A stretch of DNA of 64,000 nucleotides from Candidatus Niyogibacteria bacterium. Lineage in GTDB: Bacteria > Patescibacteriota > Minisyncoccia > HO2-45-28. The position numbers and the translations under genes were made by a program. Positions within the stretch are counted from its first letter, which is position 1. Every line of letters begins with the position of its first letter. The stretch is taken from positions 217,294 through 281,293 of the forward strand of contig CP066691.1 in NCBI GenBank assembly GCA_016432485.1, written 5' to 3'. Positions 1 through 64,000 of this stretch are shown here, one piece after another. Under the pieces are notes generated by a model, which had not been told where the DNA came from, searched no databases, and was given only the letters and a program-made list of their open reading frames with translations.

Positions 1-43
1 CTAGTCCGCCAGCTGGCGGACGGATTCCTGGTGGGCGGACACT

Positions 44-1123
44 TTATAACCCCTCTTTTTTCAATTCCTCAATAATTTCTCTGGCTTTTTTGGATAATTT
101 TTTGGGATTTTTGACTTTAACTCTGAAAAGCAAATCCCCTCTTCCTCCTCTTTGTTTAGGCACGCCGCGGCCGCGGACTCTTAAAATATTTTCAGAATCA
201 ACACCGGCAGGAATTTCTATTTTTATTTTTCCATCCAAGGCCTCTATCTCTTTTTTTGAACCAAGCAAAGCGTCGGTCAAAGAAACATCAACATCCGCCA
301 GCAAATTATCACCTTCGCGCCTGAATCTTTTGTGCGGTTCAACCTGAACTTTTACGTAAAGATCGCCCGACAAACCGTTTTGTTTAGCCTCGCCCGCGCC
401 GGTTATTCTTATCATTTCACCGTTATTTATGCCGGCCGGGACCGCGATTTCTATCTCGTCTTGCCTGCGGACTATACCCGCGCCTCCGCAGGTCTTGCAC
501 GGATTTTTAAACACCTCGCCGCGGCCGCGGCATTTCGGACATTCGGAAAGACTGGTAAAAGTTCCGAAGATAGACCTTTTTGTTTCGCGCACGGTTCCTG
601 AACCGGAACAAGTAATACAGCTTGACGCCTCATCGTCTTTTCCTCCGGTTCCGCGGCAAACCTGGCAAGAACTTTTTTTGGTCAAAAGAATTTTTCGCGT
701 CGTCCCAAAAATGGCGTCATGAAAAGGCAAAATAATATCAATTGAAATATCCCTCCCTCTTGACTGTCTCTGACGTCCCGAAAAATCGAAACCAAAAAAA
801 TTTTCAAAAATGTCGGCGAAGTCTCCTCCGACAGCGCCATTAAAACCGCCTCCGAAGTTTTTCCAGATTTCTTCAAAACCAAAATCACCCCTGCCTTGAA
901 ATCCTCCGGCTCCTCCCCCGGGAAAAGAGCCGAATTGGTCATATTCTTCTCTGCGCCGGTCGTCGCCCAGAACATAATAAGCTTCGTTTATATGCTTGAA
1001 TTCGGCATCACTCCCGCCGTTTTTATCCGGATGGTACTTATGAGCGAGGCGCCTATAGGCCTTTTTAATCTCTTCTTTTTCGGCGCCTTTTTCAACGCCA
1101 AGAACCTTATAATAATCTTTCAT
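44..1123 (-). CDS. dnaJ: Molecular chaperone DnaJ (J-domain, G/F-rich linker, four CxxCxG zinc-finger repeats)
   Basis: N-term [10 protein letters not shown]...HPDKN J-domain motif; CxxCxGxG repeats; immediately downstream of dnaK. Confidence 0.95.
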
Positions 1124-1136
1124 CTTAATTTAAAAT

Positions 1137-3047
1137 TTAGGGTTTAGAATTTTTGTCATCCACATTCTCGTGTTTAACGTCTTTCGTTTCGCCGTTATCG
1201 CCGTCTTTCTTGGAGTCCTCTTTTGGTTGGGCTTTATAAATGGCCTCTCCTATTTTTGAAAGCGAGCGCGATAATTCTTCGCCGGCTTTTTTGATTTCCG
1301 AGGCGTCCAAGCCGGAATCTTTTATTTTCTTGAGATTTTCAACGGCGTCTTCAACGGCTTTCTTTTCCGTTTCGCCAATTTTGTCTCCGGCGTCCCGCAC
1401 GGCCTTTTCGGCCGTGTAAATAAGAGCGTCGGCCGCGTTTCTGGAATCAATCAATTCCCTTTTTTTGCGGTCCTCGGCGGCATGGAGTTCGGCGTCTTTT
1501 TTCATCCGTTCAATGTCGTCTTTGGCCAGGCCCGAAGAGGCCTCAATGCGGATGGATTGCTCTTTGCCCGTGGCTTTATCTTTGGCTTTAACGTTCAAAA
1601 TGCCGTTGGCGTCAATGTCAAAAGACACTTCAACTTGTGGCAAACCCCTGGGCGCGGGCGCAATGCCATCAAGAATGAACTTGCCAAGAGTCTTATTATC
1701 TTGAGCCATTTCGCGCTCCCCCTGCAAAACATGAATTTCTACTTGCGTCTGGTTGTCGGCGGCGGTTGAAAAAACCTGTGAGCGCGAAACCGGAATCGTG
1801 GTATTTTTTTCTATTATTTTGGTTGAAACTCCGCCCAAAGTTTCTATTCCCAAAGAAAGCGGAGTTACGTCCAAAAGCAAAACGTCCTTGACATCACCCT
1901 GCAATATCCCTCCTTGCGCCGCAGCTCCTGCCGCTACGACTTCATCAGGATTTATAGTCTTATTGGCCTCTTTCCCGAAAAGATTTTTTACGGCTTCCTG
2001 CATCGCGGGCATCCGCGTCTGTCCTCCCACCAAAACAATCTCGTTGATATCCGAAAGTTTAAGGCCGGCGGCTTCAATGGCCCTTCGCGTAATTTCAATG
2101 GATTTGTTTATGTATTCTACGACTAGTGATTCAAGCTTTGCCCTGCTGAATTTCAAAAGAAGATGTTTGGGGCCAGCTGAGTCCGAAGTGATAAAAGGAA
2201 TATTAATTTCGGTTTCGGCTGTACTTGAAAGTTCGTGTTTTGCTTTTTCGGCTGCCTCCCTAAGCCGCTGCAAAGCCAGAGTGTCTTTGGCAATATCTAT
2301 CCCCGAATCTTTCTTAAACTCGCTGATAATCCAGGAAATTATTTTTTGGTCAAAATCGTCCCCTCCCAAATGGGTATCGCCGTCCGTGGCTCGAACTTCA
2401 ATGGTATTATCCCCTATTTCAAGAACCGAGACGTCAAAAGTTCCGCCGCCAAAATCATAGACAACGATTTTTTCGTCCTTTTTCCGATTGAGGCCGTAGG
2501 CCAGCGCGGCGGCCGTCGGCTCATTCAAAATCCGGCGGACCTTGAATCCGGCTATTTCACCGGCGTCTTTAGTGGCTTTGCGCTGCGAATCGTCAAAATA
2601 CGCCGGAACCGTGATTATGGCTTCATCTATTTTTTCTCCGAGTTTGGCTTCGGCATCCGACTTAAGTTTAGCCAAAACCATTGCCGAAATTTCCTCGGGC
2701 CTGAACCATTTTTCTTCTCCGGAAGATGCGGACATTTTAACCTCAACTCCGCCGTTGGCTGATTCGCGTAATTCGTAGGGTAGGAGAGCTTTATCATGCC
2801 GAACCTCTTCATCCTTGAATTTCCTCCCTATCAGGCGCTTTACCGAAAAAATTGTATTTTTAGGGTTGGTTACGGACTGCCGTTTGGCCAAAAGACCCGC
2901 CAAACGATCACCGGTTTTGGAAATCGCGACAATTGACGGCGTGGTCCTGTTGCCCTCCGAGTTTTCTATGATTCTGGGTTCTCCGGCTTCAACAAAAGCC
3001 ATAGCCGAATTAGTAGTGCCCAAATCTATGCCTAAAATTTTTGCCAT
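1137..3047 (-). CDS. dnaK: Hsp70 chaperone DnaK
   Basis: [20 protein letters not shown]..., DLGGGTFD, C-terminal lid with EEVD-like acidic tail; 636 aa. Confidence 0.97.
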
Positions 3048-3068
3048 AATAATTTTTATTTTTAAATT

Positions 3069-3611
3069 TTATTTTTTAACTTGAAACTTTCCTATTTTAA
3101 CTTTAGCCGGCCTTAAAATCTTATCATGAATTTTATATCCCTTTTGAACAACCCGCAAAACAATTTGGTCCTTATCTTTGTCCAAAACTTCTTCTTCGGC
3201 AACGCTTTCGTGCTCGGCCGGATTGAAAATTTCGTCTTCAACTTCCAGCTCTCTGACGCCGCAGCCGCGCATTATCTGCAAAAGCTGATTACGGATATGG
3301 CGCAAACCATCTTTCCACCCGTCTTCCGGACCAGGTTCGGCCAAAGCTTTTTCAAAACTGTCCAAAACGTTAAGCATTTCGTATAAAAGCATGCTGTTGG
3401 CGTATTTTACGATATCCTCTCCGGCTTTTTCCTCATCCTTGCGGCTGTTTATCAAGTCGGCCTTGGCTCTTTGCCATCCGGCAAGGAATTCGGCGGAATT
3501 TTTACGGCATTCTTTCAGTTCATCTTTTAATTTCTTAACTTTGTTTTCGGCTTCGGGCCCAAATTCTTCTTCAATGATTTCCGGATCAATATTTTCTTCG
3601 TTTTTTTTCAT
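3069..3611 (-). CDS. grpE: Nucleotide exchange factor GrpE
   Basis: 180 aa coiled-coil N-terminus plus C-terminal GrpE-like beta domain; sits between hrcA and dnaK. Confidence 0.85.
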   Translation of the reverse strand: MKKNEENIDPEIIEEEFGPEAENKVKKLKDELKECRKNSAEFLAGWQRAKADLINSRKDEEKAGEDIVKYANSMLLYEMLNVLDSFEKALAEPGPEDGWKDGLRHIRNQLLQIMRGCGVRELEVEDEIFNPAEHESVAEEEVLDKDKDQIVLRVVQKGYKIHDKILRPAKVKIGKFQVKK

Positions 3612-3615
3612 TTAT

Positions 3616-4323
3616 TTAAAATTCATCCAAAAAATAATTTATGTAATTGGAAACTCTTTCATAATTCATTCTTTTGGGGCCTATCAGCAAAATTGTCTGC
3701 CGCCGGCCGCCCCTTCGCGAATCCAGATAACAGACGCCGAATTCCTGGCTATGACTTATCGGATTCTCGCGGCCGATAAAAACTTCACGATTATTTCCGG
3801 CCCGCGCGCGATAAAGACTCATTATATCTTCAACGTTATCAATAAGATAACCGGCATCACGCACCGATTCGTTATTTTGAAACTCAGGCTCTTTAAGTAA
3901 ATTTGAAAATCCGCATCCCTCAAAATGTTTATCATCGTCGGAAAGTAAACTCAAAAGGCGGAGTGATTCGGAAAAAACGCGCCCGATATTTTCATTTTCG
4001 CGCAATGCCGCCTGCCGTATTCTTGAAGCAACATTGATATTAAGATCGTGCTCGGACATTAAATTATCCACGAAGTAACGATAAGCTTTATCGGTCGGGA
4101 TGCGTCCGGATGAAATGTGGGGCTGTTCAAAAAAACCGTCTTCGTCCAAATCAGCCACGATATTGCGTATGGTGGCCGGACTTTCTTTAAGATTCATTCC
4201 TTCGCGTATGCGCAAAGACGAAACAGGCTCGGCCGTCTTTATGAAATCGCGAACAAGAAAATCCAGAATTCTGCTTTCTCGTTCATTAAGCAATATATCC
4301 GGCATATAATCTCCATTATACAA
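3616..4323 (-). CDS. hrcA: Heat-inducible transcription repressor HrcA
   Basis: 235 aa, N-terminal wHTH, first gene of hrcA-grpE-dnaK-dnaJ; perfect CIRCE operator directly upstream. Confidence 0.85.
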   Translation of the reverse strand: MYNGDYMPDILLNERESRILDFLVRDFIKTAEPVSSLRIREGMNLKESPATIRNIVADLDEDGFFEQPHISSGRIPTDKAYRYFVDNLMSEHDLNINVASRIRQAALRENENIGRVFSESLRLLSLLSDDDKHFEGCGFSNLLKEPEFQNNESVRDAGYLIDNVEDIMSLYRARAGNNREVFIGRENPISHSQEFGVCYLDSRRGGRRQTILLIGPKRMNYERVSNYINYFLDEF

Positions 4324-4351
4324 ATTAGCACTCTTATGTCAAGAGTGCTAA
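4315..4351 (-). promoter_or_regulatory. hrcA sigma70 promoter overlapping the CIRCE operator. On the minus strand: TTAGCACTC-ttgacataa-GAGTGCTAA, then 16 nt, then TATAAT, then the RBS GGAGATTAT and ATG
   Basis: CIRCE consensus TTAGCACTC-N9-GAGTGCTAA is perfect at 4325-4351. The -35 TTGACA lies inside the CIRCE spacer (fwd 4337-4342) and the -10 TATAAT at fwd 4315-4320. Confidence 0.9.
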
Positions 4352-4447
4352 CCGGAGTTAATCTCCTTCTTCAGACAACTGCGTTAACAAAAGCCGAATT
4401 GCAATGAGTCTCGCCCCGTTAGATAAGAAGTTATCTAATGGGGTCAA

Positions 4448-4456
4448 GAGTGCTAA
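4448..4456. promoter_or_regulatory. Isolated CIRCE half-site GAGTGCTAA, ~100 bp from the full CIRCE and just upstream of the -35 of the divergent plus-strand gene
   Basis: Exact 9-mer GAGTGCTAA preceded by gtcaa, as in the full site. Confidence 0.4.
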
Positions 4457-4529
4457 AATCTTTACTTTTATCGCATTTCTTGATATAATCTTCCCAGATT
4501 GATTTTCATTCAGAAGGAGGGCATTCCCC

Positions 4530-4970
4530 TTGAATAAGTACTGGACGAAAAGGGATGTATCGAAAGCAAAATCAGCCGAAACATTTGAGAAGCTCGCCGA
4601 AGTTGCTTTAAGAATAATTGACCGAATGCCCCAACCGGCTGAAATGGTCTGCGGCCCCCTGACCTCGGGCGGACTCGGGTCTTTAACAAAAAATACAAAA
4701 GCGCTCCGAAAATACATAAAAAAACTGGCCTCGGAAGGAAGAATCGTGTTCGATCAATTGCCTTTTGAGCCGCACCTGCATCGTATTGCCAAATCAGCGC
4801 GCCGCGAAGATGAAAACCGTCTGCTTGAAAAATTTTACGGCTCTATTTTCAAATCCGGAAAAGTAAAAAAACTTGATTTCATTCCGGGCTGGCAAAGTTC
4901 GGCTGGCGCGACATGGGAAAGAAAAATGGCCAAAAAGCTAAAAATAAAAACAGAGGACATAAAACCTTAA
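4530..4970 (+). CDS. Hypothetical protein (146 aa), TTG start
   Basis: RBS GAAGGAGG 8 nt upstream of TTG; extended -10 TGATATAAT at 4481-4489; followed by a hairpin terminator; no family recognised. Confidence 0.6.
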   Translation: MNKYWTKRDVSKAKSAETFEKLAEVALRIIDRMPQPAEMVCGPLTSGGLGSLTKNTKALRKYIKKLASEGRIVFDQLPFEPHLHRIAKSARREDENRLLEKFYGSIFKSGKVKKLDFIPGWQSSAGATWERKMAKKLKIKTEDIKP

Positions 4971-4971
4971 A

Positions 4972-5001
4972 CCCTCCGCCATGCGGAGGGTTTTGCGTTT
5001 T
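4972..5001. terminator. Rho-independent terminator (CCCTCCGC-catg-CGGAGGG then TTTTGCGTTTT), probably bidirectional, between the 4530 gene and rpsI
   Basis: 8-bp GC stem followed by a T-run. Confidence 0.7.
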
Positions 5002-5013
5002 ATCGGCCGCGAA

Positions 5014-5487
5014 TTATCGTTTGCTCCACTGCGGCGCTTTACGGGCTTTCTTCAGTCCGAATTTACGGCGTTCTTTCATCCGGGGGTCGCGCTTCAAAAA
5101 ACCAACCCTCTTAAGCTTCTTCTTTAACTCGGCGTCTTGCAGAACCAGAGCCCGCGCGAGAGCGTGCCTTACGGCTTCGGCTTGCGAATGCGAACCGCCT
5201 CCGAACACTTTTACCGAAGCGGAAAGAGAGCCGTCAAGTTTGGTTTTCTTAAAAGGATCTTCAACTATCCGCCGTGTCTCTTCCGTGGGAAAATAGCTCT
5301 GCAAATCTCGGTCGTTTATTTTTATCTCGCCTCTGCCCGAAAAAACGCGGGCTCTTGCCGTTGAAGTTTTCCTGCGGCCCACGGCTTCGGTGTATCGCCC
5401 GGCTTTAATAACCGGAGCTGTTTCGGCCGTCTTTTTTATGGCGGTCTTTTTTCCAATTTTTGCGATTTTTGCTTTTTTTACCGGCAT
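5014..5487 (-). CDS. rpsI: 30S ribosomal protein S9 with a basic N-terminal extension
   Basis: C-terminal ...GGGSHSQAEAVRHALARAL...RDPRMKERRKFGLKKARKAPQWSKR. Confidence 0.93.
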   Translation of the reverse strand: MPVKKAKIAKIGKKTAIKKTAETAPVIKAGRYTEAVGRRKTSTARARVFSGRGEIKINDRDLQSYFPTEETRRIVEDPFKKTKLDGSLSASVKVFGGGSHSQAEAVRHALARALVLQDAELKKKLKRVGFLKRDPRMKERRKFGLKKARKAPQWSKR

Positions 5488-5849
5488 TATGAAAAAATAA
5501 TATTTTTTATAAAATCTCTGCGTAATTTGTTATTCGGCAACATGCCCTTAACCGCTTTGATAAAAACTTCTTTGGGATTTTTTTTATAAAGTTCGCCGAG
5601 CGTAATTTTCTTAAGGCCCGACGGATAACCGCTGTAGCGTTTATACGATTTTTGGCCCGCTTTCTTATCGCTTATCCTTAGTTGATCCAGATTTTTTATT
5701 TCAATCTTAATTTTTGCTTTCTTATTGGGTGCAAAGTCCGCGCTGTTTTTCCCTCTCAAGGCCGCGGCAACGGCTGAAGACGCGCGTCCCAAGGACGCAC
5801 CTTTTAAATCTATAACAACTACTTTTTGGCTGTTTTTTGTCTCGGGCAT
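5487..5849 (-). CDS. rplM: 50S ribosomal protein L13
   Basis: 120 aa L13 fold; directly upstream of rpsI, the conserved rplM-rpsI pair. Confidence 0.9.
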   Translation of the reverse strand: MPETKNSQKVVVIDLKGASLGRASSAVAAALRGKNSADFAPNKKAKIKIEIKNLDQLRISDKKAGQKSYKRYSGYPSGLKKITLGELYKKNPKEVFIKAVKGMLPNNKLRRDFIKNIIFS

Positions 5850-5855
5850 ATTTAT

Positions 5856-6203
5856 TTATTTTACAAATTCCAAAATCGCCATCTCGGCTTTATCATGTTC
5901 CCTGCGTCTGGTACGCGTAATTCTGGTATATCCGCCGCGGCGATTTTTAAATGCCTGCGAGATTTCCAAAATTTTAGAGGTCTGGGACGGCGTAAGCCAA
6001 AACATTATTTCGCGCCGCTTGGACAGTCCCCCTTTTTTCGCTTTGGTCACCAGTTTTTCGGCCAATGACCCCACCGTTTTCGCTCTGGCTAAAGTGGTTT
6101 CTATTTTGCCGCGTTCAACGAAAGAACGCAACACCGACTTTAAAAAAGCCTTGCGCGTTTTTCTCACTCGTCCGAATTTCCTGCCTTTTTTACGATGACG
6201 CAT
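5856..6203 (-). CDS. rplQ: 50S ribosomal protein L17
   Basis: MRHRKKGRKFGR...; follows rpoA. Confidence 0.92.
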   Translation of the reverse strand: MRHRKKGRKFGRVRKTRKAFLKSVLRSFVERGKIETTLARAKTVGSLAEKLVTKAKKGGLSKRREIMFWLTPSQTSKILEISQAFKNRRGGYTRITRTRRREHDKAEMAILEFVK

Positions 6204-6227
6204 GCAAATTTTTTTAAATTCCTTAAC

Positions 6228-7202
6228 TTAATCCTTAAGAGTTAGTCCCAACTTGCCAACCGCCCTTTTTATCTCGGTCAAAGCCTTTTCGCCTATGCCT
6301 TCTAAACTCATCAGGTCGCGGGATGTTCTGCGCACCAAACCGCCAACGGTTCTTATGCTGGCTTCCGTTAGCGCCTTGGTTATGCGCTCGGACAAATCCA
6401 AATCTTCAATCCGGACTTTATTTCTGTCTTCCCCTGCAACTTCGCTTTCCGAAAGCTCCGCCTCTTTTTTCGGCTGTTCATCCGCCACTTTTTCAATTTC
6501 TTCTTCCGGCTCTTTAAAACCAACAATGGCTTTCAGCTGGTTAATCATAATTTTAATAGCTTCCTCCAGAGCCAGGCGAGGAACAATGGTGCCATCCGTC
6601 TGAATGGAAAGACGCAGACGATTAAAATCGGTGCGATCTCCCACGCGCATATTTTCCACCTCGTAATTTACCCGGCGAATTGGAGTAAAAACGGCATCCA
6701 GCACAACTTCGCCGACTTCGGCCTTTTCTTTCTGCAAAACATCTCTGGGCACATAGCCCAAGCCCCTTTCAACGATTAATTCCATTTCAAGCGCGGCGCT
6801 TTTGTCAGTAAGAGTAGCTATAATCTGGTCGGGGTTCGCAATTTCAATTTGCCCGGGCAAATCCAAGTCCTCGGCCTTAATAATTTTGGCCCCCTTGGTT
6901 TTTAATTTAACGGTTTGAGTTTCATCGGTAGCCATTCTGAAACGAAGCTTCTTAAGATTGAGCAAAATGGCGATAACATCTTCTTTTACGCCGGGAATGG
7001 TTGAAAATTCATGCGCCACACCCTCAATTTTTACTTTGGTAACCGCGGCTCCGGGCAGAGAAGACAAAAGAATGCGCCGCAAACTATTGCCTAAAGTATG
7101 GCCGTACCCGGGGTAAAGGCCGTCAATTTCATAAACGCCCTTGTCGGACGATTCCTCCGAAACTATTCTGGGCTTTGATGGCAAAACGATTGAAACTTCC
7201 AT
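6228..7202 (-). CDS. rpoA: DNA-directed RNA polymerase subunit alpha
   Basis: 324 aa with N-terminal dimerisation domain and C-terminal alpha-CTD; position between rpsD and rplQ. Confidence 0.93.
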   Translation of the reverse strand: MEVSIVLPSKPRIVSEESSDKGVYEIDGLYPGYGHTLGNSLRRILLSSLPGAAVTKVKIEGVAHEFSTIPGVKEDVIAILLNLKKLRFRMATDETQTVKLKTKGAKIIKAEDLDLPGQIEIANPDQIIATLTDKSAALEMELIVERGLGYVPRDVLQKEKAEVGEVVLDAVFTPIRRVNYEVENMRVGDRTDFNRLRLSIQTDGTIVPRLALEEAIKIMINQLKAIVGFKEPEEEIEKVADEQPKKEAELSESEVAGEDRNKVRIEDLDLSERITKALTEASIRTVGGLVRRTSRDLMSLEGIGEKALTEIKRAVGKLGLTLKD

Positions 7203-7228
7203 AAAATTATTTTATTTTATAATTTTTA

Positions 7229-7852
7229 TTAACGCGAATAAAATTCAATAACCGAGTTGAGGTTTGCGCCGGTATCAACCTCAGCGCTTGACGGCAGGGC
7301 GACTATTCGGCCTTCACGTTTGCCCTGATCCAAAGAAAGCCATGACGGAATCTGAGATTTTTTCAAACGCAAATCCAAATCGCGGAAAATGCCCCGGTCC
7401 AGACTTTGAGGCCTCAAGGACACGATTTTCCCGACCTTGAGCTGGCGAGAAGGAATTGTTGTCCTTTTGCCGTCAACTAAAATATGGCCGTGCCCGACCA
7501 TCTGGCGTGCGGCGTTTCTTGATGTCGCAAAGCCGAGGCGATAAACCACATTATCCAGCCTTGTTTCCAAAAGTTCAATGATGCGCCTTGAAGTTTCGGC
7601 GCTTTTGGCGGCAATAGCTTTTGAAACCAGATTTCCGAACTGCTTTTCCCTCAAACCGTACAGAAATTTAACCTTCTGCTTTTCTTTAAGCTGACTGCCG
7701 TATTCCGAAGACGCCGAACGCCTGCGCGAGCCGGCCTTTGAACGTCCATGCACTCCCGGCGGATAAGGTTTTCGCTTTAAAGCGCAATTTTGGCGGCCGC
7801 AAACTGAAAATCCAAGCCTACGGCATATTTTACAAGTAATTCTAGAAGTCAT
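7229..7852 (-). CDS. rpsD: 30S ribosomal protein S4 (zinc-ribbon form)
   Basis: CKICRRLGFSVCGRQNC... plus S4 domain. Confidence 0.93.
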   Translation of the reverse strand: MTSRITCKICRRLGFSVCGRQNCALKRKPYPPGVHGRSKAGSRRRSASSEYGSQLKEKQKVKFLYGLREKQFGNLVSKAIAAKSAETSRRIIELLETRLDNVVYRLGFATSRNAARQMVGHGHILVDGKRTTIPSRQLKVGKIVSLRPQSLDRGIFRDLDLRLKKSQIPSWLSLDQGKREGRIVALPSSAEVDTGANLNSVIEFYSR

Positions 7853-8283
7853 ACTCGCCTTGGTTTAGGGGGTCTGGGACCGTTATGAGGAATCGGCGTC
7901 ACATCTCTAATGACGTCTAAGTTTATATTTTGGCCCAAAAAAGAGCGAACCGCGGATTCTCTGCCGGCACCAACTCCTTTAACATTTATATTTACGCTTT
8001 TTAAACCTATCATCTTTGCCTTTTCAGCTACAAGCTCGGCGACTTTGGAAGCCGCATAAGGAGTGCCCTTTCTGGCGCCCTTAAAACCTAAAGACCCGCT
8101 TGATGCCCATATAATCGCGTTTCCTTTTTCATCAGTAAGCGTCAGCATGGTGTTATTATAGGTCGCCTGGATATTTAAAACTCCCTTTTCCAGCTTTTTT
8201 TTGGGCAAACGCCCCACGGCGCGAGCCCTTAACTCGTGGTCCACTCCTCCGGTTGTCTTTTTTATAACTCGTTTTTTTCCCAT
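7849..8283 (-). CDS. rpsK: 30S ribosomal protein S11
   Basis: 144 aa S11; 4-nt overlap with rpsD. Confidence 0.93.
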   Translation of the reverse strand: MGKKRVIKKTTGGVDHELRARAVGRLPKKKLEKGVLNIQATYNNTMLTLTDEKGNAIIWASSGSLGFKGARKGTPYAASKVAELVAEKAKMIGLKSVNINVKGVGAGRESAVRSFLGQNINLDVIRDVTPIPHNGPRPPKPRRV

Positions 8284-8289
8284 GTTCTC

Positions 8290-8676
8290 TTATTTCTTCT
8301 CAACCTTGCGTTTTCCGCTAATGGCCGTGCGACGGACATTGCCCCTTCTGGTTCGCGAATTAGTGCGCGTCCTTTGACCGCGAACCGGCAAATTTTTGGA
8401 ATGGCGCATCCCGCGATAACTTTTAATGTCTTTGAGACGTTTTATGTCCGATGATATTTTACGGCGCAAATCCCCCTCAACCCGATGGGATTTTTCTAGA
8501 ATAGAGCGGATGCGGTTCAGCTCGTCGGCCGTAAGGGCGCCGGCTTGTTTAGCGGGGTCAATCTTGGCCTCATTTAATATCTTTACGGCCAGAGTTTTAC
8601 CGACGCCGTAAATATACGGAAGAGAGAACTCCGCGCGCTTTTTATCTGGTATATTGACCCCAGCTATTCTAACCAT
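8290..8676 (-). CDS. rpsM: 30S ribosomal protein S13
   Basis: MVRIAGVNIPDKKR... Confidence 0.94.
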   Translation of the reverse strand: MVRIAGVNIPDKKRAEFSLPYIYGVGKTLAVKILNEAKIDPAKQAGALTADELNRIRSILEKSHRVEGDLRRKISSDIKRLKDIKSYRGMRHSKNLPVRGQRTRTNSRTRRGNVRRTAISGKRKVEKK

Positions 8677-8683
8677 AAAAAAA

Positions 8684-8797
8684 TCAACCCTGTTTCTGCT
8701 TATGCTTGGGATTTGAACAAATTATGCGCACCCGACCCTTGCGCCTTACAACTTTGCACTTCATACATATTGGTTTAACCGATGCCCTGACTTTCAT
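8684..8797 (-). CDS. rpmJ: 50S ribosomal protein L36 (38 aa: [37 protein letters not shown]). Translated by hand from the sequence; it falls below the cutoff of the ORF track
   Basis: Manual translation of the reverse strand at 8797..8684; C-x2-C...C-x4-H zinc ribbon; ATGA overlap with infA. Confidence 0.92.
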
Positions 8798-9015
8798 AAT
8801 CTTTGTATTATTCGGCCCCTGGTCTGATCATAAGGGCTTAATTCAAGCTTTACTTTATCGCCAATCAGAACTTTTATTCTGAAATGGCGCATCTTGCCGG
8901 CAAGATATGCCAGCAATACCGGACCGTCATCAAGCTGTACACGGAACATAGTGTCCGGCAAAGCTTCAATAACAGTTCCAAGCTTAATTTCCTTATTTTC
9001 TTTATCTGCGGCCAT
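8794..9015 (-). CDS. infA: Translation initiation factor IF-1
   Basis: 73 aa S1-like OB fold ...[32 protein letters not shown]... Confidence 0.93.
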
Positions 9016-9065
9016 TAAAATATACAGATTCTATCCTAAATCAAAAGAATAATTAAGTCAAGCCT

Positions 9066-10316
9066 TTAATAGGAACCGGATATAAGCACCTTATCGGCTG
9101 TATCCGGAAAAATTCTCCACCAAGACGGCTTATAAAATATTTCCGCCCTTCTTATTTGCGGATAACGCTCAAAAATTTTCAGTCTTTCGGCAGCCCCGGC
9201 GGCCAAAGCCAGCTCTTCGGCCAAACGCGGCGATTCAATATTCCAGACGGCTTTTGCCGAACCGGCCACCGTTAATTTCAACGCCGATGAATTAAAATCC
9301 ACGTTTGCCGCCAAAACTTTCAAGTCTCCAAAATTAGGTATATCAATGCTGTTAAAATCCGGATCGCTTTTATAGCCGTCCAAAATTTTATTTTTAATGT
9401 CGCCTCTGCGGATGAAAATGGCTTTTAAATTGCCTTCAAGCGTCAGTTTAAATTCGTCGGCTTTGGATTTTATCGCCGGTTCAACCGAAACAACTTTTAT
9501 TTCATACTGGTAAGCCCCTTCCGGCACTAAAAATTCACCCGGAATTTCGGATTGCATTTTGGAATAAAGATCGCTTCTTAATTTTTCTTCCATTGTCTTC
9601 TTCAGCGCTTCAACGTCATTTTCAGAAACGACATTGGCTCTTCCCGTAAAACCTCCGGACATGGGCGTTTTGGAACGAGCGTAAAATTTGCCGTATTTAA
9701 GACTGCCGCTAAACCCCGGAACACTGAAATCATTAAGCCCTATATTATATTCTTCGCCAGCCTTATCGGCAAAAACCCGAACTTCCAAAGAACTCGGCTC
9801 TATCTTGCCGTCAATAATTTTCGCGCCCGGAACGACGATTTCTTTCGCTATCCTGTAAATTTTTCCGTCTGTGGATTCAAAACGGGTTTGGGCGACTAAA
9901 ATCTGCGGCTCGGAACTGTAGGCATTATAAATGATAACTAATCCGGAGGCTTTTTCGCTAAAATCTTTGGATTCGGAGGTCAAAGCATTTGACTCGGCAT
10001 GATTTTGAAAAACAACCTTCTCGGCCGGCATTTCTGATCCGGCGCTCCCAGCGGATAAAACGCGATTGACGTCAAAATCTTCGTTTTTCAAAACCACATT
10101 GACTTCGGCTCTGGAAAAAAAGTTAAGCGTCGCCAGAATTGCGGCGTACAAAATAACGAAAGAAACAATAAACTTGAAACGACTGGGCCTTATTTTTATT
10201 GCCTTTCTTTTTACTTCCTCCTTTCTTTTTTCCGGTTTTTCCGGAGGCCTCGCGGAAGTAGCGGCCGGAATAATATCCCGAATAAAATTATTATTTTGCG
10301 GCATAATTTGCGGCAT
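9066..10316 (-). CDS. Hypothetical membrane-anchored protein (416 aa): basic Pro/Lys-rich N-terminus, one TM helix, large extracytoplasmic beta-rich domain. Possibly a PilN/PilO-like or divisome partner of the upstream actin-like ATPase
   Basis: TM segment FIVSFVILYAAILATLNFF; 26-nt overlap with the upstream gene implies co-translation. Confidence 0.5.
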   Translation of the reverse strand: MPQIMPQNNNFIRDIIPAATSARPPEKPEKRKEEVKRKAIKIRPSRFKFIVSFVILYAAILATLNFFSRAEVNVVLKNEDFDVNRVLSAGSAGSEMPAEKVVFQNHAESNALTSESKDFSEKASGLVIIYNAYSSEPQILVAQTRFESTDGKIYRIAKEIVVPGAKIIDGKIEPSSLEVRVFADKAGEEYNIGLNDFSVPGFSGSLKYGKFYARSKTPMSGGFTGRANVVSENDVEALKKTMEEKLRSDLYSKMQSEIPGEFLVPEGAYQYEIKVVSVEPAIKSKADEFKLTLEGNLKAIFIRRGDIKNKILDGYKSDPDFNSIDIPNFGDLKVLAANVDFNSSALKLTVAGSAKAVWNIESPRLAEELALAAGAAERLKIFERYPQIRRAEIFYKPSWWRIFPDTADKVLISGSY

Positions 10317-11472
10317 AAATCAAATAAAATCCAATTAAATCCAAATAGGGTTTATCTAAAATTTGGTCATAATTTTTAAAAAACCCCTTCATCTTATCAG
10401 ATGTTTGTTCAATGATTGAAAATGAACGGCCGTGCGCGGTGTAACGCTTGAAAGACGGGTCACTCAAAGCTTCGTGGAATGCGGATATTTTTCCATGGCC
10501 GGTCAACATAATTTTTTCGGGCGCCAAGTCCGGCAGTACGCGCTTTTCCAGCGCCTCTTTAAATAAATTCTGCCATTCTTTGACCGCTTCTTTCAATACC
10601 ACCTCAAGAGATCTTTTAAATTTATCATCAAGTTTATTTTCCATATAATTTGAAATCAGCTCCGAAACTTCGTTTAAATCCAGGCGCAGCGCCGAACCGA
10701 CACGGCGCGCCACGTAATTAATACCTCGGCCGAAAGAAGCCATTTTTAACATCTGGCCGCCTTTAATTAAAATTAAATCGGTTATCTCTCCTCCGATATC
10801 CACAACGAATAAATCTTTATAGCCCTCTCGCAGAAAGATATCGAAAAGAACCCGCGGCGAGCTTCTGAACTCCGTGGATTTAACGCCGTGATTTTCAAGA
10901 AGTTTTTTTATGCCGGCGGCCGCTTCGCTAAAAATGGCTGAGATATAAATTGAGACGAAAAATTCCACAGCCCGTTTGCCTAAAATATTTTGACGCGGCT
11001 CCCGGACCGGATAACCGTTTAATTTAGCGCTCATTATGAGTGAACGCGTCAAAGCCAAATCTTCCTGCAAGAAGCCGAAATAAGAAGATGTGTCTTTTTT
11101 AAAACTATTTTCTTGCGCAAGCATAATTTCGGCGATAAATTTTTTATCTATAACAATTGGCGGGTCAAATTTTTTAGACACTAAACGTGAATCGGAAAAA
11201 TACCACGGCGAAGAAAAAACGACCATCGCTTCATCGGCTTTCCGGCCGCTTTTCTCATATTCCCACATCACATTCTCAATCAACGCGTATATTTTTCGCC
11301 AGAGACCGCGTAAATTCACTTCCGGCATAATCACATTTTCGGACCGAAACAACCTTTTAACATCTATCTTTTCTCCGGAGCCGAAAGACGCCAGGACGCA
11401 ATTTACCCTGGAACTTCCTATGTCAAAAATCAGCTTTTGCTTTACCGATTTTCCCGCGCCGAATAAAAACAT
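10291..11472 (-). CDS. Actin-fold ATPase of the FtsA/PilM family (393 aa)
   Basis: N-terminal LIFDIGSSRV phosphate-1 motif and DIGGEITDLILIKGG phosphate-2 motif. Confidence 0.55.
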   Translation of the reverse strand: MFLFGAGKSVKQKLIFDIGSSRVNCVLASFGSGEKIDVKRLFRSENVIMPEVNLRGLWRKIYALIENVMWEYEKSGRKADEAMVVFSSPWYFSDSRLVSKKFDPPIVIDKKFIAEIMLAQENSFKKDTSSYFGFLQEDLALTRSLIMSAKLNGYPVREPRQNILGKRAVEFFVSIYISAIFSEAAAGIKKLLENHGVKSTEFRSSPRVLFDIFLREGYKDLFVVDIGGEITDLILIKGGQMLKMASFGRGINYVARRVGSALRLDLNEVSELISNYMENKLDDKFKRSLEVVLKEAVKEWQNLFKEALEKRVLPDLAPEKIMLTGHGKISAFHEALSDPSFKRYTAHGRSFSIIEQTSDKMKGFFKNYDQILDKPYLDLIGFYLIYAANYAAK

Positions 11473-11477
11473 TTAGG

Positions 11478-13181
11478 TTATTTTATAACGGCTCTAACAC
11501 GGCGCACCCCCGAAGCCACCGCCTCCTCTTTGATAATTGAAAATTTGCCTATCTCGCCGGTTTTAGCCACATGCGGTCCGCCGCATAACTCGCGGGAAAT
11601 CAAATTATCACCAACGCCGATGCTGTAAACCTTAACTTTTTTAGGGTATTTATGCTTGAAAAATGATAATGCTCCAGACTTAACCGCTTCTTCATAATCC
11701 ATCTCTTTCATTTTAACATTTAAATTTTTTTCTATCATCTTATTTACAAGCGATTCAATTTTTTTCAATTCTTCGGAAGTCAGTTTGCGCCCGAATGAAA
11801 AATCAAACCTCGCGCGTTCTGGCGTGATGTCCGAGCCCATTTGTTTAACATCCTTGCCCAAAACCTCGCGAAGCGCGGCTTGCAAAAGATGGGTCGCCGT
11901 ATGCAATCTTGTAACTTTTTGCAATTCTTCCTCACTCCCCGCTTTCAGCTCGCCCGTATCCAGAATAAGCCCGTGCCCGCCGAATTTTTTTTCTTGCCCC
12001 GCTTTTGAAATTTCCTGATGACGCGCAAATTCCTTGTCAAAATCCTCTCTTTTGAGCTTCGCCGCTTTTTCTCCCCCGACCTCTTTAATGATCTCGTAAG
12101 GCAGGCCGTATGTCTGGTATAAATCAAAGGCAATTTTGGCGTTAATGGCGTTCTGCTTTTCCAGTTCCTTAAGCCCGTGTTCAAGCGTTTTGGAAAATTT
12201 TTCTTTTTCTTCGCTCAAGACGGCAATTATCGCATCCGCGTCAAGTTTATAATGCGCATAGTTTTCGTTTTCAACGATAATTTTTATAACTTCCCCGATA
12301 TTCGCGCCGTAAAATATTATCCTGCGCATAAGTCGGCGTAAAACATAACCCTGTTCCTTGTTTGAAGGCAAAACTCCATCCGAAATCAAAAAGGCGGCCG
12401 CTCGGATATGGTCGGCTATTATTCTTTTCACACGAATGTTATCGTACTTTTCCGAGATTTTAATCGCATTTATGGTCGGCTCAAATAAATCCGTCTCAAA
12501 AATATTTTTCTTTTTTTGAACCAGCATCACCAAACGTTCAAATCCCCACCCGACATCAACGCCCTTTTGCGGCAGTAAAGTTAAACTCTGGTCTTTGGCG
12601 CAAAAATATTCCATAAAAACAAGGGTCGCTACTTCCAAATCGTCAACATACACCTCGTTTGCCGCTCCGCACGGTCCCTCGGCCCCGGCCGGTCCCCAAA
12701 TGTTATCCTTACGCGGACCTTTGCGGATATGGTCCGAAGGTAAAAATTTGGACCAGGCCTCGTATGACTCCGAGTCAAATGGAATTTTTTCATCACCTGC
12801 AAAAACTGTGGCTGAAATCCTCCCGGACTCAATATTAAAAACTTCGGTCAATAATTCGTAAGTCCACTTTATAGTTTCTTTTTTAAAATAATCCCCGAAA
12901 GAAAAATGTCCCAGCATTTCAAAAAAGGTAAGATGCGATTCATCGCCCACTTCATCAATATCCGAGGTGCGCATTGATTTTTGAATTGAAACAGTATTGA
13001 GCGAGCCGAAATCGCGCATCGGATCGGCTTCGCCCGTAAAATACGGCTTAAATTGCTGCATTCCGGCTGTGGTAAAAAGCACCGAGGGGTCGTCGGGTAT
13101 AAGCGAAGAAGACGGTCTAACCGTATGTCCTCTTTTTTTGAAAAAATCCAAAAATTTTTCTCTTATTTCTTGGGAAGTCAT
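11478..13181 (-). CDS. alaS: Alanine--tRNA ligase, short form (567 aa: catalytic, tRNA-recognition and editing domains, no C-Ala domain)
   Basis: MTSQEIREKFLDFFKKRGHTVRPSSSLIPDDPSVLFTTAGMQQFKPYF; editing-site HTATHLL...CGGPHV zinc ligands. Confidence 0.88.
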   Translation of the reverse strand: MTSQEIREKFLDFFKKRGHTVRPSSSLIPDDPSVLFTTAGMQQFKPYFTGEADPMRDFGSLNTVSIQKSMRTSDIDEVGDESHLTFFEMLGHFSFGDYFKKETIKWTYELLTEVFNIESGRISATVFAGDEKIPFDSESYEAWSKFLPSDHIRKGPRKDNIWGPAGAEGPCGAANEVYVDDLEVATLVFMEYFCAKDQSLTLLPQKGVDVGWGFERLVMLVQKKKNIFETDLFEPTINAIKISEKYDNIRVKRIIADHIRAAAFLISDGVLPSNKEQGYVLRRLMRRIIFYGANIGEVIKIIVENENYAHYKLDADAIIAVLSEEKEKFSKTLEHGLKELEKQNAINAKIAFDLYQTYGLPYEIIKEVGGEKAAKLKREDFDKEFARHQEISKAGQEKKFGGHGLILDTGELKAGSEEELQKVTRLHTATHLLQAALREVLGKDVKQMGSDITPERARFDFSFGRKLTSEELKKIESLVNKMIEKNLNVKMKEMDYEEAVKSGALSFFKHKYPKKVKVYSIGVGDNLISRELCGGPHVAKTGEIGKFSIIKEEAVASGVRRVRAVIK

Positions 13182-13260
13182 TTATATATTTATAATAGCA
13201 AAAAACAACCCGCGTTGAAACGGGCAAGAAACATACAGAATATCCAACAGAATATCCAAA

Positions 13261-13297
13261 GTAACATCTTTTGATACAATTGTCAGAAATATGTTAC
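13261..13297. repeat. Copy A (slightly degenerate, 37 nt) of the 36-bp palindromic element GTAACATATTTCTGACAATTGTCAGAAATATGTTAC, overlapping the 5' end of the Cas2-like gene
   Basis: gtaacatcttttgatacaattgtcagaaatatgttac; right half perfect, left half has 3 mismatches and 1 indel. Confidence 0.85.
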
Positions 13298-13300
13298 CAT

Positions 13301-13840
13301 ATGATTTATATGAAAAAATTGCCTATTACTGATAAGTTTTTGTGGAAATTATACGATCTGATAGAAAAGGCGGATGATGTGGTTGACTTTATCGGGCCGG
13401 GAACGATGTCCGAAACTGTTTACCCCGACACCAGACGTTTGCGGCACGAGTACAAGAAGGAAAACGCCAGACGAAAATTCAGCCAGTTTATGATGTACTT
13501 ACAAAATCGGGGTTATATAAAAACCAAAGCTCTGGAAGGAACAACGGGAGTGCTTTTAACGCCCAAAGGCAAGAAAAAGGTTTTACTGACAAAAAGAAAG
13601 TTTGGCGAGAAGAAAAAACGCAAAGACGGATCTTGGATTATGGTTATATTTGACATACCTGCAAAATTAGGGACGATAAGACACGTTTTGCGAGATCGTT
13701 TAAGGTGGCTTGGATATCAACAACTTCAAAAGAGTGTTTGGGTGTGCCCCTATGACACGCACAGAGAAACCGAGGAAATTATAAGAGAACTTCGCTTGAC
13801 CTCTTATGTCAAAATATTTTTTATAAAAGAGATAATTTAA
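13301..13840 (+). CDS. Small protein with an N-terminal wHTH-like region and a C-terminal Cas2-like (PaaX-C-like) domain. Orphan: no cas1 and no CRISPR array in the window
   Basis: C-terminal WIMVIFDIPAKLGTIRHVLRDRLRWLGYQQLQKSVWVCP fits the Cas2 strand-helix pattern (hydrophobic-YDI...R..L...G.R.Q.SV). The ORF track begins at a TTG at 13271 inside the repeat; the ATGs at 13301 and 13310 are more likely starts. Confidence 0.55.
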   Translation: MIYMKKLPITDKFLWKLYDLIEKADDVVDFIGPGTMSETVYPDTRRLRHEYKKENARRKFSQFMMYLQNRGYIKTKALEGTTGVLLTPKGKKKVLLTKRKFGEKKKRKDGSWIMVIFDIPAKLGTIRHVLRDRLRWLGYQQLQKSVWVCPYDTHRETEEIIRELRLTSYVKIFFIKEII

Positions 13841-13888
13841 AACATGTACAAAAAGAATTTGACGTCAATCGGCATTAAGTTAAACCCA

Positions 13889-13924
13889 GTAACATATTTC
13901 TGACAATTGTTAGAAATATGTTAC
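13889..13924. repeat. Copy B of the 36-bp palindromic element, 48 nt downstream of the Cas2-like gene
   Basis: gtaacatatttctgacaattgttagaaatatgttac, a near-perfect palindrome with one central mismatch. Confidence 0.9.
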
Positions 13925-13940
13925 TAGTATTTGGAATGGA

Positions 13941-15110
13941 TTATTTTATTATTCCGCCGCCGAGCATTTCTCCACATTTATAAAAAACAGCCGATTGGCC
14001 AGGGGTTGCGGCTTTTTGTGGCTCATTAAAAACAACCCTTACCTTCCCCCCGTCCGTGGACTTCCGAAGTCCACATTTTTGAAGGGGCTGGCGGTAACGG
14101 ATGCGCGATTCGCAATTTAACGGAAGCTCTGGTTTAATTCCTCCAATCCAATTTATATCAGTGATTTCAATTTCTTTTTCGTAAAGCGCGGGGTCTAAAT
14201 CTCCTTCAGCGACAATGAGGGTGTTAGTTGCGGCTTCTTTCGCGGCAACATAAAGCGGCTCGGAGGTGCCGCCGATTTTAATTCCGTGCCTTTGCCCCAA
14301 AGTGTAAAAATTAAGGCCGTCGTGCTCGCCTATTATTTTTCCGGAGGTAGTCGCAATCGGCCCCGGATTTTTTGGTAAAATTTCGCGTAAAAAATCGCTA
14401 AAATCAACCTTCCCCACAAAACAAAGACCTTGGGAATCCTTTTTATCGGCTGTCGGCAGTCCGAATTTCCTCGCCATTTCTCTGATTTCGCTTTTTAGAT
14501 AATCCCCTATCGGAAATAAGGCGTGTTTGAACTGATTTTGCGTAAGACGCCACAAGAAATAACTTTGGTCTTTCGCGCTATCGCGCGCAGCGTGCAAAGA
14601 AAAATTCGAAGCACTAATATCGAAACTCGAAACAAATTCCAAATTCGAATTTTCCAAATTCAAAACATTTCTTTTATTTAGGATTTGGGGGTTAGATATT
14701 ATTTCGGATTTCTGATTTCTGATTTCTGATTTTCGGACGTAGTGCCCCGTCGCCACAAAGTCCGCGCCAAGCGCCAGAGCTTTTTCCAAAAAAATACCGA
14801 ATTTTATTTCCGAGTTGCAAAATACATCCGGGTTTGGCGTTCTGCCAACAGCATACTCACGCACCATGTAATTAAAGACGCGCTCGCGATATTCTTTCTC
14901 AAAATCAAAAATATAAAATGGTATTTCCAGTTTTTCGGCAACCGCCCTCGCATCTTCAGCGTCTTTCTCAACACTGCACTGGTCCCACGCCGACCAGCAC
15001 TTCATATGGCATCCAACCACTTCAAACTTTCCGCTTTTTTTAAGCAAAGCGGCTGCGACCGAAGAATCAACTCCTCCCGACATCGCTACGAATACTTTTG
15101 GCCTTTTCAT
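13941..15110 (-). CDS. mnmA: tRNA-specific 2-thiouridylase MnmA, with an internal low-complexity insertion
   Basis: MKRPKVFVAMSGGVDSSVAA PP-loop; CHMKCW; the insertion coincides with a 7-bp tandem DNA repeat. Confidence 0.88.
   Translation of the reverse strand: MKRPKVFVAMSGGVDSSVAAALLKKSGKFEVVGCHMKCWSAWDQCSVEKDAEDARAVAEKLEIPFYIFDFEKEYRERVFNYMVREYAVGRTPNPDVFCNSEIKFGIFLEKALALGADFVATGHYVRKSEIRNQKSEIISNPQILNKRNVLNLENSNLEFVSSFDISASNFSLHAARDSAKDQSYFLWRLTQNQFKHALFPIGDYLKSEIREMARKFGLPTADKKDSQGLCFVGKVDFSDFLREILPKNPGPIATTSGKIIGEHDGLNFYTLGQRHGIKIGGTSEPLYVAAKEAATNTLIVAEGDLDPALYEKEIEITDINWIGGIKPELPLNCESRIRYRQPLQKCGLRKSTDGGKVRVVFNEPQKAATPGQSAVFYKCGEMLGGGIIK
14701..14736. repeat. Tandem heptamer (atttctg/atttcgg) x5 inside the mnmA coding sequence
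   Basis: atttcggatttctgatttctgatttctgattttcgg. Confidence 0.85.
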
Positions 15111-15138
15111 AACTTTTTATTATGAAGTAAAAATGGCC

Positions 15139-16098
15139 TTATCGCAAGTATGCGCGCTTATTCGACACGTGCTCTTCAAATGTTATTGCGTATCTGGGCT
15201 CGCTGTCTTTGCCGTGCAAATAATACCAATATAAAGTTTTTTCGGGATAAATCGCGGCGCGAATCGCGTCCAGTCCAGGGTTGCCTATGGGAGTTGGCGG
15301 AAGACCGCGATATTTATAAGTATTGTAGGGCGAATCCATTGCCAAATCTTTTTCAGTAAGTTCCGCTGAAGATTTTCCGGTTATATAAGTAAGAGCCGCA
15401 TCCACTTGCAAACCCATTCCGGCCTCAAGCCGTTTCCACAAAATGCCGGAAATTATTTTTTCGTCTTCAAAATCACTTGCCTCTTTTTCTATAATTGAAG
15501 CCATAACTACGACATCTTCAAAATCCCGCCTGCTTTTTTCAATTTCAGGCAGCAAAGGCGACGCCTTTGCGTTAAAATTATCTCGCATAATCCCTATTAT
15601 CTTTTCGGGCGAAGTGTTCGGCAGGAAAAAATAAGTGTCCGGAAAAAGATAACCTTCTTCTTTTTCGGCAAAACGCATCCAGTCCTTACGGCTGAAAAAT
15701 CCGAGTTTTTCAAAAAGTCCGCCCATCTGCCAGACGGTCCAACCCTCCAGAATCGTCACGCGAGTCGGCGAGAGCCCGTAAATACCGCCGGTTATTCGGC
15801 GCGCGATTCCGAAAGCCGAAAGCGGCTCGTCAAAAAAATAATCTCCGGCCTTGATATTTTTCTGGCCGGAAAAAATAAAAACCAAAAATTTGAAAACAAA
15901 AGGGGACTTTATAATATTTTCTTCGTTGAAATTGGCGGCTATCTTACTCAAACCCTCGCCTTGTTTTATGGTTATTAAACGATTTTTGCCGAAGCCGGAT
16001 GAAACAGAAAAAACAGAATAGGCCGCGAAAGAAATAACAAATAAAACCGCGCCGGTGAGCATTGCCAACTTTTTTATTTTTAAATCAATTTCATTCAT
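15139..16098 (-). CDS. mltG: Endolytic murein transglycosylase MltG (YceG family)
   Basis: N-terminal TM helix plus YceG-like domain (...GLPPTPIGNPG...). Confidence 0.8.
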   Translation of the reverse strand: MNEIDLKIKKLAMLTGAVLFVISFAAYSVFSVSSGFGKNRLITIKQGEGLSKIAANFNEENIIKSPFVFKFLVFIFSGQKNIKAGDYFFDEPLSAFGIARRITGGIYGLSPTRVTILEGWTVWQMGGLFEKLGFFSRKDWMRFAEKEEGYLFPDTYFFLPNTSPEKIIGIMRDNFNAKASPLLPEIEKSRRDFEDVVVMASIIEKEASDFEDEKIISGILWKRLEAGMGLQVDAALTYITGKSSAELTEKDLAMDSPYNTYKYRGLPPTPIGNPGLDAIRAAIYPEKTLYWYYLHGKDSEPRYAITFEEHVSNKRAYLR

Positions 16099-16105
16099 TT
16101 CGAAT

Positions 16106-16738
16106 TTATTCCTTGCCTTTTATAAACGGCACGAAAGCAAAACCGGGAAATTCACGCTTGCGCAATGTTCCGTCGGCTTGTTTGATAAAAAGCCAAATAG
16201 AATTACCTATGGGCACGACCATTTTCCCGCCGATTTTTAATTGTTCCTCCCACATTTTCGGCACTTTGTAATCCACTATGCTTGCGGCGACAATAATACC
16301 GTCAAAAGGAGCTCTGTCGGGAAGCCCGACCGAAGCGTCTTGACACATCCACTCCACAACGCCCTTCTCCAAAAAATTATATTTCGCGATATTTGTTCTG
16401 CCAAATTCGCAAAGTTCCGGCACACGCTCAACGGCGAAAACCTTGCCGCTTTCCCCCACGACATAAGCCAAAAGCGCGGTCTGCCAGCCGGAACCGGCGC
16501 CAACATCCATAATTTTGTCTCCCGCCTGCGGATCAAGAAGATTAAGCATAAACGCGACGGTATATGGCTGGGAAATAGTCTGTCCTTCTCCAATGGGCAA
16601 GGCCTCGTCGGCGTAGGCGGACGATTTTAATTCCTCGGGCACGAAATCAGCGCGGTCAATCGCGCCGAAGGCCTCCAAAATTTTCCCGGCGCCCAAAACT
16701 CCGGTTCGCAAAAGATAATCCGGTAACGGATTGGACAT
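16106..16738 (-). CDS. pcm: Protein-L-isoaspartate O-methyltransferase
   Basis: SQPYTVAFMLNLL, VLDVGAGSGW-type SAM motif (DVGAGSGWQTALLA). Confidence 0.88.
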   Translation of the reverse strand: MSNPLPDYLLRTGVLGAGKILEAFGAIDRADFVPEELKSSAYADEALPIGEGQTISQPYTVAFMLNLLDPQAGDKIMDVGAGSGWQTALLAYVVGESGKVFAVERVPELCEFGRTNIAKYNFLEKGVVEWMCQDASVGLPDRAPFDGIIVAASIVDYKVPKMWEEQLKIGGKMVVPIGNSIWLFIKQADGTLRKREFPGFAFVPFIKGKE

Positions 16739-16780
16739 TTTTACATCATAACAAAAAACAGGGCTCTTTACGAGTCCTGT

Positions 16781-17806
16781 TTATGACTCTTTTTCTTTTT
16801 TTTCTCGCTCTTTTCTTTTTTTTACAATTTCCTGATAGTATTCCTCAAACCTTTTATACATATGTTCCTTTTGAATTCTTGGCTGGTCTTCAAGATATCT
16901 TAGGCCCTCTCTAGCCATTTGTTTTTCTCGCTCCGTAGAAACCGGTTCTTTAATATCGATTTTCTTTTCTGGCGAACTGAGATCTTTCGCGCCTTGTTTT
17001 TCCGGCTCCTCTTGCGTGTCTTCTAAATATTCAATCGGCTCTTCCGTCTCTTTGTTATAAATAGACAACAGATCATTCAACAGAAGGACCATCCGTTTAA
17101 GACGAAAAAAAACGCGCTCTTCTTGCAGTATCACGGACGACGGAAATGTCAAAGGTACGGGCTCACCGCTAGCAGTTGTTATCTTCATCTGATTGAAAAG
17201 ATTCATCACGGAATCCACCGCAAGGGCAACCGTATCCGGAGTAAGGTTTTCCATATATGAGTGGGCATTTTGATAAAACGCCGTCTCGCCTAAAAATGAA
17301 TCAAGGTCGTAGGTCTGGCGAAATTCCTCAAAATTTTTCTGAAACATATCGAGCGCGGCATGAAATTCATCTTGGCTCGCTTCGTATTTGGATATCGGAA
17401 ACTCCGCCTTTTTTTCCCATTTATAAAACGGAGCGCCGGCATATTTATCGTTCGCTCCATACACGGCAAAGCTTACTCGGAACACCCCCTTCACCTGAAA
17501 TGACATATTGCCGTCTTTTTGCATTCGTATGCTGCGTAAACGCGCCAATGTGCCGACGCCAAGATGTTGCATACTATGCTCGTCTCGTAAAATGGGTACG
17601 ACAATAGCCCATCTTGTATCAACAAGCGCCTGTCTGTACTCTTTATACGCTTCGGCGCGCACATTCATGCCGACGGAAAATATCTCCGGAATGTATACAT
17701 CGCCCGGAAAAAGAGCACACTCGCCCATATAGCCGAGAGTCAGCAAGGGTACAATGGAGGGAGGAGGGTTTTCTCTGCCGCCGCCCCGCCGACGTTTATT
17801 AGGCAT
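16781..17806 (-). CDS. Lon N-terminal (LON substrate-binding) domain protein with a Lys/Glu-rich C-terminal tail (341 aa). Start set at MPNKRRRGG, which has RBS AAAGGAGG 6 nt upstream
   Basis: PLLTLGYMGECALFPGDVYIPEIF resembles the Lon-N start; no AAA+ or protease domain. Confidence 0.5.
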   Translation of the reverse strand: MPNKRRRGGGRENPPPSIVPLLTLGYMGECALFPGDVYIPEIFSVGMNVRAEAYKEYRQALVDTRWAIVVPILRDEHSMQHLGVGTLARLRSIRMQKDGNMSFQVKGVFRVSFAVYGANDKYAGAPFYKWEKKAEFPISKYEASQDEFHAALDMFQKNFEEFRQTYDLDSFLGETAFYQNAHSYMENLTPDTVALAVDSVMNLFNQMKITTASGEPVPLTFPSSVILQEERVFFRLKRMVLLLNDLLSIYNKETEEPIEYLEDTQEEPEKQGAKDLSSPEKKIDIKEPVSTEREKQMAREGLRYLEDQPRIQKEHMYKRFEEYYQEIVKKRKEREKKEKES

Positions 17807-17971
17807 TGGCCGCCTCCTTTCATATCTTGCTTCTGTCAAGATTCTTAATCTCCTTTCAGTATATCTTAAAAAAACAATTAATAAAATTTGCGATCGGAAA
17901 ATATTTATTGACAAATAAAAACGCTTAGCACAAACTTAAATGAGAAAACAAATGCGGAGGGGAAAAAGAAA

Positions 17972-18634
17972 ATGTCCGGAACTAAAACATCCGAGCCAAA
18001 GCGCCTTGAAATCTATTTTGCGCACACCCTGAACACCTATGACACGCCTCTGGAAGAGGCGCTTCGTCAATTGATTGCCCATACTTTTCGCGGCATCCGT
18101 GAAATAAAAATTGAGGACCCGAACCAGCCGCATCATCAGGAGGGATATGAAAGATTCAAACGCGAACAACCGGCGGACAAGGACGGCAAGCACGGAGGAA
18201 TGAATTATTTTTATGAAATTGTCCTAAAACCGATGCTGACAGCAGACGCGCAAAGCGCGTGCGTATGCCAAACATTTCTTGACGGAAAATGGGGGTCCGG
18301 TGTGGCGGGCGAGGCAAGAAAATTCATTCTTGCCGGAAAACCCATCTGGGAAATAAAAAGCTGTAAGGCACAGCGGACAAAAATCGCTGTTGAGACAAAC
18401 AGAAAACTAATAGAATCGTTTGCGCAAGATCCATTAGACGACTTGTTTTTCCTGCGAAGAATAAACCCGTGGGAAGAAAAAAGGATTTTAGAAAATGATC
18501 CTTGGCTTGTGGTCCAGCACATAGAAACCCGTCTTCGCACATGGAAAATCTACAACCGAGAAAAAAGGCCGTTTCAAGAAGCGCATCTTGCGCCAACAGA
18601 AGTATATCCCGGATTCTATACCGAAGATAACTAA
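17972..18634 (+). CDS. Hypothetical protein (220 aa), divergent from the Lon-N gene
   Basis: RBS GGAGGGG then ATG; no family recognised. Confidence 0.55.
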   Translation: MSGTKTSEPKRLEIYFAHTLNTYDTPLEEALRQLIAHTFRGIREIKIEDPNQPHHQEGYERFKREQPADKDGKHGGMNYFYEIVLKPMLTADAQSACVCQTFLDGKWGSGVAGEARKFILAGKPIWEIKSCKAQRTKIAVETNRKLIESFAQDPLDDLFFLRRINPWEEKRILENDPWLVVQHIETRLRTWKIYNREKRPFQEAHLAPTEVYPGFYTEDN

Positions 18635-18677
18635 TATGGAAAAAGCCCATTCGCATTACGCGATGGGCTCTTTTATT

Positions 18678-21545
18678 TTATGCCGGATTCGGCAAATATG
18701 CCTTCCAGTCAAACGATCTTGGATTATCCTCCACAAAATCCTTAATCACATCGTAAGGCAAAATCCTCAAAAGAATCGGCCCGCTATCCGGACCGTCTGC
18801 CGGCAAACCAACAAACGAAACGCCTGTGCTATTCGGCGGAAATCCATGCTCGCCATAGTTGTCGGTGTGGACGCCTGCCGGACACATATGATAGATGCAA
18901 TAAGATGTAATCACCAAACCGACAAAGTGCTTATCGCCGCAGTCGTTTTGGACTACTCTCCCGTTAAAAATTCGCGAGTAGTTTCCGCGAAGCGGGTCGT
19001 TGCGAACAGCGCCAAGCAAAGTGTCGCCCCACCCAGCCATTCTTGTCGGGGTCGAACGCATCACAGAACCGTATTCATACCCGTGCTTTACACGAATGGT
19101 TCCCCAACCGATGGATTGACCGCCGTAAAGCGGAGCAACCACGGCTTTTTCAAGAAATTGCTGGCGCTTTTTGAAATCAGAAATTTGTCCCAGGAAAGCG
19201 CGAAGATATTTAGCATAAAAAGGACCTTCAATAATTTCACCATTAACGGTGTGCGCGAGATGGTTGCCGGAGCCGAAATTAATAATACCAATATTTCTGG
19301 TATCAAAGCCGCCGAACTTTTCATTCACAAACTCGCCCACTCCGCGGACAATCAAGCCGGCCTTCTCAGCCCGACGCAGAATAGCCGCGAACACATCAAC
19401 ATACGATTCAACGTGTCTTTCTATCATCTGAAACATCTGGTCAAGAGGAAAATCCGAACCACGCTTCTCAATTTGGTATTTATAAAAATCGTCAATCGAA
19501 TTAAGAATTCTTCGCACTTCTCCCGCGTCAGAGGCCCGTTCTGCCTGAAGACGCATATTGTGCACATACTGCTCTATTTTGTGAGGCGGAAGCTGGTGCG
19601 GGTGCGGTTCCACCCTCGCGTTGAAATTCTGCCCTTGAACCGGGTCATCGGGAACAGAGAAGGTATGAACCGGCATGGAAAGATTTTTGGTCAAACCGGC
19701 TTTTCTCATCATCTGAAATACGGCCTCAACCATTCCAAGACGCTCGCCCGTGTCTTTGCAACTTACCATCTCTTTGGAGCGCCCGCCCCAGTGCGGGTCA
19801 GAGCCATACATTCTCCAAATGTATTTGGGGCCAACCGAATAAAATTCTTTTTCTTTCTTTCGTCCGGCTCTTACTTTCTTGTACTTATCTTCCTCAAACG
19901 ACTCTAGCGCTTCCAAAGGAATAATATCGCCCTCAACCAAGCCGTTTACGCAATTGAGGCGCAAAACACCGGTTCGGGCTTGTTCGCTGTGCGCCATCTT
20001 GGCTACATTGTGTACCTTGCGGACCGTATGCTCCATTGAACGGCGGATGCAAGCGTCATCAACACAGATAGGCGCTACAAAGACCTTGCTTGAGCCGCGC
20101 TTGCCGTCTTTGTCAACTTGCCGCTCGGTCATACGCGGATTTAGCGAATACGGATGGCAGATTACCACGGTTTTTGCCATATCTTCGCGCAAAACCTTGG
20201 GGCCGTATTGTTTGCAGTAATTGGCAAGTAAAGTGTCGGTAACTCTGTCGTGCTCTGGTATGTTGATTTCAATTGTCCCTGAATTTCCAATGCTTATGTA
20301 AGTCGTCCCCATTCCAATGACTTTGGAATTTGGAATCGCGCGCTCAATTTTGTTAACCACAAGCGACTTGGCATAATCAACAAATCTATGCCCCTCTTGG
20401 GTCGCGACTTGAGTGACTGTCGTTAACGCGAGTTCTTTTTGGGTAATCAGAAGTTCTGTTTCCAGTTTGTTGGCATGTTTAAAATTTCTTGCTTTGTCCG
20501 CCTTTTTTATTCCGCTTTTTATAGTTGAGATCTCACTCCTCAGCTCGTCCTGCCTTTGCTTAGTCTGAAAGTTAATTTCCCAATATGCTATCGTCTTAAT
20601 CAGATCTTCCTCGTTTATTCCCAAAACAACATGTATCGGTCTGTCATACTCCAGTCTTTTGTCCGGCTTTGTAAAAATTTTTTTCCAGCCGGCGAGCAGG
20701 TCATCAAGAAGATCTTCGGCTGTGCGATAAATTATTTTATCCATGGGGCTGTTTGCGAGAATTTCTTTTACCCGCTCTCTGTACGAGGGGGACGCGAAAA
20801 CATCCGGATTTATGTTGTCGCCCAAGGCAAGCATCCGGCCAAGCTTTTGCGGTCCGCCCGCTTTTTTCAGATCCATCACCAAAATATTTGTAAGTATGAT
20901 TGTGTCATCACCCCTGAAGTCCGCGTCCGAAAGAGCTCTGCGCACGGGGTTGCCAACAATATCCGACTCCGGATAAAGCACGCCGATGTTTGACCCGTTA
21001 AGACACATTATATGCCAGTTGGTGCGGTTATTTTCAGAGGGGATGTTCACGGGTTTTTTGCATGAAGAGCGGGGTATTTTTATTTTTTTCAGCTCAGTCA
21101 AACTTACATCGGCTCTAATCCTGAAAATACCGGTTTGATTTTGGCGAGCCTCGCGATAGGCACTGCTTATTCCCTTGTGCCACCTCTCGCGCGCTTTCAC
21201 CATCTCCATCGGAATATTGGGAAACGAAGAATAAAAGGTCTCAAGACCAATCCTCTCGCGCACAACTCTGCGCAGGGCTTTGTCTACATCGCTTGTCCAG
21301 ATAAATTTGTCTAACTTGCACGCAAACTTCTTTTTGGAAAAATCATAACCCAGAGCGCCAAAGGATTCGGCAAACTCTTTTTGAATCAGTTCACAAAGTT
21401 CATCCGCGCCTATTTTTTTGAGAGTTCCGTCTTTGATCAGTTCGGACATTCTTTTTCCAATTTTATCCCACAAATCTTTTACAGGATTTTTCGTGCTTTT
21501 TTGGTCGGACACCTCATTTCTCCTTTTTTGTTTGTCAACGAACAA
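18678..21545 (-). CDS. Large hypothetical protein (955 aa), convergent with the 220-aa gene. No transmembrane segment and no recognisable ATPase P-loop
   Basis: Long uninterrupted ORF with host-like codon usage; weak local resemblance (FVNEKFGG, HPHQ) to glycoside-hydrolase-57-like regions, not enough for a call. Confidence 0.6.
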   Translation of the reverse strand: MFVDKQKRRNEVSDQKSTKNPVKDLWDKIGKRMSELIKDGTLKKIGADELCELIQKEFAESFGALGYDFSKKKFACKLDKFIWTSDVDKALRRVVRERIGLETFYSSFPNIPMEMVKARERWHKGISSAYREARQNQTGIFRIRADVSLTELKKIKIPRSSCKKPVNIPSENNRTNWHIMCLNGSNIGVLYPESDIVGNPVRRALSDADFRGDDTIILTNILVMDLKKAGGPQKLGRMLALGDNINPDVFASPSYRERVKEILANSPMDKIIYRTAEDLLDDLLAGWKKIFTKPDKRLEYDRPIHVVLGINEEDLIKTIAYWEINFQTKQRQDELRSEISTIKSGIKKADKARNFKHANKLETELLITQKELALTTVTQVATQEGHRFVDYAKSLVVNKIERAIPNSKVIGMGTTYISIGNSGTIEINIPEHDRVTDTLLANYCKQYGPKVLREDMAKTVVICHPYSLNPRMTERQVDKDGKRGSSKVFVAPICVDDACIRRSMEHTVRKVHNVAKMAHSEQARTGVLRLNCVNGLVEGDIIPLEALESFEEDKYKKVRAGRKKEKEFYSVGPKYIWRMYGSDPHWGGRSKEMVSCKDTGERLGMVEAVFQMMRKAGLTKNLSMPVHTFSVPDDPVQGQNFNARVEPHPHQLPPHKIEQYVHNMRLQAERASDAGEVRRILNSIDDFYKYQIEKRGSDFPLDQMFQMIERHVESYVDVFAAILRRAEKAGLIVRGVGEFVNEKFGGFDTRNIGIINFGSGNHLAHTVNGEIIEGPFYAKYLRAFLGQISDFKKRQQFLEKAVVAPLYGGQSIGWGTIRVKHGYEYGSVMRSTPTRMAGWGDTLLGAVRNDPLRGNYSRIFNGRVVQNDCGDKHFVGLVITSYCIYHMCPAGVHTDNYGEHGFPPNSTGVSFVGLPADGPDSGPILLRILPYDVIKDFVEDNPRSFDWKAYLPNPA

Positions 21546-21637
21546 ATCAAATCTGGCTTAATTATAAAACTCCCCGGCAAAAAAATAAAATAAAATAAAA
21601 CCAGCCACGCCGAAAGCGCGGCTGTCAAGACCCGATT

Positions 21638-23077
21638 TTAATTCCTTGCTTGGCCTTCCTTGAAAGAGGCCTGGGTTATTTTTATGAATTCGGCGTTCCT
21701 GCGAAATTCTTTAAGATTTTTGGCGCCCAAATAACTCATTGACGAACGAAGCCCGCCGATTAAGTCGCCGACAACATTTTTGGCAGAGCCGCTGTAAGCC
21801 ACGCGGCCGGCCTTGCCTTCGGGCAAGCGCGAAAAACCGCCTGCCTCAAGCGCGGTCAAGGGGTCAATTCCGTCTAATTTATTTTTGTCCTCCGCCGCAT
21901 CGCGCGAGGCCATTCCGCGAAAAAGCTTAAACGACTGCCCGTCTTCCATAATATATTCTCCGGGCGCTTCGTCGGTGCCGGCAAAAAGCGAACCGGCCAT
22001 CACGGTATCCGCGCCGGCGGCCAAGGCCTTGGAAAAGTCCCCTGAATTTTTTACTCCGCCATCGGCAATGACAGGAATGCCGAATTTTGAAGCGGACCCA
22101 ACGCAATTTAGCACGGCCGTTAGCTGCGGAACGCCCACTCCCGTAACCACCCTTGTGGTGCAAGCCGCTCCCGGTCCAATGCCTACTTTGACCGCGTCGG
22201 CTCCGGCTTTAATCAAATCAAGGACGCCTTCCGGAGTGGCCACATTTCCGGCGACAACTTCAATACCTGCGAATTTTTTCTTTAAAATTTTCACCATTTC
22301 AAGGGCTCTTATGTTATGGCCGTGAGCAATGTCAACGACTATGGCGTCCGCTCCGGCTTCTAAGAGAGCTTTGGCGCGCTCTAGCGCGTCATCTTTAACG
22401 CCGATTGCGGCCGCCACCAAAAGCCGGCCCTTTTTGTCTTTTGACGCAAACGGATTCCGACTCTTTTTTAAAATATCTTTCAGAGTAATAAGTCCCTTAA
22501 CAACGCCGCTTTTTGAAACAATCGGCAGTTTCTCAATTCTATATTTATGCAAAATTTCTTTCGCTTTTGCCGGCGAAACCCCGACAGGAGCCGAAACAAC
22601 TTTTTTGGTCATAATTTCGCTTACTTTTTTGCCGTTTTCCCCCTCAAATAAAAGATCGCGCGAAGTTAAAATGCCGACTAATTTTTTCTTGTCATCCGCC
22701 ACTAAAAGGCCCGAAACGCCGGCCTTAGCCATTAGATCCCGGGCCTCGGCAATAGATTGATGCGGAAAAATCGTATAGGGGTCGTCTATGACGACATTTT
22801 CCGCTCTTTTAACTTTTTTAACTTCCTCAACTTCTCTTTCAACCGTCAAAAAGCGGTGAATTATTCCGATGCCTCCGACCTCGGCGAGAAACCTGGCCAT
22901 CCTGGATTCGGTCACGGTATCCATATTCGCCGAAACCAAGGGCAGAGAAAGTTCTATGTTTTTTGAAAAATTAGCTTTTAAAGAAACATCGCGACGCGAA
23001 AAGACCCGAGATTTCTTCGGGACCAATAAAACATCGTCAAAAGTTAGGCCCTCTGCCAAATTTTTATGAGTGCTCAT
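21638..23077 (-). CDS. guaB: Inosine-5'-monophosphate dehydrogenase with a CBS pair
   Basis: [10 protein letters not shown]..., [11 protein letters not shown] catalytic loop; start taken at [10 protein letters not shown]; the ORF track extends to 23128. Confidence 0.9.
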
Positions 23078-23169
23078 GAAATAAAAATTTATTAAAATTT
23101 GAAAACCCCGCCGGGCGGGGTTTTTCATATCCTCTTATGATTATACTCTTAAAGAACAACGGCGCAAAC

Positions 23170-25047
23170 TCACTTGTGCATATCTTCTATTAATTTAATC
23201 GTCGGAGAATCGTCCCACAGAAGCATGCTTTCTTTTACCGGCAATTCCAGAATTTCTATATTCATATCCTTGGCTCCCTCAATTGCCAGCCGAATTCTTA
23301 ACCCTGTCTGATTATGCAAAAACCTGTGCCAGAACTTTTTGGGAATAAACTCCGGTATTAACACCATGACCGAATCGTCCCGCCACAGGTCTTCAATGCT
23401 TTTAAGAAAACCAAGCACGGGCGAAATCAAGTCCCGATATTCAGAGATAAAAACGGTAAGCTTTATGTCCGGAAAACTCTTCTCCCATTCTTGTCTTATT
23501 TTTTCAGCGCCTTCATTATCAATTGCTACATGAAACGCCATAAGACTGACCGGCCGTAATGATTTTGCGTGTTGTATGGCGTATGAAGAAATGCCAACAT
23601 TGGAAACCAGAACTACTATGGTTTTTTTAGACGCGATCCTCGGTATGGCGGTATTATCCAAAGAAAAAATAGCTTCAACTCTCGCGTAATGGCGCTTCAC
23701 CTTCGTCATAAAAAAGATGATTGAGGCGATAGCGGGAATGAGAAACCAGGCGCCGTGTATAAACTTGGTGGAAAGCACAATCAGAAAAACAATCGTGGTC
23801 GCAAAACAACCTAAAGCGTTGATGGCTATATTTCTTTTGTGCCCGCCGATTCTCTTCCAGTGCCTAATCATGCCGAACTGCGACAGCGAAAAACCGAGAA
23901 AAACGCCCACGGCGTAAAGCGGTATAAGCGCGTGGACCCTGCCGCCGAAAACGAACAAAAGAAATGCCGACATAACAGCTAAAACTATGATGCCGTTGGC
24001 AAAAACCAGACGGGAGCCGAGGTTCAAAAACTGCTGGGGAAAATATCCGTCTCGCGCCAACTGCGAAGCCACTCTCGGAAAATCGGCAAACGGCGTATTG
24101 GCCGCCAAAAACAAAATTGAAAGAGTAGATGCCTGAATTATAAAGTAAGGAGCTGTCTTGCCGAAAAGCGCCCGCGCTATCTGGGATACAACCGTTTCCC
24201 CTTCCATTGGCTGAACATGCGCCCAGGATGCGAGAAAAGTAATCCCAAGAAATATACTTCCAAGAATCAAACCCATTCGCAGCATTGTTTTTTGCGCGTT
24301 TTCTCCTTCCGGCGGCTTAAACGCCTGCACGCCGTTGGAAGTCGCCTCAATTCCGGTAAGAGCCGTGCAACCCGAAGCAAAAGCGCGAAGTATAAGAAAT
24401 ATGCCGATAGCGTTGATCATCTGGGGCTGGACCGATTCGCCGTATGAAATAACCGGAAATGTTCCCGCCGCATAGCGCCAAAAGCCATAGCCAATCATTC
24501 CCAAAAAAACAACAATAAAAGCATAGGTTGGCAAAGAAAACATTCTGCCCGATTCTCTGGTGCCTCGTAAATTACCCCAAGCCAGAAAAATGATTATTGC
24601 TATACCGATAACTACGCGATACGGCAAAAATTCCTCAAACGCGGAAGTCAATGCCGCGACTGCCGCGGTAACAGAAACCGCGACAGTTAAAATGTAGTCC
24701 ACCATAAGTGATGCGGCTCCCAGCAGCGCCGGAAATTCTCCCAAATTTTTTTTGGCAACATTATAAACGCCCCCTCCTTGAGGGTAGGCCTTGATAACCT
24801 GCCTATAGGATATAACGACGATCAAAATCAGGCATACAATCGCGAGAGCCATTGGTATTGAAATGTAAGACGCGGCGGTACCCACGGCCGCTAAAACCAG
24901 CAGAATTTCTTCAGTCGCGTACGTGGTTGAAGAAATCGGGTCTGCGCTGAATATGGCCAGTCCCTGCGGATTGGTCAATCGTTCATGCGATATCGCTTTA
25001 GTGGACAGGGGGTCTTTAAGAATCGCCCGTTTTATCTTTGACCACAT
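23170..25047 (-). CDS. APC-superfamily permease with a ~180 aa cytoplasmic C-terminal domain
   Basis: About 12 predicted TM helices; start at MWSKIKRAILKD with RBS AAGGGGA; the ORF track extends to 25149. Confidence 0.7.
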   Translation of the reverse strand: MWSKIKRAILKDPLSTKAISHERLTNPQGLAIFSADPISSTTYATEEILLVLAAVGTAASYISIPMALAIVCLILIVVISYRQVIKAYPQGGGVYNVAKKNLGEFPALLGAASLMVDYILTVAVSVTAAVAALTSAFEEFLPYRVVIGIAIIIFLAWGNLRGTRESGRMFSLPTYAFIVVFLGMIGYGFWRYAAGTFPVISYGESVQPQMINAIGIFLILRAFASGCTALTGIEATSNGVQAFKPPEGENAQKTMLRMGLILGSIFLGITFLASWAHVQPMEGETVVSQIARALFGKTAPYFIIQASTLSILFLAANTPFADFPRVASQLARDGYFPQQFLNLGSRLVFANGIIVLAVMSAFLLFVFGGRVHALIPLYAVGVFLGFSLSQFGMIRHWKRIGGHKRNIAINALGCFATTIVFLIVLSTKFIHGAWFLIPAIASIIFFMTKVKRHYARVEAIFSLDNTAIPRIASKKTIVVLVSNVGISSYAIQHAKSLRPVSLMAFHVAIDNEGAEKIRQEWEKSFPDIKLTVFISEYRDLISPVLGFLKSIEDLWRDDSVMVLIPEFIPKKFWHRFLHNQTGLRIRLAIEGAKDMNIEILELPVKESMLLWDDSPTIKLIEDMHK

Positions 25048-25163
25048 TTGAGTCCCCTTTTTATCTTCATCAAGGATCAAAACTTCTTGATGGAGTATAG
25101 CAAATTTATGCCAAAAGAAAAGACGGAGAACATTCTCCGTCTTTATCAAAATTGAAGCCGCAA

Positions 25164-25853
25164 CTAAAACCGGGGGGATCTAAAATTTTCCAGAACATCC
25201 CACGCTTCAAGCATAATCAAAAGTTCTTTAAAATCGCGCGCGTTATAATCTGGCATTTCTGCTAAAACCAAATCTTCGGGAATATTTCCGTTGAGAAACG
25301 CGACCGCGCGCACGCCGGCTCTCTTGGCATGCATCATATCCGAAGGAGAATCGCCGACATAAAAACAATTCCCGGCCTCAGCTCTTTCGCGAAGCATTAG
25401 ACGCTTAATGGCCGCGAACTTATCGCCCGCTCCGAATTCCAGATGGTCAAAAGCGTTTTGGATTTCAAATTTCTCAAGCAAATTCATCGCGGTCTCGCGG
25501 CCACAGGCCGTAACCAAAACAATAATAAATCCCTTCCTGGGCAGAGTGAAAAGAAGGTCGTAGGCGCCGGGAGCTAAACTGAAATCATTTCTATGCGCTT
25601 CATAAACGCTGTCAAAAATTTTATGAATTTCTTCAGAAGTAATTTTAATCCCGAAAGCGCGATAAGTATCTACCACGGGGCCTCTATATTTTTTAAAGAA
25701 TTCTTCCGTTGTCGGCGGCTCTTTGCCGAATATCCTAAACAACACATCCGTAGCCAAACGCCATATTTTAAAATCGTTAAGCAGAGTGTTATTCAAATCC
25801 AACATTAAGATTTTTTTGTCCCGACCTTGCTCTTCAAAAATTCTTCGCCTCAT
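25164..25853 (-). CDS. HAD-superfamily hydrolase (phosphatase-like)
   Basis: Motif I LMLDLNNTL (DxN-type), motif IV YVGDSPSDMMHAKRAG. Confidence 0.75.
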   Translation of the reverse strand: MRRRIFEEQGRDKKILMLDLNNTLLNDFKIWRLATDVLFRIFGKEPPTTEEFFKKYRGPVVDTYRAFGIKITSEEIHKIFDSVYEAHRNDFSLAPGAYDLLFTLPRKGFIIVLVTACGRETAMNLLEKFEIQNAFDHLEFGAGDKFAAIKRLMLRERAEAGNCFYVGDSPSDMMHAKRAGVRAVAFLNGNIPEDLVLAEMPDYNARDFKELLIMLEAWDVLENFRSPRF

Positions 25854-26350
25854 TCCGACCTCCCGGAGAAACGCTCAATTCCACGGATGCTGAAAATCTC
25901 CTGCAAAATATATTTTCTGCAAAAAAGCCGGATTATTTCTTTCCTTAACTCATCGTAGGCCTCCGGATATTTTCTTTCGTCTCCCTTATAAGCCAAACCG
26001 GGAGATAAAAGTTTTGCTATTTCATCAGTATAGTCAAGTGTTTCGGCCGCAAGCGCTTTTTCAATACATTCGCTACCCGAAACACCCAATTCCTTGCTAA
26101 GTTCAAACAGGGCTTTCAACTTATCCCACAATACATCAAGAGCGCCTTCAATAGCAGATTCAACATGGGACTCCGGCTCATCCCGAAACGATTCAAAAAC
26201 ACTTAAATTCTCCCGCGCAAGCTCAAACATCTCAATTGCCTCTAGCCGGCACCCTTTAGGATCTCCCCGCGTAACCTCTTGTGTCAAAATACACTCTTCA
26301 AGCAAAAACCATTCAAGATTTTTTAATTCTTGATCGGCAGACACCGGCAT
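25850..26350 (-). CDS. Hypothetical acidic protein (166 aa), translationally coupled (ATGA overlap) to the HAD hydrolase
   Basis: ORF and overlap only. Confidence 0.5.
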   Translation of the reverse strand: MPVSADQELKNLEWFLLEECILTQEVTRGDPKGCRLEAIEMFELARENLSVFESFRDEPESHVESAIEGALDVLWDKLKALFELSKELGVSGSECIEKALAAETLDYTDEIAKLLSPGLAYKGDERKYPEAYDELRKEIIRLFCRKYILQEIFSIRGIERFSGRSE

Positions 26351-26504
26351 GGAGCGTCTCCCTAATGTCTTTGCAATATTCCAATTCTGACCTTAACATA
26401 AATAATCGCTCCGTAAAAGCGGGCGTTTTTGGGCGAAAAATTTTGGCGGGATATATTTGAAAATGATTAGAAAATTTACTGGTTTAGCGGCAAATTTTCT
26501 TTCT

Positions 26505-26545
26505 GGAAATAAAAGGAGGGGCGCAGCTAAGTGCTGCACCCCTCG
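26505..26545 (-). terminator. Rho-independent terminator of GC-rich cassette A
   Basis: Minus-strand reading GGGGTGCAGCACTTAGCTGCGCCCC then TCCTTTTATTT. Confidence 0.7.
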
Positions 26546-26552
26546 TGGACCG

Positions 26553-27146
26553 CTAGACGCGGCGCTTATTGAGGATTCTGCGGATTTTTTCCCTCGCCGT
26601 CGCCTTGGCACAGAACGGCCAGCCGTTCTTGAGCTCAAGGCAGAGCTCATCCAGATCAACCTTCAGGCCCTCGAGATTTCTGGTGCCTGACTGCATCCGC
26701 CCGAGTTCCGCCTCGAGCTCGGCGCGGGACATACCGCCTTGCTGTCCTTCGTAGCTCTGTTCGGGACGGATGGAGCCGACCCTGATCTTGCGGTAAAGCT
26801 CGAGCAAATCCTCCATCCTCTTCGCTCTGATGCGGATCATCCTGCCGCCACCGCTCTTGTCAACCTCCGCTTCTGCCGACTTGTGACGGTAGATGCCAAT
26901 TTCTCGTTGGGTATCCGCGTATTCGTGAAGCGAGACCTCATCAACGATGTCCGTTACTGCCTCAGGAATCGGGTCGGTCAGTTTGCCGAGGGAGATATAC
27001 CAACGCCCCTTGTCACGTAAGAGCTTGACGCCGGAAATCTCGTGCTCGTCCCACTCCTGAGGCGGTTTCCCACCCCACCTCTTCCTGGTTGTGAAGCCCT
27101 CGAGCTCCTGAACTTTGTTGCCCTTCAAGTACACGTTGACCGACAT
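26553..27146 (-). CDS. Hypothetical protein (197 aa), conspicuously GC-rich (about 55-60% by eye, against roughly 40-45% around it) with high-GC codon usage. Likely foreign
   Basis: Start MSVNVYLKGNKV with RBS AGAGGAG; the ORF track's upstream extension is rejected; own consensus promoter and terminator. Confidence 0.6.
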   Translation of the reverse strand: MSVNVYLKGNKVQELEGFTTRKRWGGKPPQEWDEHEISGVKLLRDKGRWYISLGKLTDPIPEAVTDIVDEVSLHEYADTQREIGIYRHKSAEAEVDKSGGGRMIRIRAKRMEDLLELYRKIRVGSIRPEQSYEGQQGGMSRAELEAELGRMQSGTRNLEGLKVDLDELCLELKNGWPFCAKATAREKIRRILNKRRV

Positions 27147-27261
27147 GATGCTTCTCCTCTCTTTGTGTCGCCAGGATTTCGTCAGGCTTTCTGGGCCTAT
27201 CCGTTCCGTGGTCGACTGGTTGGAATACAGTCCCACTGGACTATCCAATGAAACTATCAAA

Positions 27262-27290
27262 AGTATAGCATAGTGCAACTATTCTGTCAA
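27262..27290 (-). promoter_or_regulatory. Consensus sigma70 promoter on the minus strand: TTGACA-N17-TGcTATACT, driving cassette A
   Basis: fwd tgtcaa 27285-27290 and agtata 27262-27267, spacer 17, extended -10 TG. Confidence 0.7.
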
Positions 27291-27398
27291 GTTCGTTGGC
27301 AATAAGAAACACCTTTGTTGCAAGCTATTTTTGACCCTAACTCTTATGAAAAAAATTCTTTTGCCCTTATTGATAAATCCTTTTTGGCAGGGATGCAA

Positions 27399-27430
27399 GG
27401 AATCGCCCCGCAGCTGCGGGGTTGGAGATC
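27399..27430. repeat. 30-nt hairpin repeat copy 1 (ggaatcgCCCCGCAGCTGCGGGGttggaga), directly abutting the 3' end of tRNA-Trp
   Basis: Perfect 16-bp palindrome CCCCGCAGCTGCGGGG; second copy at 27530-27560. Confidence 0.85.
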
Positions 27431-27432
27431 TT

Positions 27433-27505
27433 TGCGGGAGCTGAGGGAATCGGACCCCCGACCGCGGTTTTGGAGACCGCCGTTATACCACTTAACTAAG
27501 CTCCC
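27433..27505 (-). tRNA. tRNA-Trp (anticodon CCA), discriminator G
   Basis: Hand-folded cloverleaf: GGGAGCT-TA-GTTA-AGTGGTA-TAAC-G-GCGGT-CTCCAAA-ACCGC-GGTC-GGGGG-TCCGATT-CCCTC-AGCTCCC-G. Confidence 0.85.
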
Positions 27506-27529
27506 TTAAAATTTTTAATCAACTTTATG

Positions 27530-27590
27530 GAATCGCCTCGCAGCTGCGGGGTTGGAGACCGACGTTCTGCCATTGAACCACACCCCCCCT
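27530..27590 (-). pseudogene. Truncated tRNA-like 5' half (acceptor stem, D arm and start of the anticodon stem, ending CTCCAA), fused at the anticodon loop to copy 2 of the 30-nt hairpin repeat
   Basis: Minus-strand reading GGGGGGTGTGGTTCAATGGCAGAACGTCGG then TCTCCAACCCCGCAGCTGCGAGGCGATTCC; no matching 3' acceptor strand anywhere nearby. Confidence 0.6.
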
Positions 27591-28033
27591 TGCGAAAAAA
27601 TAAGATTAAGCCGTTATTTTGGCTTCTTTGTGCAAAGTATGCTTTTTGCACCATTTGCGTCGCGGCTCGCTCACCTCAAGGGATTCGCTCGCGCTCCCCA
27701 GACACCTCTCGGTTTCTGGCGCTCGCTCCGCTCGCTGTTTTCCTACACGGGGAAAACTACAGTTTTCCCCGACCCCCTTTCGGGCAAATGGCACAAGGAA
27801 ACTCCTCATATAATAAATATATCAAAAATCAAGCAGTGATTTTAGATTCCTTATGAAGCGTATGTTTCTTGCACCATTTGCAATACTTTTTGAGCTCAAT
27901 TTTTCGCTCAACTTTTTTCTTGTTTTTGGTGCTGTAATAGTTCCCCCGTTTGCAAACGGAGCATTTTAGTTTGAATAAGTTCGGTTGCGGCATAATGTCT
28001 TATTTTAACAAAAAATAATAAAAAATCAACTTG

Positions 28034-28105
28034 AGCCGGAGGGGAGAATCGAACTCCCGACCTCATTCTTACCAAGAATGCGTTCTGCCACTGAACTACT
28101 CCGGC
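28034..28105 (-). tRNA. tRNA-Thr (anticodon GGT)
   Basis: GCCGGAG-TA-GTTC-AGTGGCA-GAAC-G-CATTC-TTGGTAA-GAATG-AGGTC-GGGAG-TTCGATT-CTCCC-CTCCGGC-T. Confidence 0.85.
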
Positions 28106-28124
28106 CTTTTCCCACTTTACAATA

Positions 28125-28152
28125 AAAAACGGGCGAATCAAAGATTCGCCCT
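28125..28152 (-). terminator. Rho-independent terminator (GGGCGAATC-tttg-GATTCGCCC plus a T-run) after the secreted-protein gene
   Basis: 9-bp perfect stem followed by TTTTTTATT on the minus strand. Confidence 0.75.
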
Positions 28153-28153
28153 A

Positions 28154-28753
28154 TCAGCCGCACTCATTCGGAGCATTTTGGAATTTATAGGATTTAAGCG
28201 ACATCGGAATAATTTCACTGCTTTTGAAATCGGGCGCGACATCAATAATATTCCCCGCGCACCGAGCGTACCAATAAAATATTGTGCCGCGCCAAGAGTG
28301 TTTGAGGCCGAGAAAGTACGCGTCTATTACCGCGCGGATTTTCAGCGCCTTAAAAACACCGGCGGGGACACGATGCGTTTCTTCCGCCAAAACTTCAAAA
28401 TCTGCTTTCACAAGCGCCGCCCGGCTCCATTTTCGCCAAGACCATTTCTTACCCGGATAAAGCGGGAAATCCAGTTTTTTATCTCCCCCGATCCGATTCA
28501 ATTGACTGTCGTAATTAATTTGTCCGCTTCCGATTTTAGTCGTCTCTTCAAAAACATAAATATCGCCTTGCTCCTTAATCATCTTCAAAGATATTTCGCT
28601 GGTGTTTCTCCGGTCAATAAAAATCCATTCATCTCCGACCTCAAAACGAGGGGGTTCGGTTGAGCCGATTTTAATGCCGGCTTCCAAATAATTAAAAATG
28701 AAAACCGATAAAAATACCGCCGCCATCCAAAGAAAGACGAGGCGCATCGCCAT
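28154..28753 (-). CDS. Hypothetical secreted protein (199 aa, signal peptide), native-like base composition
   Basis: N-terminal MRLVFLWMAAVFLSVFIFNYLEA; RBS GGAAGGAG; the second ATG at 28747 is the likelier start. Confidence 0.6.
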   Translation of the reverse strand: MAMRLVFLWMAAVFLSVFIFNYLEAGIKIGSTEPPRFEVGDEWIFIDRRNTSEISLKMIKEQGDIYVFEETTKIGSGQINYDSQLNRIGGDKKLDFPLYPGKKWSWRKWSRAALVKADFEVLAEETHRVPAGVFKALKIRAVIDAYFLGLKHSWRGTIFYWYARCAGNIIDVAPDFKSSEIIPMSLKSYKFQNAPNECG

Positions 28754-28814
28754 TCTCCTTCCTCAACGCAAAATATAAAGTGCTTTCAAAATGTATTTTA
28801 TGAAAAATTTAAGA

Positions 28815-28900
28815 GAAAATCAAAAAGAAGAAACCCACCAGATTGCGACCTGGTGGGTTCTGACCGAGCGCGAAGCTCGGCCGGTTAGGATTGGTCAGAA
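28815..28900 (-). terminator. Terminator module R1, one of two ~80-nt near-identical copies. Minus-strand reading: a CCGAGC/GCTCGG hairpin, then CCCACCAG-gtcgcaat-CTGGTGGG, then TTTCTTCTTTTTGATTTT
   Basis: Direct repeat of 29605-29692 with about 90% identity over about 75 nt. Confidence 0.8.
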
Positions 28901-28918
28901 CGCTCATCTCGTGGCTGG

Positions 28919-29107
28919 TTATGTGCAGAGCCATTTATTCATGTAATAAAAAGCGCTTCCAAAGAGTATATAGGTCAGCTTGTGGGTGAACTGGGCCCAC
29001 GCACCGACATCGGTGAACTTGACGCCGATGAAATAATCGATCACCGTGACGAACGCCGAAGCGATAAGCAGGAAAACGAGATAGCCGAGGAGCTTCTTGG
29101 CCTTCAT
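28919..29107 (-). CDS. Small hydrophobic protein (62 aa, 1-2 TM helices)
   Basis: MKAKKLLGYLVFLLIASAFVTVIDYFIGV...; RBS TAAGGAGA 7 nt upstream; structured leader; followed by module R1. Confidence 0.5.
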   Translation of the reverse strand: MKAKKLLGYLVFLLIASAFVTVIDYFIGVKFTDVGAWAQFTHKLTYILFGSAFYYMNKWLCT

Positions 29108-29246
29108 TATTTTGTCTCCTTAAGGTGCTGGATTACCACGATTCCCTCGTGGCAGGGTTACCGGATTTACAGGGTTTTCACCATGATTCCGATATCATTA
29201 ATAACAGTGTATTACATAATGAAAGTCAAGACAAACAAAAAAGGGT

Positions 29247-29558
29247 CTAAAATGCTGTTTGGATCGTATATTTTCCAACTTTTGTGGGCCAAGTTTTATT
29301 GGCAAGTCCCGGACTTCTTTTGCCGACCAAGTCATTTCTATAAGGTTCATTTTGGATGAAACCCATGGCAATGGTTGCGTTACATTCGGTTTCTTTGTGC
29401 AAAGAGCGGATATATTGTTCGGCTTCTTTAAGAATTGCTTCTGTGGGCCCTTCTCGAAAATCTATTTCTTCAAGATGATCAAAATCGCAGCAAGCGCACT
29501 TGCCGATAACAAATAGGCCCGTACCGACGCCTCCGGCCACGGCATATTCCTCCATCAA
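29247..29558 (-). CDS. Hypothetical Cys-rich protein (103 aa, ...GKCACCDFDH..., ...ETECNATIAMGF...)
   Basis: Preceded by a consensus promoter at 29580-29607; the competing plus-strand ORF 28982..29359 is rejected because it runs antisense across two better-supported minus-strand units. Confidence 0.45.
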   Translation of the reverse strand: MMEEYAVAGGVGTGLFVIGKCACCDFDHLEEIDFREGPTEAILKEAEQYIRSLHKETECNATIAMGFIQNEPYRNDLVGKRSPGLANKTWPTKVGKYTIQTAF

Positions 29559-29579
29559 ACTTTAAAGAATTCCAACGCT

Positions 29580-29607
29580 ATTATAATATTTTTTGGGAAG
29601 CTGTCAA
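29580..29607 (-). promoter_or_regulatory. Consensus sigma70 promoter on the minus strand, TTGACA-N16-TATAAT
   Basis: fwd tgtcaa 29602-29607, attata 29580-29585. Confidence 0.65.
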
Positions 29608-29692
29608 CAAAAAATCAAAAAGAAGAAACCCACCAGATTGCGACCTGATGGGTTCTGACCGAGCGCGAAGCTCGGCGGTTGGGGTTGGTTGG
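29605..29692 (-). terminator. Terminator module R2, duplicate of R1, directly after GC-rich ORF B
   Basis: Same hairpin and T-run as R1, with a G-to-A change in the stem. Confidence 0.8.
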
Positions 29693-29693
29693 C

Positions 29694-29951
29694 CTAGCGA
29701 GGACCGACGCGCCATCCGATCATGTTGGTGACTCGAATGGGCTCGACCAGTGCATCGGTGGTGAACTCGAGTCCACCTTTCGGATGGCGGTACGAGCTGA
29801 TCCGTATCGTCGCGCCGGATAGGATGTCCACCACGAAGAGTTCGCCCGCCGGGTTCGTGAAAACCCGCAGGTTGCCACCCTCGTAGTGGATCGGGAACTG
29901 GTCGCCCCCGAACCTGTCCTCCTTCGGCTTTTCCGTCGCGGTCTCTGGCAT
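29694..29951 (-). CDS. Hypothetical protein (85 aa), GC-rich and foreign-looking
   Basis: Start MPETATEK with a perfect RBS AAAGGAGAT; the ORF track extends to 29999; ...FGGDQFPIHYEGGNLRVFTNPAGELFVVDIL... Confidence 0.55.
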   Translation of the reverse strand: MPETATEKPKEDRFGGDQFPIHYEGGNLRVFTNPAGELFVVDILSGATIRISSYRHPKGGLEFTTDALVEPIRVTNMIGWRVGPR

Positions 29952-29984
29952 TGCGGCATCTCCTTTCATGGTTGGGGTTGAGTT

Positions 29985-30035
29985 CCTACGACACAGCAAC
30001 CAAGAAAATAAAATTTCTAAGCTATTGTGTCGTAG
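29985..30035. promoter_or_regulatory. 11-bp inverted repeat (CCTACGACACA...TGTGTCGTAGG) with a 29-nt loop, in the 5' leader of ORF B between its promoter and its RBS
   Basis: Perfect arms; candidate operator, attenuator or processing stem. Confidence 0.5.
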
Positions 30036-30082
30036 GAAAATAGGCCAAAATTCACAAGGTGCTATTTTAACTTACTGCTAGA

Positions 30083-30111
30083 AGTATAGCATATCTGTCT
30101 TATCATGTCAA
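30083..30111 (-). promoter_or_regulatory. Consensus sigma70 promoter on the minus strand, TTGACA-N17-TGcTATACT. Its -10 region is identical to that of promoter 27262-27290
   Basis: fwd tgtcaa 30106-30111 and agtatagca 30083-30091. Confidence 0.7.
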
Positions 30112-30136
30112 GCTATTGCCACTCACTTTGTTCGTG

Positions 30137-30220
30137 TGCATGGGGAGGGATTCGAACCCCCGAAGCCCATAGGGCGCTTGGTTTACAGCCAAGTGCGATT
30201 GACCACTCCGCCACCCATGC
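30137..30220 (-). tRNA. tRNA-Tyr (anticodon GTA), long variable arm, discriminator A
   Basis: GCATGGG-TG-GCG-G-AGTGGTCAAT-CGC-A-CTTGG-CTGTAAA-CCAAG-(variable arm CGCCCTATGGGCTTC)-GGGGG-TTCGAAT-CCCTC-CCCATGC-A. Confidence 0.8.
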
Positions 30221-30239
30221 GATTAAAATACCAAAACCA

Positions 30240-32915
30240 CTATACAACGCTTTTAACTCTTTTTGAAGCCCTTTTTACTGATTCGGTTTTTGTTTTTAGT
30301 TCAATTTCTCCGCCTTTTTCATCAATAACTAATCTATCTCCGGCTCTGGCGGAACCGGCGATCATGCGCTCGGCAATGGCGTTTAAAATTTTGGACTGAA
30401 TCAAACGCTTCAGCGGCCGCGCGCCGAAATTCGGCTCATAACCCTCGCGAGCCAAATAATCTTTGGCTTTGCCGGTCAATTCAAAACCAATGCCTTTTTC
30501 AGCCAACCGTCCTCTAACCTCATTAAGCTGAATATCCACTATTTTTGCTATTTCTTCGCGTCCCAAAGGATTGAAAATAATTATATCATCAAGCCGGTTT
30601 AAAAATTCCGGACGGAATCTCTGCTCAAGCGATTGCACAATTTTTTCTCTCAAATCTTTTCCGCGATTGCCGTCAATTTCTTTTTCTTCAGCGGTCTCAA
30701 AGCCCAGGCGGCCGAGTTCTTTGGCAAATTCCGAACCGACATTGGAAGTCATTATGACAACGGTGTTTTTGAAATTCACCATCCGGCCCTTGGCGTCGGT
30801 CAGACGGCCGTTATCCAGAATCTGAAGCATAATATGGAAAACTTCGGGATGGGCTTTTTCAATTTCATCAAAAAGCACCACGGCATAGGGCCTATGCCTG
30901 ATAAGTTCCGATAATTGCCCGCCTTCTTCATAGCCGACATATCCCGGCGGAGAGCCGATAATTTTGGAGACCGCGTGCTTTTCCATATATTCAGACATAT
31001 CAACGCGGATAAGCGCTTTTTCATCGTTAAACATAAACTCGGCCAGACGCCTGGCCAATTCCGTTTTACCCACTCCGGTAGGGCCCAAAAACATAAAAGA
31101 GCCGATGGGCCTTAGGGGGTCGCCGATTCCCGCGCGAGAACGCCTTACGGCGTTGGCTATTTTGGAGATGGCTTCGCTCTGGCCAACCACCTTTTTTTCC
31201 AATTCAATTTCCGTGCGAAGCAATTTTTTGACTTCCGCCTCCAAAAGATTGGTTACGGGAATTCCGGTCCAGCGCGCGACAACTTGCGCGATGTCTTCCG
31301 GCTCCACCTTTTGTTTTAAAATGCTCCGCGATGATTGAAGCTTACGCAAGCGCTGTTCTTCCGCCTTTAATTGCTTCTCGGTTTCCGGCACGCGGCCGTA
31401 GCGAATTTCGGCGACTTTGGATAAATCGGCCGAGCGTTCGGCGGCTTCCGCTTCCTGGCGCAACACGTCTAAATCCTTTTTAAGGCGGCGGATATTGGCT
31501 ATCGTCTCTTTTTCATTTTTCCATTTTAATTCCACTCCGGATGTCTTTTCGCGAAAACCCTCTATTTCTTTTTGCAGTTTTTTTATTTTTGACTTGCCGG
31601 CGGGCGTTTCCTCTTTTTTCAGGGCCTCTTTTTCAATTTCCAATTTCATAATGTCGTTTCTGGTTTTTTCCAATTCTCCGGGCATGCTGTCTAATTCCAG
31701 GCGCAGGGCGGACGCGGCTTCGTCCATCAGGTCAACGGCTTTATCGGGCAGAAATCTGTCGGTTATGTAACGCGAGGCAAGTTGCACCGCCGATTGCAGG
31801 GCGGCATCGGTTATCTGCACCCCGTGATGAATTTCGTAACGCTCTTTTATGCCGCGTAAAATCGCGACCGCGTCCTCCTGCGTCGGCTCTTCAATATAGA
31901 CCGGCTGAAACCTTCGGGTTAAGGCCGGGTCGCGCTCAATGTATTTTTGATATTCCTTTATCGTGGTGGCGCCTATGGCATGCAATTCTCCGCGAGCCAG
32001 CGCCGGCTTTAGCATATTTGAAGCGTCAATCGCTCCTTCGGCGGCTCCGGCGCCGACAATGGTGTGCAATTCATCAATGAAAAGAATAACTTTGCCTTCG
32101 GCTTTTTCAATTTCGCGCATAACCGCTTTCAAACGCTCTTCAAACTCTCCGCGGTATTTCGTGCCGGCAACCAATGACGCCAAATCCAGCGCGACCAATT
32201 CTTTATCTTTCAGGGCGTCGGGAACATCGTTTGCGGAAATTTTGCGCGCCAACCCCTCCACGACCGCGGTTTTGCCCACTCCGGCTTCACCGATTAAAAC
32301 CGGATTATTTTTTGTCCGGCGGCTCAATATTTGCATAATGCGCTTGATTTCTTGGTCTCTGCCGATAACCGGATCCAATTTATCCTCGCGGGCAAGATGA
32401 GTCAGATTGCGGCCGTAACGCTCAAGCACCTTTAGTTTTGTTTCCGGCTCAAGGTCGGTCACTCTGCCCGACCCTCTCAATTCTTCAAGCATCCTTTTGA
32501 CTTCTTCGCGCTGGAGATGATTGGCCGAAAGAATATTCTGCGCTTTTGAAGGCACGTCAAAAATAGCCAAAAACAGATGTTCGGTTGAAATAAATTCGTC
32601 TTTCATTGATTGCGTTATGCGATAGGCGACATCAAGTATGCGACCGAACTCCTGGCTTAAAAACATCTGGCTTGACGGCATTAAGACATTTGATCTTATT
32701 TTAGAATCCAAAGCCGACATCGCCGAATCGATCAAATCGTTTAAATCAACATCCATTTTTTCCAAAATGGAATTGACTATGCCCTCTTCCTGCAAAATCA
32801 GGGCGGCTAAAAGATGCAGGGCATCCACTTGATTTTGGCCGCGCTCAATAGCCAGTTCGTGCGCTCGACGAACGGCTTCCTGGGCTTTTATGGTGAATTG
32901 ACCGAATGGAGGCAT
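30240..32915 (-). CDS. clpB: ATP-dependent chaperone ClpB (two AAA+ modules plus M-domain coiled coil)
   Basis: 891 aa; Walker A GEAGVGKT and GPTGVGKT; long coiled-coil insert in NBD1. Confidence 0.92.
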
Positions 32916-32950
32916 ATTTCAAAAAATTTCTAATTACTAATATCTAATTT

Positions 32951-34213
32951 TTAAAGATTTTGCGGGCGTTCAACAAGTTCCGCTTCCACTTTTAATTCTT
33001 CGGCGTTGCGCAATACTTTCAATTCCACTTTTTCACCCACTCTCCTTTGGCTTATCAATTTGGCTAAAGTGTTATCTTTATTCACTCTCACGCCGCCGAA
33101 CTCTAATATTATATCACCTTCTTTCAGGCCTGCGGCCTGCGCCGGAGAATTGTTTATAATCGCGGTCCGGCCTTCGCCCGCAATCAAGAGCGCGCCGTAA
33201 TCAACCGACAATTTCTTTTCTTCTTTAATTTGCGGCGTAACTGAAAGATAATGAACGCCCAGATAGGCATAGCTTATCTTTCCGAAATCGCGTACGTCCG
33301 AGACGGCTTTTTTCACGGAATTTATCGGCAAAGCGAATCCGATGCTCTGGGCTTCGGAGGCGACAGCAGTATTAATGCCGATGGCCCGTCCGGCCGAATC
33401 CAGCAGCGGACCGCCGGAATTTCCAGGGTTGATCGCGGCATCGGTTTGGATTACTTCCTGCAAAACTTCAGGGCCGGAAGCGGATCCGGAAGCGACGATC
33501 GTCCGGCTAAGTCCGGCGATGACTCCGACTGAAACCGTATTTTGAAATTCACCAAGAGCGTTGCCGATGGCCACGACTGTCTGACCGACTTTAAGATTGT
33601 CTGAATTTCCAAGCGAAATAAAAGCAAACCCGCCGCCGTCCACTTTCAAAATCGCGACGTCCTGAACCGAATCTCGCGCCAAAACTTCAGCCTTCATTTT
33701 CCGGCCGTCGTTCATTAAAACCGTGTATTCAACGGTTTTATCTTCAACCACGTGGCGATTGGTGACCAGATATCCATCCTCAGTTACAAAAAATCCGGAG
33801 CCGGCTGAAATCTGCCTTTTTTCAGTTCCTTTTTGGCGGTATTGCGGAACTAAAATCTGCGGCATCTCTCCTGAAAAAAACCGCCGGAAGAAATCATCGT
33901 TTTCAAAGGGATTGATGAAATATTGTTCTATGACCGGAACGTCTTTGGAAGCGGTAATGCTGACCACCGCCGGCAAAGTGTCGGCAACAAGCTTGATAAT
34001 TAAACCTTCCGAAGTAATAATAAAATCCGAATTTTGCTTTTGGTTATCCGACTTATTGTCTATCACTTTCTCAATCACCCGATTGATGGTTTGGGTTATT
34101 GGAGCCGGCGCCTGATTAACCAAAGTCACGCTGACAATGCCGGTAACAAGCGAAGTTATAAAACTCACCAAAAGAACCAGCAAAACTAATTGTGTTTTTG
34201 TCAGATTTTCCAT
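32951..34213 (-). CDS. htrA: HtrA/DegP-family serine protease with an N-terminal membrane anchor and a PDZ domain
   Basis: GSGFFVTEDGYLVTNRHVV (His), D, GNSGGPL (Ser) triad context; C-terminal PDZ. Confidence 0.85.
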   Translation of the reverse strand: MENLTKTQLVLLVLLVSFITSLVTGIVSVTLVNQAPAPITQTINRVIEKVIDNKSDNQKQNSDFIITSEGLIIKLVADTLPAVVSITASKDVPVIEQYFINPFENDDFFRRFFSGEMPQILVPQYRQKGTEKRQISAGSGFFVTEDGYLVTNRHVVEDKTVEYTVLMNDGRKMKAEVLARDSVQDVAILKVDGGGFAFISLGNSDNLKVGQTVVAIGNALGEFQNTVSVGVIAGLSRTIVASGSASGPEVLQEVIQTDAAINPGNSGGPLLDSAGRAIGINTAVASEAQSIGFALPINSVKKAVSDVRDFGKISYAYLGVHYLSVTPQIKEEKKLSVDYGALLIAGEGRTAIINNSPAQAAGLKEGDIILEFGGVRVNKDNTLAKLISQRRVGEKVELKVLRNAEELKVEAELVERPQNL

Positions 34214-34315
34214 TTACCCAATTTACTTGACTTTTTATCCGCTTATATATATAATTGTAAGCGGAAGTGGTTATTTTGTCAACAATTCAGCTCACAAAAG
34301 CATGGGGAGAAAAAA

Positions 34316-35086
34316 ATGAACATTATTGAAATTCCCGATGGCGCGGAAATACATGTTGCAGGAGCTATATTTGAGCCAAAATTTTCACAGGTTTTACTTG
34401 TTAACAACAATGCCTATAAAGGAAAACCGTTGGGTGTTGGTATTCCTGGCGGCAGAACATCAACTTCTGCTCTACTTGAACGTTTACAATTTATATTGGG
34501 TAAAAAACAAGGGAATTGGTTAGAAACACAGCAAAAAACAGAGGAACCGGAAGATTGGACTACAATGTTAAATCGCCTTTTCAAATATAGCGACTTTATA
34601 AACGTATTAGACCAAATTTTTGAAGAGTTACAACGGTTGCAGCAAAAAAAATGTATATTATGGAGTGATCTTAGCCGCGGGGCAAGAGACATGCTTCTTC
34701 GCGAAAAACTTTGCGTGGAAGTAAAAAGCGAAACGGGCGTTGAAAAAGAGGAACTGGAAATTCTTAACCTGCTTTCTTACGATATTGTGACTTATCCGGA
34801 CAAAATCATACATAGAGTCATATATTTCTGCTCAACGGAAGCGGTCGGCATACCCAGAAAACATTATAAAGAAGAAGTGGACGAATCGCGCTGGTTTGAT
34901 GCTAGCTTCTTGCCGGAAACCATGTATCGCAATCACCGAAAAATCTTCGAAAATCCGGCAATTGGCCATCTTTCCGACCATTGGAGAAAAATAAAACGTC
35001 GGGAAAAAAGATATGAACGATTAGCAAAGCCCGAAGAACCGGACGAAGAAACTCTTAGAGCCCTTTTTGAATGGGCAAAACCATAA
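34316..35086 (+). CDS. NUDIX-fold protein with a degenerate Nudix box (256 aa) and an unknown C-terminal domain
   Basis: VLLVNNNAYKGKPLGVGIPGGRTSTSALLERLQ lacks the REx2EE catalytic glutamates; start at 34316 with RBS GGGGAGA; the ORF track starts at 34190. Confidence 0.4.
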   Translation: MNIIEIPDGAEIHVAGAIFEPKFSQVLLVNNNAYKGKPLGVGIPGGRTSTSALLERLQFILGKKQGNWLETQQKTEEPEDWTTMLNRLFKYSDFINVLDQIFEELQRLQQKKCILWSDLSRGARDMLLREKLCVEVKSETGVEKEELEILNLLSYDIVTYPDKIIHRVIYFCSTEAVGIPRKHYKEEVDESRWFDASFLPETMYRNHRKIFENPAIGHLSDHWRKIKRREKRYERLAKPEEPDEETLRALFEWAKP

Positions 35087-35111
35087 TAATTTTCAAACGC
35101 GAATTTCAAGT

Positions 35112-35210
35112 CCCGCCGCTCTGATAGAGTGGCGGGTTTTTTTACCCCCACACCAATTGAGCAATAGCGCCTCTGGCGCAAAATAAAAAATTGCTCAATT
35201 GGTGTGGAGG
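35112..35210. terminator. Composite element E1: a GC hairpin terminator (CCCGCC...GGCGGG plus T7), then an 18-bp perfect inverted repeat CCACACCAATTGAGCAAT (24-nt loop) ATTGCTCAATTGGTGTGG
   Basis: Second copy of the same architecture at 58735-58835. Confidence 0.75.
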
Positions 35211-35211
35211 T

Positions 35212-35445
35212 TTATGCTTCTTCAACGCTTTGGATTTGCGGAATTTTTGATTTTAATATTTTCTCAATACCAGCTTTAAGCGTAACGATGCTCAAGGGGC
35301 ACCCTTGGCAATTGCCTTTGAGCCGTAATTTTACAACTCCGTTTTCAAAACCGGCAAATTCCAAATCGCCCAAATGCATAGCGAGCATCGGTCTTACTTC
35401 CTTGTCCAAAATTTCTTTTATGCGTGATTCCATTTTGAATAACAA
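35212..35445 (-). CDS. NifU C-terminal domain (Nfu-type) Fe-S cluster carrier
   Basis: 77 aa ...LKGNCQGCPLSIVTLKAGIE... CxxC motif. Confidence 0.8.
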   Translation of the reverse strand: MLFKMESRIKEILDKEVRPMLAMHLGDLEFAGFENGVVKLRLKGNCQGCPLSIVTLKAGIEKILKSKIPQIQSVEEA

Positions 35446-35632
35446 CGCAAAATTAACTTTCGTTGGCTTGCGGAAAAACTTTGAAAATTAAAGAGTTTTG
35501 AAACGAAAAATAGCGAGTAGGAAATTCCTGAGCGCAGCGAGGGAGGAACGATGGAGCGTTATTTTTCGTGAACAAAACGACTATAATTTTCAAGTTTTGG
35601 AGCACTGTCATAAGAAAGTTAATTTTGCGTTG

Positions 35633-36268
35633 TTAAATTGAAAATCGTCTTTCAACCTCCTGCCAATTTACAACATTCCACCAAGCATCAACATATTCCG
35701 CTCTGCGATTTTGATATTTCAGATAATACGCGTGCTCCCAAACATCAATTCCTAAAAGCGGAATAAGGCCCTGTGAAATCGGACTGTCTTGATTCGGCGT
35801 TGTCATAATGGACAAGCTCTTCGACTCGCCTTGCTCGCTCAGAGCAAGCCACGCCCAACCGCTGCCAAAAACTCCTATGGAGGCCGCGGCGAATTTCTCT
35901 TTGAAATCCGAAAATCTGCCGAATTCTTTATCAATTCCGTCAGCCAGCGCGCCCGACGGTTCCATAAGACCGCCCTTCGATGCTCTCAGGGCCGGCGGAC
36001 TCATCGTTCGCCAGAAGATAGAGTGGTTAAAATGTCCTCCGCCGTGATTGCGAACGGCCGTTCTGATATCTTCCGGAATTGAATTTAAATCCTTTAGCAA
36101 CTCTTCAACTGATTTTTCCTGCAGGGCGGGATACTTTTCCAAAGCTGCGTTTAATTTATCAACATAGGCCTGATGATGTTTGGAATAATGAATTTCCATC
36201 GTACGCGCGTCAATATACGGCTCAAGCGCGGAATAATCGTATGGTAATTTTGGAAGTTCGTGTTTCAT
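35633..36268 (-). CDS. sodA: Fe/Mn superoxide dismutase
   Basis: [32 protein letters not shown]...DVWEHAYY. Confidence 0.93.
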
Positions 36269-36356
36269 ATAAAATCGATGCTAATATGCGAATTTATGCT
36301 AATAATACTAATAATTTATTTGTATAATTCGTATGCATTTGTATATTGGTATCGCA

Positions 36357-36590
36357 TTATTCCGGAAATATCTGCTTGCCTTCTTCGTCGTATAAAATAA
36401 TCGCTTTTGTGGGGCAGGATTTCGCGGCGTTCAGTATGGTTTCAAAGTCCGCCGCGTTTTTATCCACGATATAGGCCTTATTTTCCTGGTCAAGCGCGAA
36501 TACGCCCGGTGCTATCGCCACACAGCTAGCAGCACCTATACAAAGCTCCCGGTCAATTTCTATTTTAGAGATTTCTTTGCCCTCGGCCAT
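36357..36590 (-). CDS. Small 4Fe-4S ferredoxin
   Basis: 77 aa with CIGAASCVAIAP and AAKSCP cysteine ligands. Confidence 0.7.
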   Translation of the reverse strand: MAEGKEISKIEIDRELCIGAASCVAIAPGVFALDQENKAYIVDKNAADFETILNAAKSCPTKAIILYDEEGKQIFPE

Positions 36591-36599
36591 TCTTCAATT

Positions 36600-37052
36600 T
36601 TATATCCCACCCCTTTCAAGAGCAAGTTTTACGGCCTCAAGTCCAAACAAAACGCAATTTTGGCGAGATGGCGAGGGGGTCCCGCCGACCATTTTAAAAA
36701 TATCTTCGTTTTTGATTTTTTTGATAAGAGAAATGGGCCTGCCTTTGATGTGTTCCGAAAAAATTGACAGAGCCGCCCGCGATAAAATACACCCCTGAAT
36801 CTGATATTTAATGTCGGCGATTTTGCCGTTTTTAATTTTTAAAAAAATCTCCGCCTCATCCCCGCAAAAAGGATTTTTAGCCGAAATCTTTTTTGTGCCG
36901 TAAATCACCCCGACATTCCGCGGATTCCTCGCATGCTCCATTATCAACTCCTGATAAATCCCATTAGAAAACCCTTTATCGGGAGTCATCAGAAAATTTT
37001 TGTTTGAGTTATTCATATTGTCTGTCTTTATAAATATCCGCCGTGAAATCAT
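36600..37052 (-). CDS. sufU: SufU/IscU-like Fe-S cluster scaffold (NifU N-terminal type)
   Basis: MEHARNPRNVG...FCGDEAEIFLKIKNGKIADIKYQIQGCILSRAA; the true start is probably internal (MNNSNK or MTPDKG). Confidence 0.8.
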   Translation of the reverse strand: MISRRIFIKTDNMNNSNKNFLMTPDKGFSNGIYQELIMEHARNPRNVGVIYGTKKISAKNPFCGDEAEIFLKIKNGKIADIKYQIQGCILSRAALSIFSEHIKGRPISLIKKIKNEDIFKMVGGTPSPSRQNCVLFGLEAVKLALERGGI

Positions 37053-37080
37053 AAAATCATGAAATTATAAAATCATAAAA
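37045..37080. repeat. Tandem octamer (atcataaa) x4.4, just upstream of sufU
   Basis: atcataaaatcatgaaattataaaatcataaaatc. Confidence 0.8.
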
Positions 37081-37096
37081 TCTATTAAAAGACCCT

Positions 37097-37120
37097 CAAC
37101 CCATTCAACTATTCGAGCGA
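37097..37120. promoter_or_regulatory. Candidate ArsR-family operator 1: TCAACTATTCGAGCGAATGTGAAA, centred on the palindrome CATTCG-agc-GAATG, between arsR and sufU
   Basis: Near-identical second copy upstream of arsR. Confidence 0.55.
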
Positions 37121-37384
37121 ATGTGAAATATATTTGGCTATGTGGTGGCATTCCGAAGAAAGACGATACCACATCTCCGAACTCCTCTGTTCTTTCTCCG
37201 TAATGTCGGCGGCGGCCAGCACTCCCAGATGTTTTGAGGTGGCCGTAAAAGATATTTTGATTTCTTCGGCAATATCGCCGACAGTCGCTTCTTTTTCTTT
37301 TTTTAGATATTTAACAATGGCCAACCTGCGCCTGTTGGCTAGGGCTTTCAAAATTCTTTCCGTTGCTTTTATATTATCTTTCAT
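37109..37384 (-). CDS. ArsR/SmtB-family HTH transcriptional regulator. A SufR-like role is inferred from its position in front of sufU
   Basis: 91 aa ...LANRRRLAIVKYLKKEKEATVGDIAEEIKISFTATSKHLGVL... Confidence 0.8.
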   Translation of the reverse strand: MKDNIKATERILKALANRRRLAIVKYLKKEKEATVGDIAEEIKISFTATSKHLGVLAAADITEKEQRSSEMWYRLSSECHHIAKYISHSLE

Positions 37385-37419
37385 ATCTCACCGTCCTGTT
37401 GATTCTATCACGATATCCA

Positions 37420-37443
37420 TACTCATTCAACCATTCGAGCGAA
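37420..37443. promoter_or_regulatory. Candidate ArsR-family operator 2: TCAACCATTCGAGCGAATGAGAAA, upstream of arsR
   Basis: Identical at 21 of 24 positions with site 1, including the full CATTCGAGCGAATG core. Confidence 0.55.
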
Positions 37444-37464
37444 TGAGAAAGAGGAAGGAAAAAT

Positions 37465-37515
37465 TTAGGGAGAATTTGGGGAGAATTTAGGGAGAACTTG
37501 GAGGAGAATTTTTTG
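37465..37515. repeat. Tandem 11-mer (atttRgggaga) x4, directly in front of the exonuclease promoter
   Basis: atttagggaga atttggggaga atttagggaga acttggaggaga. Confidence 0.8.
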
Positions 37516-37541
37516 ACAATAAATATTTACTACATTAGCAT
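37513..37541 (+). promoter_or_regulatory. sigma70-like promoter TTGACA-N17-TAGCAT(ACT) for the exonuclease gene. It shares the TAGCATA -10 variant with the promoter of the GC-rich ORF at 39461-39489
   Basis: ttgaca 37513-37518, tagcat 37536-37541. Confidence 0.55.
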
Positions 37542-37570
37542 ACTTTCAGCATCCAAAGGAGGCCAAAGTC

Positions 37571-38119
37571 TTGAAAAAAGAAATATACATATCAGTAGAT
37601 ATCGAAACTGACGGTCCAATCCCGGGTGATTATTCAATGATGTCGTTTGGCGCATGTGTTGTCGGTTCTCCCGAAATTAGTTTTTACCGGGAACTCAAGC
37701 CTATTTCGGATAAATTCATACCTGAAACCGTCGCGGTACCCGGGTTAAACAGAGATCAGCTAATTGAAACTGGCGTAGATCCCGCAATTGCCATGCAAGA
37801 ATTTGTTCTGTGGCTTAGTGATACTTGCGGACAAACTGCATGTCCTATTTTTATAGCATTCAACGCAACTTTTGATTGGATGTTCATAAACTGGTATTTA
37901 ATTCACTTTGTCGGCAATAATCCGTTCGGAATCTCCGGTTGGGATATCAAAGCGTACTATGCCGGCATCACACGGAGCAATTCCTGGTCTGACACTTCAA
38001 AGAAAAAAATGAATAAGAGATTTCTTTCTCCCAGACCACACACCCATAACGCTCTTGATGATGCTCGTGAACAAGCAGAAATTTTTATGCGCCTCCGCGA
38101 AGAAGCCAAATCATGTTAA
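37571..38119 (+). CDS. DEDDh-family 3'-5' exonuclease (DnaQ/RNase T-like), TTG start
   Basis: Exo I ISVDIETDG, Exo III ...HNALDDAREQA; RBS AAAGGAGG; AT-rich, non-host-like codon usage; followed by terminator 38130-38158. Confidence 0.75.
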   Translation: MKKEIYISVDIETDGPIPGDYSMMSFGACVVGSPEISFYRELKPISDKFIPETVAVPGLNRDQLIETGVDPAIAMQEFVLWLSDTCGQTACPIFIAFNATFDWMFINWYLIHFVGNNPFGISGWDIKAYYAGITRSNSWSDTSKKKMNKRFLSPRPHTHNALDDAREQAEIFMRLREEAKSC

Positions 38120-38166
38120 CTCCTCACCTCAAGACCCCGAAATAGGGGGTCTTTTCTATAAGAATT

Positions 38167-38475
38167 TCATTTCAATCCGGATTGCTTTCTTCGTTCTTCA
38201 ATAATCCGCTCTTGCTCTAACCTTCTTCTTTCCACATCCTTATCAATTTCTTCCAGTGCTTTTATCGCTCCTTCTTTATGCTCCGGGCAGTAAAATTCTC
38301 CTTCGATAAACCATCCATCTTCGTAAAATGCGAAATTATTATTTTCGCCCATACACTTATCACATTGCCTGGTTTCATCTTCTTGCAACCGCGCTCTTTC
38401 AATATAAAAGCCCTTTCCACGAAGTTCTTCTTCCAAACTTTTATCAATTTTTGGTTCCCCTTCCATATTTTTCAT
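38167..38475 (-). CDS. Hypothetical protein (102 aa) with a C-x2-C...C-P-E-H zinc-ribbon-like motif and a charged C-terminal tail
   Basis: A TATAAT only 7 nt before the ATG suggests a leaderless mRNA. Confidence 0.5.
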   Translation of the reverse strand: MKNMEGEPKIDKSLEEELRGKGFYIERARLQEDETRQCDKCMGENNNFAFYEDGWFIEGEFYCPEHKEGAIKALEEIDKDVERRRLEQERIIEERRKQSGLK

Positions 38476-38589
38476 TATAGCTTACTCCGACACCCCACGA
38501 CACTCTTGTTATTTATTGACCAGATCGCACGAATTGTTATACTAAATTCAGTAATTGATACATCAAAACTTCGAACAGGGAGGCAGAAA

Positions 38590-38829
38590 ATGACGCTACA
38601 CCTTATCAACAACGGATGGATTCAACAATTTCTGATTTCACAGCCAGAAAGTGGTATGGGTTTTCAACAGATAGAACTTCATTTGAAGGACGGGAGAATA
38701 ATCCCGCAGCTTACAGCTGCTAACGCCGAATTCATTGAAATTCCGAGTCACTGTGGAAATATCACCGAGGACGACATTTTAAGAATCGCGATGCTTCATG
38801 GAGGGGTTGGACAAAAACCAACACCTTAA
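38590..38829 (+). CDS. Hypothetical protein (79 aa)
   Basis: RBS GGGAGG 7 nt upstream; promoter TTGACC-N16-TATACT at about 38530-38560; terminator GCCTGCC-ttt-GGCAGGTC plus T6 at 38844-38870; the longer 38278 ORF is rejected. Confidence 0.5.
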   Translation: MTLHLINNGWIQQFLISQPESGMGFQQIELHLKDGRIIPQLTAANAEFIEIPSHCGNITEDDILRIAMLHGGVGQKPTP

Positions 38830-38964
38830 ATGTTTTTCAATATGGCCTGCCTTTGGCAGGTCTTTTTTATCCTCACGCGCCGTGACATCTCTTGATGTGT
38901 GATACGGATGGAAACATACAATAATCTCAATTTAGTTCAAAAAGTTTTGGTAAGCAAACTGGTA

Positions 38965-39012
38965 TAAAAAGACGGGTTAGCAGGTTTCCCCACTAACCCG
39001 TCTGTGTTGTTT
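38965..39012 (-). terminator. Rho-independent terminator (10-bp perfect stem GACGGGTTAG / CTAACCCGTC) after the GC-rich ORF 39047-39439
   Basis: Hairpin followed by TTTTTAT on the minus strand. Confidence 0.7.
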
Positions 39013-39046
39013 GCCGCATTGCACGGCCCTACTTCTGGCTGGCGAG

Positions 39047-39439
39047 CTAGGCCAGAAGCTTCTGGAGTGCCGACACCTCTGGTGTCACGATGTTGATGGG
39101 CTTGCAGAGGAACGCAATCAGCTCCTCGAGCGGGTGCCGGGGACCGGGCAGCAGGGCGCTGAAAACGTTCTCCTTGACAAGGAGCGCGCCGTCCGCGTCC
39201 ATGATGCGGACCTCGCAGTAACTGCCCTCCTCCCAGTGCTTGGCCTCCACCCGCACGGAAACGACGCAGGCACCGTTGGCGCCGAAGAGGCGGTAGAGAT
39301 TGGGATCGCTCTCGTCTTTCTCCGGGCGCAGGGCGCAGAACTTCTCGGCCACCTTCTCCCACAACCGCATCACCATGGTTCGGTTCTGTTGATCGTAATA
39401 TCTCATGAAATCACCTCCTCCCTTTTTTGTCTCGGTCAT
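39047..39439 (-). CDS. Hypothetical protein (119-130 aa), strongly GC-rich (about 60% by eye). Foreign-looking mini-cassette inserted downstream of sufS
   Basis: Two in-frame starts: 39439 (RBS AAAGGAG, spacing 11) and 39406 (RBS GGGAGGAGGTGA, spacing 4). Confidence 0.55.
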   Translation of the reverse strand: MTETKKGGGDFMRYYDQQNRTMVMRLWEKVAEKFCALRPEKDESDPNLYRLFGANGACVVSVRVEAKHWEEGSYCEVRIMDADGALLVKENVFSALLPGPRHPLEELIAFLCKPINIVTPEVSALQKLLA

Positions 39440-39460
39440 TTATGTGCTACTCCTTTATAT

Positions 39461-39489
39461 ATGCTACACCCTTATTGTTATTTTGTCAA
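39461..39489 (-). promoter_or_regulatory. Consensus-like promoter on the minus strand, TTGACA-N17-TAGCAT(ATA)
   Basis: fwd tgtcaa 39484-39489 and atgcta 39461-39466. Confidence 0.6.
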
Positions 39490-39510
39490 GCCCACAACGT
39501 TTATATTTAT

Positions 39511-40791
39511 TTACCACACCGTGCGAACAAACTTTTTGTGAATTTCTTTAAGCGCGCGGATAAAATAATCTATTTCTTCTTTGGTATTGTAAATATAAAA
39601 ACTTGCTCGTAATGTCGCGAGAACGCCCAAATGCTTCATCAAGGGTTGGGCGCAATGGTGGCCGGCGCGAACCGCTATGCCATATCGGTCAAGCATGGTT
39701 GCCGCATCATGCGGATGAATCCCGTCCCGGTAACATATTTTCGACAATTGTTGAAAATATGTTACTCCGCAAATATTAAACGAAATAATTCCGGTGCGGT
39801 CCTTTGTTTTTTCAAATCCGAGCAAGTCCACAAACGGCAGTTTTTTCATTTTTTCCAGCGCGTATTTTAAAAGTTCGCGCTCGTGATGCTCAATATTTTT
39901 CATTCCGATTTTTTTCAAATAATCAATTGCTTCGCCGAACAAAATCGCGCCTTCTATATTCGGTGTGCCCGCTTCAAACTTCCACGGCAAATCATTCCAA
40001 GTTACGCTTTTAGCCGTAACCTCGCGTATCATCTCGCCTCCTGACATAAACGGCTCCATACTTTCCAAAATTTCAGATCTCCCCCAAAGCGCGCCGATGC
40101 CTGACGGCGCTAGCATTTTATGACCCGAGAAAGCGAAAAAATCGCAGCCGATTTTACGAACGTTCACCGGAATGTGTCCGGCAGATTGAGCGCCGTCAAT
40201 CAAAATCAAAGCCCCGACTTTATGCGCCTCTTTACATATTTTTTCAACCGGATAAATATAGCCGGAGACGTTTGAAATGTGGGCTACGGCGACTAATTTT
40301 GTTTTTTTAGTCAATTTTTTTCTGAAATCCGTGAAATCAAAATCGCGCGTTGATGTTAATTTGACGATATCCAGTTTTAATCCGCGCTCGCGAGCCAGAC
40401 GCAGCCACGGCACAAAATTGGAATGATGCTCCGAAATCGTCGTCAGTATTCTATCGCCTCTTTTAAATTTTCGCCCCAAAGAGTAAGCGACTAAATTGAC
40501 GGCTTCGGTGGCGTTACGGGTGAAAATTATTTCTTTAGAACTTTGCGCGCCGATAAAATCGGCGGCTTTTTGTCGGGAGAGCTCAAATTCTTTCGTGATT
40601 TCTTCGGCCATCTGATAGGCCCCGCGATGCACATTGGCGTAAGAATGCGCGTATAGTTTTTTCAGCCGCTCCGTAATAATTTTCGGCTTCTGGGTAGTGG
40701 CGGCGTTGTCAAAATAAACAATAGCGCGTCCGTTTATTTTTCGCGTAAGTACCGGAAAGTCCTTTTTTATTTTTTTGAAATTAAAAATCAT
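39511..40791 (-). CDS. sufS: Cysteine desulfurase SufS (class V aminotransferase, PLP-dependent), carrying a 12-residue in-frame insertion encoded by the palindromic element
   Basis: ...HKMLAPSGIGALWGR..., active-site region RAGHHCAQPLM; the insertion ...SFNICG[VTYFQQLSKICY]RDGIHPHD... sits where canonical SufS has about 4 residues. Confidence 0.88.
   Translation of the reverse strand: MIFNFKKIKKDFPVLTRKINGRAIVYFDNAATTQKPKIITERLKKLYAHSYANVHRGAYQMAEEITKEFELSRQKAADFIGAQSSKEIIFTRNATEAVNLVAYSLGRKFKRGDRILTTISEHHSNFVPWLRLARERGLKLDIVKLTSTRDFDFTDFRKKLTKKTKLVAVAHISNVSGYIYPVEKICKEAHKVGALILIDGAQSAGHIPVNVRKIGCDFFAFSGHKMLAPSGIGALWGRSEILESMEPFMSGGEMIREVTAKSVTWNDLPWKFEAGTPNIEGAILFGEAIDYLKKIGMKNIEHHERELLKYALEKMKKLPFVDLLGFEKTKDRTGIISFNICGVTYFQQLSKICYRDGIHPHDAATMLDRYGIAVRAGHHCAQPLMKHLGVLATLRASFYIYNTKEEIDYFIRALKEIHKKFVRTVW
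39730..39765. repeat. Copy C of the 36-bp palindromic element (GTAACATATTTTCGACAATTGTTGAAAATATGTTAC), codon-aligned and in frame inside sufS
   Basis: Hand translation of the minus strand gives exactly 12 codons, VTYFQQLSKICY, with no stop. Confidence 0.9.
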
Positions 40792-41388
40792 TTAAACTAA
40801 AAGTGTTTTTATAATTTTCTCCGTTTCCGCCAAACCCAAACCGGCCCGCGAAAGGGGCGCTGATAAAAATCCCGCGCTTTTCAGCCGCTCCGCCTTAATC
40901 CGGTCAACTCCTCTTGTCGCCATATAAAAAATATCTTCGTCGGATATTTTAGATACGGTTGCCGCGTGTCCCGCCCGTTCAACTTCGCTTGTCAGTATTT
41001 CCAGACGGGGGTCTACGCGACAGCTTGCCTCATCAAAAATAATCGCCCGTCCGTCAAACCATGCGCTGGAATTCTTCGCGGCGCTACCAACCTTCACGTT
41101 CCCGGCAATCTCTCCCGATGAATCGTCTCTGCCGATGCAGCGAACCATAGTGTTTGAAAAAGAATTTTCTCCCAGATGGTTCACGCGTATATTTATGCTT
41201 ATTTTATCCGTTTTACTCGCCGAAAACAAAAAAATATTGGTCAACTTTGCCCATTCGGCCAGATTGAATTCCAGATTCCCCGCGAAACTTTTTACCCCAC
41301 CTAAAAGCCAGACAAAGGTTTTTTTTTGGTTGGAGGAGATGCGAAAATTTTTGTCTATTTTTTTACTTTTAATAAATTCTATTTTCAA
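40792..41388 (-). CDS. sufD: Short SufD-like protein (SufBD family, 198 aa, C-terminal beta-helix region only)
   Basis: ...AGHAATVSKISDEDIFYMATRG..., similar to the SufB/SufD C-terminus; placed between sufB and sufS. Confidence 0.65.
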   Translation of the reverse strand: MKIEFIKSKKIDKNFRISSNQKKTFVWLLGGVKSFAGNLEFNLAEWAKLTNIFLFSASKTDKISINIRVNHLGENSFSNTMVRCIGRDDSSGEIAGNVKVGSAAKNSSAWFDGRAIIFDEASCRVDPRLEILTSEVERAGHAATVSKISDEDIFYMATRGVDRIKAERLKSAGFLSAPLSRAGLGLAETEKIIKTLLV

Positions 41389-41426
41389 AATTTTTAGAAA
41401 TTAGAAATTAGTAATTAGAAATTGCA

Positions 41427-42818
41427 TCATCCCACGCTTCCTTCCATTTCCAATCTTAATAAATGATTGAGCTCGGCAGCGTATTCCATCGGCAGTTCCC
41501 GCGTAAGATCGCTTAAAAATCCGGAAACCAAAAGGCCGAGCGCGTCCGATTCCTTTATTCCGCGCGAGCCAAGATAAAAAATTTTATCCTGTCCGACCTT
41601 TGAAACCGAGGCCTCATGCTCAATACTTGAAGTCGGTTCTTTAATATCCATTGTCGGGTAGGTATCGGAGCGCGAAAGTTCATCAAGCAATAAAGCGTCG
41701 CATACCACTTTACTTTTGGAATTTTTAGCGCCCTTAATTATTTTAACCATGCCCCGATAACTTGTCCTTCCGCCGCCGGAAGCCACGGATTTTGAAATAA
41801 TCCGGCTTGATGTCTCCGGCGCCAGATGCACGGCCTTACCTCCGGCGTCCTGATGCTGGCCGGCGCCCGCGTAAGCCAAAGACAATACCGAACCGCGCGC
41901 CTTTGGACCGCGCAAAAAAATACTCGGATATTTCATGGTTGCGCCCGAGCCGATATTTCCGTCAATCCATTCAACATTAGCTTCTTCTTCCGCGAAAGCG
42001 CGTTTGGTCACAAGATTATAGACATTTTTAGACCAATTTTGAACGGTGGTGTAGCGCACATTCGCTCCTTTTTTTGCGATGATTTCAACTACGGCCGCGT
42101 GCAAAGACGCGGTTGAATAATTAGGCGCGGTGCATCCTTCAATATAGTGCACGCTTGAGCCCTCTTCGGCAATAATCAAAGTCCGCTCAAATTGGCCCAT
42201 ATTTTTGGCGTTAATCCTGAAATAGGCCTGCAGGGGAATTTCAACTTTTACTCCGGCCGGAACATAAACGAAACTTCCGCCCGACCAGACGGCGGAATTA
42301 AGAGCCGATAGCTTGTTATCCGCGGGAGGAATAACCGTGCCAAAATATTTTTTGAAAATTTCAGGATATTTTTTATAGCCGGTGTCGGTGTCGCAAAAAA
42401 TAACCCCCCTGCTTTCCCAATCGCCTTTTATATTGTGATACACGACTTCCGAATCGTATTGCGCCGAGACCCCCGCCAAATATTTTCGTTCGGCTTCAGG
42501 TATCCCCAATCGCTCAAAAGTATTTTTTATGTAAGGCGGCACTTCGTCCCAACTTACGCTTTGGCGCTCGGCTGGACGGACAAAATAAATAACATCGTTA
42601 AAATCAATACCCGATAAATCCGCGCCCCACTCGGGCATTTTTTTGTCATTAAAAATTTGAAGCGAGCGCGAACGAAAATCGCGCATCCACTTATCTTCGC
42701 CTTTTATTGCCGAGAGTTCCCTCACGACATTTTCAGAAAGTCCCGCCCGAAAAGCGCTCACCGGCTTTTCCTTATCAAAAAATCCGTATTTGTATTTGAA
42801 TGTTTTTATATTGGGCAT
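41427..42818 (-). CDS. sufB: Fe-S cluster assembly protein SufB
   Basis: 463 aa, ...SVHYIEGCTAP..., SufBD beta-helix. Confidence 0.9.
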   Translation of the reverse strand: MPNIKTFKYKYGFFDKEKPVSAFRAGLSENVVRELSAIKGEDKWMRDFRSRSLQIFNDKKMPEWGADLSGIDFNDVIYFVRPAERQSVSWDEVPPYIKNTFERLGIPEAERKYLAGVSAQYDSEVVYHNIKGDWESRGVIFCDTDTGYKKYPEIFKKYFGTVIPPADNKLSALNSAVWSGGSFVYVPAGVKVEIPLQAYFRINAKNMGQFERTLIIAEEGSSVHYIEGCTAPNYSTASLHAAVVEIIAKKGANVRYTTVQNWSKNVYNLVTKRAFAEEEANVEWIDGNIGSGATMKYPSIFLRGPKARGSVLSLAYAGAGQHQDAGGKAVHLAPETSSRIISKSVASGGGRTSYRGMVKIIKGAKNSKSKVVCDALLLDELSRSDTYPTMDIKEPTSSIEHEASVSKVGQDKIFYLGSRGIKESDALGLLVSGFLSDLTRELPMEYAAELNHLLRLEMEGSVG

Positions 42819-43564
42819 TTTAAGTATGAATAGCCCGACTCGCCTATACGCTCGGCCAAATCCGCACTACCGCTTTTAACGATTTCGCCATCAATCATAA
42901 TATGGACTTTATCCGGCTTGATATATCGCAAAATTCTTTGGTAGTGCGTAATTAAAATCACCGCCATGCCTTTGTCTTTAAAAACCGATATTTCCTCGCC
43001 GATTTTTTTTAAGGCGTCAACGTCAAGACCCGTGTCAATTTCGTCAAAAACGGCAAGGCGCGGCCCGAGCATCTGCATTTGCGCGAGTTCCAGTTTTTTT
43101 CTCTCGCCGCCTGACGCCCCGTCGTTAACGGCGCGCATTATGAAATCGTCCGCAAGCCCTATTTTTGAAAACCTTTTTCCGATTTCGTCTCTTAATCCGA
43201 AAATGTCGGTATTATTTTTCGTTTTTCGTTTTATGCTTCGCGCTTCGCCCGCCGCCTGCATTAAAGAAAAAAAACTCACTCCTTCAAGGGCGGGGGGCGT
43301 TTGAAATCCTAGAAAAATTCCGAGGCAAGCGCGCTTTTCGGGCTTTAAACCGTTTATTTTTTTCCCGTTGAAATTTATCTCCCCTTTTTTAATTTTATAA
43401 TCGGGGTGTCCGGCAATGCTCATAGCCAAAGTGCTTTTGCCCGAACCGTTAGGGCCCATTATCACATGGGTTTCGCCGGAATTCAGCGTGAAATTTATGT
43501 TTTTTAAAATCGGCTTACTTTCAATGCCGACACGCAAATTTTTTATTTCCAAAAGCCGGGGCAT
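42806..43564 (-). CDS. sufC: Fe-S cluster assembly ATPase SufC
   Basis: Walker A GPNGSGKST; ABC signature; overlaps sufB. Confidence 0.92.
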   Translation of the reverse strand: MPRLLEIKNLRVGIESKPILKNINFTLNSGETHVIMGPNGSGKSTLAMSIAGHPDYKIKKGEINFNGKKINGLKPEKRACLGIFLGFQTPPALEGVSFFSLMQAAGEARSIKRKTKNNTDIFGLRDEIGKRFSKIGLADDFIMRAVNDGASGGERKKLELAQMQMLGPRLAVFDEIDTGLDVDALKKIGEEISVFKDKGMAVILITHYQRILRYIKPDKVHIMIDGEIVKSGSADLAERIGESGYSYLKCPI

Positions 43565-43608
43565 TATCAGCCAAAACTACCACTTAAAACCCATGAAATC
43601 AAAGGCCC

Positions 43609-44841
43609 CTAAAACCTCGCGCCGTAAAGCCATATTTTTAACGCTTTCTTAAAAGGCAAAATGCTCAAAAAATAGCCCAAAGCGATGAAGCGTTTTAAAA
43701 ACCAGCCAAAAAGTCCGCTTAATTTTAACCAACCCAAATCAATTACGGCGTATTTTCCTCCGAGGGGCATGACAAAACGCGACTGGCGCGGATGGTATTT
43801 AAAAACCTTCCGGCCGCAAAGTTTTCTTTTTACGGAATAAGCGGCGTAAATTCCATGCGAAATCGCCGTTTGAGCCGTCATGGGAAGCGGCTTTTTGTCA
43901 AAACCCTCGCAATAAGCGATATCTCCCAAGACAAAAATATCCTCGCGCTTGTCCGGATGCAGATATTTATCAACGACGATGCAAGAACCTTTACTTTTTT
44001 CAATATCGGTTATTTTTTCCGCAAGATCATTGGCTTTGACTCCGGCAGTCCATATCAAAACATCGTAAGCGACGGGCCGTCCGCTTTTTAAAGAAATAAT
44101 TCCGTCTTGAACGTCCACCACCGGATCGCTGACAATGATTTTCACTCCCAAATTTTTCAGGCGCTCCTCGGCTTTTTTTCTGGCCCACTCGCCCAAGGCC
44201 CCTAGAATCATAGCCGAACCCTCAATGATTGAAACGCGGACGCTGTCTTTCGGATGGCCATGCAAATACGAAAGCTGGTCCGTGAAATTAATAATTTCCG
44301 AAGCAACCTCGCAGCCGGTAAAGCCGCCTCCACCAACCACGATGTTAATCGCCTCCTGCTTGGCCTTACGCGAAAAAACTTCGTCAATGGCGTTTCTGAC
44401 ATTTAAAGAATCGGCCGTGGTTTTAAATTCCAAGGCGCGCGATTTCAGACCCGGAATGCCGTAAAAATTGCTGACTGACCCGGCCGCGATAATCAGCCAA
44501 TCGTATTTTATTTCTTCTCCCGAAGCCAGTTTGACGGATTTATTTTTAAAATTGAATCCGTCCGCTTCGGCAATCATAATTTCAACATTTTCGCTGCCCT
44601 CAAAAATTTCAGCAAGCGGTATAGTTACGCTTGAAAACATCAGACGGAATTTAGCCCGACTAAAATGCTCTTTGTGGTCGGGTGACGGAGAAAGAAGTTT
44701 GTAATAATCCGGCGTATAAGAGTGATATCCGTTTTTATCAATAAGAATTATTTTAAGGTCGCGTTTATGCCGCGCCAAGTCCAGCGCGGCTCTGACGCCC
44801 GCGAATCCTCCGCCGATAATCGCCACTATTTTTTCTCGCAT
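43609..44841 (-). CDS. ndh: Type II NADH dehydrogenase-like FAD/NAD(P)-binding oxidoreductase with a C-terminal membrane anchor
   Basis: IVAIIGGGFAG Rossmann motif; second dinucleotide-binding motif VVGGGGFTG; hydrophobic C-terminal helix. Confidence 0.75.
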   Translation of the reverse strand: MREKIVAIIGGGFAGVRAALDLARHKRDLKIILIDKNGYHSYTPDYYKLLSPSPDHKEHFSRAKFRLMFSSVTIPLAEIFEGSENVEIMIAEADGFNFKNKSVKLASGEEIKYDWLIIAAGSVSNFYGIPGLKSRALEFKTTADSLNVRNAIDEVFSRKAKQEAINIVVGGGGFTGCEVASEIINFTDQLSYLHGHPKDSVRVSIIEGSAMILGALGEWARKKAEERLKNLGVKIIVSDPVVDVQDGIISLKSGRPVAYDVLIWTAGVKANDLAEKITDIEKSKGSCIVVDKYLHPDKREDIFVLGDIAYCEGFDKKPLPMTAQTAISHGIYAAYSVKRKLCGRKVFKYHPRQSRFVMPLGGKYAVIDLGWLKLSGLFGWFLKRFIALGYFLSILPFKKALKIWLYGARF

Positions 44842-44959
44842 AAAATCATTTTAACGCATTTATCAATATAAGCATATCGCGTATTTCTACCTTTGACTTT
44901 TGAATTCGGGGAGGTACGATTGAAATAGATAAAATAGATAATTTGAAAAGGAGTAGACA

Positions 44960-45457
44960 ATGCTAGCGCTGAAAATGTTGGGTGCCAGAATGGCCGGCGT
45001 AATTTATGTCTGGGCTCTCTTTTACTGTTTCTTGACGGTGATGCAAAAAAATCTTGAAACAATGAAATTTTTTGCCGGCGCAAAAGATATTCAAACATTC
45101 ATCATTATTTCAAGCCTTATATACACGGGAATCGCGCTCATCATAACGGACTGGGCGGTTAGTTGGATTTTTTACAAAGTCAAAAGCGGATTCGTATATA
45201 TGGCTGCCGTGTCTTTAATCTATAGCGCGCTTATACTGATACCGAGCATCAAACTGCCGTCTCAAACAATGGTGCCTCTTATACTGCTTGCCGTAGTCGG
45301 AATGATAATCTGCATAATCAGAATCAATAACTATATGGAAAAATTGAAATTCGGACTCAAAGCAAAACTCTTTATCGGTGTGTATGTCATCATAGAATTA
45401 ATAATTATGACAGCCGGCATCGTCATGATATCCATAGCCCTGCGTCCGCCCGCCTAA
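44960..45457 (+). CDS. Hypothetical integral membrane protein (about 4 TM helices, 165 aa)
   Basis: Hydrophobic ORF only. Confidence 0.5.
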   Translation: MLALKMLGARMAGVIYVWALFYCFLTVMQKNLETMKFFAGAKDIQTFIIISSLIYTGIALIITDWAVSWIFYKVKSGFVYMAAVSLIYSALILIPSIKLPSQTMVPLILLAVVGMIICIIRINNYMEKLKFGLKAKLFIGVYVIIELIIMTAGIVMISIALRPPA

Positions 45458-45502
45458 ATTGCAAACGGCTAAACCCTCTCTGGTTTAGCCGTTTTAATAT
45501 TG

Positions 45503-45577
45503 TGGAGCCGCCCCCGAGATTCGAACTCGGAACCTACGGTTTACAAAACCGTTGCTCTGCCATTGAGCTAGGGCGGC
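45503..45577 (-). tRNA. tRNA-Thr (anticodon TGT), CCA encoded
   Basis: GCCGCCC-TA-GCTC-AATGGCA-GAGC-A-ACGGT-TTTGTAA-ACCGT-AGGTT-CCGAG-TTCGAAT-CTCGG-GGGCGGC-T-CCA. Confidence 0.85.
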
Positions 45578-45585
45578 AATTTATT

Positions 45586-46104
45586 TTATTTTTGAGAATC
45601 ATCTTTTTCGCGCCCATCGCCGCCGTTTTTCAAGCCGTTTTTGGCCTCGCGCATTTCATTCCAAAATTCCGCGTTCTTACTATTACCGTTACCATTGCCA
45701 TTACCGTTACTCTCGTTCACGGACAAATTATTGCCGTTTACTTCGCCGTTGCTCTGCTGCGCGTGCGGGCCATTGCCATTTTTAATGGCAACTCTGCGCC
45801 CGTGAAAATAATCCGAGAGACGATGCAAAAGAGTTTCGGTTTTCAAAGTTATGAGCCGAGAACGCCTTAATATTTTCTCCCCAACCTTAAACAAGGCCGG
45901 CCTGACTACGCTCGCGATAAATCCTTCAAACGGCTGAACCACGTCCTTACGGACAAAGTCAAAAAAGGGAGGCTGGTTTTTTATTATGGCCTCGCGTTCT
46001 TCTGCCGCCAGAAAACGCAAAGACATAATCCTGCGCCCCGCCAAAAAAACAATTCCGATGAAGCTTAAAAAACCCAAAGACGCGAAAAATATCGTGGCGA
46101 ACAT
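45586..46104 (-). CDS. Hypothetical membrane-anchored protein with an Asn-Gly repeat tract (NGNGNGNGNGNS) near the C-terminus
   Basis: N-terminal TM helix; the DNA carries ccatta/ccgtta hexamer repeats at about 45690-45720. Confidence 0.5.
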   Translation of the reverse strand: MFATIFFASLGFLSFIGIVFLAGRRIMSLRFLAAEEREAIIKNQPPFFDFVRKDVVQPFEGFIASVVRPALFKVGEKILRRSRLITLKTETLLHRLSDYFHGRRVAIKNGNGPHAQQSNGEVNGNNLSVNESNGNGNGNGNSKNAEFWNEMREAKNGLKNGGDGREKDDSQK

Positions 46105-46109
46105 AATGT

Positions 46110-46559
46110 TTATAAAGTTATTCTATAAAACTTAGCGATTTCTACGTTCTCGCCGAATTTGGAAATAATTTCTTTGAGATAATCCCCGACCGTTTTTGAT
46201 TGGTCTTTTATAAACGGCTGGCCCATCAGATCTTCAATTTTTTCGGCTTCCATGGCTGCCGCCTGCATAGCTAAATCGTGGACAAAAGTTCTGAACTCCG
46301 GGTTTCTGGACACAAAATCGGTCTCGGTCCTGACCTCAATCAAAACTCCGAGCTTCCGGTCACTATGGATATAAGCGTCAACCACTCCGGCACGCGTTTC
46401 CCGCTGCGATTTTTTAGCAGCGAATTCAACTCCTTTCCGCTTCAAAATTTCAAGAGCTTTATTGAAATCGCCGCCGGATTCATCCAGAGCCTTTTTACAT
46501 CCGGTTATGGACGCGCCGCATAGCAGACGCAATTTTCGCACCGTATCCAAATCAGACAT
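46110..46559 (-). CDS. tsf: Elongation factor Ts, short form (149 aa)
   Basis: N-terminal UBA-like LRLLCGASITGCKKALDESGGDFNKALEIL plus a single core domain ...TDFVSRN...; follows rpsB. Confidence 0.85.
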   Translation of the reverse strand: MSDLDTVRKLRLLCGASITGCKKALDESGGDFNKALEILKRKGVEFAAKKSQRETRAGVVDAYIHSDRKLGVLIEVRTETDFVSRNPEFRTFVHDLAMQAAAMEAEKIEDLMGQPFIKDQSKTVGDYLKEIISKFGENVEIAKFYRITL

Positions 46560-47349
46560 CTTTTTTTGACCCTTCTTCGGTTTTAACCCGGATTAATTCC
46601 GCGCCGGATTTAAAAGCCGCAACCAATCGATCCAAAATATATTTTATACTTGAATGAGCCGAGTCATTGGCCGGAATGATATAAACCACCGAATCAGGAT
46701 TGCAATCCGTATTCACGATACCCACTGTTTTCAGACCGATCTTTTTGGTTTCGCGGGTGGCTGTTTTTTCCTCACACGGGTCAATAATCAAAACGGCATC
46801 AGGTATTTTTTTTAACGAAACCAGACCCGCGAATTTACGCTCAAGATTGGCGATTTCGTCGTTTAAAACCAGCTGTTCTTTTTTAGTGTATTTGGCCAAT
46901 TCTCCCGAAGATCTTTTAATCTTCAAATCCTCAAGGTAATCAAGACGTTTGCGCATAACGCTGAAATTAGTCAAAAGCCCGCCGGGCCAGCGCCTGGCAG
47001 AATAAGGCATTCCCAATTCCTCGCCGGCTTTTTCCACCAAAAGCGCGGCCGACGGCTTGGAGCCAACCAAAAGCAATACCCCTCCTTCGGAAGCAATTTT
47101 TTTTAAAATCTCCTCGGCTTCGCGCAGTTTCCCCCTGACTTTCTCCAGATCAAAAACCTCAACATTATTGCGTAAACCGAATATATAAGCCTTCATTTTG
47201 GGATGACGCCGCGTTCGGGAATAACCTAAATATAAACCGGCCCGAAACATTTCTTCTATTTCGGGATCAACGACCGCGGCTGTTTGAGCCTCTTTTACAT
47301 CTACTTCAGGCATAGGAGCTATTTTAAGATATATTGATAGATTGCGCAA
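46552..47349 (-). CDS. rpsB: 30S ribosomal protein S2
   Basis: ...MFRAGLYLGYSRTRRHPKMKAYIFGLRNNVEVFDLEKV...; alternative start MPEVDV at 47313. Confidence 0.92.
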   Translation of the reverse strand: MRNLSIYLKIAPMPEVDVKEAQTAAVVDPEIEEMFRAGLYLGYSRTRRHPKMKAYIFGLRNNVEVFDLEKVRGKLREAEEILKKIASEGGVLLLVGSKPSAALLVEKAGEELGMPYSARRWPGGLLTNFSVMRKRLDYLEDLKIKRSSGELAKYTKKEQLVLNDEIANLERKFAGLVSLKKIPDAVLIIDPCEEKTATRETKKIGLKTVGIVNTDCNPDSVVYIIPANDSAHSSIKYILDRLVAAFKSGAELIRVKTEEGSKKDV

Positions 47350-47377
47350 GATCGGTTTTTATGCTAGGGTATAAGTT

Positions 47378-47614
47378 ATGAAAAAAGATATCCATCCGGC
47401 TTATTTCCCCAGTGCCGCAATAAAATGCGCCTGCGGCAAGACATATAAAGTCGGTTCAACCAAAGAAAAGATAGAGATTGAAATATGCGCTAATTGTCAT
47501 CCGTTTTTTACCGGAAAGGAAAAACTCATTGATACCGCGGGCCGCGTAGAAAGATTCAAGGCTAAAAGAGAAAGGGCGGCTAAAATCGCGCCGAAAAAGA
47601 AAGGTAAAAAGTAA
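47378..47614 (+). CDS. rpmE: 50S ribosomal protein L31 (zinc-ribbon type)
   Basis: [23 protein letters not shown]...[11 protein letters not shown]. Confidence 0.92.
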
Positions 47615-48354
47615 TGGCGGAACTAACACCTCAATCAATAATTCTTGAAATAAGAGCCGGCGCCGGCGGACAAGAGGCGTCGCTTTTTGCCGCAGAACTC
47701 GCGAATATGTATACCAAATACGCCCAGAAGCAAAACTGGAAAATAACGCTGATTAATTCTTCGCCAAGCGAGTTAGGCGGATATAAAGAAGCCATTATTG
47801 AAATATCAAATCCCGAGGCTTACGCCAAACTCAAGCAGGAGGCCGGAGTGCATCGGGTTCAACGGATTCCAGCCACGGAAAAATCCGGACGCATCCACAC
47901 TTCAACCGCGTCAGTCGCTATTCTGCCTATTTATCCGGCACAGTCTTTTGAAATAAAACCGCAGGATATTGAAGTGGAATTCACCCGTTCCGGAGGTCCC
48001 GGCGGACAAAATGTAAATAAAGTTGAAACAGCCGTAAGAATAACCCACAAGCCGTCGGGTATCGCGGTGCTTTCGCAGGATCAGCGCTCGCAGCAGTCCA
48101 ACCGCGAAAAAGCAATGAACATTTTGCGGGCAAAATTGATTGAAATGGAGACGGAGAAAAAATCCGGTTTAATTACCGAACAAAGGCGGGAACAAATCGG
48201 CACTCAAGACCGCTCGGAAAAAATACGCACTTATAATTTTCCGCAAGACCGCATCACCGACCACCGCATCGGCAAGAAATGGCACAATATTGAACGCATT
48301 TTGGCCGGCGATCTGGACCCGGTTGTTAAAGCTTTTCAACGGCAGGAAAAATAA
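47614..48354 (+). CDS. prfA: Peptide chain release factor 1, N-terminally truncated form (246 aa, lacks domain 1)
   Basis: PAT tripeptide in [19 protein letters not shown] motif [20 protein letters not shown]; TAATG overlap with rpmE. Confidence 0.8.
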
Positions 48355-48409
48355 AAATGGGGAAAATAAGAAAAATAAAAACTTGGACACGCCGTGTCCA
48401 AGTTTGCCT

Positions 48410-49192
48410 CTAACTCGCGAGATATCCGCCGTCAACCGGAAGAATCATTCCATTTATGAACTGGGAGGAGGTAATTAAAAACCGCACGGCTTCGGCCACT
48501 TCTTCCGGCGCGCCTTTTCTATGAAACGGCACGCGCTTTTTGTATTCTGCCCAAGCCGCTTCCGGAAGGCCGGCGGTCATAGAAGTATCAATAATACCCG
48601 GAGCAACCGCGTTGACAGTGATGTCAAAGGGATGTCCGTTTTTATTAAACGGCGCCTCTAGAGCAAGGGTCTTAGTTAAACTCTCAAGCGCCGCTTTTGA
48701 TGCCGCGTAAATCGCGTTGCCGGCATCGCCTCGGGAGCCCATGACTGATGAAAAATTAACTATTCTGCCGTAACCGCGCTCGCGCATAATCGGTAAAACC
48801 GCCTTAATCCATTCAAAAGTCGTCAAAAAATTGACGCTAAAAACCCTTATTACTTCTTCCGAGTCGGTCTTAATCAGCGGGGCCGGTTTTTGCAAAACTC
48901 CGGCGGCATTAATTAAAACATCAATTTTCCCGGTGCTCTCAAGAATCAGCGAAACATTTTGCTCAACCGAGGCCTCGGCTCCCATCAATCTTAAAAACGC
49001 TTTTCTCTCCGCTTCTTTTAAAAATGCCTGAAATCCGCCGTCCTGAAATTTTTCCGAGCAATCGCAAAGAAAAAACATGGATTCGCGCGTCCAAGCGTCA
49101 TCAATCAAAGCCAAATTCCTCGTAATCGCTCTTCCAATGCCTCCGGCCGCGCCCGTAATCACTATCGTCTTGCCCACGCGCATCCTCCTCAA
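48410..49192 (-). CDS. Short-chain dehydrogenase/reductase (FabG-like)
   Basis: TGAAGGIGRAI Rossmann motif; YAASKAAL catalytic YxxxK. Confidence 0.8.
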   Translation of the reverse strand: MRRMRVGKTIVITGAAGGIGRAITRNLALIDDAWTRESMFFLCDCSEKFQDGGFQAFLKEAERKAFLRLMGAEASVEQNVSLILESTGKIDVLINAAGVLQKPAPLIKTDSEEVIRVFSVNFLTTFEWIKAVLPIMRERGYGRIVNFSSVMGSRGDAGNAIYAASKAALESLTKTLALEAPFNKNGHPFDITVNAVAPGIIDTSMTAGLPEAAWAEYKKRVPFHRKGAPEEVAEAVRFLITSSQFINGMILPVDGGYLAS

Positions 49193-49229
49193 TCAAAGTT
49201 CAAAGACCCATCAAACCTTATCGCAAAAC

Positions 49230-50546
49230 CTATCTTTGCGCAAGAATTATATTCATCTGTTCTTGATATTTTGAGGCCAAAGACATCACATCATCTCCGT
49301 AAAAAGCGTAAGCCGGCTTAGACCAATTTCCGCCAGCCAAGTATCTCAAGGCCGCGCGGCGTTCGGCCTGATATGTCCCTTCGGCCGCGCCGTTGTCTTT
49401 CAAAAGAAGAGCTGAAGCCATAAAAGCGTCCTCGGCGTCCCAGGGATTTGGCGGATTGTGGCCGGTATGACGCGCGACTAAATTTTTATACAAAAGCCAG
49501 GTTGTGGGTATGAATTGCGCGGGGCCCATGGCGCCTCCGCAATATCCATACCAGGCCTTTTTTGAAACGGGCATTAAATCCGGGTTTAATCCCAATTCGG
49601 ATGTAATTTCCTGAAAAGCCGTACGCTGTTTGGCGCATCTGGAATGGCTCAAATCTTCACGCCAGTTTCCGGTCCCGACATTGGCGCCAAGATTTGATTC
49701 TTCGGCAATTACGCCAAGCAAAAAAGCCGGCCTGACGCCTGTTTTTTGGAAGGCCTTATTGGCAAGTTCCACTGCGCGCTCAAAAGGAATATCGGGAGAA
49801 CCGGTTAAAAGAAAAAGCTGGCTGCGAATGGTGGCGGCGTCTTTTTGTTTGGCCGAGAGAACTTTCTGATATTCGGCTTCTTTGCCCTTGGTAATTTTCA
49901 GCAGATTTTTCTTTTCGGTCTCCCGTTCCTCAATCCTGTTTTTTTCCAAAACCTGCAGGGATTTTAACTGATTTTCTTCGGCCTTGCGGGCCTCCAAATC
50001 GTCTATTTCGTTCTCGGTAATCAACTTTGTCTCTCTGATTAAAGCTATGGATTCGTGAATTGACTGCTGTACGGCTTCCATATTATCAAGTTCGGCGAAA
50101 AATTCCGAAAGATCATCTCCTCCGATAAGCGTTTCAATCAAAGAAGTATGGTCCAGCTCGTCAAGACGGCGCAAAAGTTCAGACAAAGAATTTTTCTCGC
50201 GCCCGACTTTAGATAAGAGTTCGTCTATCTTGACCGACTTCGCGCCGATGCTGTTTATAATATTTTTAATGGCAATATCCCGCGCCTTAATTTCAAGCTG
50301 GGCTTTTTTTATTTGGGCATCAAGTATGGAGATATCGCGCTCAAAACTTGCCGATTCCTGCTGTTTTCCTAAAATCAGCGAGCGAAAACCGTCTATCTGC
50401 CCTTCTAAATCAGAAAGCTCCTTTTCAAGTTCCGCCCGCCTGTTACCCACATCTTCCGGACTTACGGTTTGGGCCAAAGCCGTAATCAAGAAAATTCCAA
50501 CGCTAACTGCCGCGGACACTACGGCGAGTAATGTTCTTTTACGCAT
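49230..50546 (-). CDS. Secreted coiled-coil protein with a C-terminal lytic-transglycosylase/lysozyme-like domain
   Basis: Signal peptide, about 250 aa coiled coil, C-terminal ...IAEESNLG... domain with a candidate catalytic Glu. Confidence 0.45.
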   Translation of the reverse strand: MRKRTLLAVVSAAVSVGIFLITALAQTVSPEDVGNRRAELEKELSDLEGQIDGFRSLILGKQQESASFERDISILDAQIKKAQLEIKARDIAIKNIINSIGAKSVKIDELLSKVGREKNSLSELLRRLDELDHTSLIETLIGGDDLSEFFAELDNMEAVQQSIHESIALIRETKLITENEIDDLEARKAEENQLKSLQVLEKNRIEERETEKKNLLKITKGKEAEYQKVLSAKQKDAATIRSQLFLLTGSPDIPFERAVELANKAFQKTGVRPAFLLGVIAEESNLGANVGTGNWREDLSHSRCAKQRTAFQEITSELGLNPDLMPVSKKAWYGYCGGAMGPAQFIPTTWLLYKNLVARHTGHNPPNPWDAEDAFMASALLLKDNGAAEGTYQAERRAALRYLAGGNWSKPAYAFYGDDVMSLASKYQEQMNIILAQR

Positions 50547-50566
50547 TAAATATATTATATCAGAAA

Positions 50567-51286
50567 TTATTTAGCTTCCTTAGCTCTTTTCTCTTCTTTC
50601 GCTTTCACGGGCGGCCCTGCTTTCGTTCCTGATTTTTCTTCAACCGCCGCTTCTTCAGCTATTTCTTCTTTTTTACCCTTCTTATCTACTACTTCTATTC
50701 CCTCAAGAGTCGGGGCTTCGGACGGAGCCTCTTCTTCGGCTTTAGGTTCTTCCACCAGCGCCATCACGTCTTCGGAACCGGCCAAAACTTTAACGCCCGC
50801 GGGCAATTTCAAATCTTTAATTAAAAATCTGTCGTTAAAAGCGACTAGTCCTGAAATATCCACTTCAAGCTCGTGAGGCAAATCTTTAGGCAGGGCCTCA
50901 ATTTCAATTTCGTGCATTACTTTGACAAGCGAACCGCCTAAGTTTTTGACTGCCGGAGATTCACCTATAAATGTAATAGATACCATGGCTTGAATCGGCT
51001 TATCCATTCGCACGGCGTAAAAATCAACATGTATAGGTAAACCGTTTATAGAGTCGCGCTGAATGTCTTTTATCAAAACATTTTTTTTCTGCCCGTCAAA
51101 ATCCAGTTCAATCAAGCTTGATTCTCCGGCTTCTTCCCAAGTTTTTTGGAAATCTTTTAAATCAATTTCCAGCGGCTGCGGCTTTTCCGTTCCGCCATAA
51201 ACTACGGCGGGTATCAGGCCGCTCTTTTGAAGGGTCTTGGATTTTTTGCCAAAAACTATTCTGGTTTTTGCTTTAATGACCAGCAT
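50567..51286 (-). CDS. rplY: 50S ribosomal protein L25 (general stress protein Ctc form) with an acidic/Lys-rich C-terminal tail
   Basis: MLVIKAKTRIVFGKKSKTLQKSGLIPAVVYGG. Confidence 0.88.
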   Translation of the reverse strand: MLVIKAKTRIVFGKKSKTLQKSGLIPAVVYGGTEKPQPLEIDLKDFQKTWEEAGESSLIELDFDGQKKNVLIKDIQRDSINGLPIHVDFYAVRMDKPIQAMVSITFIGESPAVKNLGGSLVKVMHEIEIEALPKDLPHELEVDISGLVAFNDRFLIKDLKLPAGVKVLAGSEDVMALVEEPKAEEEAPSEAPTLEGIEVVDKKGKKEEIAEEAAVEEKSGTKAGPPVKAKEEKRAKEAK

Positions 51287-51307
51287 AACAAACTGAGTAT
51301 ATCTTTT

Positions 51308-52285
51308 TTACTTATTTTTTACAATATCCGGCGGCTCGCGGCCTTCAAGGGCGGCAATGATATTTTCGGCGGCAAGTTCGGACATGGCCGAGCGGGTCTC
51401 CTCGGTGGCTGACGCGATATGAGGAGTTAAAATCACATTTTCGAGTTCAGTTAGCCCCGGCGCAAGTTTTGGTTCCCGTTCAAAAACATCAATGGCCGCG
51501 CCGCGTATGGTTTTATTTTTAAGCGCTTCCGCCAAAGCGGTTTCGTCTACGATCGGCCCGCGGGAAGTGTTTATCAAATACGCAGTCGGCTTCATCTGGC
51601 TCAATCTTTCAGTGTTAATCAGATGTTGAGTGGATTCCAAAAGAGGCACATGAATAGAAACATAATCGGCTTCTCGCAATAAATCCTCCAATTTTTCTTT
51701 GTAAATCGCGCCGAACTCGCGCTCAAAATCCCCGTTTCGTTTTATATCGTTATAAATGATTTTAGCGTCAAATCCTTTTACGGCGTGATGCGCGACGCGA
51801 GAGCCAATTCTGCCAAGGCCGACAATACCGATTGTTTTGCCCGATAAATCGTTTCCCAAAAGCATCATCGGCGCCCAGCCGTCGTATTTTCCCGCTCTTG
51901 TGAATTTATCCGCTTCAACTACGCGGTGAGAAATCGCAAGCATAAGCGCGAAGGTGTGTTCGGCTACGGTGTTTGTCAAAACACCGGGGGTATTTGAAAT
52001 CATAATCCCCCGTTCCTCCGCCGCTTTCAAATCAATATTATCAAAACCGACGGCGTAATTCGCGAAAATTTTTGCGCTTTTGCCCGCCGCGTCTAGTACT
52101 TCGCCGTCAATTTTATCCGTCAGCAAACATAAAACCGCGTCGTATTTGTCGGCTTTGAGGGCTGTTATCAGCTCTGATTTATCCAAAACTCTGTCTTCTG
52201 GATTCACCACCACTTCATGCCCCGCCTCTTTTAATTTACTGATTCCGGCCTCAGGAATCATTCTGGTAACAAAAACTTTTGCCAT
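51308..52285 (-). CDS. D-isomer-specific 2-hydroxyacid dehydrogenase (glyoxylate/hydroxypyruvate reductase-like)
   Basis: NAD-binding GIVGLGRIGSRVA; catalytic R, E, H triad context. Confidence 0.82.
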   Translation of the reverse strand: MAKVFVTRMIPEAGISKLKEAGHEVVVNPEDRVLDKSELITALKADKYDAVLCLLTDKIDGEVLDAAGKSAKIFANYAVGFDNIDLKAAEERGIMISNTPGVLTNTVAEHTFALMLAISHRVVEADKFTRAGKYDGWAPMMLLGNDLSGKTIGIVGLGRIGSRVAHHAVKGFDAKIIYNDIKRNGDFEREFGAIYKEKLEDLLREADYVSIHVPLLESTQHLINTERLSQMKPTAYLINTSRGPIVDETALAEALKNKTIRGAAIDVFEREPKLAPGLTELENVILTPHIASATEETRSAMSELAAENIIAALEGREPPDIVKNK

Positions 52286-52365
52286 ATATTGATTTTACAT
52301 TAAATACGTAATAAATCAAAAATGCCCCGCGAGCAATGCCCGCGGGGCGAAATTTATTCCGGATA

Positions 52366-53376
52366 TCACAAAGATTTTTCAAAAAATCTTAATAGGTTTT
52401 TGCCAAGAACTCCGACTATCCTTTTCCAGAGAGACGCGCTTAAACTAATTTCGTCTTCAATTTTTTCCATCATATCCGGCCCGGTCAAATCTTCAACATA
52501 TTCTGGGAAACGAACCCGCATTTTTCCATCGGGGTCCAGCTTTGATTTCTTCATATTAAAGTTTTTCCTGGCTTCTTCCGAACCGACATTTACGTGCGGA
52601 GCATCACTGCCAATGCAGACGCTGTCAGCCGGCAGTTCTCGAATGGCGTACCGAAAATGCTTAATAAAGGCCTCGGGACTGTTGTCCTTCTCGTCAAGCA
52701 AAAAGGTCTGAATAAGTAAACCGACTACGCCCCCCATATCCGCGATTTGTTGAAGCAGACTTATGGAGAGATTACGCGGATGTTTATAAACCTGAAAAAC
52801 GCCCGTGTGTGACGCAAACACCGGCAAACCAGCGAAATTTTTTATGACGAATACAATGGCATCTTGCGCCGTCTGATGGCTGGCATGAGAAAGATCAAGA
52901 ATCATTCCGTTTTCCGCCAAGGCCTTAAGAAATTTTTCGCCTTCCTTTGTTAGTCCCATGTCAGGATTTTTCCATCCGCTGCCAAAAGAATTCTTTTCAT
53001 CATAAGCAATTCCCATTACGCGAATTCCTGCCTGATAAAGTTTACCGATATCGTCGGGCTCGGCATCTTCGGGCACGTGCTGCATACCAAGAACAACGGC
53101 TGTTCTGTTATTATAAGTGTCAACTGTATTAAACTCGTCTAACTCTTCTTTCGACCGTACAACCCTCAATCTCGGCTGATTTTCAATCTGTTTCAAAAAA
53201 TCATTATGCGCCTTAAGCGCCTCGTCCATCGTCTTTGCCCACGGCGGCACGGAAGTTAAATGCACCAAATCAAGCCGTAATTCAGGGTCAACTTGAATTT
53301 TTCCGCCGGGCAGGCCCAAAAACCCAAGAGAATCGGCGTAATACATCTCTTTACCTCCTTTCTTTTTTCTAGGCAT
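52366..53376 (-). CDS. Membrane dipeptidase (peptidase M19 family)
   Basis: M19 fold conserved segments (...LDLSHASHQT..., ...HTGVF...); start possibly at the internal MYYADSLG. Confidence 0.7.
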   Translation of the reverse strand: MPRKKKGGKEMYYADSLGFLGLPGGKIQVDPELRLDLVHLTSVPPWAKTMDEALKAHNDFLKQIENQPRLRVVRSKEELDEFNTVDTYNNRTAVVLGMQHVPEDAEPDDIGKLYQAGIRVMGIAYDEKNSFGSGWKNPDMGLTKEGEKFLKALAENGMILDLSHASHQTAQDAIVFVIKNFAGLPVFASHTGVFQVYKHPRNLSISLLQQIADMGGVVGLLIQTFLLDEKDNSPEAFIKHFRYAIRELPADSVCIGSDAPHVNVGSEEARKNFNMKKSKLDPDGKMRVRFPEYVEDLTGPDMMEKIEDEISLSASLWKRIVGVLGKNLLRFFEKSL

Positions 53377-53431
53377 TTTTCAAATCCGGCATAAAGTTAG
53401 CACATTACTTAACTATTGTCAAATCTTTTTA

Positions 53432-54358
53432 TTACTTTTGGATTTTGGCCAAATCCGGATCATCAAAAATTTCAGTAGTTTTCCATCGATCTTCCCGCTC
53501 ATTAAAATCAAGCCGCGCGATTTTGGCAATCTTTTTTCTGGCCTCTTCAAGACCGGGCTGCTGAAGTATTTTTTCAATTATCCTCATTAGTTCTTTGTCC
53601 TCTTTTTGCAAGGCCCGCTCAATACCATGATGAGCGGCGCCAAAAATGGCGGCCAGTTCCGGCTTTTCTGATACTTCTCCGGATTCGGCTCTTAAATGTC
53701 CGGCTATGGCGCGCATTTTTTTAGCAGCAAGATGATTGCGCAAAGTTAAAATTATTTTCTCGGTTTCCGGATGAATCCTTTCGTTTAAATCCATTAAAAA
53801 TCTGCTAACGGCGCGGGTGGCGCTTTGTTCATCTACTCTTTTCCTCTCTAAAATTGCTGATATGGACATCGATGTGTGACTAAAAAAATAAAGCCCGGCG
53901 GCTGCCTTTGCTGACTTTTTTAAAAACTCGCGCCGACTTATCTTTTTCTCCGAAGTAAAATCTTTGGACAAAGATGCCAATAAGAAAATTCCCAATGTAG
54001 GTTCAACAATCTGTAATATCGTCTCTATATTCATACGCATTTCTGCTTCAGAAATATCAGCCAAAAAGACAGGTCTTTTTTCTTTTTCAATGCGCTCTAT
54101 AACAGGACGATACTGGACAAAATGCCTCGCCCAAGAGTTCATTGTATTTTCAGCTCGGACGGGTGTTGAATAATCTCCTATCGTTTCCAAAAAAACCGCG
54201 TCTGCTTTACCGATATCCTCCGGCTTTTGAGGAACAGTGTGCACGCCGTAAACAATACGAAATTTTGCTTCTGGCGATTCAATCAAAACCGCGTTTTCAG
54301 TTAATCCCTCTTTGATATCCGGCCCTTTTTTAATTTCCAAACCCTCAAAACCTTTCAT
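53432..54358 (-). CDS. Hypothetical protein (about 309 aa from MKGFEG)
   Basis: ORF only; the ORF track's longer version would overlap fba by 140 nt. Confidence 0.45.
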   Translation of the reverse strand: MKGFEGLEIKKGPDIKEGLTENAVLIESPEAKFRIVYGVHTVPQKPEDIGKADAVFLETIGDYSTPVRAENTMNSWARHFVQYRPVIERIEKEKRPVFLADISEAEMRMNIETILQIVEPTLGIFLLASLSKDFTSEKKISRREFLKKSAKAAAGLYFFSHTSMSISAILERKRVDEQSATRAVSRFLMDLNERIHPETEKIILTLRNHLAAKKMRAIAGHLRAESGEVSEKPELAAIFGAAHHGIERALQKEDKELMRIIEKILQQPGLEEARKKIAKIARLDFNEREDRWKTTEIFDDPDLAKIQK

Positions 54359-54359
54359 A

Positions 54360-55226
54360 TCAGACCCTGTTTTTACTCCCGAAAAGTTCCAGCTTTTCCG
54401 AAACTTTAGCGGAAACCGCCTCAACCACCGGTTTATAAATTTTATAAGGCGTTGTCTCTTCGGGCGCGGCTTGAAGCATTTTGCGAAGAGCGTCAACATA
54501 TGCCGCGCGGATTTCGGTTGAAATATGGATATTATTGAATCCCGACTTCACGGCCTCCCGCATTTGCTCATCGGAAACGCCTGAGCCGCCGTGTAAAACC
54601 ATGGCCGTATCAGAAGGCAAAACCGCGCGCAGTTTTTTAATAAGTTCAAAATCAAGTTTCGGTTCGTTGGCCGCAATACCATGAAGATTTCCTACGGCCG
54701 GCGCGAAACGGTCAACGCCGGTTTCCTGCACGAATTTCAGCGCCTCTTCCGGTTTGGTCAAACTTTCCTGCGGAATTTCAAATGACTCTTTATAAATTTT
54801 TGACGATTCGGTGACCAGATAGCCGAGCTCGCCCTCAACGCTTATCTCCGGATTAACGGATTTGGCGTATTCAACAACTCTTTTTGTTTCTTCCAGATTT
54901 TTTCTGTAATTTTCGCGCGACAAGTCAATCAAAACCGAATCGTATCCGGAGTCAATCGCCTCACGCGCTTTTTCAAAACCGTGAAAATGGTCGGCGTTTA
55001 AAAAAATGGGCAGGCCCGCTTCTTCTTCAGCCGCGTCAATCATGACCCTAGCCATTTTAAAGCGGATGAAATCGGCCTCTCCTTCGGATGTGCCTATCAT
55101 TACAGGCGAACGCGCGCTTAAACAAGCCGAAACGACCCCTTTTAACTGGACGAGATTAGAAATATTAAAATGCGGCATTGCCCACCCCTCATCCAAAGCT
55201 TTAGCCAACCATTCCTTTAAACCCAT
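54360..55226 (-). CDS. fba: Class II fructose-bisphosphate aldolase
   Basis: 288 aa; AMPHFNISNLVQLKGV...; zinc-binding His residues. Confidence 0.88.
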   Translation of the reverse strand: MGLKEWLAKALDEGWAMPHFNISNLVQLKGVVSACLSARSPVMIGTSEGEADFIRFKMARVMIDAAEEEAGLPIFLNADHFHGFEKAREAIDSGYDSVLIDLSRENYRKNLEETKRVVEYAKSVNPEISVEGELGYLVTESSKIYKESFEIPQESLTKPEEALKFVQETGVDRFAPAVGNLHGIAANEPKLDFELIKKLRAVLPSDTAMVLHGGSGVSDEQMREAVKSGFNNIHISTEIRAAYVDALRKMLQAAPEETTPYKIYKPVVEAVSAKVSEKLELFGSKNRV

Positions 55227-55253
55227 TATTTTTTAAAATTGATAATTGATAAT

Positions 55254-56525
55254 TTACAACGTTACATATCCCTTTGAAAAATTCTTTATGACCATCCTGC
55301 GCGTTTCTTCTTTGCCGACATAAGAAGCGAAGATTTTATTCCAAAGCGCTTCCTGATGATGGTAAAGATATTTTATCATCTCCTTTTCTTTGACCAAAGC
55401 CATTACCGTATCAATCAGATTGAAACTGACCAGGATGTTGGCGCCGGATTCAGTCGGAAAATGGTTCCCCACCCAACCCAAATCGTGCCAAAAACTCAAA
55501 TCAAGCCCCGGAAATTTTTCATTGATGTGCGCGATATTCTCTTCGGCCTTGGACCAATGGATGGCCTCCGGGTTAATATGCGGCTCAAAAAGCCGCCAGT
55601 CATTCTCGTCGTCTTTAGCCAAATATCTTTGTACTATCATCCAATTCAGCTTACGGCTGTCAGGAAGGCGTTTATCCAAAACATCACCCCTAAGGGAAGC
55701 CGTCAAAAAATTGGAAAATGTTTCGGAAAACCACAGCGGGTCTTGAGGGTGTTCGGCGTGTTCATAAAACATATCGGAATAAAAAGTTATTTCGTGCAAA
55801 TAATGCAAAATAAGGGTAAAGAGCCGCAGGGATTCGCCGGGCGTTTTAATGTCTTGGGGCAAAACGAAAATCAGCCCCAACTCTTTTAAGTGGCTGACAT
55901 TGTGATATTTCTTTTCCATAAATTTTTCAGCCAATCGTATCCAATTGTTGCCCAAAACCAAAAGGTCTATTTTTCTTCTTTCAAAATCATCCGGCGTCAA
56001 TTCGGAATATGGAGCGAAAAAAACATTGTTCAGCCAATCTCGGTCTTCGGCAAAACGAAGGGCCGAAAAAACCTTTCTTATATCTTCTTTGGCCAAAAGG
56101 TCTTTGATGTCGCCTGCGCCGAAAAAAGACATAATATTTTTCGGCGGATTCATCCGAAGCAGCTCTTCGGCCTTTGACCATTTAAGAAAAAATCCTTCAC
56201 CGACCATGGACAACTCATCCGCTTTTTCGGTTAAAATGCGATAACTTTCGGGGTCGGTTCCGGCGCGTATTCCAAAAGCGCGCGCAAGAGATTCATCGTC
56301 TTCCTGAACTTTTTTAATCAGCGCGCGGTATATCGTGACCGCATGTACATCGCTGATTTTTAACTCCTTTAAAACGGACTCTATGCGCCTGTGATTTTCT
56401 AGGCATACGCTCGCGACAACCCCGGATTTACCGAAACGCTTAGCCATCATTTCATCCATATGCGCGAGAGTATCCTGGTCAACGCGCAAAATCCCGGCAA
56501 GGCATTTTAACGGGTCTTCATTCAT
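55254..56525 (-). CDS. Hypothetical protein (423 aa)
   Basis: ORF only; overlaps the pfkB-family gene by 4 nt. Confidence 0.5.
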   Translation of the reverse strand: MNEDPLKCLAGILRVDQDTLAHMDEMMAKRFGKSGVVASVCLENHRRIESVLKELKISDVHAVTIYRALIKKVQEDDESLARAFGIRAGTDPESYRILTEKADELSMVGEGFFLKWSKAEELLRMNPPKNIMSFFGAGDIKDLLAKEDIRKVFSALRFAEDRDWLNNVFFAPYSELTPDDFERRKIDLLVLGNNWIRLAEKFMEKKYHNVSHLKELGLIFVLPQDIKTPGESLRLFTLILHYLHEITFYSDMFYEHAEHPQDPLWFSETFSNFLTASLRGDVLDKRLPDSRKLNWMIVQRYLAKDDENDWRLFEPHINPEAIHWSKAEENIAHINEKFPGLDLSFWHDLGWVGNHFPTESGANILVSFNLIDTVMALVKEKEMIKYLYHHQEALWNKIFASYVGKEETRRMVIKNFSKGYVTL

Positions 56526-57529
56526 ATTTTTTCAGACGAAATCTTTAATTTAGACCAGCGCGCTTTTAAGAATTCTTTTTTGGTAATAAGTCCGGCTTTG
56601 GCCCCCACGCGCTCAACTTTGGAAGTGGCATTGGCATTAGCCAGACGAAGAGCAAAAATAATATTTTTGGGCTTTCGCATAAGGCCGGCCGTAAACCCCG
56701 AACCAAAGGCATCGCCAGCTCCGGTGCGGTCAACGATGGCTTTTTCTTTGAATGTGCCGCTTCGCCAAATAGTTTTGCCGTCGGAAACGAACGACCCTTC
56801 GGGCCCCCTGGTCATCACGGCAATGCCGTCAATAATCTCGTCAAATTTTTTAAAAATCTTTTTTGTGTTTTGATACGGAATTTTCAAAAGGTCCGCGGCT
56901 TCTTCCTGATTGATTATAAAAATGTCAATGTGGCGTAAATACGGCTTCAGTTTGGCCAAACCTAGTTTCAAATCATTGCCTCCGGGATTCCAGGCGATAC
57001 GCGCGCCGTATTTTTTCTTAAGGTCCATCGCGCTTTTCACGATGTCCAAATCCCCCGATAATGAACTTAAATAAATCCAGCGGGCTTTAATTTTAGCCCA
57101 CGGAATTTCACTGGCGTTCAGGCGCCAATTGGCGCCTCGATGAGTTAAAATTGTCCGCTCTCCCGATGGATGTTCCAAAATAACCGAGTAAGCCGTGGAC
57201 AATTTTGAATCGCGCTGGATAAAACCGGTGTCCACTTTTTCTTTTTTCATCTCGCGCAAAACCGCTTCTCCCGAAACATCATTGCCGATTCTGAAAATTG
57301 CCGATGTTTTAAAACCTTGTCGGGCAAAGGTAGCGGCGGTGTTTGTGCCGGCGCCACCCGTTGAAAAATGAACTTCGTCAATGGCGATTTTTGTGCCCAA
57401 ATCAAAACCTAAACCCCTGCCCGTAAAAAATTTCGGGCTTTTTAGAATTTTGAAACTCTTTGACCTAAAAAGCGCGTCACGGGTAGCCGAGCCAATGGTA
57501 ATAACATCAAACATAAATACATTATACAT
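56522..57529 (-). CDS. PfkB-family carbohydrate kinase (ribokinase/fructokinase-like)
   Basis: ITIGSATRD...; C-terminal DRTGAGDAFGSGF anion-hole motif. Confidence 0.82.
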   Translation of the reverse strand: MYNVFMFDVITIGSATRDALFRSKSFKILKSPKFFTGRGLGFDLGTKIAIDEVHFSTGGAGTNTAATFARQGFKTSAIFRIGNDVSGEAVLREMKKEKVDTGFIQRDSKLSTAYSVILEHPSGERTILTHRGANWRLNASEIPWAKIKARWIYLSSLSGDLDIVKSAMDLKKKYGARIAWNPGGNDLKLGLAKLKPYLRHIDIFIINQEEAADLLKIPYQNTKKIFKKFDEIIDGIAVMTRGPEGSFVSDGKTIWRSGTFKEKAIVDRTGAGDAFGSGFTAGLMRKPKNIIFALRLANANATSKVERVGAKAGLITKKEFLKARWSKLKISSEKI

Positions 57530-57580
57530 TCTGTTTTCTTTAAAGTATAATAACTATGGATATTCTCGTATAGTAAGAGG

Positions 57581-57701
57581 GGCGCAGGCAATGGTCGGAC
57601 CTGGCGGATGTCATGTTGATGTGGAAGAATGTCATTGTTCTTGCCATGAACCCGGCTCTTCCAAAGTTCATATGAAAAAGAAATTCAATAAGGTTAAATA
57701 A
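57581..57701 (+). CDS. Small Cys/His-rich peptide (about 39 aa: MVGPGGCHVDVEECHCSCHEPGSSKVHMKKKFNKVK)
   Basis: RBS AAGAGGGG; followed by the terminator GCCGCGAA-tt-TCGCGGC plus a T-run at about 57733-57765; below the cutoff of the ORF track. Confidence 0.4.
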
Positions 57702-57800
57702 GGACTAAATGTCACCGTCTATAAAAACTATGCCGCGAATTTCGCGGCACTTTTATTTTTTTAATCCAAGAGCCCTTAGTTTAAGGCATTTTTTATTCTA

Positions 57801-57829
57801 TTGACAAAATAATGACTTTGATATATAAT
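57801..57829 (+). promoter_or_regulatory. Perfect consensus sigma70 promoter TTGACA-N17-TATAAT
   Basis: ttgaca 57801-57806, tataat 57824-57829. Confidence 0.7.
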
Positions 57830-57878
57830 TAAGTAGGAAAATCTGGTTGCTGTACACCAACCATAGGGAGAAAAACAA

Positions 57879-58040
57879 ATGGAAGAAGATAGGTGGTTTC
57901 TTGTTTCGCTGTTTGGAACGTTGCTACTGATGTTACTCCCGCTCATCGTCCAGATCATCGCCCCACAGCTCCATCAAGACCCTTCCCCGGCCCACATCTA
58001 CCCCGCTGACCGCGTCTTGGAACAACTGTCGTTTCGGTGA
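57879..58040 (+). CDS. Small hydrophobic peptide (53 aa, one TM helix), GC-rich. MEEDRWFLVSLFGTLLLMLLPLIVQIIAPQLHQDPSPAHIYPADRVLEQLSFR
   Basis: RBS GGGAG 9 nt upstream; found by hand (below the ORF-track cutoff); the minus-strand ORFs 57776..57958 and 57933..58145 are rejected. Confidence 0.45.
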   Translation: MEEDRWFLVSLFGTLLLMLLPLIVQIIAPQLHQDPSPAHIYPADRVLEQLSFR

Positions 58041-58300
58041 TCGCCTCGCGGTCAATAGAACAGGAACAAGCGGGTTCGGCAGAAAACTTCTGAACCCGCT
58101 CCCACCAAAGTTTTTAAGAAGTGGTCCAGGTCCGACTTGGACCAAATATCTCGAAAATTTTGGTGGGAAGTTCTTTTACAACTTCAACATAATCCACGAC
58201 AGCAGATGGGAAATAACAAATTATTCTTTTAACTATTTTGTTTCTCGTCTGCTGTCGTGAGGACAGCAAGCTAAAACTCAAGCTAGAAGCGTGAGGCTTC
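58041..58300 (+). ncRNA. Highly structured 260-nt intergenic segment with three strong stems: AGCGGGTTC/GAACCCGCT; CCCACCAAAGTTTT/AAAATTTTGGTGGG enclosing GGTCCA/TGGACC; and a 12-bp CACGACAGCAGA/TCTGCTGTCGTG. Candidate leader or sRNA
   Basis: Stems identified by eye; no protein-coding potential with an RBS. Confidence 0.3.
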
Positions 58301-58314
58301 TAAAGGAGGTTGCG

Positions 58315-58716
58315 ATGTCCGCAAAACATGTAGTAGTCGCAAAAACCTGGGTCGTGATTGATGTCATTAACCAATTTCTCCACGCCTTTTGGCTAAACAG
58401 GGTGATAGATGGAGACATTATCTATGAATATACCTCCCCTGATGAAAACGAAGTAATTGCCCGTGTGGAGGCATACAATGCATCAGAGGGATGGGAGATG
58501 TGTATTTCAATTCTGCTTTCCCAAATACCCGGTGGGTGGGAGCCAAAAGAGATAGAAATTTTGGGAGTCGGAATCGCATACGACGATCCGCTGGCTTCTC
58601 TTCGGTTTCGCAAGTTTACAGTACAAAGACGGTGGCAAACACAGGAATTCATAAGGCACGGCATAACTGGCAATAAAAAGAGATCCGAATTTACTTTCTT
58701 GCCGGTGATTCAATAG
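58315..58716 (+). CDS. Hypothetical protein (133 aa)
   Basis: RBS AAAGGAGG 6 nt upstream of the ATG at 58315; the ORF track starts at 58291. Confidence 0.55.
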   Translation: MSAKHVVVAKTWVVIDVINQFLHAFWLNRVIDGDIIYEYTSPDENEVIARVEAYNASEGWEMCISILLSQIPGGWEPKEIEILGVGIAYDDPLASLRFRKFTVQRRWQTQEFIRHGITGNKKRSEFTFLPVIQ

Positions 58717-58734
58717 AGATACCAGCAAAACCGC

Positions 58735-58835
58735 CCGCCGCGGGTCAGCAAGACCGCGGCATTTTTTTACCCCCACACCAATCTGGCAATGACGCTTTTA
58801 AGCGCGTGAGAAAAATTGCCCGATTGGTGTGGGGG
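58735..58835. terminator. Composite element E2: a GC hairpin terminator (GCCGCGG...CCGCGGC plus T7), then a 21-bp imperfect inverted repeat CCCCCACACCAATCTGGCAAT (24-nt loop) ATTGCCCGATTGGTGTGGGGG. Same family as E1
   Basis: Shared TTTTTTTACCCCCACACCAAT...ATTGGTGTGGRGGTTTAT framework. Confidence 0.75.
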
Positions 58836-58847
58836 TTTATTTTCTCA

Positions 58848-58881
58848 AAACATTCCAACATTCTGCAGAATGTTGGAATGT
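58848..58881. terminator. Perfect 34-bp palindrome AACATTCCAACATTCTG|CAGAATGTTGGAATGTT (central CTGCAG), flanked by T-runs on both strands. Bidirectional terminator between E2 and tkt
   Basis: 17-bp arms with no loop. Confidence 0.6.
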
Positions 58882-58882
58882 T

Positions 58883-59881
58883 TTATTTCCTTTTTATTAC
58901 TCTGCGAGCCGCCTCAATTATGTGTTTGGGGCCCATTCCAAAATATTCTATAAGTTCATTTGGCTCGCCGGATTCGCCGAAACGATTGCGAACTCCCACA
59001 AATTCAATGGGAACAGGATAATTACGGGCGACTATTTCGGCTACGGCCGAGCCCATTCCCCCATTTATTTGATGCTCCTCAACAGTTACTAAACATCCGG
59101 CGTCTTTAGCCGCTTTCAAAATAGTACTCTCATCCATTGGTTTTATCGTGTGATTATTTATTACGCGGACTTTAATCCCTTTCTTTTCCAATTCTGCCGC
59201 GGCCAAAAGCGCGTTATGCGTAAGCGGCCCGCAAGCAATAATCGCCACTTGCAAAGGCATCGCCTTTGCATCCCAGAGAATTTCGGCGCGGCCTACTTTA
59301 AACGGAGTTTTATCGGTCGTAAAAACAGGCGTTTTTTCTCTAGCAAAACGCAAATAAACCGGCCCTTCCAAGCCAGCGGCCTCTATAGTCGCCTTTTTTG
59401 CCTCCACTGCGTCACAGGGCACAATAACGGTCATATTGGGAATTACGCGGGTTATGGCAATATCTTCAATCGCCTGATGAGTCGCGCCGTCAGGACCCAC
59501 CGAGACCCCGGCATGCGCTCCGGCAATAATGATATGACGTTCATTATAAGCAACGGTCGTCCGTATCTGCTCCCAATTCCTGCCGGGACTGAACATAGCG
59601 TAGGAAGAAATGTAAGGAATTTTTCCGGCGGCAGCCATACCCGAAGCGACTGAAGCCATATTTTGCTCGGCCACGCCCATTTCAACAAACCTTTCGGGAA
59701 ATTCTTTGGCAAACGCCTCCGAGCGCGTGGATTCGGTTAAATCCGCGCAAAGCACCACAACATTTTTATTTTTCTTGCCCGCTTCCACCAAACCCTCGCC
59801 ATATCCGTTTCTCGTCGGCGCCTGCGCGACTTTTTTTAAATCCAAAACCTCTTTTACTAATTTTGATTTAATATTTATCAT
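58883..59881 (-). CDS. tkt: Transketolase, C-terminal subunit (pyrimidine-binding and C-terminal domains) of a split enzyme
   Basis: 332 aa; overlaps the N-terminal subunit gene by 4 nt. Confidence 0.88.
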   Translation of the reverse strand: MINIKSKLVKEVLDLKKVAQAPTRNGYGEGLVEAGKKNKNVVVLCADLTESTRSEAFAKEFPERFVEMGVAEQNMASVASGMAAAGKIPYISSYAMFSPGRNWEQIRTTVAYNERHIIIAGAHAGVSVGPDGATHQAIEDIAITRVIPNMTVIVPCDAVEAKKATIEAAGLEGPVYLRFAREKTPVFTTDKTPFKVGRAEILWDAKAMPLQVAIIACGPLTHNALLAAAELEKKGIKVRVINNHTIKPMDESTILKAAKDAGCLVTVEEHQINGGMGSAVAEIVARNYPVPIEFVGVRNRFGESGEPNELIEYFGMGPKHIIEAARRVIKRK

Positions 59882-60762
59882 TGGTGCTCACTCTTTATCC
59901 TGCCCCATAATGTTCTTAATTCTTTAAGCGCTTCAATGCCCTGTTTGTCTTTTGGAAATCTGTCCTCGGGACCTTTACCGGGTGGGTTGCCGTGCCAGCG
60001 AAAATCGCGCTCCATATATTCCACGCCCTTTCCGGGAATGGTGTGCGCGATAATCATTGTCGGCTTTTCATAAACCGCTTTGGCTTCGTCAATCGCCGAG
60101 TTCAATTCCTGAAAATCGTGCCCGCCAACTTCAATGACATGCCATCCGAACGCTTCATATTTGGCGCGTAGCGGCTCAAGCGGCATTATATCTTCGGTAT
60201 TGCCGTCTATCTGGATATTATTTCTATCCATAATCGCGACCAGATTCCATAATTTTTCACGGCCCGCGAGCATAGCCGCTTCCCAAGTTTGGCCCGCGTC
60301 ATGTTCGCCGTCAGACATCAGGCAGTACACAATATTTTTCTTACCATCCATTCTTAACGCAATCGCCATGCCGACTGCCTGCGAAAGTCCGGAACCCAAA
60401 GGACCGGAAGTTGTCTCAAGCCCCGGAAGCGAAGTGCGGTGAGGATGCCCCTGCAAACGCGTACCCAATTTGCGAAGCGTTTTTGTTTCTTTAACCGGAA
60501 AATATCCGGCATGAGCCATTGCGGCGTACTGCACCGGACAAATGTGGCCGTTGGAAAGCACCAGCCGGTCGCGCTCGAACCAATCCGGCTTTTTTGGATT
60601 ATGACGCAAAACATGAAAATACATCAGCGCAAAAATATCGGCCATGCCCAAAGGGCCGGCCGAATGGCCCGACCCCGCTTCAATAAGCGATTCAATCAAA
60701 GTTTGGCGAATTTCATTCGCTTTTTTTTCTAAAAATTTTACTTTATCCTCGTGAAGATGCAT
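59878..60762 (-). CDS. tkt: Transketolase, N-terminal (thiamine-diphosphate-binding) subunit
   Basis: 294 aa; ...GHSAGPLGMADIFALMYF..., GDG TPP motif CLMSDGEHDAGQ. Confidence 0.88.
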   Translation of the reverse strand: MHLHEDKVKFLEKKANEIRQTLIESLIEAGSGHSAGPLGMADIFALMYFHVLRHNPKKPDWFERDRLVLSNGHICPVQYAAMAHAGYFPVKETKTLRKLGTRLQGHPHRTSLPGLETTSGPLGSGLSQAVGMAIALRMDGKKNIVYCLMSDGEHDAGQTWEAAMLAGREKLWNLVAIMDRNNIQIDGNTEDIMPLEPLRAKYEAFGWHVIEVGGHDFQELNSAIDEAKAVYEKPTMIIAHTIPGKGVEYMERDFRWHGNPPGKGPEDRFPKDKQGIEALKELRTLWGRIKSEHQ

Positions 60763-60786
60763 AAAATAGCTGTTAGCTTGCAGCTG

Positions 60787-61443
60787 TTAGCTTTTAGTTA
60801 TCGCTGACTGTAAATTTTTTATTGCTTCTTTTGGGTCCGTAGATCCGAATATCGAGGAAGCCGCCACTATTATATTTGCCCCGGCCTCAACAAGTTCTCC
60901 GGCATTATCAACGCCGACCCCGCCGTCAACTTCTATTATACACTCGAGACAAGCCTGCCGTAAGGCGCGAATTTTATCCGTAATCTCCGGCTGCATTTTT
61001 TGTCCGGCAAGACCGGGATTAACTCCTAAAATCTGAATTAAATTAACCATGTCCCAATGTGGTTTGGTTTTAAGCCAGGAGGTTTCGGGCTTAATCGCGA
61101 TGCCCGCCTCAATGCCCGCTCCGATGCATTTTTGGATAATAAGTTTGGGGTCATGTCCGGCCTCAAGATGAAAAACAATTCTACTCACGGGCTCAAAGAG
61201 CCAATCGTCAATTCGGCGGTCAATGTCGGAGATCATTAAATGAAGTTCAAGATCAAAAATCGTCTTGAAACCGACTAAGTCCTTCGGGTCGTGCCAAATT
61301 GAGTTTTTGGTAAAAGTGCCGTCAGCTACGTCAATATGGACATATTTTATGCCGAATTTTCGCGTAAGGGGCTCAATCAAGCGAACGCGCCTTTCTATTT
61401 CCTCAAAATTATCGGCATTAATAGCCGGAATGAATTCGGGCAT
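60787..61443 (-). CDS. rpe: Ribulose-phosphate 3-epimerase
   Basis: 218 aa TIM barrel; ...HIDVADGTF..., ...HLMI... Confidence 0.88.
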   Translation of the reverse strand: MPEFIPAINADNFEEIERRVRLIEPLTRKFGIKYVHIDVADGTFTKNSIWHDPKDLVGFKTIFDLELHLMISDIDRRIDDWLFEPVSRIVFHLEAGHDPKLIIQKCIGAGIEAGIAIKPETSWLKTKPHWDMVNLIQILGVNPGLAGQKMQPEITDKIRALRQACLECIIEVDGGVGVDNAGELVEAGANIIVAASSIFGSTDPKEAIKNLQSAITKS

Positions 61444-61518
61444 AAACTTATTTTACTAAAATTTGCCGAAAAAATAAAAAGCCGGCGATCTTGCTGATCG
61501 CCGACACAAACAAACGCG

Positions 61519-62088
61519 CTATCTTTTCGGGACAGGAAATTTTCCTAAAATCTCTCTATCCGCGCCGTTCTTTTCAGAAACAAAGAGGCGGGCGTCAACG
61601 GCAAACGGCAGAGGGGAAAGCTCCGGATAATCCTTGCCCTCGGAGGGAGAAATCTCGGGATAATCTATTTCAACGTATATTTCGCCGTCGGCAAAAGCCG
61701 CGTAGGCGCATTCTGTTCCGTCTTCAAGCTTCAGCGCCCAGCGATATAAAAACACCTCGCCCTCTTCACCCCCAATATAAAATGTGTAGAGGAATGTCGA
61801 ATCAACTACCCCAGGAACCATTAAACCGCCCTTATCAACCCAGGGCGGAGGCGCCTCTCCCGGATAACGCCATCCTTTTACCGCAATAAACCTGCCTGAG
61901 TCCTTAAAAATTTCCGTTTCGTCAGACATGGCCAAAACGAGCTTGCTTGTGTCGGGCCTGGAAGCCGGCTTTAATTTTTCACAAACGAGGGCGACTGATT
62001 TCTCATGCGAGGCAGCAACACCGCTCGTAAAAAGCATAGCCACAAAAAAAACAACAAACGCTCCGGCAAGACCTCTGAAAGATTTCAT
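61519..62088 (-). CDS. Hypothetical secreted protein (signal peptide, 189 aa)
   Basis: N-terminal MKSFRGLAGAFVVFFVAMLFTSGVAAS. Confidence 0.5.
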   Translation of the reverse strand: MKSFRGLAGAFVVFFVAMLFTSGVAASHEKSVALVCEKLKPASRPDTSKLVLAMSDETEIFKDSGRFIAVKGWRYPGEAPPPWVDKGGLMVPGVVDSTFLYTFYIGGEEGEVFLYRWALKLEDGTECAYAAFADGEIYVEIDYPEISPSEGKDYPELSPLPFAVDARLFVSEKNGADREILGKFPVPKR

Positions 62089-62130
62089 TGCTTTCTTCCT
62101 CCTTAATTGCGGAACTCTTTCGTCAGGATA

Positions 62131-62577
62131 TTAAAACGAATCTATTTTGTCAATACGTCTTTTGTGCCTCTCTTCGCCGGAAAAAGGCGTCTCAAGCCAA
62201 ATTTTGACTATGCGTTTTGCCGTCTCCTCATCAATAAATCTTGCTCCTAAAGATAAAATGTTAGAGCCGTTATGTTCGCGCGACAGCTTCAAAATTTCTT
62301 CAGGCCCTCCGTAATATACCGCCGCTCTTACGCCTTTTACGCGATTGGCAACCATCGCTTCACCCTGTCCGGAACCGCCAAGAACAATCCCTTGACTGCG
62401 CTCGGGGTCGGCGGCCACGGCCTCAGCGGCCTTGCGAACGAAATCCGGATAATCATCTTGTTCATCATATTCAAAAGCGCCGTGATCTATAACTTCGTGC
62501 TCCAACTTTTCCAAAAACGGCTTAAGTTTTTCTTTAAGCTCAAATCCGGCATGATCCGTTGCCAGATGAATTATCAT
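62131..62577 (-). CDS. rpiB: Ribose-5-phosphate isomerase B
   Basis: MIIHLATDHAGFELKEKL...; start at MIIH gives an ATGA overlap with the gap stop codon; the ORF track extends to 62631. Confidence 0.85.
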   Translation of the reverse strand: MIIHLATDHAGFELKEKLKPFLEKLEHEVIDHGAFEYDEQDDYPDFVRKAAEAVAADPERSQGIVLGGSGQGEAMVANRVKGVRAAVYYGGPEEILKLSREHNGSNILSLGARFIDEETAKRIVKIWLETPFSGEERHKRRIDKIDSF

Positions 62578-63587
62578 AGGTAATCCTCCAGCGCCTCCAC
62601 ATGCTTCAAAAGCATGCTGCCGTATCCCCATTCATTGTCATACCACGAAAGAACCTTGACAAGATCGCCGTCAACGACGCGGGTAAAATCCAAATCCACG
62701 ATTGAGCCGTAGGGCTCGCCTAAAATATCTGCGGAAACCAGCGGTTCTTCGCAAACGCGCATTATGCCTTTCCATTCCGGAGACGCGGCGGCTTTTCTGA
62801 AAATATCATTTATTTCTTCAGCCGAAGTTTCGCGGCCGGCAACAAAAGTAAAATCAATAAGCGAACCCGACAGCACCGGCACGCGCATGGCAATTCCGTC
62901 AAACTTGCCTTTCATAAAAGGCGCGGCTTTAATCACGGCTTCAGCCGCCCCCGTGCTTGAGGGCACGATATTGACTGCCGCGGCTCTTCCGCGCCTGAAA
63001 TCTTTTTTAGCCGGACCGTCAACCAAATTTTGGGACGCCGTATAGCCGTGGACGGTATTCAAAAGAGCTTTTTTTATGCCCGGATTTTGCATCATTATGG
63101 CCGTAACCGGAGTCGCGGCATTAGTGGTGCAGGACGCGTTGGAAGTAATGCGGGACTTTTTAATCAGCTCCGTTCCGACATTGGGAGTAAAAGTTACCGA
63201 AGCGTTATCGTCTTTGGCGGGCGCCGTAATGACCACTCGTTTTGCGCCAGCATCCAAGTGAGGACTCGCCTTTTCAAAAGAATCAAAAACGCCCGTGGAT
63301 TCAACAACCACATCAATATCCAATTTTTTCCACGGGAGATTGGCCGGATCTTTTTCCTGAAAAAACCTTATCTCTTTGCCGTCAACCACAATATGATGCT
63401 CATCGTCAATTTTATGGCCGACTTCTTTGTCGTATTTGCCGTAAACAGAATCATATTTTAATAAATACGCCAAATTTTCAACGCTGCCCAAATCATTTAT
63501 GGCAACGACTTCAACATTTTTATGGCCGAACGCTTGGCGGAAAAATACGCGCCCAATCCTTCCGAAACCGTTTATTGCTATACGCAT
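62574..63587 (-). CDS. gap: Glyceraldehyde-3-phosphate dehydrogenase
   Basis: MRIAINGFGRIGR...; ASCTTN catalytic Cys. Confidence 0.93.
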   Translation of the reverse strand: MRIAINGFGRIGRVFFRQAFGHKNVEVVAINDLGSVENLAYLLKYDSVYGKYDKEVGHKIDDEHHIVVDGKEIRFFQEKDPANLPWKKLDIDVVVESTGVFDSFEKASPHLDAGAKRVVITAPAKDDNASVTFTPNVGTELIKKSRITSNASCTTNAATPVTAIMMQNPGIKKALLNTVHGYTASQNLVDGPAKKDFRRGRAAAVNIVPSSTGAAEAVIKAAPFMKGKFDGIAMRVPVLSGSLIDFTFVAGRETSAEEINDIFRKAAASPEWKGIMRVCEEPLVSADILGEPYGSIVDLDFTRVVDGDLVKVLSWYDNEWGYGSMLLKHVEALEDYL

Positions 63588-63610
63588 AATTCCATTATAT
63601 CAAATGTCTA

Positions 63611-63705
63611 AAGGTTTAAAAGTTTAAGGGTTTAAAAGTTTAAGGGTTTAAAAGTTAAAGGGTTTAAAAGTTTAAGGGTTTAAAAGTTTAAAGGTTTTAT
63701 TATAA
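63611..63705. repeat. Tandem 16-mer (gggtttaaaagtttaa) x about 6, intergenic between gap and trxB
   Basis: aaaggtttaaaagtttaagggtttaaaagtttaagggtttaaaagttaaagggtttaaaagtttaagggtttaaaagtttaaagg. Confidence 0.9.
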
Positions 63706-63711
63706 AAAGTT

Positions 63712-64000
63712 TCATTTTCCTTTTTTCAATAAATAGTTATAAGCCGCGAGCGCGGCCTTGACCGCATCACCCGCCGAAATGTTGTTTTGCTTGTAAGGGT
63801 CGTCAGTAATGTCTCCGGCGGCATATATCCCGGGAACGCTAGTTGAGCCGTGTTTGGAATCAATGACAATCTGCCCGAATTTATCCAATTCAGCCAGGTC
63901 TTTAACCATTTCCGAATTTGGAATTGAACCTATTTCCACAAACACGCCGTCTAAAGCCAATTCTTTTTCTTGGCCCGATTTGCGGTTTTTGTATTTAAGA
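63712..64000 (-). CDS. trxB: Thioredoxin-disulfide reductase, C-terminal part only (gene continues beyond the window end)
   Basis: ...GVFVEIGSIPNSEM...IYAAGDITD...; partial. Confidence 0.75.
   Translation of the reverse strand, partial: LKYKNRKSGQEKELALDGVFVEIGSIPNSEMVKDLAELDKFGQIVIDSKHGSTSVPGIYAAGDITDDPYKQNNISAGDAVKAALAAYNYLLKKGK

Follow-up and report, generated by a model that had tools for sequence, protein, structure and literature searches.

PaaX (PDB 8a39; Pfam PaaX/PaaX_M/PaaX_C) is the phenylacetyl-CoA-responsive repressor of E. coli and Pseudomonas, and its two-domain core appears to be shared by the product of gene X, a small gene in the 64-kb stretch of DNA analysed here (the window). 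The locus also bears a likeness to REP/RAYT loci, in which palindromes of 20-40 nt stand on both sides of a gene and recur where 3′ ends converge, and invites comparison with IS200/IS605 elements, which encode TnpA (Y1) and/or TnpB and carry imperfect subterminal hairpins. Rickettsia palindromic elements (RPEs), which are grouped with other intragenic MITEs, measure about 100-150 nt (PMC10969869).

Gene X differs from each of these systems. Domain profile searches detect no PaaX_C effector domain in protein X, whose chain ends at residue 176, and the PaaX equivalog model TIGR02277 gives 27.5 bits, far below its cut-off of 264.55. No paa genes lie near gene X: its neighbours in the window are alaS and mnmA, and those at other loci are genes of peptidoglycan or pentose-phosphate metabolism. 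Its sites, 36-44 bp long, flank its own gene and also occur within coding sequence. The lack of an effector domain and of a paa link, together with the low score, indicates that X is not a PaaX orthologue. Nor is it a CRISPR Cas2, as no CRISPR array is detected in the window, in line with the original prediction, and no cas gene is found in the homologue loci whose gene tables were read; in contrast to Cas2, the Cas2-like domain of X is fused to a winged helix. The proposal of a REP/RAYT or IS200/IS605 arrangement has to be abandoned. Profile searches of protein X and its family members find no Y1/HUH domain (PF01797) and no transposase or recombinase domain, the matches being PaaX_M and a weak Cas2, and X is therefore neither a RAYT nor an IS200/IS605 protein. 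Unlike the repeats of those systems, its palindromes are perfect and loop-less with a conserved centre, number at least five and not hundreds in a related genome, and have no consistent orientation on the two sides of the gene; the gene itself keeps its genomic position and synteny in many lineages.

We propose that gene X probably encodes a compact PaaX-type dimeric DNA binder of long palindromes, which would act as an autoregulating local repressor or roadblock and not as a hairpin-processing transposase. What is new is a putative DNA binder of minimal PaaX-like form whose palindromic sites are unusually long, co-evolve with it, lie on either side of its own gene and are occasionally intragenic or copied. 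In the literature on PaaX/Cas2-like proteins and on Patescibacteria palindromes, we found no description of this protein family or of its palindromes.

Gene X and its flanking palindromes

The two palindrome copies that had been reported to bracket gene X are real (Table 1). Shuffled window sequence contains no match to the palindrome, a control that applies equally to the third copy, and the 8-mer core occurs at three places in the window, which are copies A, B and C only. Copy B is near-perfect, as described originally, and begins 48 nt past the gene X stop codon; its sequence is unchanged in the related genome (contig L001). Copy A is indeed degenerate, in that its left spacer deviates by a 1-nt indel and substitutions, while neither the core ACAATTGT nor the outer boxes GTAACAT/ATGTTAC are altered. 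It does not, however, extend into the reading frame as first thought: the true start codon lies beyond its 3′ end, and the bracketed gene encodes 176 aa, against the 180-190 aa given before. The left arm of copy A, AACATCTTTTG, equals the arm at homologue locus L094, whose protein is 74% identical, and its right arm forms a perfect 22-nt inverted match with the left arm of copy B. When folded as single-stranded DNA, copies B and C form 16-bp stems (z ~ -6.7) and copy A folds poorly.

Table 1. Positions of the module, its neighbours, copy C and unrelated palindromes (window coordinates unless a locus is named)
Feature	Position	Strand	Description
alaS	11478-13181	-	flanks gene X, divergent transcription
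Rest of the extra DNA between alaS and copy A	13182-13260	.	tandem repeat and hairpin
Palindrome copy A	13261-13297, 37 nt	.	3′ end 12 nt upstream of the true start codon of gene X
Promoter-like site within copy A	13271-13300	+	-35 TTGATA, 18-nt spacer, TG, -10 TACCAT
Gene X	13310-13840	+	176-aa mini-PaaX protein
Palindrome copy B	13889-13924, 36 nt	.	one G.T mismatch; gene X and mnmA converge on it with their 3′ ends
mnmA	13941-15110	-	flanks gene X, convergent
sufS insertion	39727-39771, 45 nt	-	in frame; encodes CGVTYFQQLSKICYR; copy C plus flanks of 6 and 3 nt
Palindrome copy C	39730-39765	.	within sufS, inside the 45-nt in-frame insertion
Other palindromes	L067 228-271, 281-324, 9625-9666		unrelated to copies A-C
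Other palindromes	L069 8094-8127, 11383-11416, 17093-17126		unrelated to copies A-C
Other palindromes	L018 5909-5952, 11684-11731		unrelated to copies A-C
Other palindromes	L052 12957-13000		unrelated to copies A-C

The promoter-like site within copy A is a consensus match only, and such sites are as numerous in the scanned region as expected from shuffles; if used, it would place the transcription start at or just before the ATG and give a leaderless or very-short-leader mRNA. Directly upstream of copy A lies a 12-nt tandem repeat, ACAGAATATCCA, present in 2.1 units (13235-13259); contig L001 of the related genome has three. The interval between alaS and copy A also holds a terminator-like hairpin (13208-13225, minus strand). 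On the other side of the gene, the MnmA of the window (389 aa) contains a low-complexity insert of about 40 aa (SEIRNQKSEIISNPQILNKRNVLNLENSNLEF...) that is absent from the 350-aa MnmA of the related genome.

Protein X consists of a winged helix (helices 6-22, 41-50 and 57-66; wing 70-83), a linker helix (85-98) and a Cas2-like beta-alpha-beta-beta-alpha-beta domain (109-172), with E. coli PaaX as its best structural match. One of the two structure models has low confidence at the wing (residues 70-97), the other at residues 22-36. The Cas2-like character originally assigned to the C-terminal domain is confirmed, as it shows the Cas2 fold in structure comparison and PaaX_M (PF20803) matches at 75.7 bits against a gathering score of 24; the same model matches 28 of the 28 family members. 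With the Cas2 models, TIGR01573 is a marginal pass (26.1 vs 24.5) and Pfam PF09827 remains below gathering (18 vs 23.8). Asp115 is invariant in the family and aligns with the metal-binding Asp of Cas2, so that protein X may have catalytic activity.

The family, which is from Patescibacteria, comprises 5,854 clusters at E<=1e-3, the best matches being mostly of 170-230 aa. Patescibacteria genomes are very small. A phage or defence origin of gene X was rejected, since no relatives were found in viral contigs, PHROGs give no match and the PADLOC defence-system models return weak Cas2 matches only.

The association between gene and palindrome extends far beyond the window. We scanned 81 loci for palindromes, namely the window and 80 metagenomic loci with protein X homologues (39-59% identical), and 59 of them have a loop-less palindrome beside the gene: on both sides in 26, upstream only in 17 and downstream only in 16. 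These palindromes are about 18-50 bp long, the stronger ones 34-50 bp, and their density across the 81 loci is 1.76/kb within 160 nt of the gene ends vs 0.095/kb elsewhere, an 18-fold enrichment. The family thus conserves this strongly non-random pairing. The upstream site typically stops some 3-30 nt short of the gene X start codon. The downstream site either overlaps the stop codon or begins no more than about 40 nt beyond it, and in many cases its far end is about 13-50 nt from the next co-directional gene. The two sites of a locus are in direct orientation in five loci, inverted in three and undecidable in 15, a distribution that led us to reject the view of them as terminal inverted repeats.

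Homologues of gene X occur in at least three different genomic contexts. A MurF-like gene lies upstream in 27 loci and a FemAB-like gene downstream in 25, and in another lineage the gene sits between 6-phosphogluconate dehydrogenase and transketolase. The surroundings of the window are not among these: alaS, mnmA, mltG and PCMT accompany gene X in none of the 80 homologue loci, so that synteny with the window's neighbours elsewhere was rejected, and the MurF-like, FemAB-like, FtsQ-like, hydrolase and SerS neighbours common in other loci are absent from the window. Some homologous loci have extra sites with a matching core. One such site falls within the MurF-like ORF; L040, L025 and L026 retain it at a single codon position, and its core is that of the respective lineage, ACGATCGT (encoding TIV) or ACGGCCGT (encoding TAV). 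Retention of the position with a lineage-specific core indicates that a DNA-level constraint overrides the protein sequence there.

A 240-aa gene with a weak Y1_Tnp (IS200/RAYT-type) match occurs in L095 (14004-14726), L096 (4451-5173) and L017 (14784-15497), about 3.5-4.8 kb downstream of the X homologue in the pentose-phosphate cluster, and is 68% identical between two lineages. It was considered as a linked RAYT for gene X and rejected, the gene of L095/L017 having no match in the window.

Copied sites and relocation of the module

When species-representative genomes were scanned, the palindrome family turned up in one related MAG, labelled Candidatus Saccharibacteria (GCA_964574495.1). This genome holds copies A and B, the sufS copy and two solo copies; the exact half-site pattern occurs on four contigs in about five copies, one of them intragenic, which is a lower bound. 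One solo copy (L012 4722-4757) lies between the convergent efp and fpg genes and provides the TAA stop codon of both, through GTAAC on each strand. The second is located between tatD and a convergent aldehyde dehydrogenase-like gene (assigned from sequence).

Neither solved SufS structures nor the 12 nearest homologues (66-81% identical) have the insertion that contains copy C, and the allele that carries it is found on eight contigs from several samples. At the empty site in L098, TTT AAT ATA is followed directly by AAA AAC GTC CAT, while the filled site reads TTT AAT ATT [TGC GGA - palindrome - CGG] GAC GGG ATT CAT. In the sense of the gene this gives CGGA-[palindrome]-CGGGA-CGGGA, i.e., CGG(G)A direct repeats; a clean target-site duplication was sought and none is definable, and this arrangement needs extra events under any simple model. 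The sufS copy is a recent, lineage-specific insertion and could have arisen as a templated insertion primed at the GGG(A) microhomology. It resembles Rickettsia palindromic elements in being an in-frame palindromic insertion that leaves the enzyme gene intact, but it is only 45 nt long, it is the one such insertion seen, and the element is the predicted site of a linked DNA-binding protein. In contrast to a MITE, it has no clear structure of terminal inverted repeats with target-site duplication, and its copy number is very low. A putative protein-binding site can therefore be copied into an essential gene, sufS, and stay in frame. The palindrome copies have a short asymmetric flank in common, CCMR on one side/YKGG on the other strand, which implies that the copied unit is slightly longer than the palindrome itself.

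The module as a whole has also changed place. In L099, the nearest other species recovered, the mnmA-alaS spacer measures 34 nt and contains no palindrome, vs about 759 nt in the window, where the extra DNA comprises copy B, gene X in antisense, copy A, the 12-nt tandem repeat and the terminator-like hairpin. The absence of the palindrome-gene-palindrome module from the L099 spacer indicates that it moves as a block over evolutionary time. Of the earlier idea of a mobile unit, the copying of the palindrome (into sufS) and the relocation of the module (relative to L099) hold good, but the specific REP/RAYT or IS200/IS605-type reading does not.

The same observations bear on the possibility that X is itself a palindrome-specific nuclease or mobilisation factor, an analogue of RAYTs built on the Cas2 fold, which would cut or nick the dyad, copy the solo sites and move the module. 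Such an activity would explain the 45-nt insertion in sufS, clean and lineage-specific between its direct repeats, the common flank with a copied unit longer than the palindrome, and the relocation that left the short L099 spacer without a module; it would also suit the several contexts of gene X and the REP-like placement of solo copies between convergent genes. We nonetheless consider it unlikely. No known transposase or recombinase domain is present in protein X, viral contigs and PHROGs yielded no relatives, very few copies occur (at least five in the related genome), synteny is kept in 25-27 loci, the intragenic MurF-like site is held in place across lineages and the orientation of the flanking copies is inconsistent. 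The invariant Asp115 occupies the Cas2 catalytic position and adjoins the base-correlated residue 118 (see below), in favour of a nuclease, but it is also readable as the helix N-cap in a D-I-P-E motif. Were this reading true, it would link Cas2 DNA handling to protein-associated palindromic repeats outside CRISPR. As it stands, the spread of the copies is best explained by rare templated copying without a dedicated transposase.

Site architecture and residue-base co-variation

The sites of different lineages differ in sequence and have an architecture in common, in which an outer box and an A/T-rich spacer precede a central palindrome. In 21/21 loci the upstream and the downstream site agree in all of their inner 8 bp, while eight different cores occur across lineages. 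By central 6-mer, CGATCG accounts for 40 sites, CGGCCG for 20, AAGCTT for 18, and CTATAG and CACGTG for two each, with single occurrences of CAGCTG, AACGTT and CAATTG, the last in the window. Counted from the centre, positions 1-4 contain no arm mismatch and positions 13-19 few, the bulk falling at 5-12. This distribution, mid-arm and not at the centre, is the pattern of a bipartite protein site and the opposite of what hairpin stability would predict. A promoter built into every palindrome (-35 TTGACG/-10 TATA) was also considered and rejected, as it fits some lineages and not all.

Within the Cas2-like domain, two residues follow the central bases. The first is residue 141, at the beta-2/beta-3 turn in the motif LQ-x-SVW: of 29 loci with an AT centre, 25 have K/R here, whereas of 26 with a GC centre 25 have Q and none has K/R. 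Several switches are independent: L022 (CGATCG, K) lies among CGGCCG/Q relatives that are 79-84% identical, L020 (CGGCCG, Q) is nested in a clade of CGATCG loci, and next to L045 and L048, which have Q, stand L044 and L021, which have R. The second, residue 118, is the first after FDIP and follows the base at position -2: it is E in 40/40 loci where this base is G, and Q, A or K in 15/15 where it is A. The window combines A118 with CAATTG, vs E118 with CCGATCGG in its 74%-identical relative P0002/L094. From this co-variation, residues 118 and 141 appear to read the central base pairs. The accompanying base changes are always symmetric about the dyad, for which a symmetric dimer on duplex DNA is the simplest explanation. 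To our knowledge, base-specific reading at a dyad is not described for Cas2.

Positions that differ between the two sites of one locus divide into 37 compensated changes, including symmetric indels, vs 39 asymmetric ones. Protein recognition does not predict compensated changes in the spacer, and we attribute these to quasipalindrome template switching during replication, which makes imperfect inverted repeats more perfect (PMC7202029). Such template switching would keep the arms symmetric, with no need for a hairpin function.

Compensated arm changes would also be expected if the palindromes acted as RNA hairpins in processing, stability or bidirectional termination, with X as an RNA-binding protein or RNase that uses a Cas2/VapD-like domain. 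RNases are found among the Cas2/VapD relatives (3exc and 3ui3 in the structure comparison), and the elements, whose stems fold perfectly over 16-18 bp, do lie between cistrons and at convergent 3′ ends; yet no U-tract follows the stems and the palindromes have no Rfam match. Moreover, the central 4-6 nt that would form the loop are almost always self-complementary and are the best-conserved part, the mismatches cluster mid-stem, and sense-strand G.U shows no significant excess over A.C (26 vs 17). Combined with base changes that follow residues 118 and 141 in strict dyad symmetry, these features make an RNA role very unlikely.

The sites, with inverted arms on either side of a 6-8-bp centre that does not vary within a genome, could, in addition, be regarded as the core of a site-specific recombination system (lox/dif/integron-like), in which X would be an accessory or architectural factor and the solos empty attachment sites. 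The existence of solo sites, and of a cassette that is present in the window and absent in the relative L099, would accord with this, but the empty site of L099 lacks a palindrome, and none of the loci has a linked recombinase. The identity of the centres is explained equally well by their co-variation with residues of X, and the arms are far longer than known recombinase core sites, with the recognised boxes away from the centre. We give this possibility very little credence. Finally, a chance juxtaposition, with the palindrome an unrelated repeat beside gene X, would be suggested by the few copies in the window and nothing more, and it is excluded by the lineage-specific palindromes flanking 59 of 81 loci, by the 18-fold enrichment near the gene family, which is the comparison on which the original prediction had made the matter depend, and by the residue-core co-variation.

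Proposed mode of action

Based on the above data, we return to protein X as a PaaX-type dimeric binder of duplex DNA and suggest how it might engage its sites. The observations behind this proposal are the fold, the family-wide gene-palindrome pairing, the sharing of one core within a genome and the residue-base co-variation; DNA binding, contact geometry and regulatory effect are inferred from them. Protein X would bind the 36-44-bp palindromes as a symmetric dimer on double-stranded DNA, with the Cas2-like domains placed on the dyad, where they would read the central base pairs. The two winged helices would reach the outer boxes, about 13-18 bp from the centre, and the A/T-rich spacer would lie between these contact zones. 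Since copy A overlaps the likely promoter of gene X, binding there would repress the gene itself. The downstream sites just 5′ of the next co-directional gene, together with the sites near or inside neighbouring genes, point to a small local regulon, which X could either repress or control as a roadblock. The most likely function of X appears to be that of an autoregulated repressor or roadblock.

The distribution of sites in the window lineage is less favourable. Copy A alone lies 5′ of a gene; copy B and the two solos of the related genome are at convergent 3′ ends and copy C is intragenic. None of these latter copies is in a classical operator position, which counts against the operator model. 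In this lineage, copy B (between convergent genes) and copy C (in sufS) would serve as a roadblock or insulator, if they act at all.

The proposed mechanism gives a widespread uncharacterised family a concrete target, a 36-44-bp palindrome whose centre is apparently read by two residues of a Cas2-like domain, and it amounts to a simple specificity code for X that is open to mutagenesis. If true, it would make the Cas2 fold a sequence-specific DNA reader, which bears on the recruitment of Cas2-like modules.

Several other repeats were observed. Perfect palindromes of 34-48 bp that belong to other, unrelated families recur within single Patescibacteria contigs, e.g., GCCAAATAAATGGCTAAAATAGCTATTTTAGCCATTTATTTGGC (Table 1), so that long perfect palindromes seem to be a common feature of these genomes. 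The window contains two long-stem elements of about 68 nt (35144-35211 and 58769-58836) of the form ACCCCCACACCAAT..CAAT, 24 nt with an inner GC hairpin, ATTGC..ATTGGTGTGGRGGT; they have no Rfam match at the gathering score, each lies directly 3′ of a terminator-like GC hairpin with a T-run, and the differences between their arms are mostly compensating. Near tRNA genes, a 100-nt direct repeat (28782-28881 and 29577-29676; 85% identity) has the same GC-rich hairpin ends in both units, and a 16-nt tandem repeat, TAAGGGTTTAAAAGTT (5.6 units, 63609-63697), is found near the window end. A pair of 38-nt A/T-rich inverted repeats (32925-32962 and 41386-41423), 92% complementary and 8.4 kb apart, has one arm just upstream of the suf genes.

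Follow-up and report, generated by a model that had tools for sequence, protein, structure and literature searches.

In the 64-kb stretch of Candidatus Niyogibacteria DNA analysed here (hereafter the window), a region of about 4 kb carries the flanking tRNA-Tyr and tRNA-Trp together with five small ORFs, all on the minus strand (Table 1), as an earlier sequence-only reading had correctly placed them. None of the five encoded proteins matched a family in Pfam, PHROG, PADLOC or NCBIfam, which agrees with the description of five units without recognisable function; however, the interval also holds tRNA-Thr and the ribosomal protein gene rpmG, both overlooked before, and is therefore not purely accessory. 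Nor do relatives keep only tuf/secE-nusG here, as had been supposed: those genes are not at the locus in the sister genome (L044, GCA_964574495.1; 92–97% nucleotide identity in the flanks) or in a distant Paceibacterota relative. The region is a conserved tRNA-Tyr/tRNA-Thr/rpmG/tRNA-Trp housekeeping cluster broken up by autonomous promoter–ORF–terminator units. In the Candidatus Niyogibacteria MAG, the searches for the A and B families led to the locus tags HYY55_01230 and HYY55_01265.

Table 1. Features of the locus, by descending position in the window
Feature	Position	Strand	Remarks
Third GC-rich unit (130 aa)	38970–39489		absent from sister
tRNA-Tyr(GTA)	30136–30220	-	85.5% identical to L015 tRNA-Tyr
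Unit B promoter	30083–30111	-	TTGACA-N17-TATACT, TG-extended -10
Hairpin in ~130-nt 5' UTR of B	29983–30038	-	25-nt arms
ORF B, 85 aa	29694–29951	-	GC 0.616, GC3 0.791
D1, proximal copy	29611–29689	-	two-hairpin terminator module; intrinsic terminator 29626–29655
Cys-protein promoter	29580–29607	-	perfect TTGACA-N16-TATAAT
CxxC..H..C small protein	29247–29540	-	97 aa from GTG 29540 (listed as 103 aa, TTG 29558)
Structured leader of 62-aa ORF	29108–29225	-	MFE -33.3 kcal/mol, z -3.1
62-aa ORF	28919–29107	-	two hydrophobic segments; GC3 0.70; absent from sister
D1, distal copy	28816–28895	-	terminator 28831–28860
199-aa protein	28154–28753	-	hydrophobic N-terminus; ordinary GC
tRNA-Thr(GGT)	28033–28105	-	
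rpmG (ribosomal protein L33)	27829–27993	-	PF00471, Pfam E 1e-17
Insertion at rpmG 3' end	27659–27881	-	223 nt, window-specific
Displaced old (dead) rpmG 3' end	27602–27658	-	16 protein letters encoded
Dead ancestral tRNA-Trp plus repeat R1	27529–27590	-	R1 at 27529–27558
Intact tRNA-Trp(CCA)	27434–27505	-	other sequence type, ~75% identical to ancestral type
Repeat R2, then displaced ancestral tRNA-Trp 3' end	27386–27428	-	TCTCCAA + 16-nt palindrome CCCCGCAGCTGCGGGG + CGATTCC, then TTGCATCCCTGCC
Left direct repeat ATCCCTGCCAAAA	27382–27394	-	old tRNA-Trp 3' end + junction; 12/13 match, 8/2000 shuffles
Cassette A, whole unit	26460–27384	-	~0.93 kb; absent from sister
Unit A promoter	27262–27290	-	TTGACA-N17-TATACT, TG-extended -10
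Hairpin P0, 5'-proximal in A leader	27227–27257	-	also in Parcubacteria-type homologues, sequence differs
Structured 5'-UTR motif (P1-P2-internal loop-P3)	27167–27216	-	~50 nt; covariance model R1, 80 bits; single copy in window
ORF A, 197 aa	26553–27146	-	GC 0.574, GC3 0.737
Unit A intrinsic terminator	26516–26544	-	12-bp stem + T-run; conserved in L045, L018
Right direct repeat ATCCC-GCCAAAA	26441–26452	-	just beyond L045-homologous region

Units A and B are indeed self-contained promoter–ORF–terminator modules: each ORF is followed by its own terminator hairpin, and the two promoters have the 12-mer TATGCTATACTT in common, which has no other mismatch-free copy in the window. Perfect TTGACA-N16-18-TATAMT sites number five in the 64 kb, against 0.01 expected, and three of them fall inside this region. 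The earlier proposal of a promoter duplication is nevertheless weak, since near-consensus extended -10 promoters precede the homologues in other genomes too. In addition, a tRNA or tmRNA lies within 700 nt at 5 of 14 A loci and 4 of 6 B loci, where about 7% would be expected (binomial P = 0.0017 and 0.0003, respectively).

The A family comprises 29 members in CPR bacteria. The AF2 prediction of ORF A (pLDDT 88.6), a beta-rich N-domain (residues 1–125) followed by a long helical hairpin, found no match among known folds and none in BFVD; on this model, protein A is a cytoplasmic beta-domain plus coiled-coil protein. The 5' UTR motif of A precedes all homologues with available upstream sequence, and consists of P1 (GUCG/CGAC), P2, a conserved internal loop (ACGGAU/GACGAAA) and P3 with the loop CCAGNAA, the same structure as is given by the minimum-free-energy fold. 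When 11 sequences were aligned with MAFFT, free of gaps, 97.6% of the cells were paired and 7 of the 15 pairs showed compensatory changes; none of 500 shuffles reached the observed value, and slid controls gave 22–45%. With 20 distinct sequences aligned to the model, the values were 93% and 9 of 15 pairs. A second copy of the leader is found in L034, upstream of an unrelated 112-aa membrane-anchored protein. Rfam 15 contained no match to the motif, even at E ≤ 5. G-U pairs together with an in-frame stop in L012 argue for RNA and against a peptide or a DNA operator. On this covariation, the A leader is a ~50-nt 5'-UTR hairpin that is new relative to Rfam 15. An alternative helix, a candidate expression platform, was 88.9% paired in one subgroup only (29 of 500 shuffles) and is imperfect in the window, where three of five pairs form.

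The B family comprises 32 members in Patescibacteria. AF2 models the small protein B as an all-beta fold of 7 strands, for which no known fold gave a match. The sister and a distant Paceibacterota genome also carry B at this tRNA-Tyr site, where it shows the same GC shift and is followed by a homologous terminator; in L015 and L016 the order is tRNA-Tyr, a 94-aa ORF, B, the homologous terminator, two tRNA-Thr genes, rpmG and tRNA-Trp. The protein shares 72.6% amino-acid identity with that of the sister, at a dN/dS of 0.88 and a dS of 0.20. Judged by synteny and divergence, B has long been resident at the tRNA-Tyr site and is evolving fast.

The terminator module behind B belongs to a direct repeat of about 80–100 nt, D1, which was missed before and whose two copies are 95% identical. 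In the sister, L015 and L017, the orthologue of the distal copy with its downstream flank is the terminator of B, so that the segment from 29610 to 28895 would be an insertion; with one close sister genome, insertion versus deletion of this B-proximal segment was decided by the two outgroups. The Cys-rich protein encoded here, earlier given 103 aa, most likely starts at GTG 29540, because its homologues begin at query residues 7–8 and GGAGGAA lies just upstream of that GTG; its family has 14 representatives. The leader of the neighbouring 62-aa ORF had no Rfam match. Beyond the distal D1 copy, the 199-aa protein is a lineage-specific orphan whose homologues are the sister copy (97%) and one fragment only.

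The downstream half of the cluster contains a split tRNA-Trp, the dead 3' end of an rpmG and a direct repeat of 30 nt that includes a 16-nt palindrome, all of which the sequence-only reading had passed over. The insertion in rpmG comprises a replacement 3' end (27825–27881), which shares 77% identity with the old end, plus a GC-rich spacer of 166 nt that contains GAGCGAGC-type repeats. The displaced end is part of 115 nt that match, at 94% identity, the end of the live rpmG and the start of tRNA-Trp in the sister. The dead tRNA-Trp is a 5' half up to the anticodon loop, then repeat R1; its Rfam score of 21 bits is below the tRNA threshold, and 27 nt of it (27552–27578) are 100% identical to the tRNA-Trp of L015.

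In the sister, rpmG is followed without interruption by an intact tRNA-Trp of the ancestral type and by a 166-aa gene, a single B terminator is followed directly by the 199-aa gene, and a 125-aa unit of its own stands after a tRNA-Tyr allele that is clearly different; the sister lacks ORF A along with the second tRNA-Trp, the rpmG insertion and the Cys-protein/62-aa segment. The state of the window is the derived one, because the dead tRNA-Trp matches that of the distant relative L015 and because, in L015 and L017, the terminator of B is the orthologue of the distal D1 copy and its flank. On these comparisons, cassette turnover between closely related strains is real. Cassette A lies exactly at the 3' end of the disrupted ancestral tRNA-Trp, beside the complete replacement. 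Direct repeats derived from the tRNA, ATCCC(T)GCCAAAA, mark its borders; they are short (12/13 nt) and of moderate significance (8/2000 shuffles). It is 78% identical to L045 over 965 nt, from about 95 nt upstream of the -35 element to about 60 nt beyond the terminator, non-coding flanks included, and the L045 copy has an unrelated context with truB downstream. The "empty site" of the sister is not a clean excision product, as its 53 nt are unlike the 19 nt found in the window. Of the genes called between about 16.5 kb and 40 kb of the window, none belongs to an integrase, transposase or other recombinase family.

We consider it reasonably probable that the tRNA/rpmG cluster is a recombination hotspot at which autonomous single-gene expression modules are gained, lost and exchanged, that of A being controlled by its leader RNA. 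Each module would be a transcription unit of its own: a near-consensus sigma-70 promoter with extended -10 would drive a short ORF, which is preceded by a hairpin-containing 5' UTR and a strong Shine-Dalgarno sequence and closed off by an intrinsic terminator. The modules would differ in age, B being old and the 199-aa gene limited to this genome and the sister. The Cys-protein/62-aa pair may have entered between B and the original terminator of B, and would now stand between two terminator-module copies, while cassette A would represent a derived state, inserted where the ancestral tRNA-Trp had its 3' end, the destroyed tRNA being functionally replaced by the complete one of the other type. 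Crossovers are proposed at the 3' ends of resident genes (rpmG and tRNA-Trp) and at shared terminator modules, and each insertion would therefore be bracketed by a duplicated gene end. The agent could be a trans-acting site-specific recombinase, or homologous or illegitimate recombination of taken-up DNA. In the case of A, the leader hairpin, just upstream of the ribosome-binding site, may control expression post-transcriptionally; in the mechanism we prefer, a trans factor (either a ligand or a protein, for which A itself is a candidate) would stabilise P1 and so keep its 3' strand out of an alternative helix closing the RBS/start-codon region, whereby translation would be tuned.

A and B might instead be vertically inherited, very highly expressed CPR-specific genes, with the sister differences due to deletion and decay rather than mobility, an account we regard as unlikely. 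High expression would explain the GC3 of A and B, which the GC and codon-position check of 74 window ORFs confirmed as 4–5 sd outliers (mean 0.471, sd 0.060), as well as the consensus promoters, the strong RBS and the 5' hairpins, 5'-terminal hairpins being a known mRNA-stabilising device. Also in its favour, the GC excess recurs in every host outside the window (11/11 A loci and 5/5 B loci; in the sister, B has a GC of 0.61 in a 0.45 locus), B is syntenic in distant relatives, and recombinase, phage or plasmid links are lacking. However, no further window gene, rpmG and clpB included, has such GC3, A-family GC stays at 0.49–0.56 across host GC of 0.37 to 0.54, and two of the three strongly GC-rich window units (A, B and the 130-aa unit) are missing in the sister. 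Furthermore, deletion cannot recreate the intact tRNA-Trp of the sister from the split one plus a second tRNA-Trp, and the A unit recurs with its non-coding flanks in the different context of L045. Being a constant family trait in every host examined, GC-richness is not usable as evidence of recent transfer, contrary to its earlier use as a sign of acquisition; as far as composition can tell, it cannot date the arrival of A or B.

Far less probable is the original proposal that the whole tRNA-Tyr to tRNA-Trp interval is a single horizontally acquired, tRNA-integrated islet with defence, toxin or moron cargo. The atypical GC of A and B, the flanking tRNAs, the parts missing in the sister and the ORFs of no known function are what it was built on, and horizontal acquisition by integration keeps some ground, as A and the Cys-protein/62-aa segment are absent from the sister and A adjoins the tRNA-Trp 3' end with its tRNA-derived repeats. 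A single integration is nonetheless contradicted by the tRNA-Thr and rpmG inside the interval, by segments that differ in where they are present or absent and in how far they have diverged (dS 0.06 for the 199-aa gene versus 0.20 for B), and by B itself, which the sister and a distant relative also have at this site, likewise GC-shifted, and which is thus no recent arrival. The cargo gave no defence, toxin, moron or phage signal, with no PADLOC, PHROG, phage or plasmid match and no nearby integrase; profile searches placed none of the five proteins in a known family, and structure searches matched A and B to no known fold.

Slightly more doubtful still is an artefact of chimeric cross-strain MAG assembly as the source of the repeats and duplicated gene ends. 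In independent Logan contigs, the sequence of this organism breaks off inside repeats, at ~27687 and ~29618, and the junction from B to the Cys protein is seen in one assembly, the independent contigs ending within D1; an 80-nt repeat of 95% identity suffices, however, to explain such breaks. On the A side, the dead rpmG end, the split tRNA-Trp and the new tRNA-Trp were recovered, along with both palindromes, in twelve independent contigs from several runs, and the duplicated pieces are just 75–77% identical, unlike strain-collapse artefacts.

The least probable account is that the units are morons left by the decay of a CPR phage at tRNA-Trp and tRNA-Tyr, since no phage gene lies in or near the region, PHROG and BFVD gave no match, IMG/VR had no locus encoding A or B, no RNA motif match or att-like repeat match, and tblastn of A and B against 50,697 phage records gave no hit. 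The classical moron is likewise a promoter–ORF–terminator unit with deviating GC, and the architecture and GC of the units fit that description, as do their position beside tRNAs and the partial tRNA duplications. If the hotspot reading holds, the tiny groundwater bacterium Candidatus Niyogibacteria (CPR) would be gaining and losing small, self-expressing genes beside its tRNA genes.

On the minus strand between clpB and the genes that follow cassette A, the locus carries a series of small units, every one of which has a -35/-10 promoter; judged by these sequence signals, they are autonomous transcription units. Unit A comprises the 197-aa ORF A with its promoter, leader and terminator, and unit B likewise comprises the 85-aa ORF B. 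Perfect TTGACA-N16-18-TATAMT promoters number five in the 64 kb, as against 0.01 expected, and three of the five lie at this locus; in addition, the 12-mer TATGCTATACTT is common to the -10 regions of A and B. Transcription is predicted to begin at ~27,255 for A and at ~30,076 for B. The sequence-only reading had proposed a single acquired islet flanked by tRNA genes. Its coordinates, GC shift, promoters and terminators are all real, and its inventory of the interval overlooked tRNA-Thr, every repeat and rpmG (Pfam E 1e-17), whose product gives a full-domain match to PF00471 (E 9.9e-18; 3-47 of the 47 profile positions). The sequences whose further copies are of interest are CCCCGCAGCTGCGGGG and D1, the two-hairpin terminator module of B.

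Features of the locus in 5'-to-3' order of the minus strand (window positions unless another locus is named)
Feature	Position	Strand	Remark
clpB	32915-30240	-	first in 5'-to-3' order
tRNA-Tyr	30220-30136	-	after clpB
Promoter of B	30111-30083	-	
B leader		-	~130 nt; contains a hairpin with 25-nt arms
ORF B	29951-29694	-	85 aa
D1 two-hairpin terminator module, proximal copy	29689-29611	-	
Second hairpin of B terminator	28831-28860 and 29626-29655; L015 6255-6348; L017 6254-6336		
Promoter of the Cys protein unit	29607-29580	-	perfect
Small Cys protein	29540-29247	-	
62-aa hydrophobic ORF	29107-28919	-	structured leader ahead
D1, second copy	28895-28816	-	95% identical
199-aa ORF	28753-28154	-	N-terminus hydrophobic; then own terminator
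tRNA-Thr(GGT)	28105-28033	-	
rpmG/L33	27993-27829	-	PF00471
Spacer	27659-27824	-	GC-rich, 166 nt, after replacement rpmG 3' end
Dead second rpmG 3' end	27658-27602	-	
tRNA-Trp 5' half	27590-27552	-	stops in anticodon loop
30-nt repeat	27558-27529	-	holds perfect palindrome CCCCGCAGCTGCGRGG
Intact tRNA-Trp	27505-27434	-	
30-nt repeat, second copy	27428-27399	-	then 3' end of broken tRNA-Trp
Promoter of A	27290-27262	-	then ~115-nt leader
ORF A	27146-26553	-	197 aa
Terminator of A	26544-26516	-	
166-aa ORF, HAD hydrolase, permease, IMPDH			beyond A terminator, in that order

A sister genome, found through a 97% copy of the 199-aa protein (contig CAZNNT010000017.1, GCA_964574495.1), runs collinear with window positions between ~40 kb and 22.7 kb, with 92-97% identity. 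It has a single B terminator with the 199-aa gene directly next, and is without window 29610-28895, which holds the Cys protein and the 62-aa ORF. The sequence that ends the sister rpmG is the dead rpmG copy of the window; it continues directly into an intact tRNA-Trp, the 5' half of which matches the broken tRNA-Trp of the window, and the 166-aa gene starts 54 nt past this tRNA. This arrangement shows that the sister has neither the 223-nt insertion in rpmG nor the second tRNA-Trp, and that cassette A is missing entirely although the flanks are 97% identical, which amounts to a presence/absence polymorphism between close relatives. The sister also has a specific unit of its own between tRNA-Tyr and B, consisting of a promoter, a 125-aa ORF and a terminator, and its tRNA-Tyr is a different allele from that of the window. 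Three units differ in presence between these two near-identical genomes. Window and sister share only 87% identity in the DNA of B and 72.6% in its protein (dS 0.195, dN/dS 0.88); the corresponding values are dS 0.062 and dN/dS 0.08 for clpB, and dS 0.066 and dN/dS 0.16 for the 199-aa gene. An HtrA-like protease gene at 32951-34213 (minus strand) was observed with a dS of 0.68 to the sister, against 0.06 for the adjacent clpB, a divergence that points to a possible separate recombination tract adjoining the locus. An inverted look-alike of the 30-nt repeat (GGGATTCGCCTCGCGAC) occurs in the sister at about 11046-11062, ~40 nt downstream of the intact tRNA-Trp.

Comparison with a distant Paceibacterota relative (loci L015/L016) places these differences on an older framework. 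The order there is tRNA-Tyr, a 94-aa GC-rich ORF, B (64% identical to that of the window), a homologous two-hairpin terminator, tRNA-Thr(TGT), tRNA-Thr(GGT), rpmG, tRNA-Trp and another GC-rich ORF; its tRNA-Trp and the broken tRNA-Trp of the window share an identical stretch of 27 nt, and the distal D1 copy of the window aligns with the B terminator of this relative together with the downstream flank. On the basis of this order and these matches, the ancestral backbone is tRNA-Tyr, B, terminator, tRNA-Thr, rpmG and tRNA-Trp, so that B is an old resident and the window-specific pieces are insertions. The second hairpin of the B terminator (GAACCCACCA..GTC.CAA..CTGGTGGGTT) keeps its sequence in hosts whose GC spans 0.37-0.49. 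Intrinsic terminators do not usually do so, and the conservation hints that the hairpin has an extra role, for example as a recombination site or as an RNA in the 3' UTR.

Cassette A is a discrete unit of ~0.93 kb at a destroyed tRNA-Trp gene, and it carries a covarying leader RNA. It begins 1-2 nt past the 3' end of the ancestral tRNA-Trp and is bracketed by ATCCCTGCCAAAA and ATCCC-GCCAAAA, a 12/13 match reached in 8 of 2000 shuffles; we hold with moderate confidence that this direct repeat marks the distal end of the cassette. The old tRNA-Trp is dead, with no call by ARAGORN and an Rfam score of 21 bits against a threshold of 29. The target was not regenerated; a complete tRNA-Trp, about 75% identical to the old one and bracketed by the 30-nt direct repeat, substitutes for it. 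The closest homologue of A (69% amino-acid identity; locus L045) sits upstream of truB on a contig without tRNA genes, and window 27384-26460 aligns with the DNA of that locus at 78% over 965 nt, including ~95 nt upstream of the -35 box, partly near-identical, and ~60 nt beyond the terminator. The A side of the locus, both palindromes included, is reproduced by 12 independent Logan contigs. Independent Logan assemblies of this organism all break at ~27687, within the 166-nt spacer, and at ~29618, in the D1 repeat, as either the repeats or a mixture of strains in the samples could cause. The spacer itself contains repeated GAGCGAGC-like words and a GGGGAAAAC/GTTTTCCCC hairpin, and it matched nothing in Rfam or in any fetched locus.

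The main rival explanation is that the units are simply very highly expressed genes of vertical descent. The GC3 values of A (0.74) and B (0.79) stand out against 0.471±0.060 for 74 ORFs of the window. Across the A family, the genes have a GC of 0.49-0.56 while the remainder of their loci ranges from 0.37 to 0.54, with the gene richer than the rest of its locus in 11 of 11 cases (mean excess 0.09); B-family genes are likewise GC-richer in all five loci outside the window, and in the sister. GC-richness is therefore a property of the families and not of a recent donor, as high expression under vertical descent would account for. The same explanation leaves the split tRNA-Trp, the relocated unit upstream of truB and the absences in the sister without an account. 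The near-constant GC of the A family in hosts of 37-54% GC is a caution against taking GC deviation as a sign of recent transfer, and this constancy itself lacks an explanation.

The proximity of both families to tRNA genes extends beyond the window. A tRNA or tmRNA gene lies within 700 nt in 5 of 14 A loci (P = 0.0017) and 4 of 6 B loci (P = 0.0003), as compared with ~7% expected. Integrase families were not found within about ±10 kb of the locus, and cassette A itself encodes no tyrosine integrase. IMG/VR scans with the A and B families, the RNA motif and the att-like repeat were all negative, and tblastn gave no matches for A and B in a phage collection or for A in a plasmid collection. Another locus (L013, 3792-7797) has its A homologue, complete with a promoter, leader and terminator of its own, on the opposite strand within an ATP synthase operon, between atpG and an atpD that is fused to an NYN domain.

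Other self-contained units were observed in the window. Downstream of a sufS-like gene, and not next to a tRNA, lies a segment of ~985 nt (38520-39503) that is missing in the sister; an AT-rich direct repeat (12/13 nt) bounds it. Its minus strand carries a third GC-rich mini-unit (promoter 39489-39461, 130-aa ORF 39439-39047 with a GC3 of 0.81, terminator 39003-38970), and its plus strand a convergent ORF of ~79 aa. Far from the locus, at 57801-58100 (plus strand), a perfect TTGACA-N17-TATAAT promoter precedes a 53-aa hydrophobic membrane ORF (57879-58040, plus strand; GC3 0.65), which is followed by a GC hairpin.

A conserved element of ~50 nt was found upstream of every A homologue with readable upstream sequence, on the sense strand in the 5' UTR, 11-28 nt before the start codon. 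Its consensus is GUCG-A-CCA(C)GGA-ACGGAU-[P3, loop CCAGNAA]-GACGAAA-UCC-UGG-CGAC. In a gap-free alignment of 11 sequences, the 15 proposed pairs are formed in 97.6% of cells and 7 of the 15 show double changes, values reached by none of 500 shuffles, and sliding the pairing partners lowers pairing to 22-45%. RNAalifold on the raw MAFFT alignment gave a partial structure because bulges shift the register, and the gap-free subset and a covariance model (R1) were used instead. This model detects the element in all A loci, those of Saccharibacteria type included, and among 20 distinct leader sequences 93% of cells pair and 9 of the 15 pairs are compensatory. The thermodynamic fold of the window leader has identical helices and a 5'-proximal hairpin, P0. 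No match was found among the 4227 families of Rfam 15, whether the cut-off was the gathering threshold or E<=5. The internal loop was also considered as a K-turn, a reading set aside because the Saccharibacteria-type sequences do not keep it; a peptide or a double-stranded operator is excluded by frequent G-U pairs and by an in-frame stop codon in the homologous locus L012, and this stop, together with the compensatory helix substitutions, also argues against the N-terminal extension of A annotated in two database entries. The leader is a well-supported motif and a candidate new cis-regulatory 5'-UTR RNA, so far restricted to CPR bacteria.

The window contains one copy of the motif only: with filters off, R1 gave a single match in 25.5-31 kb, so the leaders of the 62-aa ORF and of B are not diverged A motifs. 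In three other loci (L034, L035 and L036), a second site precedes an unrelated 112-aa membrane-anchored ORF, also GC3-rich, and the motif is thus linked so far to two gene families, with function unassigned. Between the two leader-motif genes of L034 (4736-5298, minus strand), a putative MazF/PemK-like toxin ORF, read by eye, was observed with a 78-aa partner. The leader of the 62-aa ORF (29108-29225, minus strand) folds at -33.3 kcal/mol (z -3.1; 0 of 200 shuffles as stable) and has no Rfam match. In the Parcubacteria-type subgroup only, a weakly supported alternative would pair the P1 3' strand with the 5 nt immediately before the AUG, leaving the SD looped; the helix (GRCRC/GYGYC) is 88.9% paired with 2 compensatory pairs, and 29 of 500 shuffles equal it. 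The leader may tune translation by competition for the P1 3' strand. With the motif, the search for the ligand or regulator has a direct starting point, and through it so does the biology of these genes.

The proteins themselves constitute two conserved families without a known fold or function. ORF A (hypothetical protein HYY55_01230) and ORF B (HYY55_01265), both from the 836,981-bp contig of the Candidatus Niyogibacteria MAG, have 29 relatives at 36-70% identity and 32 relatives at 53-68% identity, respectively. The named or titled relatives of A are all from CPR bacteria (Campbellbacteria, Parcubacteria, Saccharibacteria, Patescibacteria) except one MAG labelled Gammaproteobacteria. Both proteins were modelled confidently by AF2, with a pLDDT of 88.6 for A and of 83.8 for B. 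In A, residues 1-125 form a beta-rich N-domain, followed by an invariant linker around GSIRPEESYEGQQ and then a long helical hairpin with a WPFC end; B folds as a beta meander of 7 strands, and its N-tail is disordered. No convincing relative of either protein, by structure or by sequence, was found in the PDB, PDB sequence profiles for the two families gave nothing meaningful, and a BFVD fold search with A returned no match. The Cys protein family has 14 representatives sharing the pattern MAGGVGTG...CxxC...H...C; since homologues begin there and GGAGGAA lies just ahead, GTG 29540 is most likely the start. For the 199-aa protein, one fragment and the sister copy are the only relatives found. 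Scans of the five ORFs against Pfam, PHROGs, PADLOC and NCBIfam gave nothing above threshold, nor did those of eight other cargo ORFs from the window and related loci, L33 being the sole match overall. Homology among the cargo proteins was rejected for A and a 189-aa ORF of L015, for A and the 130-aa ORF, and for the 130-aa ORF and the 125-aa ORF of the sister.

CPR/Patescibacteria have tiny genomes, and their gene exchange is poorly understood. At this locus, strain-level turnover of very small self-expressing modules can be followed base by base: it takes place at the ends of tRNA genes and of rpmG, it extends to replacement of the tRNA genes themselves, and the genes called between ~16.5 kb and 40 kb include no recombinase Pfam family. 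We propose that resident gene ends and shared terminator modules may serve as the crossover sites for insertion, and that the palindrome-bearing 30-nt repeat would be a recombination scar. It seems to us improbable, if worth stating, that A, B and similar GC-locked units such as the 130-aa one (38970-39489) belong to an undescribed class of minimal mobile CPR modules. Each such module would be smaller than 1 kb, would lack an integrase and would express its single gene from its own signals (promoter, structured leader, ORF, conserved terminator). The modules would keep their own base composition while moving among hosts of very different GC, and their insertion points would be the 3' ends of genes, whether tRNA, tmRNA or others, with a replacement tRNA sometimes brought along; their conserved leader would represent a riboswitch class not yet described, or else a site bound by a dedicated regulator. 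The worth of the locus lies mainly in the RNA motif and in the mechanism of module turnover in CPR genomes.

Several known systems resemble parts of this locus. Like riboswitches and ribosomal-protein autoregulatory leaders, the A leader is a covarying hairpin with conserved internal and terminal loops upstream of a start codon, and the weakly supported alternative helix may involve the RBS region; unlike the named cis-regulatory RNAs, it matches no Rfam 15 family. The units also recall integron cassettes, as serial single-ORF modules that each have a conserved hairpin 3' end and vary in content by strain. This likeness is superficial: each unit has its own promoter, whereas an integron cassette ORF is promoterless; the 3' elements, read directly, are G+C hairpins with T-runs and have no R''/R' (GTTRRRY) cores as in attC; and housekeeping tRNAs and rpmG are interspersed, with no IntI or attI nearby. 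Phage morons are autonomous promoter-gene-terminator units in prophages, and the units are similar in having their own promoter and terminator around one ORF and a GC deviating from the surroundings, but they do not lie within a prophage and have no viral relatives by sequence or fold.

Another comparison is with tRNA-integrated islands, whose integrase-less derivatives are termed cis-mobilisable elements (CIMEs). Islander catalogues genomic islands and islets in tRNA or tmRNA genes, and the defining features of its tDNA islands include an integrase and a target tRNA regenerated by the island (PMC4383910). Cassette A differs in its size of ~0.9 kb, its one cargo gene and its lack of an integrase, the target tRNA was destroyed and replaced by a complete second tRNA gene with no hybrid, one scar lies in a protein-gene 3' end (rpmG), and the GC deviation is stable within the families and does not mark a donor. 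The locus, while failing to show two Islander features, the integrase and the hybrid tRNA, behaves like a tRNA-gene integration hotspot: cassette A lies exactly at a tRNA 3' end, displaced tRNA fragments and direct repeats are present at the ends, composition is atypical, presence varies among close relatives, and the families are enriched beside tRNA and tmRNA genes.

Follow-up and report, generated by a model that had tools for sequence, protein, structure and literature searches.

A Candidatus Niyogibacteria genome contains at least five very small free-standing genes, all equipped with a promoter and a terminator of their own, and on balance they were probably acquired laterally, as separate units and as whole expression-ready cassettes, from Patescibacteria of higher G+C content. 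The chromosome is a small one, of 837 kb and 45% G+C, from the CPR/Patescibacteria, identified via the NCBI names of the ORF1 to ORF3 proteins. Positions refer to the window, i.e. the whole 64,000-nucleotide stretch analysed (Table 1). Three elements are novel here: ORF5, a GC3-rich unit overlooked in the initial annotation; a covarying 5′ leader RNA, not in Rfam and restricted to the ORF1 family; and, in the ORF2 family, a conserved 3′ module made of two hairpins. The initial annotation had described ORF1 to ORF4 as G+C-rich genes with consensus promoters and terminators, and had proposed that they were morons, a selfish gene family, or a transfer from a single high-G+C donor or phage. Its observations largely hold, with the reservations given below, and its interpretation is supported in part: the foreign composition and the higher-G+C source find support, the single donor, the selfish family and the phage do not.

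Table 1. Features of the units in the window; z scores of GC3 are relative to the 52 background genes.
Feature	Positions	Strand	Description
ORF1 cassette	26460..27384	-	whole transferable block, from blastn alignment to L046
ORF1 terminator	26516..26544	-	intrinsic; 12-bp stem, 9 GC pairs, T-run; ranks first in 25-45 kb
ORF1 CDS	26553..27146	-	197 aa, NCBI HYY55_01230; GC3 0.735, z 6.1
ORF1 leader RNA motif core	27155..27222	-	P1, conserved junctions, hairpin P2
P0 hairpin, 5′ end of leader	27228..27256	-	13-bp hairpin in MFE fold
ORF1 promoter	27262..27290	-	TTGACA-17-TATACT, TG extended -10; 11/12 match
Recombination scar by ORF1	27399..27587	-	two tRNA-Trp copies, 30-nt direct repeat
Two-hairpin 3′ module, second copy	28817..28881	-	3′ of ORF5; z = -5.3 (fold)
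ORF5	28919..29107	-	62 aa, HYY55_01255; two hydrophobic stretches; GC3 about 0.70 (0.698)
ORF2 two-hairpin 3′ module and terminator	29612..29676	-	sequence conserved in L037, L038; duplicated after ORF5
ORF2 CDS	29694..29951	-	85 aa, HYY55_01265; GC3 0.786, z 5.3
ORF2 leader hairpin	29983..30038	-	long inverted repeat; leader fold z = -3.9
ORF2 promoter	30083..30111	-	TTGACA-17-TATACT with TG; 11/12; immediately follows tRNA-Tyr 30136-30220
ORF3 terminator	38970..39003	-	intrinsic; 15-bp stem and T-run
ORF3 CDS	39047..39439	-	HYY55_01330, 130 aa as annotated; GC3 0.81-0.84, z 6.6-6.9
ORF3 promoter	39461..39489	-	TTGACA-17-TAGCAT; 10/12 match
ORF4 promoter	57801..57829	+	TTGACA-17-TATAAT; 12/12 match
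ORF4, putative CDS	57879..58040	+	53 aa, one hydrophobic helix; GC3 0.654, z 2.5
Hairpin 3′ of ORF4	58069..58101	+	11 bp; fold z = -3.3; T-run displaced

Base composition was compared with that of the 52 background genes of the window (GC3 0.460±0.038, maximum 0.536). ORF1 to ORF3 depart from it with z scores of 5 to 7, at GC3 values above those of every length-matched window taken from the background genes, and for these three the high GC3 reported initially stands. ORF4 is marginal: 0.2% of matched windows are as high, the G+C-rich part is confined to its 3′ two-thirds, and many ordinary segments equal its peak in overall G+C (0.59). ORF5, which NCBI annotates as a gene, has its own leader and SD, and its codon choice matches high-G+C CPR genomes. 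Counts bear out the codon preferences named at the outset, CTC (47% in the GC3-rich ORFs versus 6% in the background), GAG (78% versus 31%) and AAG (77% versus 25%), to which ATC (73% versus 17%) and TTC (100% versus 27%) can be added. The codon choice of ORF1, 2, 3 and 5 has a likelihood of -1.46 to -1.70 bits/codon under six CPR loci of 49-58% G+C, against -1.89 to -1.95 under the resident genome. The pN/pS values, 0.4-0.65 (0.5-0.65 for ORF1 itself), were counted as support for coding.

TTGACA-N17 promoters and strong SDs are present, as first described, at all four of ORF1 to ORF4 (10 to 12 of 12 promoter matches), and the ORF1 promoter is kept in family members. Eight promoter sites with at least 11/12 matches are found in the window, versus 1.0±1.0 in Markov simulations, and five of them (4342, 16404, 29607, 34227, 34282) lie away from the G+C-rich ORFs; the two examined, 29607 and 34282, stand before genes of ordinary G+C. 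Consensus promoters therefore characterise this genome and are not peculiar to the foreign-looking ORFs, and the argument that perfect promoters are rare is inapplicable here. The TATGCTA/TAGCATA motif noticed at -10 regions does recur (9 copies in the window versus 4±2 expected), but two orientations had been merged: in the sense strand of ORF1 and ORF2 it reads TATGCTATACT and is an extended -10 (TGn), whereas in that of ORF3 and the exonuclease gene TAGCAT(A) is the -10 hexamer itself.

At the other end of the units, the strong terminator claimed for each ORF is canonical for ORF1, ORF2 (a double hairpin) and ORF3, but not for ORF4. Within 25-45 kb, no terminator-like site ranks above those of ORF1 and ORF3; behind the ORF4 hairpin the T-run begins 10 nt later, and the terminator scan makes no call.

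The ORF1 leader contains a 10-bp helix P1, interrupted by two bulges, around conserved junctions (here ACGGAU / AACGAAAU) and hairpin P2; a hairpin equivalent to P0 is found in most ORF1 relatives. Over 19 loci, 92% of the cells in the leader helices are paired, and 11 of the 15 pairs show compensatory changes. None of 500 shuffles was as good, slid controls reached at most 0.11 versus 0.379, and RNAalifold independently recovers the same helices. The leader model R1 scores 86.9 bits at ORF1 and detects one copy per family locus, and a comparison with Rfam 15 gave no match. This RNA would probably act in cis on the expression of ORF1, by binding either the ORF1 protein or a small ligand; such roles, for the leader as for the proteins, are inferred.

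ORF1, ORF2 and ORF3 each represent a separate, uncharacterised family of small proteins, and every named member of these families is from the Patescibacteria. The ORF1 family is rare (about 28 proteins among 5.8 billion; the 28 homologues are each about 190-250 aa), and a fold search with its AF2 model (pLDDT 88.7) gave no match. For the ORF2 family there are 51 proteins and about 70 cluster representatives, the named sources being Paceibacterota/Patescibacteria; its AF2 model is an all-beta fold (pLDDT 85.8) with no PDB match. For ORF3, six relatives were found; translation more probably begins with the ATG at position 39406, preceded by GGGAGGAGG, which would give 119 aa in place of the annotated protein, and the homologue alignment begins at the second ATG. 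ORF4 is an orphan, with only its self-match among 1.84 billion representatives; this want of relatives speaks against an import of that unit. All-against-all BLASTP (E>1) finds the proteins unrelated, their leaders and terminators differ, and the ORF1 leader model detects one copy only, so the idea of a selfish gene family is not sustained.

The 925 nt of the ORF1 block form one 965-column blastn alignment, at 77.8% identity, with positions 180-1140 of L046, and the similarity stops sharply on both sides, with none beyond the block. L046, a contig of ~60% G+C with different neighbours (truB), carries the closest ORF1 homologue (70% aa identity), and its two adjacent genes have a G+C of 0.59-0.62 and a GC3 of 0.68-0.72. 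No flanking gene within 3 kb is common to any two of 19 ORF1-family loci compared, and one copy (L009) lies antisense within the ATP-synthase operon, between atpG and atpD. The closest ORF3 homologue (57-58% aa identity) is in a MAG of 57.7% G+C, its own G+C of 0.61 being near that of its neighbours. The closest homologues of ORF1 and ORF3 are in genomes of 58-61% G+C, which together with the codon-choice likelihoods fits a transfer from a higher-G+C source, and the expression signals accompany the gene in relatives. In the close ORF1 clade, gene GC3 follows host G+C (Spearman 0.89, p = 0.007, n = 7). A distant ORF3-family member, on a short contig of 36-40% G+C and behind its own TTGACA promoter, has a GC3 of 0.30, meaning that this family is not intrinsically G+C-rich. 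As the nearest sampled relatives share only 58-70% protein identity, no actual donor is among the sampled genomes.

The scar next to ORF1 consists of a truncated resident-type tRNA-Trp (27528-27587), cut at the anticodon loop, next to a functional but divergent tRNA-Trp allele (27434-27505; ARAGORN, Rfam), and of a 30-nt direct repeat (27399-27428 / 27529-27558) whose copies are 97% identical. Over 27 nt the pseudo-tRNA is 100% identical to the tRNA-Trp of L037, the functional gene only 75%. The 3′ end of rpmG is also duplicated beside the ORF1 unit. No integrase, terminal repeats or target duplication were found at cassette borders, nor any empty site or presence/absence polymorphism for any unit, and these negatives weigh against an import; each contig that carries the 166-aa neighbour agrees with the presence of ORF1.

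We propose that each unit is a monocistronic "plug-in", composed of a sigma-70-type promoter, leader, strong SD, small ORF and intrinsic terminator, with the GC3-rich codon usage of Patescibacteria of 50-60% G+C. From such bacteria the units have most likely been acquired laterally as complete blocks; with promoter and terminator arriving with the gene, each unit would have its own. As for direction and mechanism, we infer that insertion may have occurred at intergenic junctions by conserved anchors (tRNA genes, rpmG), through recombination with incoming DNA that would leave scars.

A different history, which we judge unlikely, is that these are long-resident Patescibacteria genes whose high GC3 is actively maintained, and not a trace of recent import. 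Maintenance could come from selection at synonymous sites (e.g. for the stability or structure of monocistronic mRNAs expressed at very high levels) or from recombination-linked GC-biased gene conversion. At 19 of the 20 ORF1- and ORF2-family loci the gene indeed has a higher GC3 than its host (sign test p = 4e-5), over hosts that span GC3 0.25-0.64, and high-G+C hosts still show +0.04 to +0.22; such an excess fits pure provenance only if transfers went mostly from high to low G+C. ORF2 is moreover syntenic, sharing a tRNA-Tyr ... tRNA-Thr-rpmG-tRNA-Trp neighbourhood with a Paceibacterota MAG (L037), at a protein identity of 63.5% that resembles that of rpmG between the same genomes (~55%, a by-eye estimate), and yet its GC3 is still 0.79, for a host GC3 of about 0.47-0.50. 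This synteny may point to a long vertical inheritance, in which something other than import maintains the high G+C. High-expression signals on every unit agree with it as well. Against this history stand the GC3 of the distant ORF3-family member, the two exceptions to the offset (L020, ameliorated at +0.03, and L032, at -0.07), the absence of such a bias in rpmG and ordinary window genes, and the sharp-ended ORF1 block with new neighbours in each genome. Translational selection in a genome of 45% G+C does not usually yield the AAG/GAG preference seen here, and the effects of gene conversion reported in bacteria are far smaller than the +0.25-0.35 GC3 to be explained.

That every unit derives from the same donor, through one transfer of a single foreign fragment, appears improbable to us. 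ORF1, 2, 3 and 5 are alike in GC3 (0.70-0.84) and codon preferences, ORF1, ORF5 and ORF2 lie within 3.7 kb (26460-30111) around the scarred rpmG / tRNA-Trp locus, ORF2 and ORF5 have a near-identical 3′ module, and GGTTGCTGT...CCAACCAT is common to the ORF2 and ORF4 leaders. However, ORF3 is 9 kb and ORF4 28 kb away from this cluster, genes of ordinary G+C sit between units (29247-29555, GC3 0.39; rpmG), and ORF2 appears syntenic, not newly inserted. The nearest relatives are in different contigs (L046 for ORF1, L037/L040 for ORF2, L041 for ORF3), none of which has another of the families in its flanks.

A source in phages, as morons, or as prophage or plasmid remnants, is very improbable. Promoter, small ORF, terminator and deviant composition are the textbook layout of a moron, and the ORF4 and ORF5 peptides are small and hydrophobic, which is common for the products of phage accessory genes. 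However, there was no PHROG match, 2.9 million IMG/VR contigs yielded no relative of the three families, ORF1 had no tblastn match in INPHARED phages or PLSDB plasmids, and the BFVD fold search was negative; the units are surrounded by genes of housekeeping type (ClpB, tRNAs, rpmG, the suf operon, IMPDH). Finally, a chimeric assembly or misjoined contaminant DNA, which the abrupt composition change and the Logan contigs ending near unit boundaries (27687, 27658, 26552, 26363, 38880) might suggest, has next to no chance of being correct, as 18 contigs, assembled independently from more than 10 runs, agree with the window at 99.9-100% identity, Logan contigs cross both junctions of ORF1 (27687 to 16553) and of ORF3 (45560 to 36927) at 100% identity over the flanks, and the same proteins are in NCBI and Logan.

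Among known systems, the proposed cassettes resemble phage morons, reportedly described by Hendrix and colleagues as autonomous transcription units that the genomes of lambdoid and other phages have gained. As in morons, a small ORF lies between its own sigma-70 promoter and intrinsic terminator, has a base composition unlike its neighbours, and is inserted between otherwise contiguous genes (e.g. the L009 homologue of ORF1); the present units, however, are in a cellular chromosome amid housekeeping genes and not in a prophage, no phage copy was found, and the conserved structured leader RNA of ORF1 is foreign to the moron concept. With tRNA-adjacent genomic islets acquired horizontally they share deviant composition, patchy distribution, a partial tRNA duplication at the border and the proximity of tRNA genes (Trp and Tyr here; in relatives Asp, Ser and His), but they are 0.4-0.9 kb long with one gene, their donors are apparently of the same phylum, and no integrase or att-type terminal repeat is common to the present copies. 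Integron gene cassettes are likewise small and mobile, hold one gene each and gather next to one another, but these are promoterless, end in attC sites and stand next to an integrase, whereas the present units have their own promoter and terminator, with no attC or IntI seen. ORF4 and ORF5, short and hydrophobic, with strong promoters and structured leaders, recall type I toxin-like peptides; no antisense RNA or homologue was identified for either, and the likeness is one of resemblance only. Unlike ribosomal-protein leaders and riboswitches, the ORF1 leader is absent from Rfam 15, accompanies a single gene family, mobile and orphan, and has no predicted SD-sequestering expression platform, but like these cis-regulatory leaders it is a 5′ UTR of roughly 110 nt with covariation-supported helices and highly conserved internal-loop nucleotides, placed just upstream of the SD.

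In the window, where overall G+C is 45.0%, the GC3 of the 52 background genes was 0.460±0.038, with a maximum of 0.536. Values of 0.735, 0.786 and 0.81-0.84 were obtained for ORF1, ORF2 and ORF3, i.e. 5.3 to 6.9 SD above length-matched windows of background genes, none of which reached them. The foreign-looking composition that the initial annotation had seen in four mini-genes is therefore clear for ORF1-3; it is weaker for ORF4 (GC3 0.654, z 2.5), which is G+C-rich in its 3′ two-thirds only, with a G+C peak no higher than in many ordinary segments. The codons it had named as deviant are indeed so, compared to the background (CTC, 47% versus 6%; GAG, 78% versus 31%; AAG, 77% versus 25%), and ATC (73% versus 17%) and TTC (100% versus 27%) can be added to them. 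A fifth GC3-rich mini-gene, ORF5, had been overlooked; because the encoded peptide is hydrophobic, its overall G+C is unremarkable. ORF1-3 show strong third-position periodicity, and pairwise pN/pS was 0.4-0.65 across their three families, meaning that these are protein-coding and fast-evolving. That the G+C-rich segments of ORF1-3 could be non-coding RNAs is ruled out by this periodicity, together with the conserved protein families, a pN/pS below 1 and the absence of Rfam matches.

Positions of the units, of the scar next to ORF1 and of other repeats in the window
Feature	Position	Strand	Description
ORF1	26553-27146	-	HYY55_01230
ORF1 cassette	26460-27384	-	925 nt, including ~95 nt upstream of the -35 box and ~55 nt past the terminator
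ORF2	29694-29951	-	HYY55_01265
ORF3	39047-39439	-	HYY55_01330; true start probably the second ATG, at 39406
ORF4	57879-58040	+	
ORF5	28919-29107	-	HYY55_01255; 62-aa hydrophobic peptide, GC3 0.70; leader to ~29229 (~115 nt, structured, z = -3.1)
Last 16 codons of rpmG, two copies	27830-27881 and 27606-27658	-	57 nt, 77% identical
67-aa ORF	27606-27809		terminates within the duplicated rpmG end
Truncated and functional tRNA-Trp, flanked by a 30-nt repeat	27399-27587		repeat copies 97% identical, with the palindrome CCCCGCAGCTGCGGGG
Leader motif GGTTGCTGT	29993-30001 and 57845-57853		ORF2 and ORF4 leaders; only exact copies in the window
Composite element	35113-35211 and 58738-58836		23.6 kb apart; terminator hairpin, then palindrome with 22-nt arms, ACCCCCACACCAAT..GCAAT / ATTGC..ATTGGTGTGGGGGT, 24-nt spacer
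Palindromic ~40-nt element GGTAACATATTTCTGACAATTGTTAGAAATATGTTAC	13276-13297, 13885-13925 and 39726-39766		one copy within the 3′ part of the sufS ORF
38-nt A+T-rich sequence	32925-32962 and 41386-41423		sites 92% complementary; one just upstream of ClpB, the other just upstream of a 198-aa SufBD-core-domain gene
30-nt direct repeat	37099-37128 and 37421-37450		on both sides of the ArsR-type gene
Four 11-nt repeats (GGGAGAATTTA)	37457-37500		just upstream of the exonuclease promoter
Tandem 8/16-nt repeats (AAAGGTTTAAAAGTTT...)	63586-63713		near the window end

ORF1, ORF2, ORF3 and ORF5 are carried by an 836,981-bp contig of Candidatus Niyogibacteria bacterium (CPR/Patescibacteria), where all are annotated as hypothetical proteins. 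No ORF matched Pfam, NCBIfam, PHROGs, PADLOC or PDB sequences. The ORF1 family counts about 28 proteins of ~190-250 aa among 5.8 billion, with R48, R81, G84, Y86, A91, G124, I126, S131 and Q136 among its invariant residues; the AlphaFold model of ORF1 (pLDDT 88.7) has a beta-rich domain of ~130 residues followed by two long helices, with no fold match in PDB or BFVD. For ORF2, about 70 cluster representatives of 75-115 aa were found, the named members being Paceibacterota/Patescibacteria, and the model (pLDDT 85.8) is a seven-stranded all-beta fold with no PDB match. Six relatives of ORF3 were found, while ORF4 matched only itself among 1.84 billion representatives and ORF5 was seen on the NCBI contig only. 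Three uncharacterised families of small proteins, two with confident structure models, are thus defined as candidates for accessory functions in episymbionts. The proteins are mutually unrelated (BLASTP all-against-all, E>1), and R1, the covariance model of the ORF1-family leader RNA, has no match elsewhere in the window, including upstream of ORF2-4, which does not fit the single selfish gene family initially proposed. Shared non-coding parts are limited to a 3′ module common to ORF2 and ORF5, and a short leader motif common to ORF2 and ORF4.

The units do have their own expression signals. TTGACA with a 17-nt spacer precedes all four ORFs of the initial annotation, with 11, 11, 10 and 12 matches out of 12 for ORF1 to ORF4, respectively; that of ORF5 is weaker (TTGACT-17-TGTTAT). 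The strong hairpin terminator claimed after each is present for three of them: those of ORF1 and ORF3 are the two strongest terminator-like sites of the 25-45 kb region, and a double hairpin terminates ORF2, whereas at ORF4 the T-run is displaced and the scan does not call a terminator. The argument that perfect promoters are rare, and hence telling, did not survive a count over the window: 8 sites have at least 11 of 12 matches, for 1.0±1.0 expected, and 5 of the 8 are not at G+C-rich ORFs, those checked (29607, 34282) preceding genes of ordinary G+C. Consensus promoters are typical of the resident genome and not special to the G+C-rich ORFs. This calls for caution in genome scanning, as a perfect TTGACA-N17-TATAAT is normal here and by itself no sign of foreign or engineered DNA. 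The TAGCATA/TATGCTA motif is present at -10 regions as reported, but two orientations had been merged: on the sense strand, ORF1 and ORF2 have TATGCTATACT (an extended -10), and ORF3 and the exonuclease gene have TAGCAT (the -10 hexamer proper).

Where does the high G+C come from? In codon choice, ORF1, ORF2, ORF3 and ORF5 agree better with six CPR loci of 49-58% G+C (-1.46 to -1.70 bits per codon) than with the resident genome (-1.89 to -1.95). The closest homologues of ORF1 and ORF3 reside in genomes of 58-61% G+C: genes adjoining the nearest ORF1 relative (locus L046) have 59-62% G+C, and the nearest ORF3 relative, in a 57.7% G+C MAG, is close to its neighbours in G+C. A distant member of the ORF3 family, on a short low-G+C contig and with its own TTGACA promoter, has a GC3 of only 0.30; therefore high G+C is no intrinsic trait of this family. 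Within the close ORF1 clade, gene GC3 tracks host G+C (rho = 0.89, p = 0.007), which is what partial amelioration would give. These comparisons lead us to favour an import, which would have come from higher-G+C Patescibacteria; a single donor, as first suggested, is not demonstrated. Selection or biased gene conversion may also have contributed to the G+C of these genes. It stays in play because gene GC3 exceeds host GC3 at 19 of 20 loci, high-G+C hosts included (p = 4×10−5), and because ORF2 has the same surroundings, tRNA-Tyr ... tRNA-Thr-rpmG-tRNA-Trp, in a Paceibacterota MAG (L037); as a rival explanation, we hold it to be unlikely. Translational selection was also judged an unlikely cause of the high GC3, as rpmG and other core genes are without such a bias and AAG and GAG are the preferred codons. 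Literature searches on codon-usage islands in CPR returned nothing relevant.

The proposed import concerns short blocks. Every recovered ORF1-family locus has a TTGACA-type promoter ~130 nt upstream, a conserved leader, a strong SD, and a G+C-rich terminator after the gene. With L046, whose protein is 70% identical to ORF1, the window aligns as one block of 965 columns (77.8% nucleotide identity) and nothing aligns beyond it, which defines the cassette. No flanking gene within 3 kb is common to any two of the 19 ORF1-family loci compared. At locus L009 (a JGI contig), the homologue of ORF1 sits in antisense orientation inside the ATP-synthase operon, between atpG and atpD. This operon (7057-14707 of the contig) is interrupted several times, small DUF5647 and DUF7718 genes and a 155-aa ORF being found between atpA and atpG, and its beta subunit has 667 aa with an N-terminal NYN domain. 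ORF2 homologues carry a leader of their own, with an SD-proximal AACC..AACC, and the two-hairpin 3′ module of ORF2 is also found at the homologues in L037 and in another locus, L038, and the window has two copies of it, behind ORF2 and ORF5. In the leaders of ORF2 and ORF4, CCAACCAT and the SD come no more than 30 nt after GGTTGCTGT, a pattern absent from the other 36 loci. Eight cassettes showed no consistent terminal inverted or direct repeats and no recombinase genes, and a search through the 166-aa neighbour gene found no empty site or presence-absence polymorphism for the window units.

The border of ORF1 bears a recombination scar. On the minus strand, rpmG is followed by a G+C-rich insert of ~190 nt, after which its last 16 codons are repeated. 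Next come a tRNA-Trp reduced to its 5′ half, a 30-nt sequence, a divergent functional tRNA-Trp and the 30-nt sequence again, the ORF1 cassette beginning ~15 nt further on. The insert has no codon periodicity (GC1/2/3 = 0.65/0.57/0.59) and a stable fold (z = -2.8). The truncated tRNA-Trp is 100% identical over 27 nt to that of L037 and breaks off at the anticodon loop into the 30-nt sequence, whereas the functional one is 75% identical to that of L037. In L037, rpmG directly abuts tRNA-Trp. We therefore conclude that recombination with DNA that was foreign, though syntenic, probably rebuilt the resident locus. The tRNA and rpmG sequences, being conserved, may have served as anchors for the incoming DNA, which would account for the tRNA genes next to ORF1, ORF2 and several relatives.

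The junctions of ORF1 and ORF3 are not an artefact of misjoined contaminant DNA, since independent Logan assemblies (18 contigs from more than 10 sequencing runs, 99.9-100% identical to the window) run across both of them in each case (27687 to 16553 for ORF1, 45560 to 36927 for ORF3). Independent Logan contigs also stop repeatedly at 27687, 27658, 26552 (one base past the ORF1 stop codon), 26363, 38880 and 37128, several of which are unit borders; the strains may differ at the cassette boundaries, or coverage may simply be low there.

What this analysis adds is the boundaries of the cassette, the scar left by recombination, ORF5 as a fifth unit, and two conserved non-coding modules, foremost the ORF1 leader RNA. 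The latter consists of a 5′ hairpin (P0), a conserved linker GUACAUUYCCAAC, and a core in which a 10-bp helix with two bulges (P1) encloses a hairpin (P2) between the highly conserved junctions ACGGAU and AACGRAAU. In an alignment of 19 leaders, 92% of cells were paired, with compensatory changes in 11 of the 15 pairs. None of 500 shuffles reached the observed values, and slid controls gave 0.04-0.11, compared to 0.379. The same helices were predicted independently by RNAalifold, and the SD is unpaired in the MFE fold. R1 found exactly one copy per family locus (22 matches, 47-90 bits), always directly 5′ of the ORF1 homologue. One of these loci, L022 (CAZXML010000001.1), with a full leader motif at 82.6 bits, comes from a MAG that bears the label 'uncultured Gammaproteobacteria'; unless this is a mislabelling, the cassette is present beyond Patescibacteria. 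The leader had no match in Rfam 15 at the gathering threshold or at E≤10, and literature searches found no described family-specific RNA motif in the phylum, those on Parcubacteria RNA motifs returning nothing relevant. That it is a new structured RNA is well supported. As the motif goes with one gene family only, we favour binding by the protein itself, for autoregulation, over a metabolite riboswitch. For the internal loop, a K-turn, a hammerhead and a glutamine riboswitch were weighed by eye, and neither the sequence pattern nor Rfam supports any of them. A bolder proposal would make the ~0.9-kb ORF1 unit a new kind of autonomous selfish element of Patescibacteria, which would pass between genomes though devoid of a recognisable recombinase, and whose leader RNA and protein would form an RNP serving its own maintenance or spread. 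The leader would then be no simple cis-regulator, and the systematic G+C excess would be a signature of the element's own lineage; we regard this as very improbable.

Discussion of CPR/Patescibacteria, whose genomes are tiny, usually centres on gene loss. The present case suggests that they make gains as well, in the form of very small gene units that are ready for expression and come from relatives of other base composition, and the data point to where and how such DNA lands: at tRNA and rpmG junctions, with recombination scars. Compared to known systems, the units are moron-like in layout and were probably imported, as initially proposed. Like phage morons, they consist of a single ORF between its own sigma-70 promoter and a factor-independent terminator (atypical for ORF4), with a composition distinct from that of adjacent genes (z 5-7 for ORF1-3, 2.5 for ORF4). 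Insertion between genes that are adjacent in relatives was seen for the L009 copy (atpG/atpD) only. Derivation from a phage, the other half of the proposal, finds no support: the four ORFs have no PHROG match, the three families no relatives on IMG/VR viral contigs, and ORF1 no match in INPHARED phages or PLSDB plasmids. Unlike morons, the units do not sit in a phage or prophage genome but among ordinary housekeeping genes (ClpB, tRNA-Tyr/Thr/Trp, rpmG, a HAD hydrolase, IMPDH, the sufCBDS operon, NifU, an ArsR-type regulator). They resemble genomic islets in that their codon usage is atypical and fits a plausible group of donors, and by a patchy distribution in contexts that differ between carriers, except for ORF2, syntenic with L037. 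As to traces of integration, the truncated tRNA-Trp, the 30-nt repeat and the duplicated rpmG end mark the ORF1 border. Neither an integrase nor terminal repeats shared between cassettes were found, and the neighbouring genes examined did not include an integrase either. Finally, integron cassettes have a promoterless ORF, an attC site and an associated intI, whereas each unit here has its own promoter, and the 3′ module that recurs is a double hairpin resembling a terminator.
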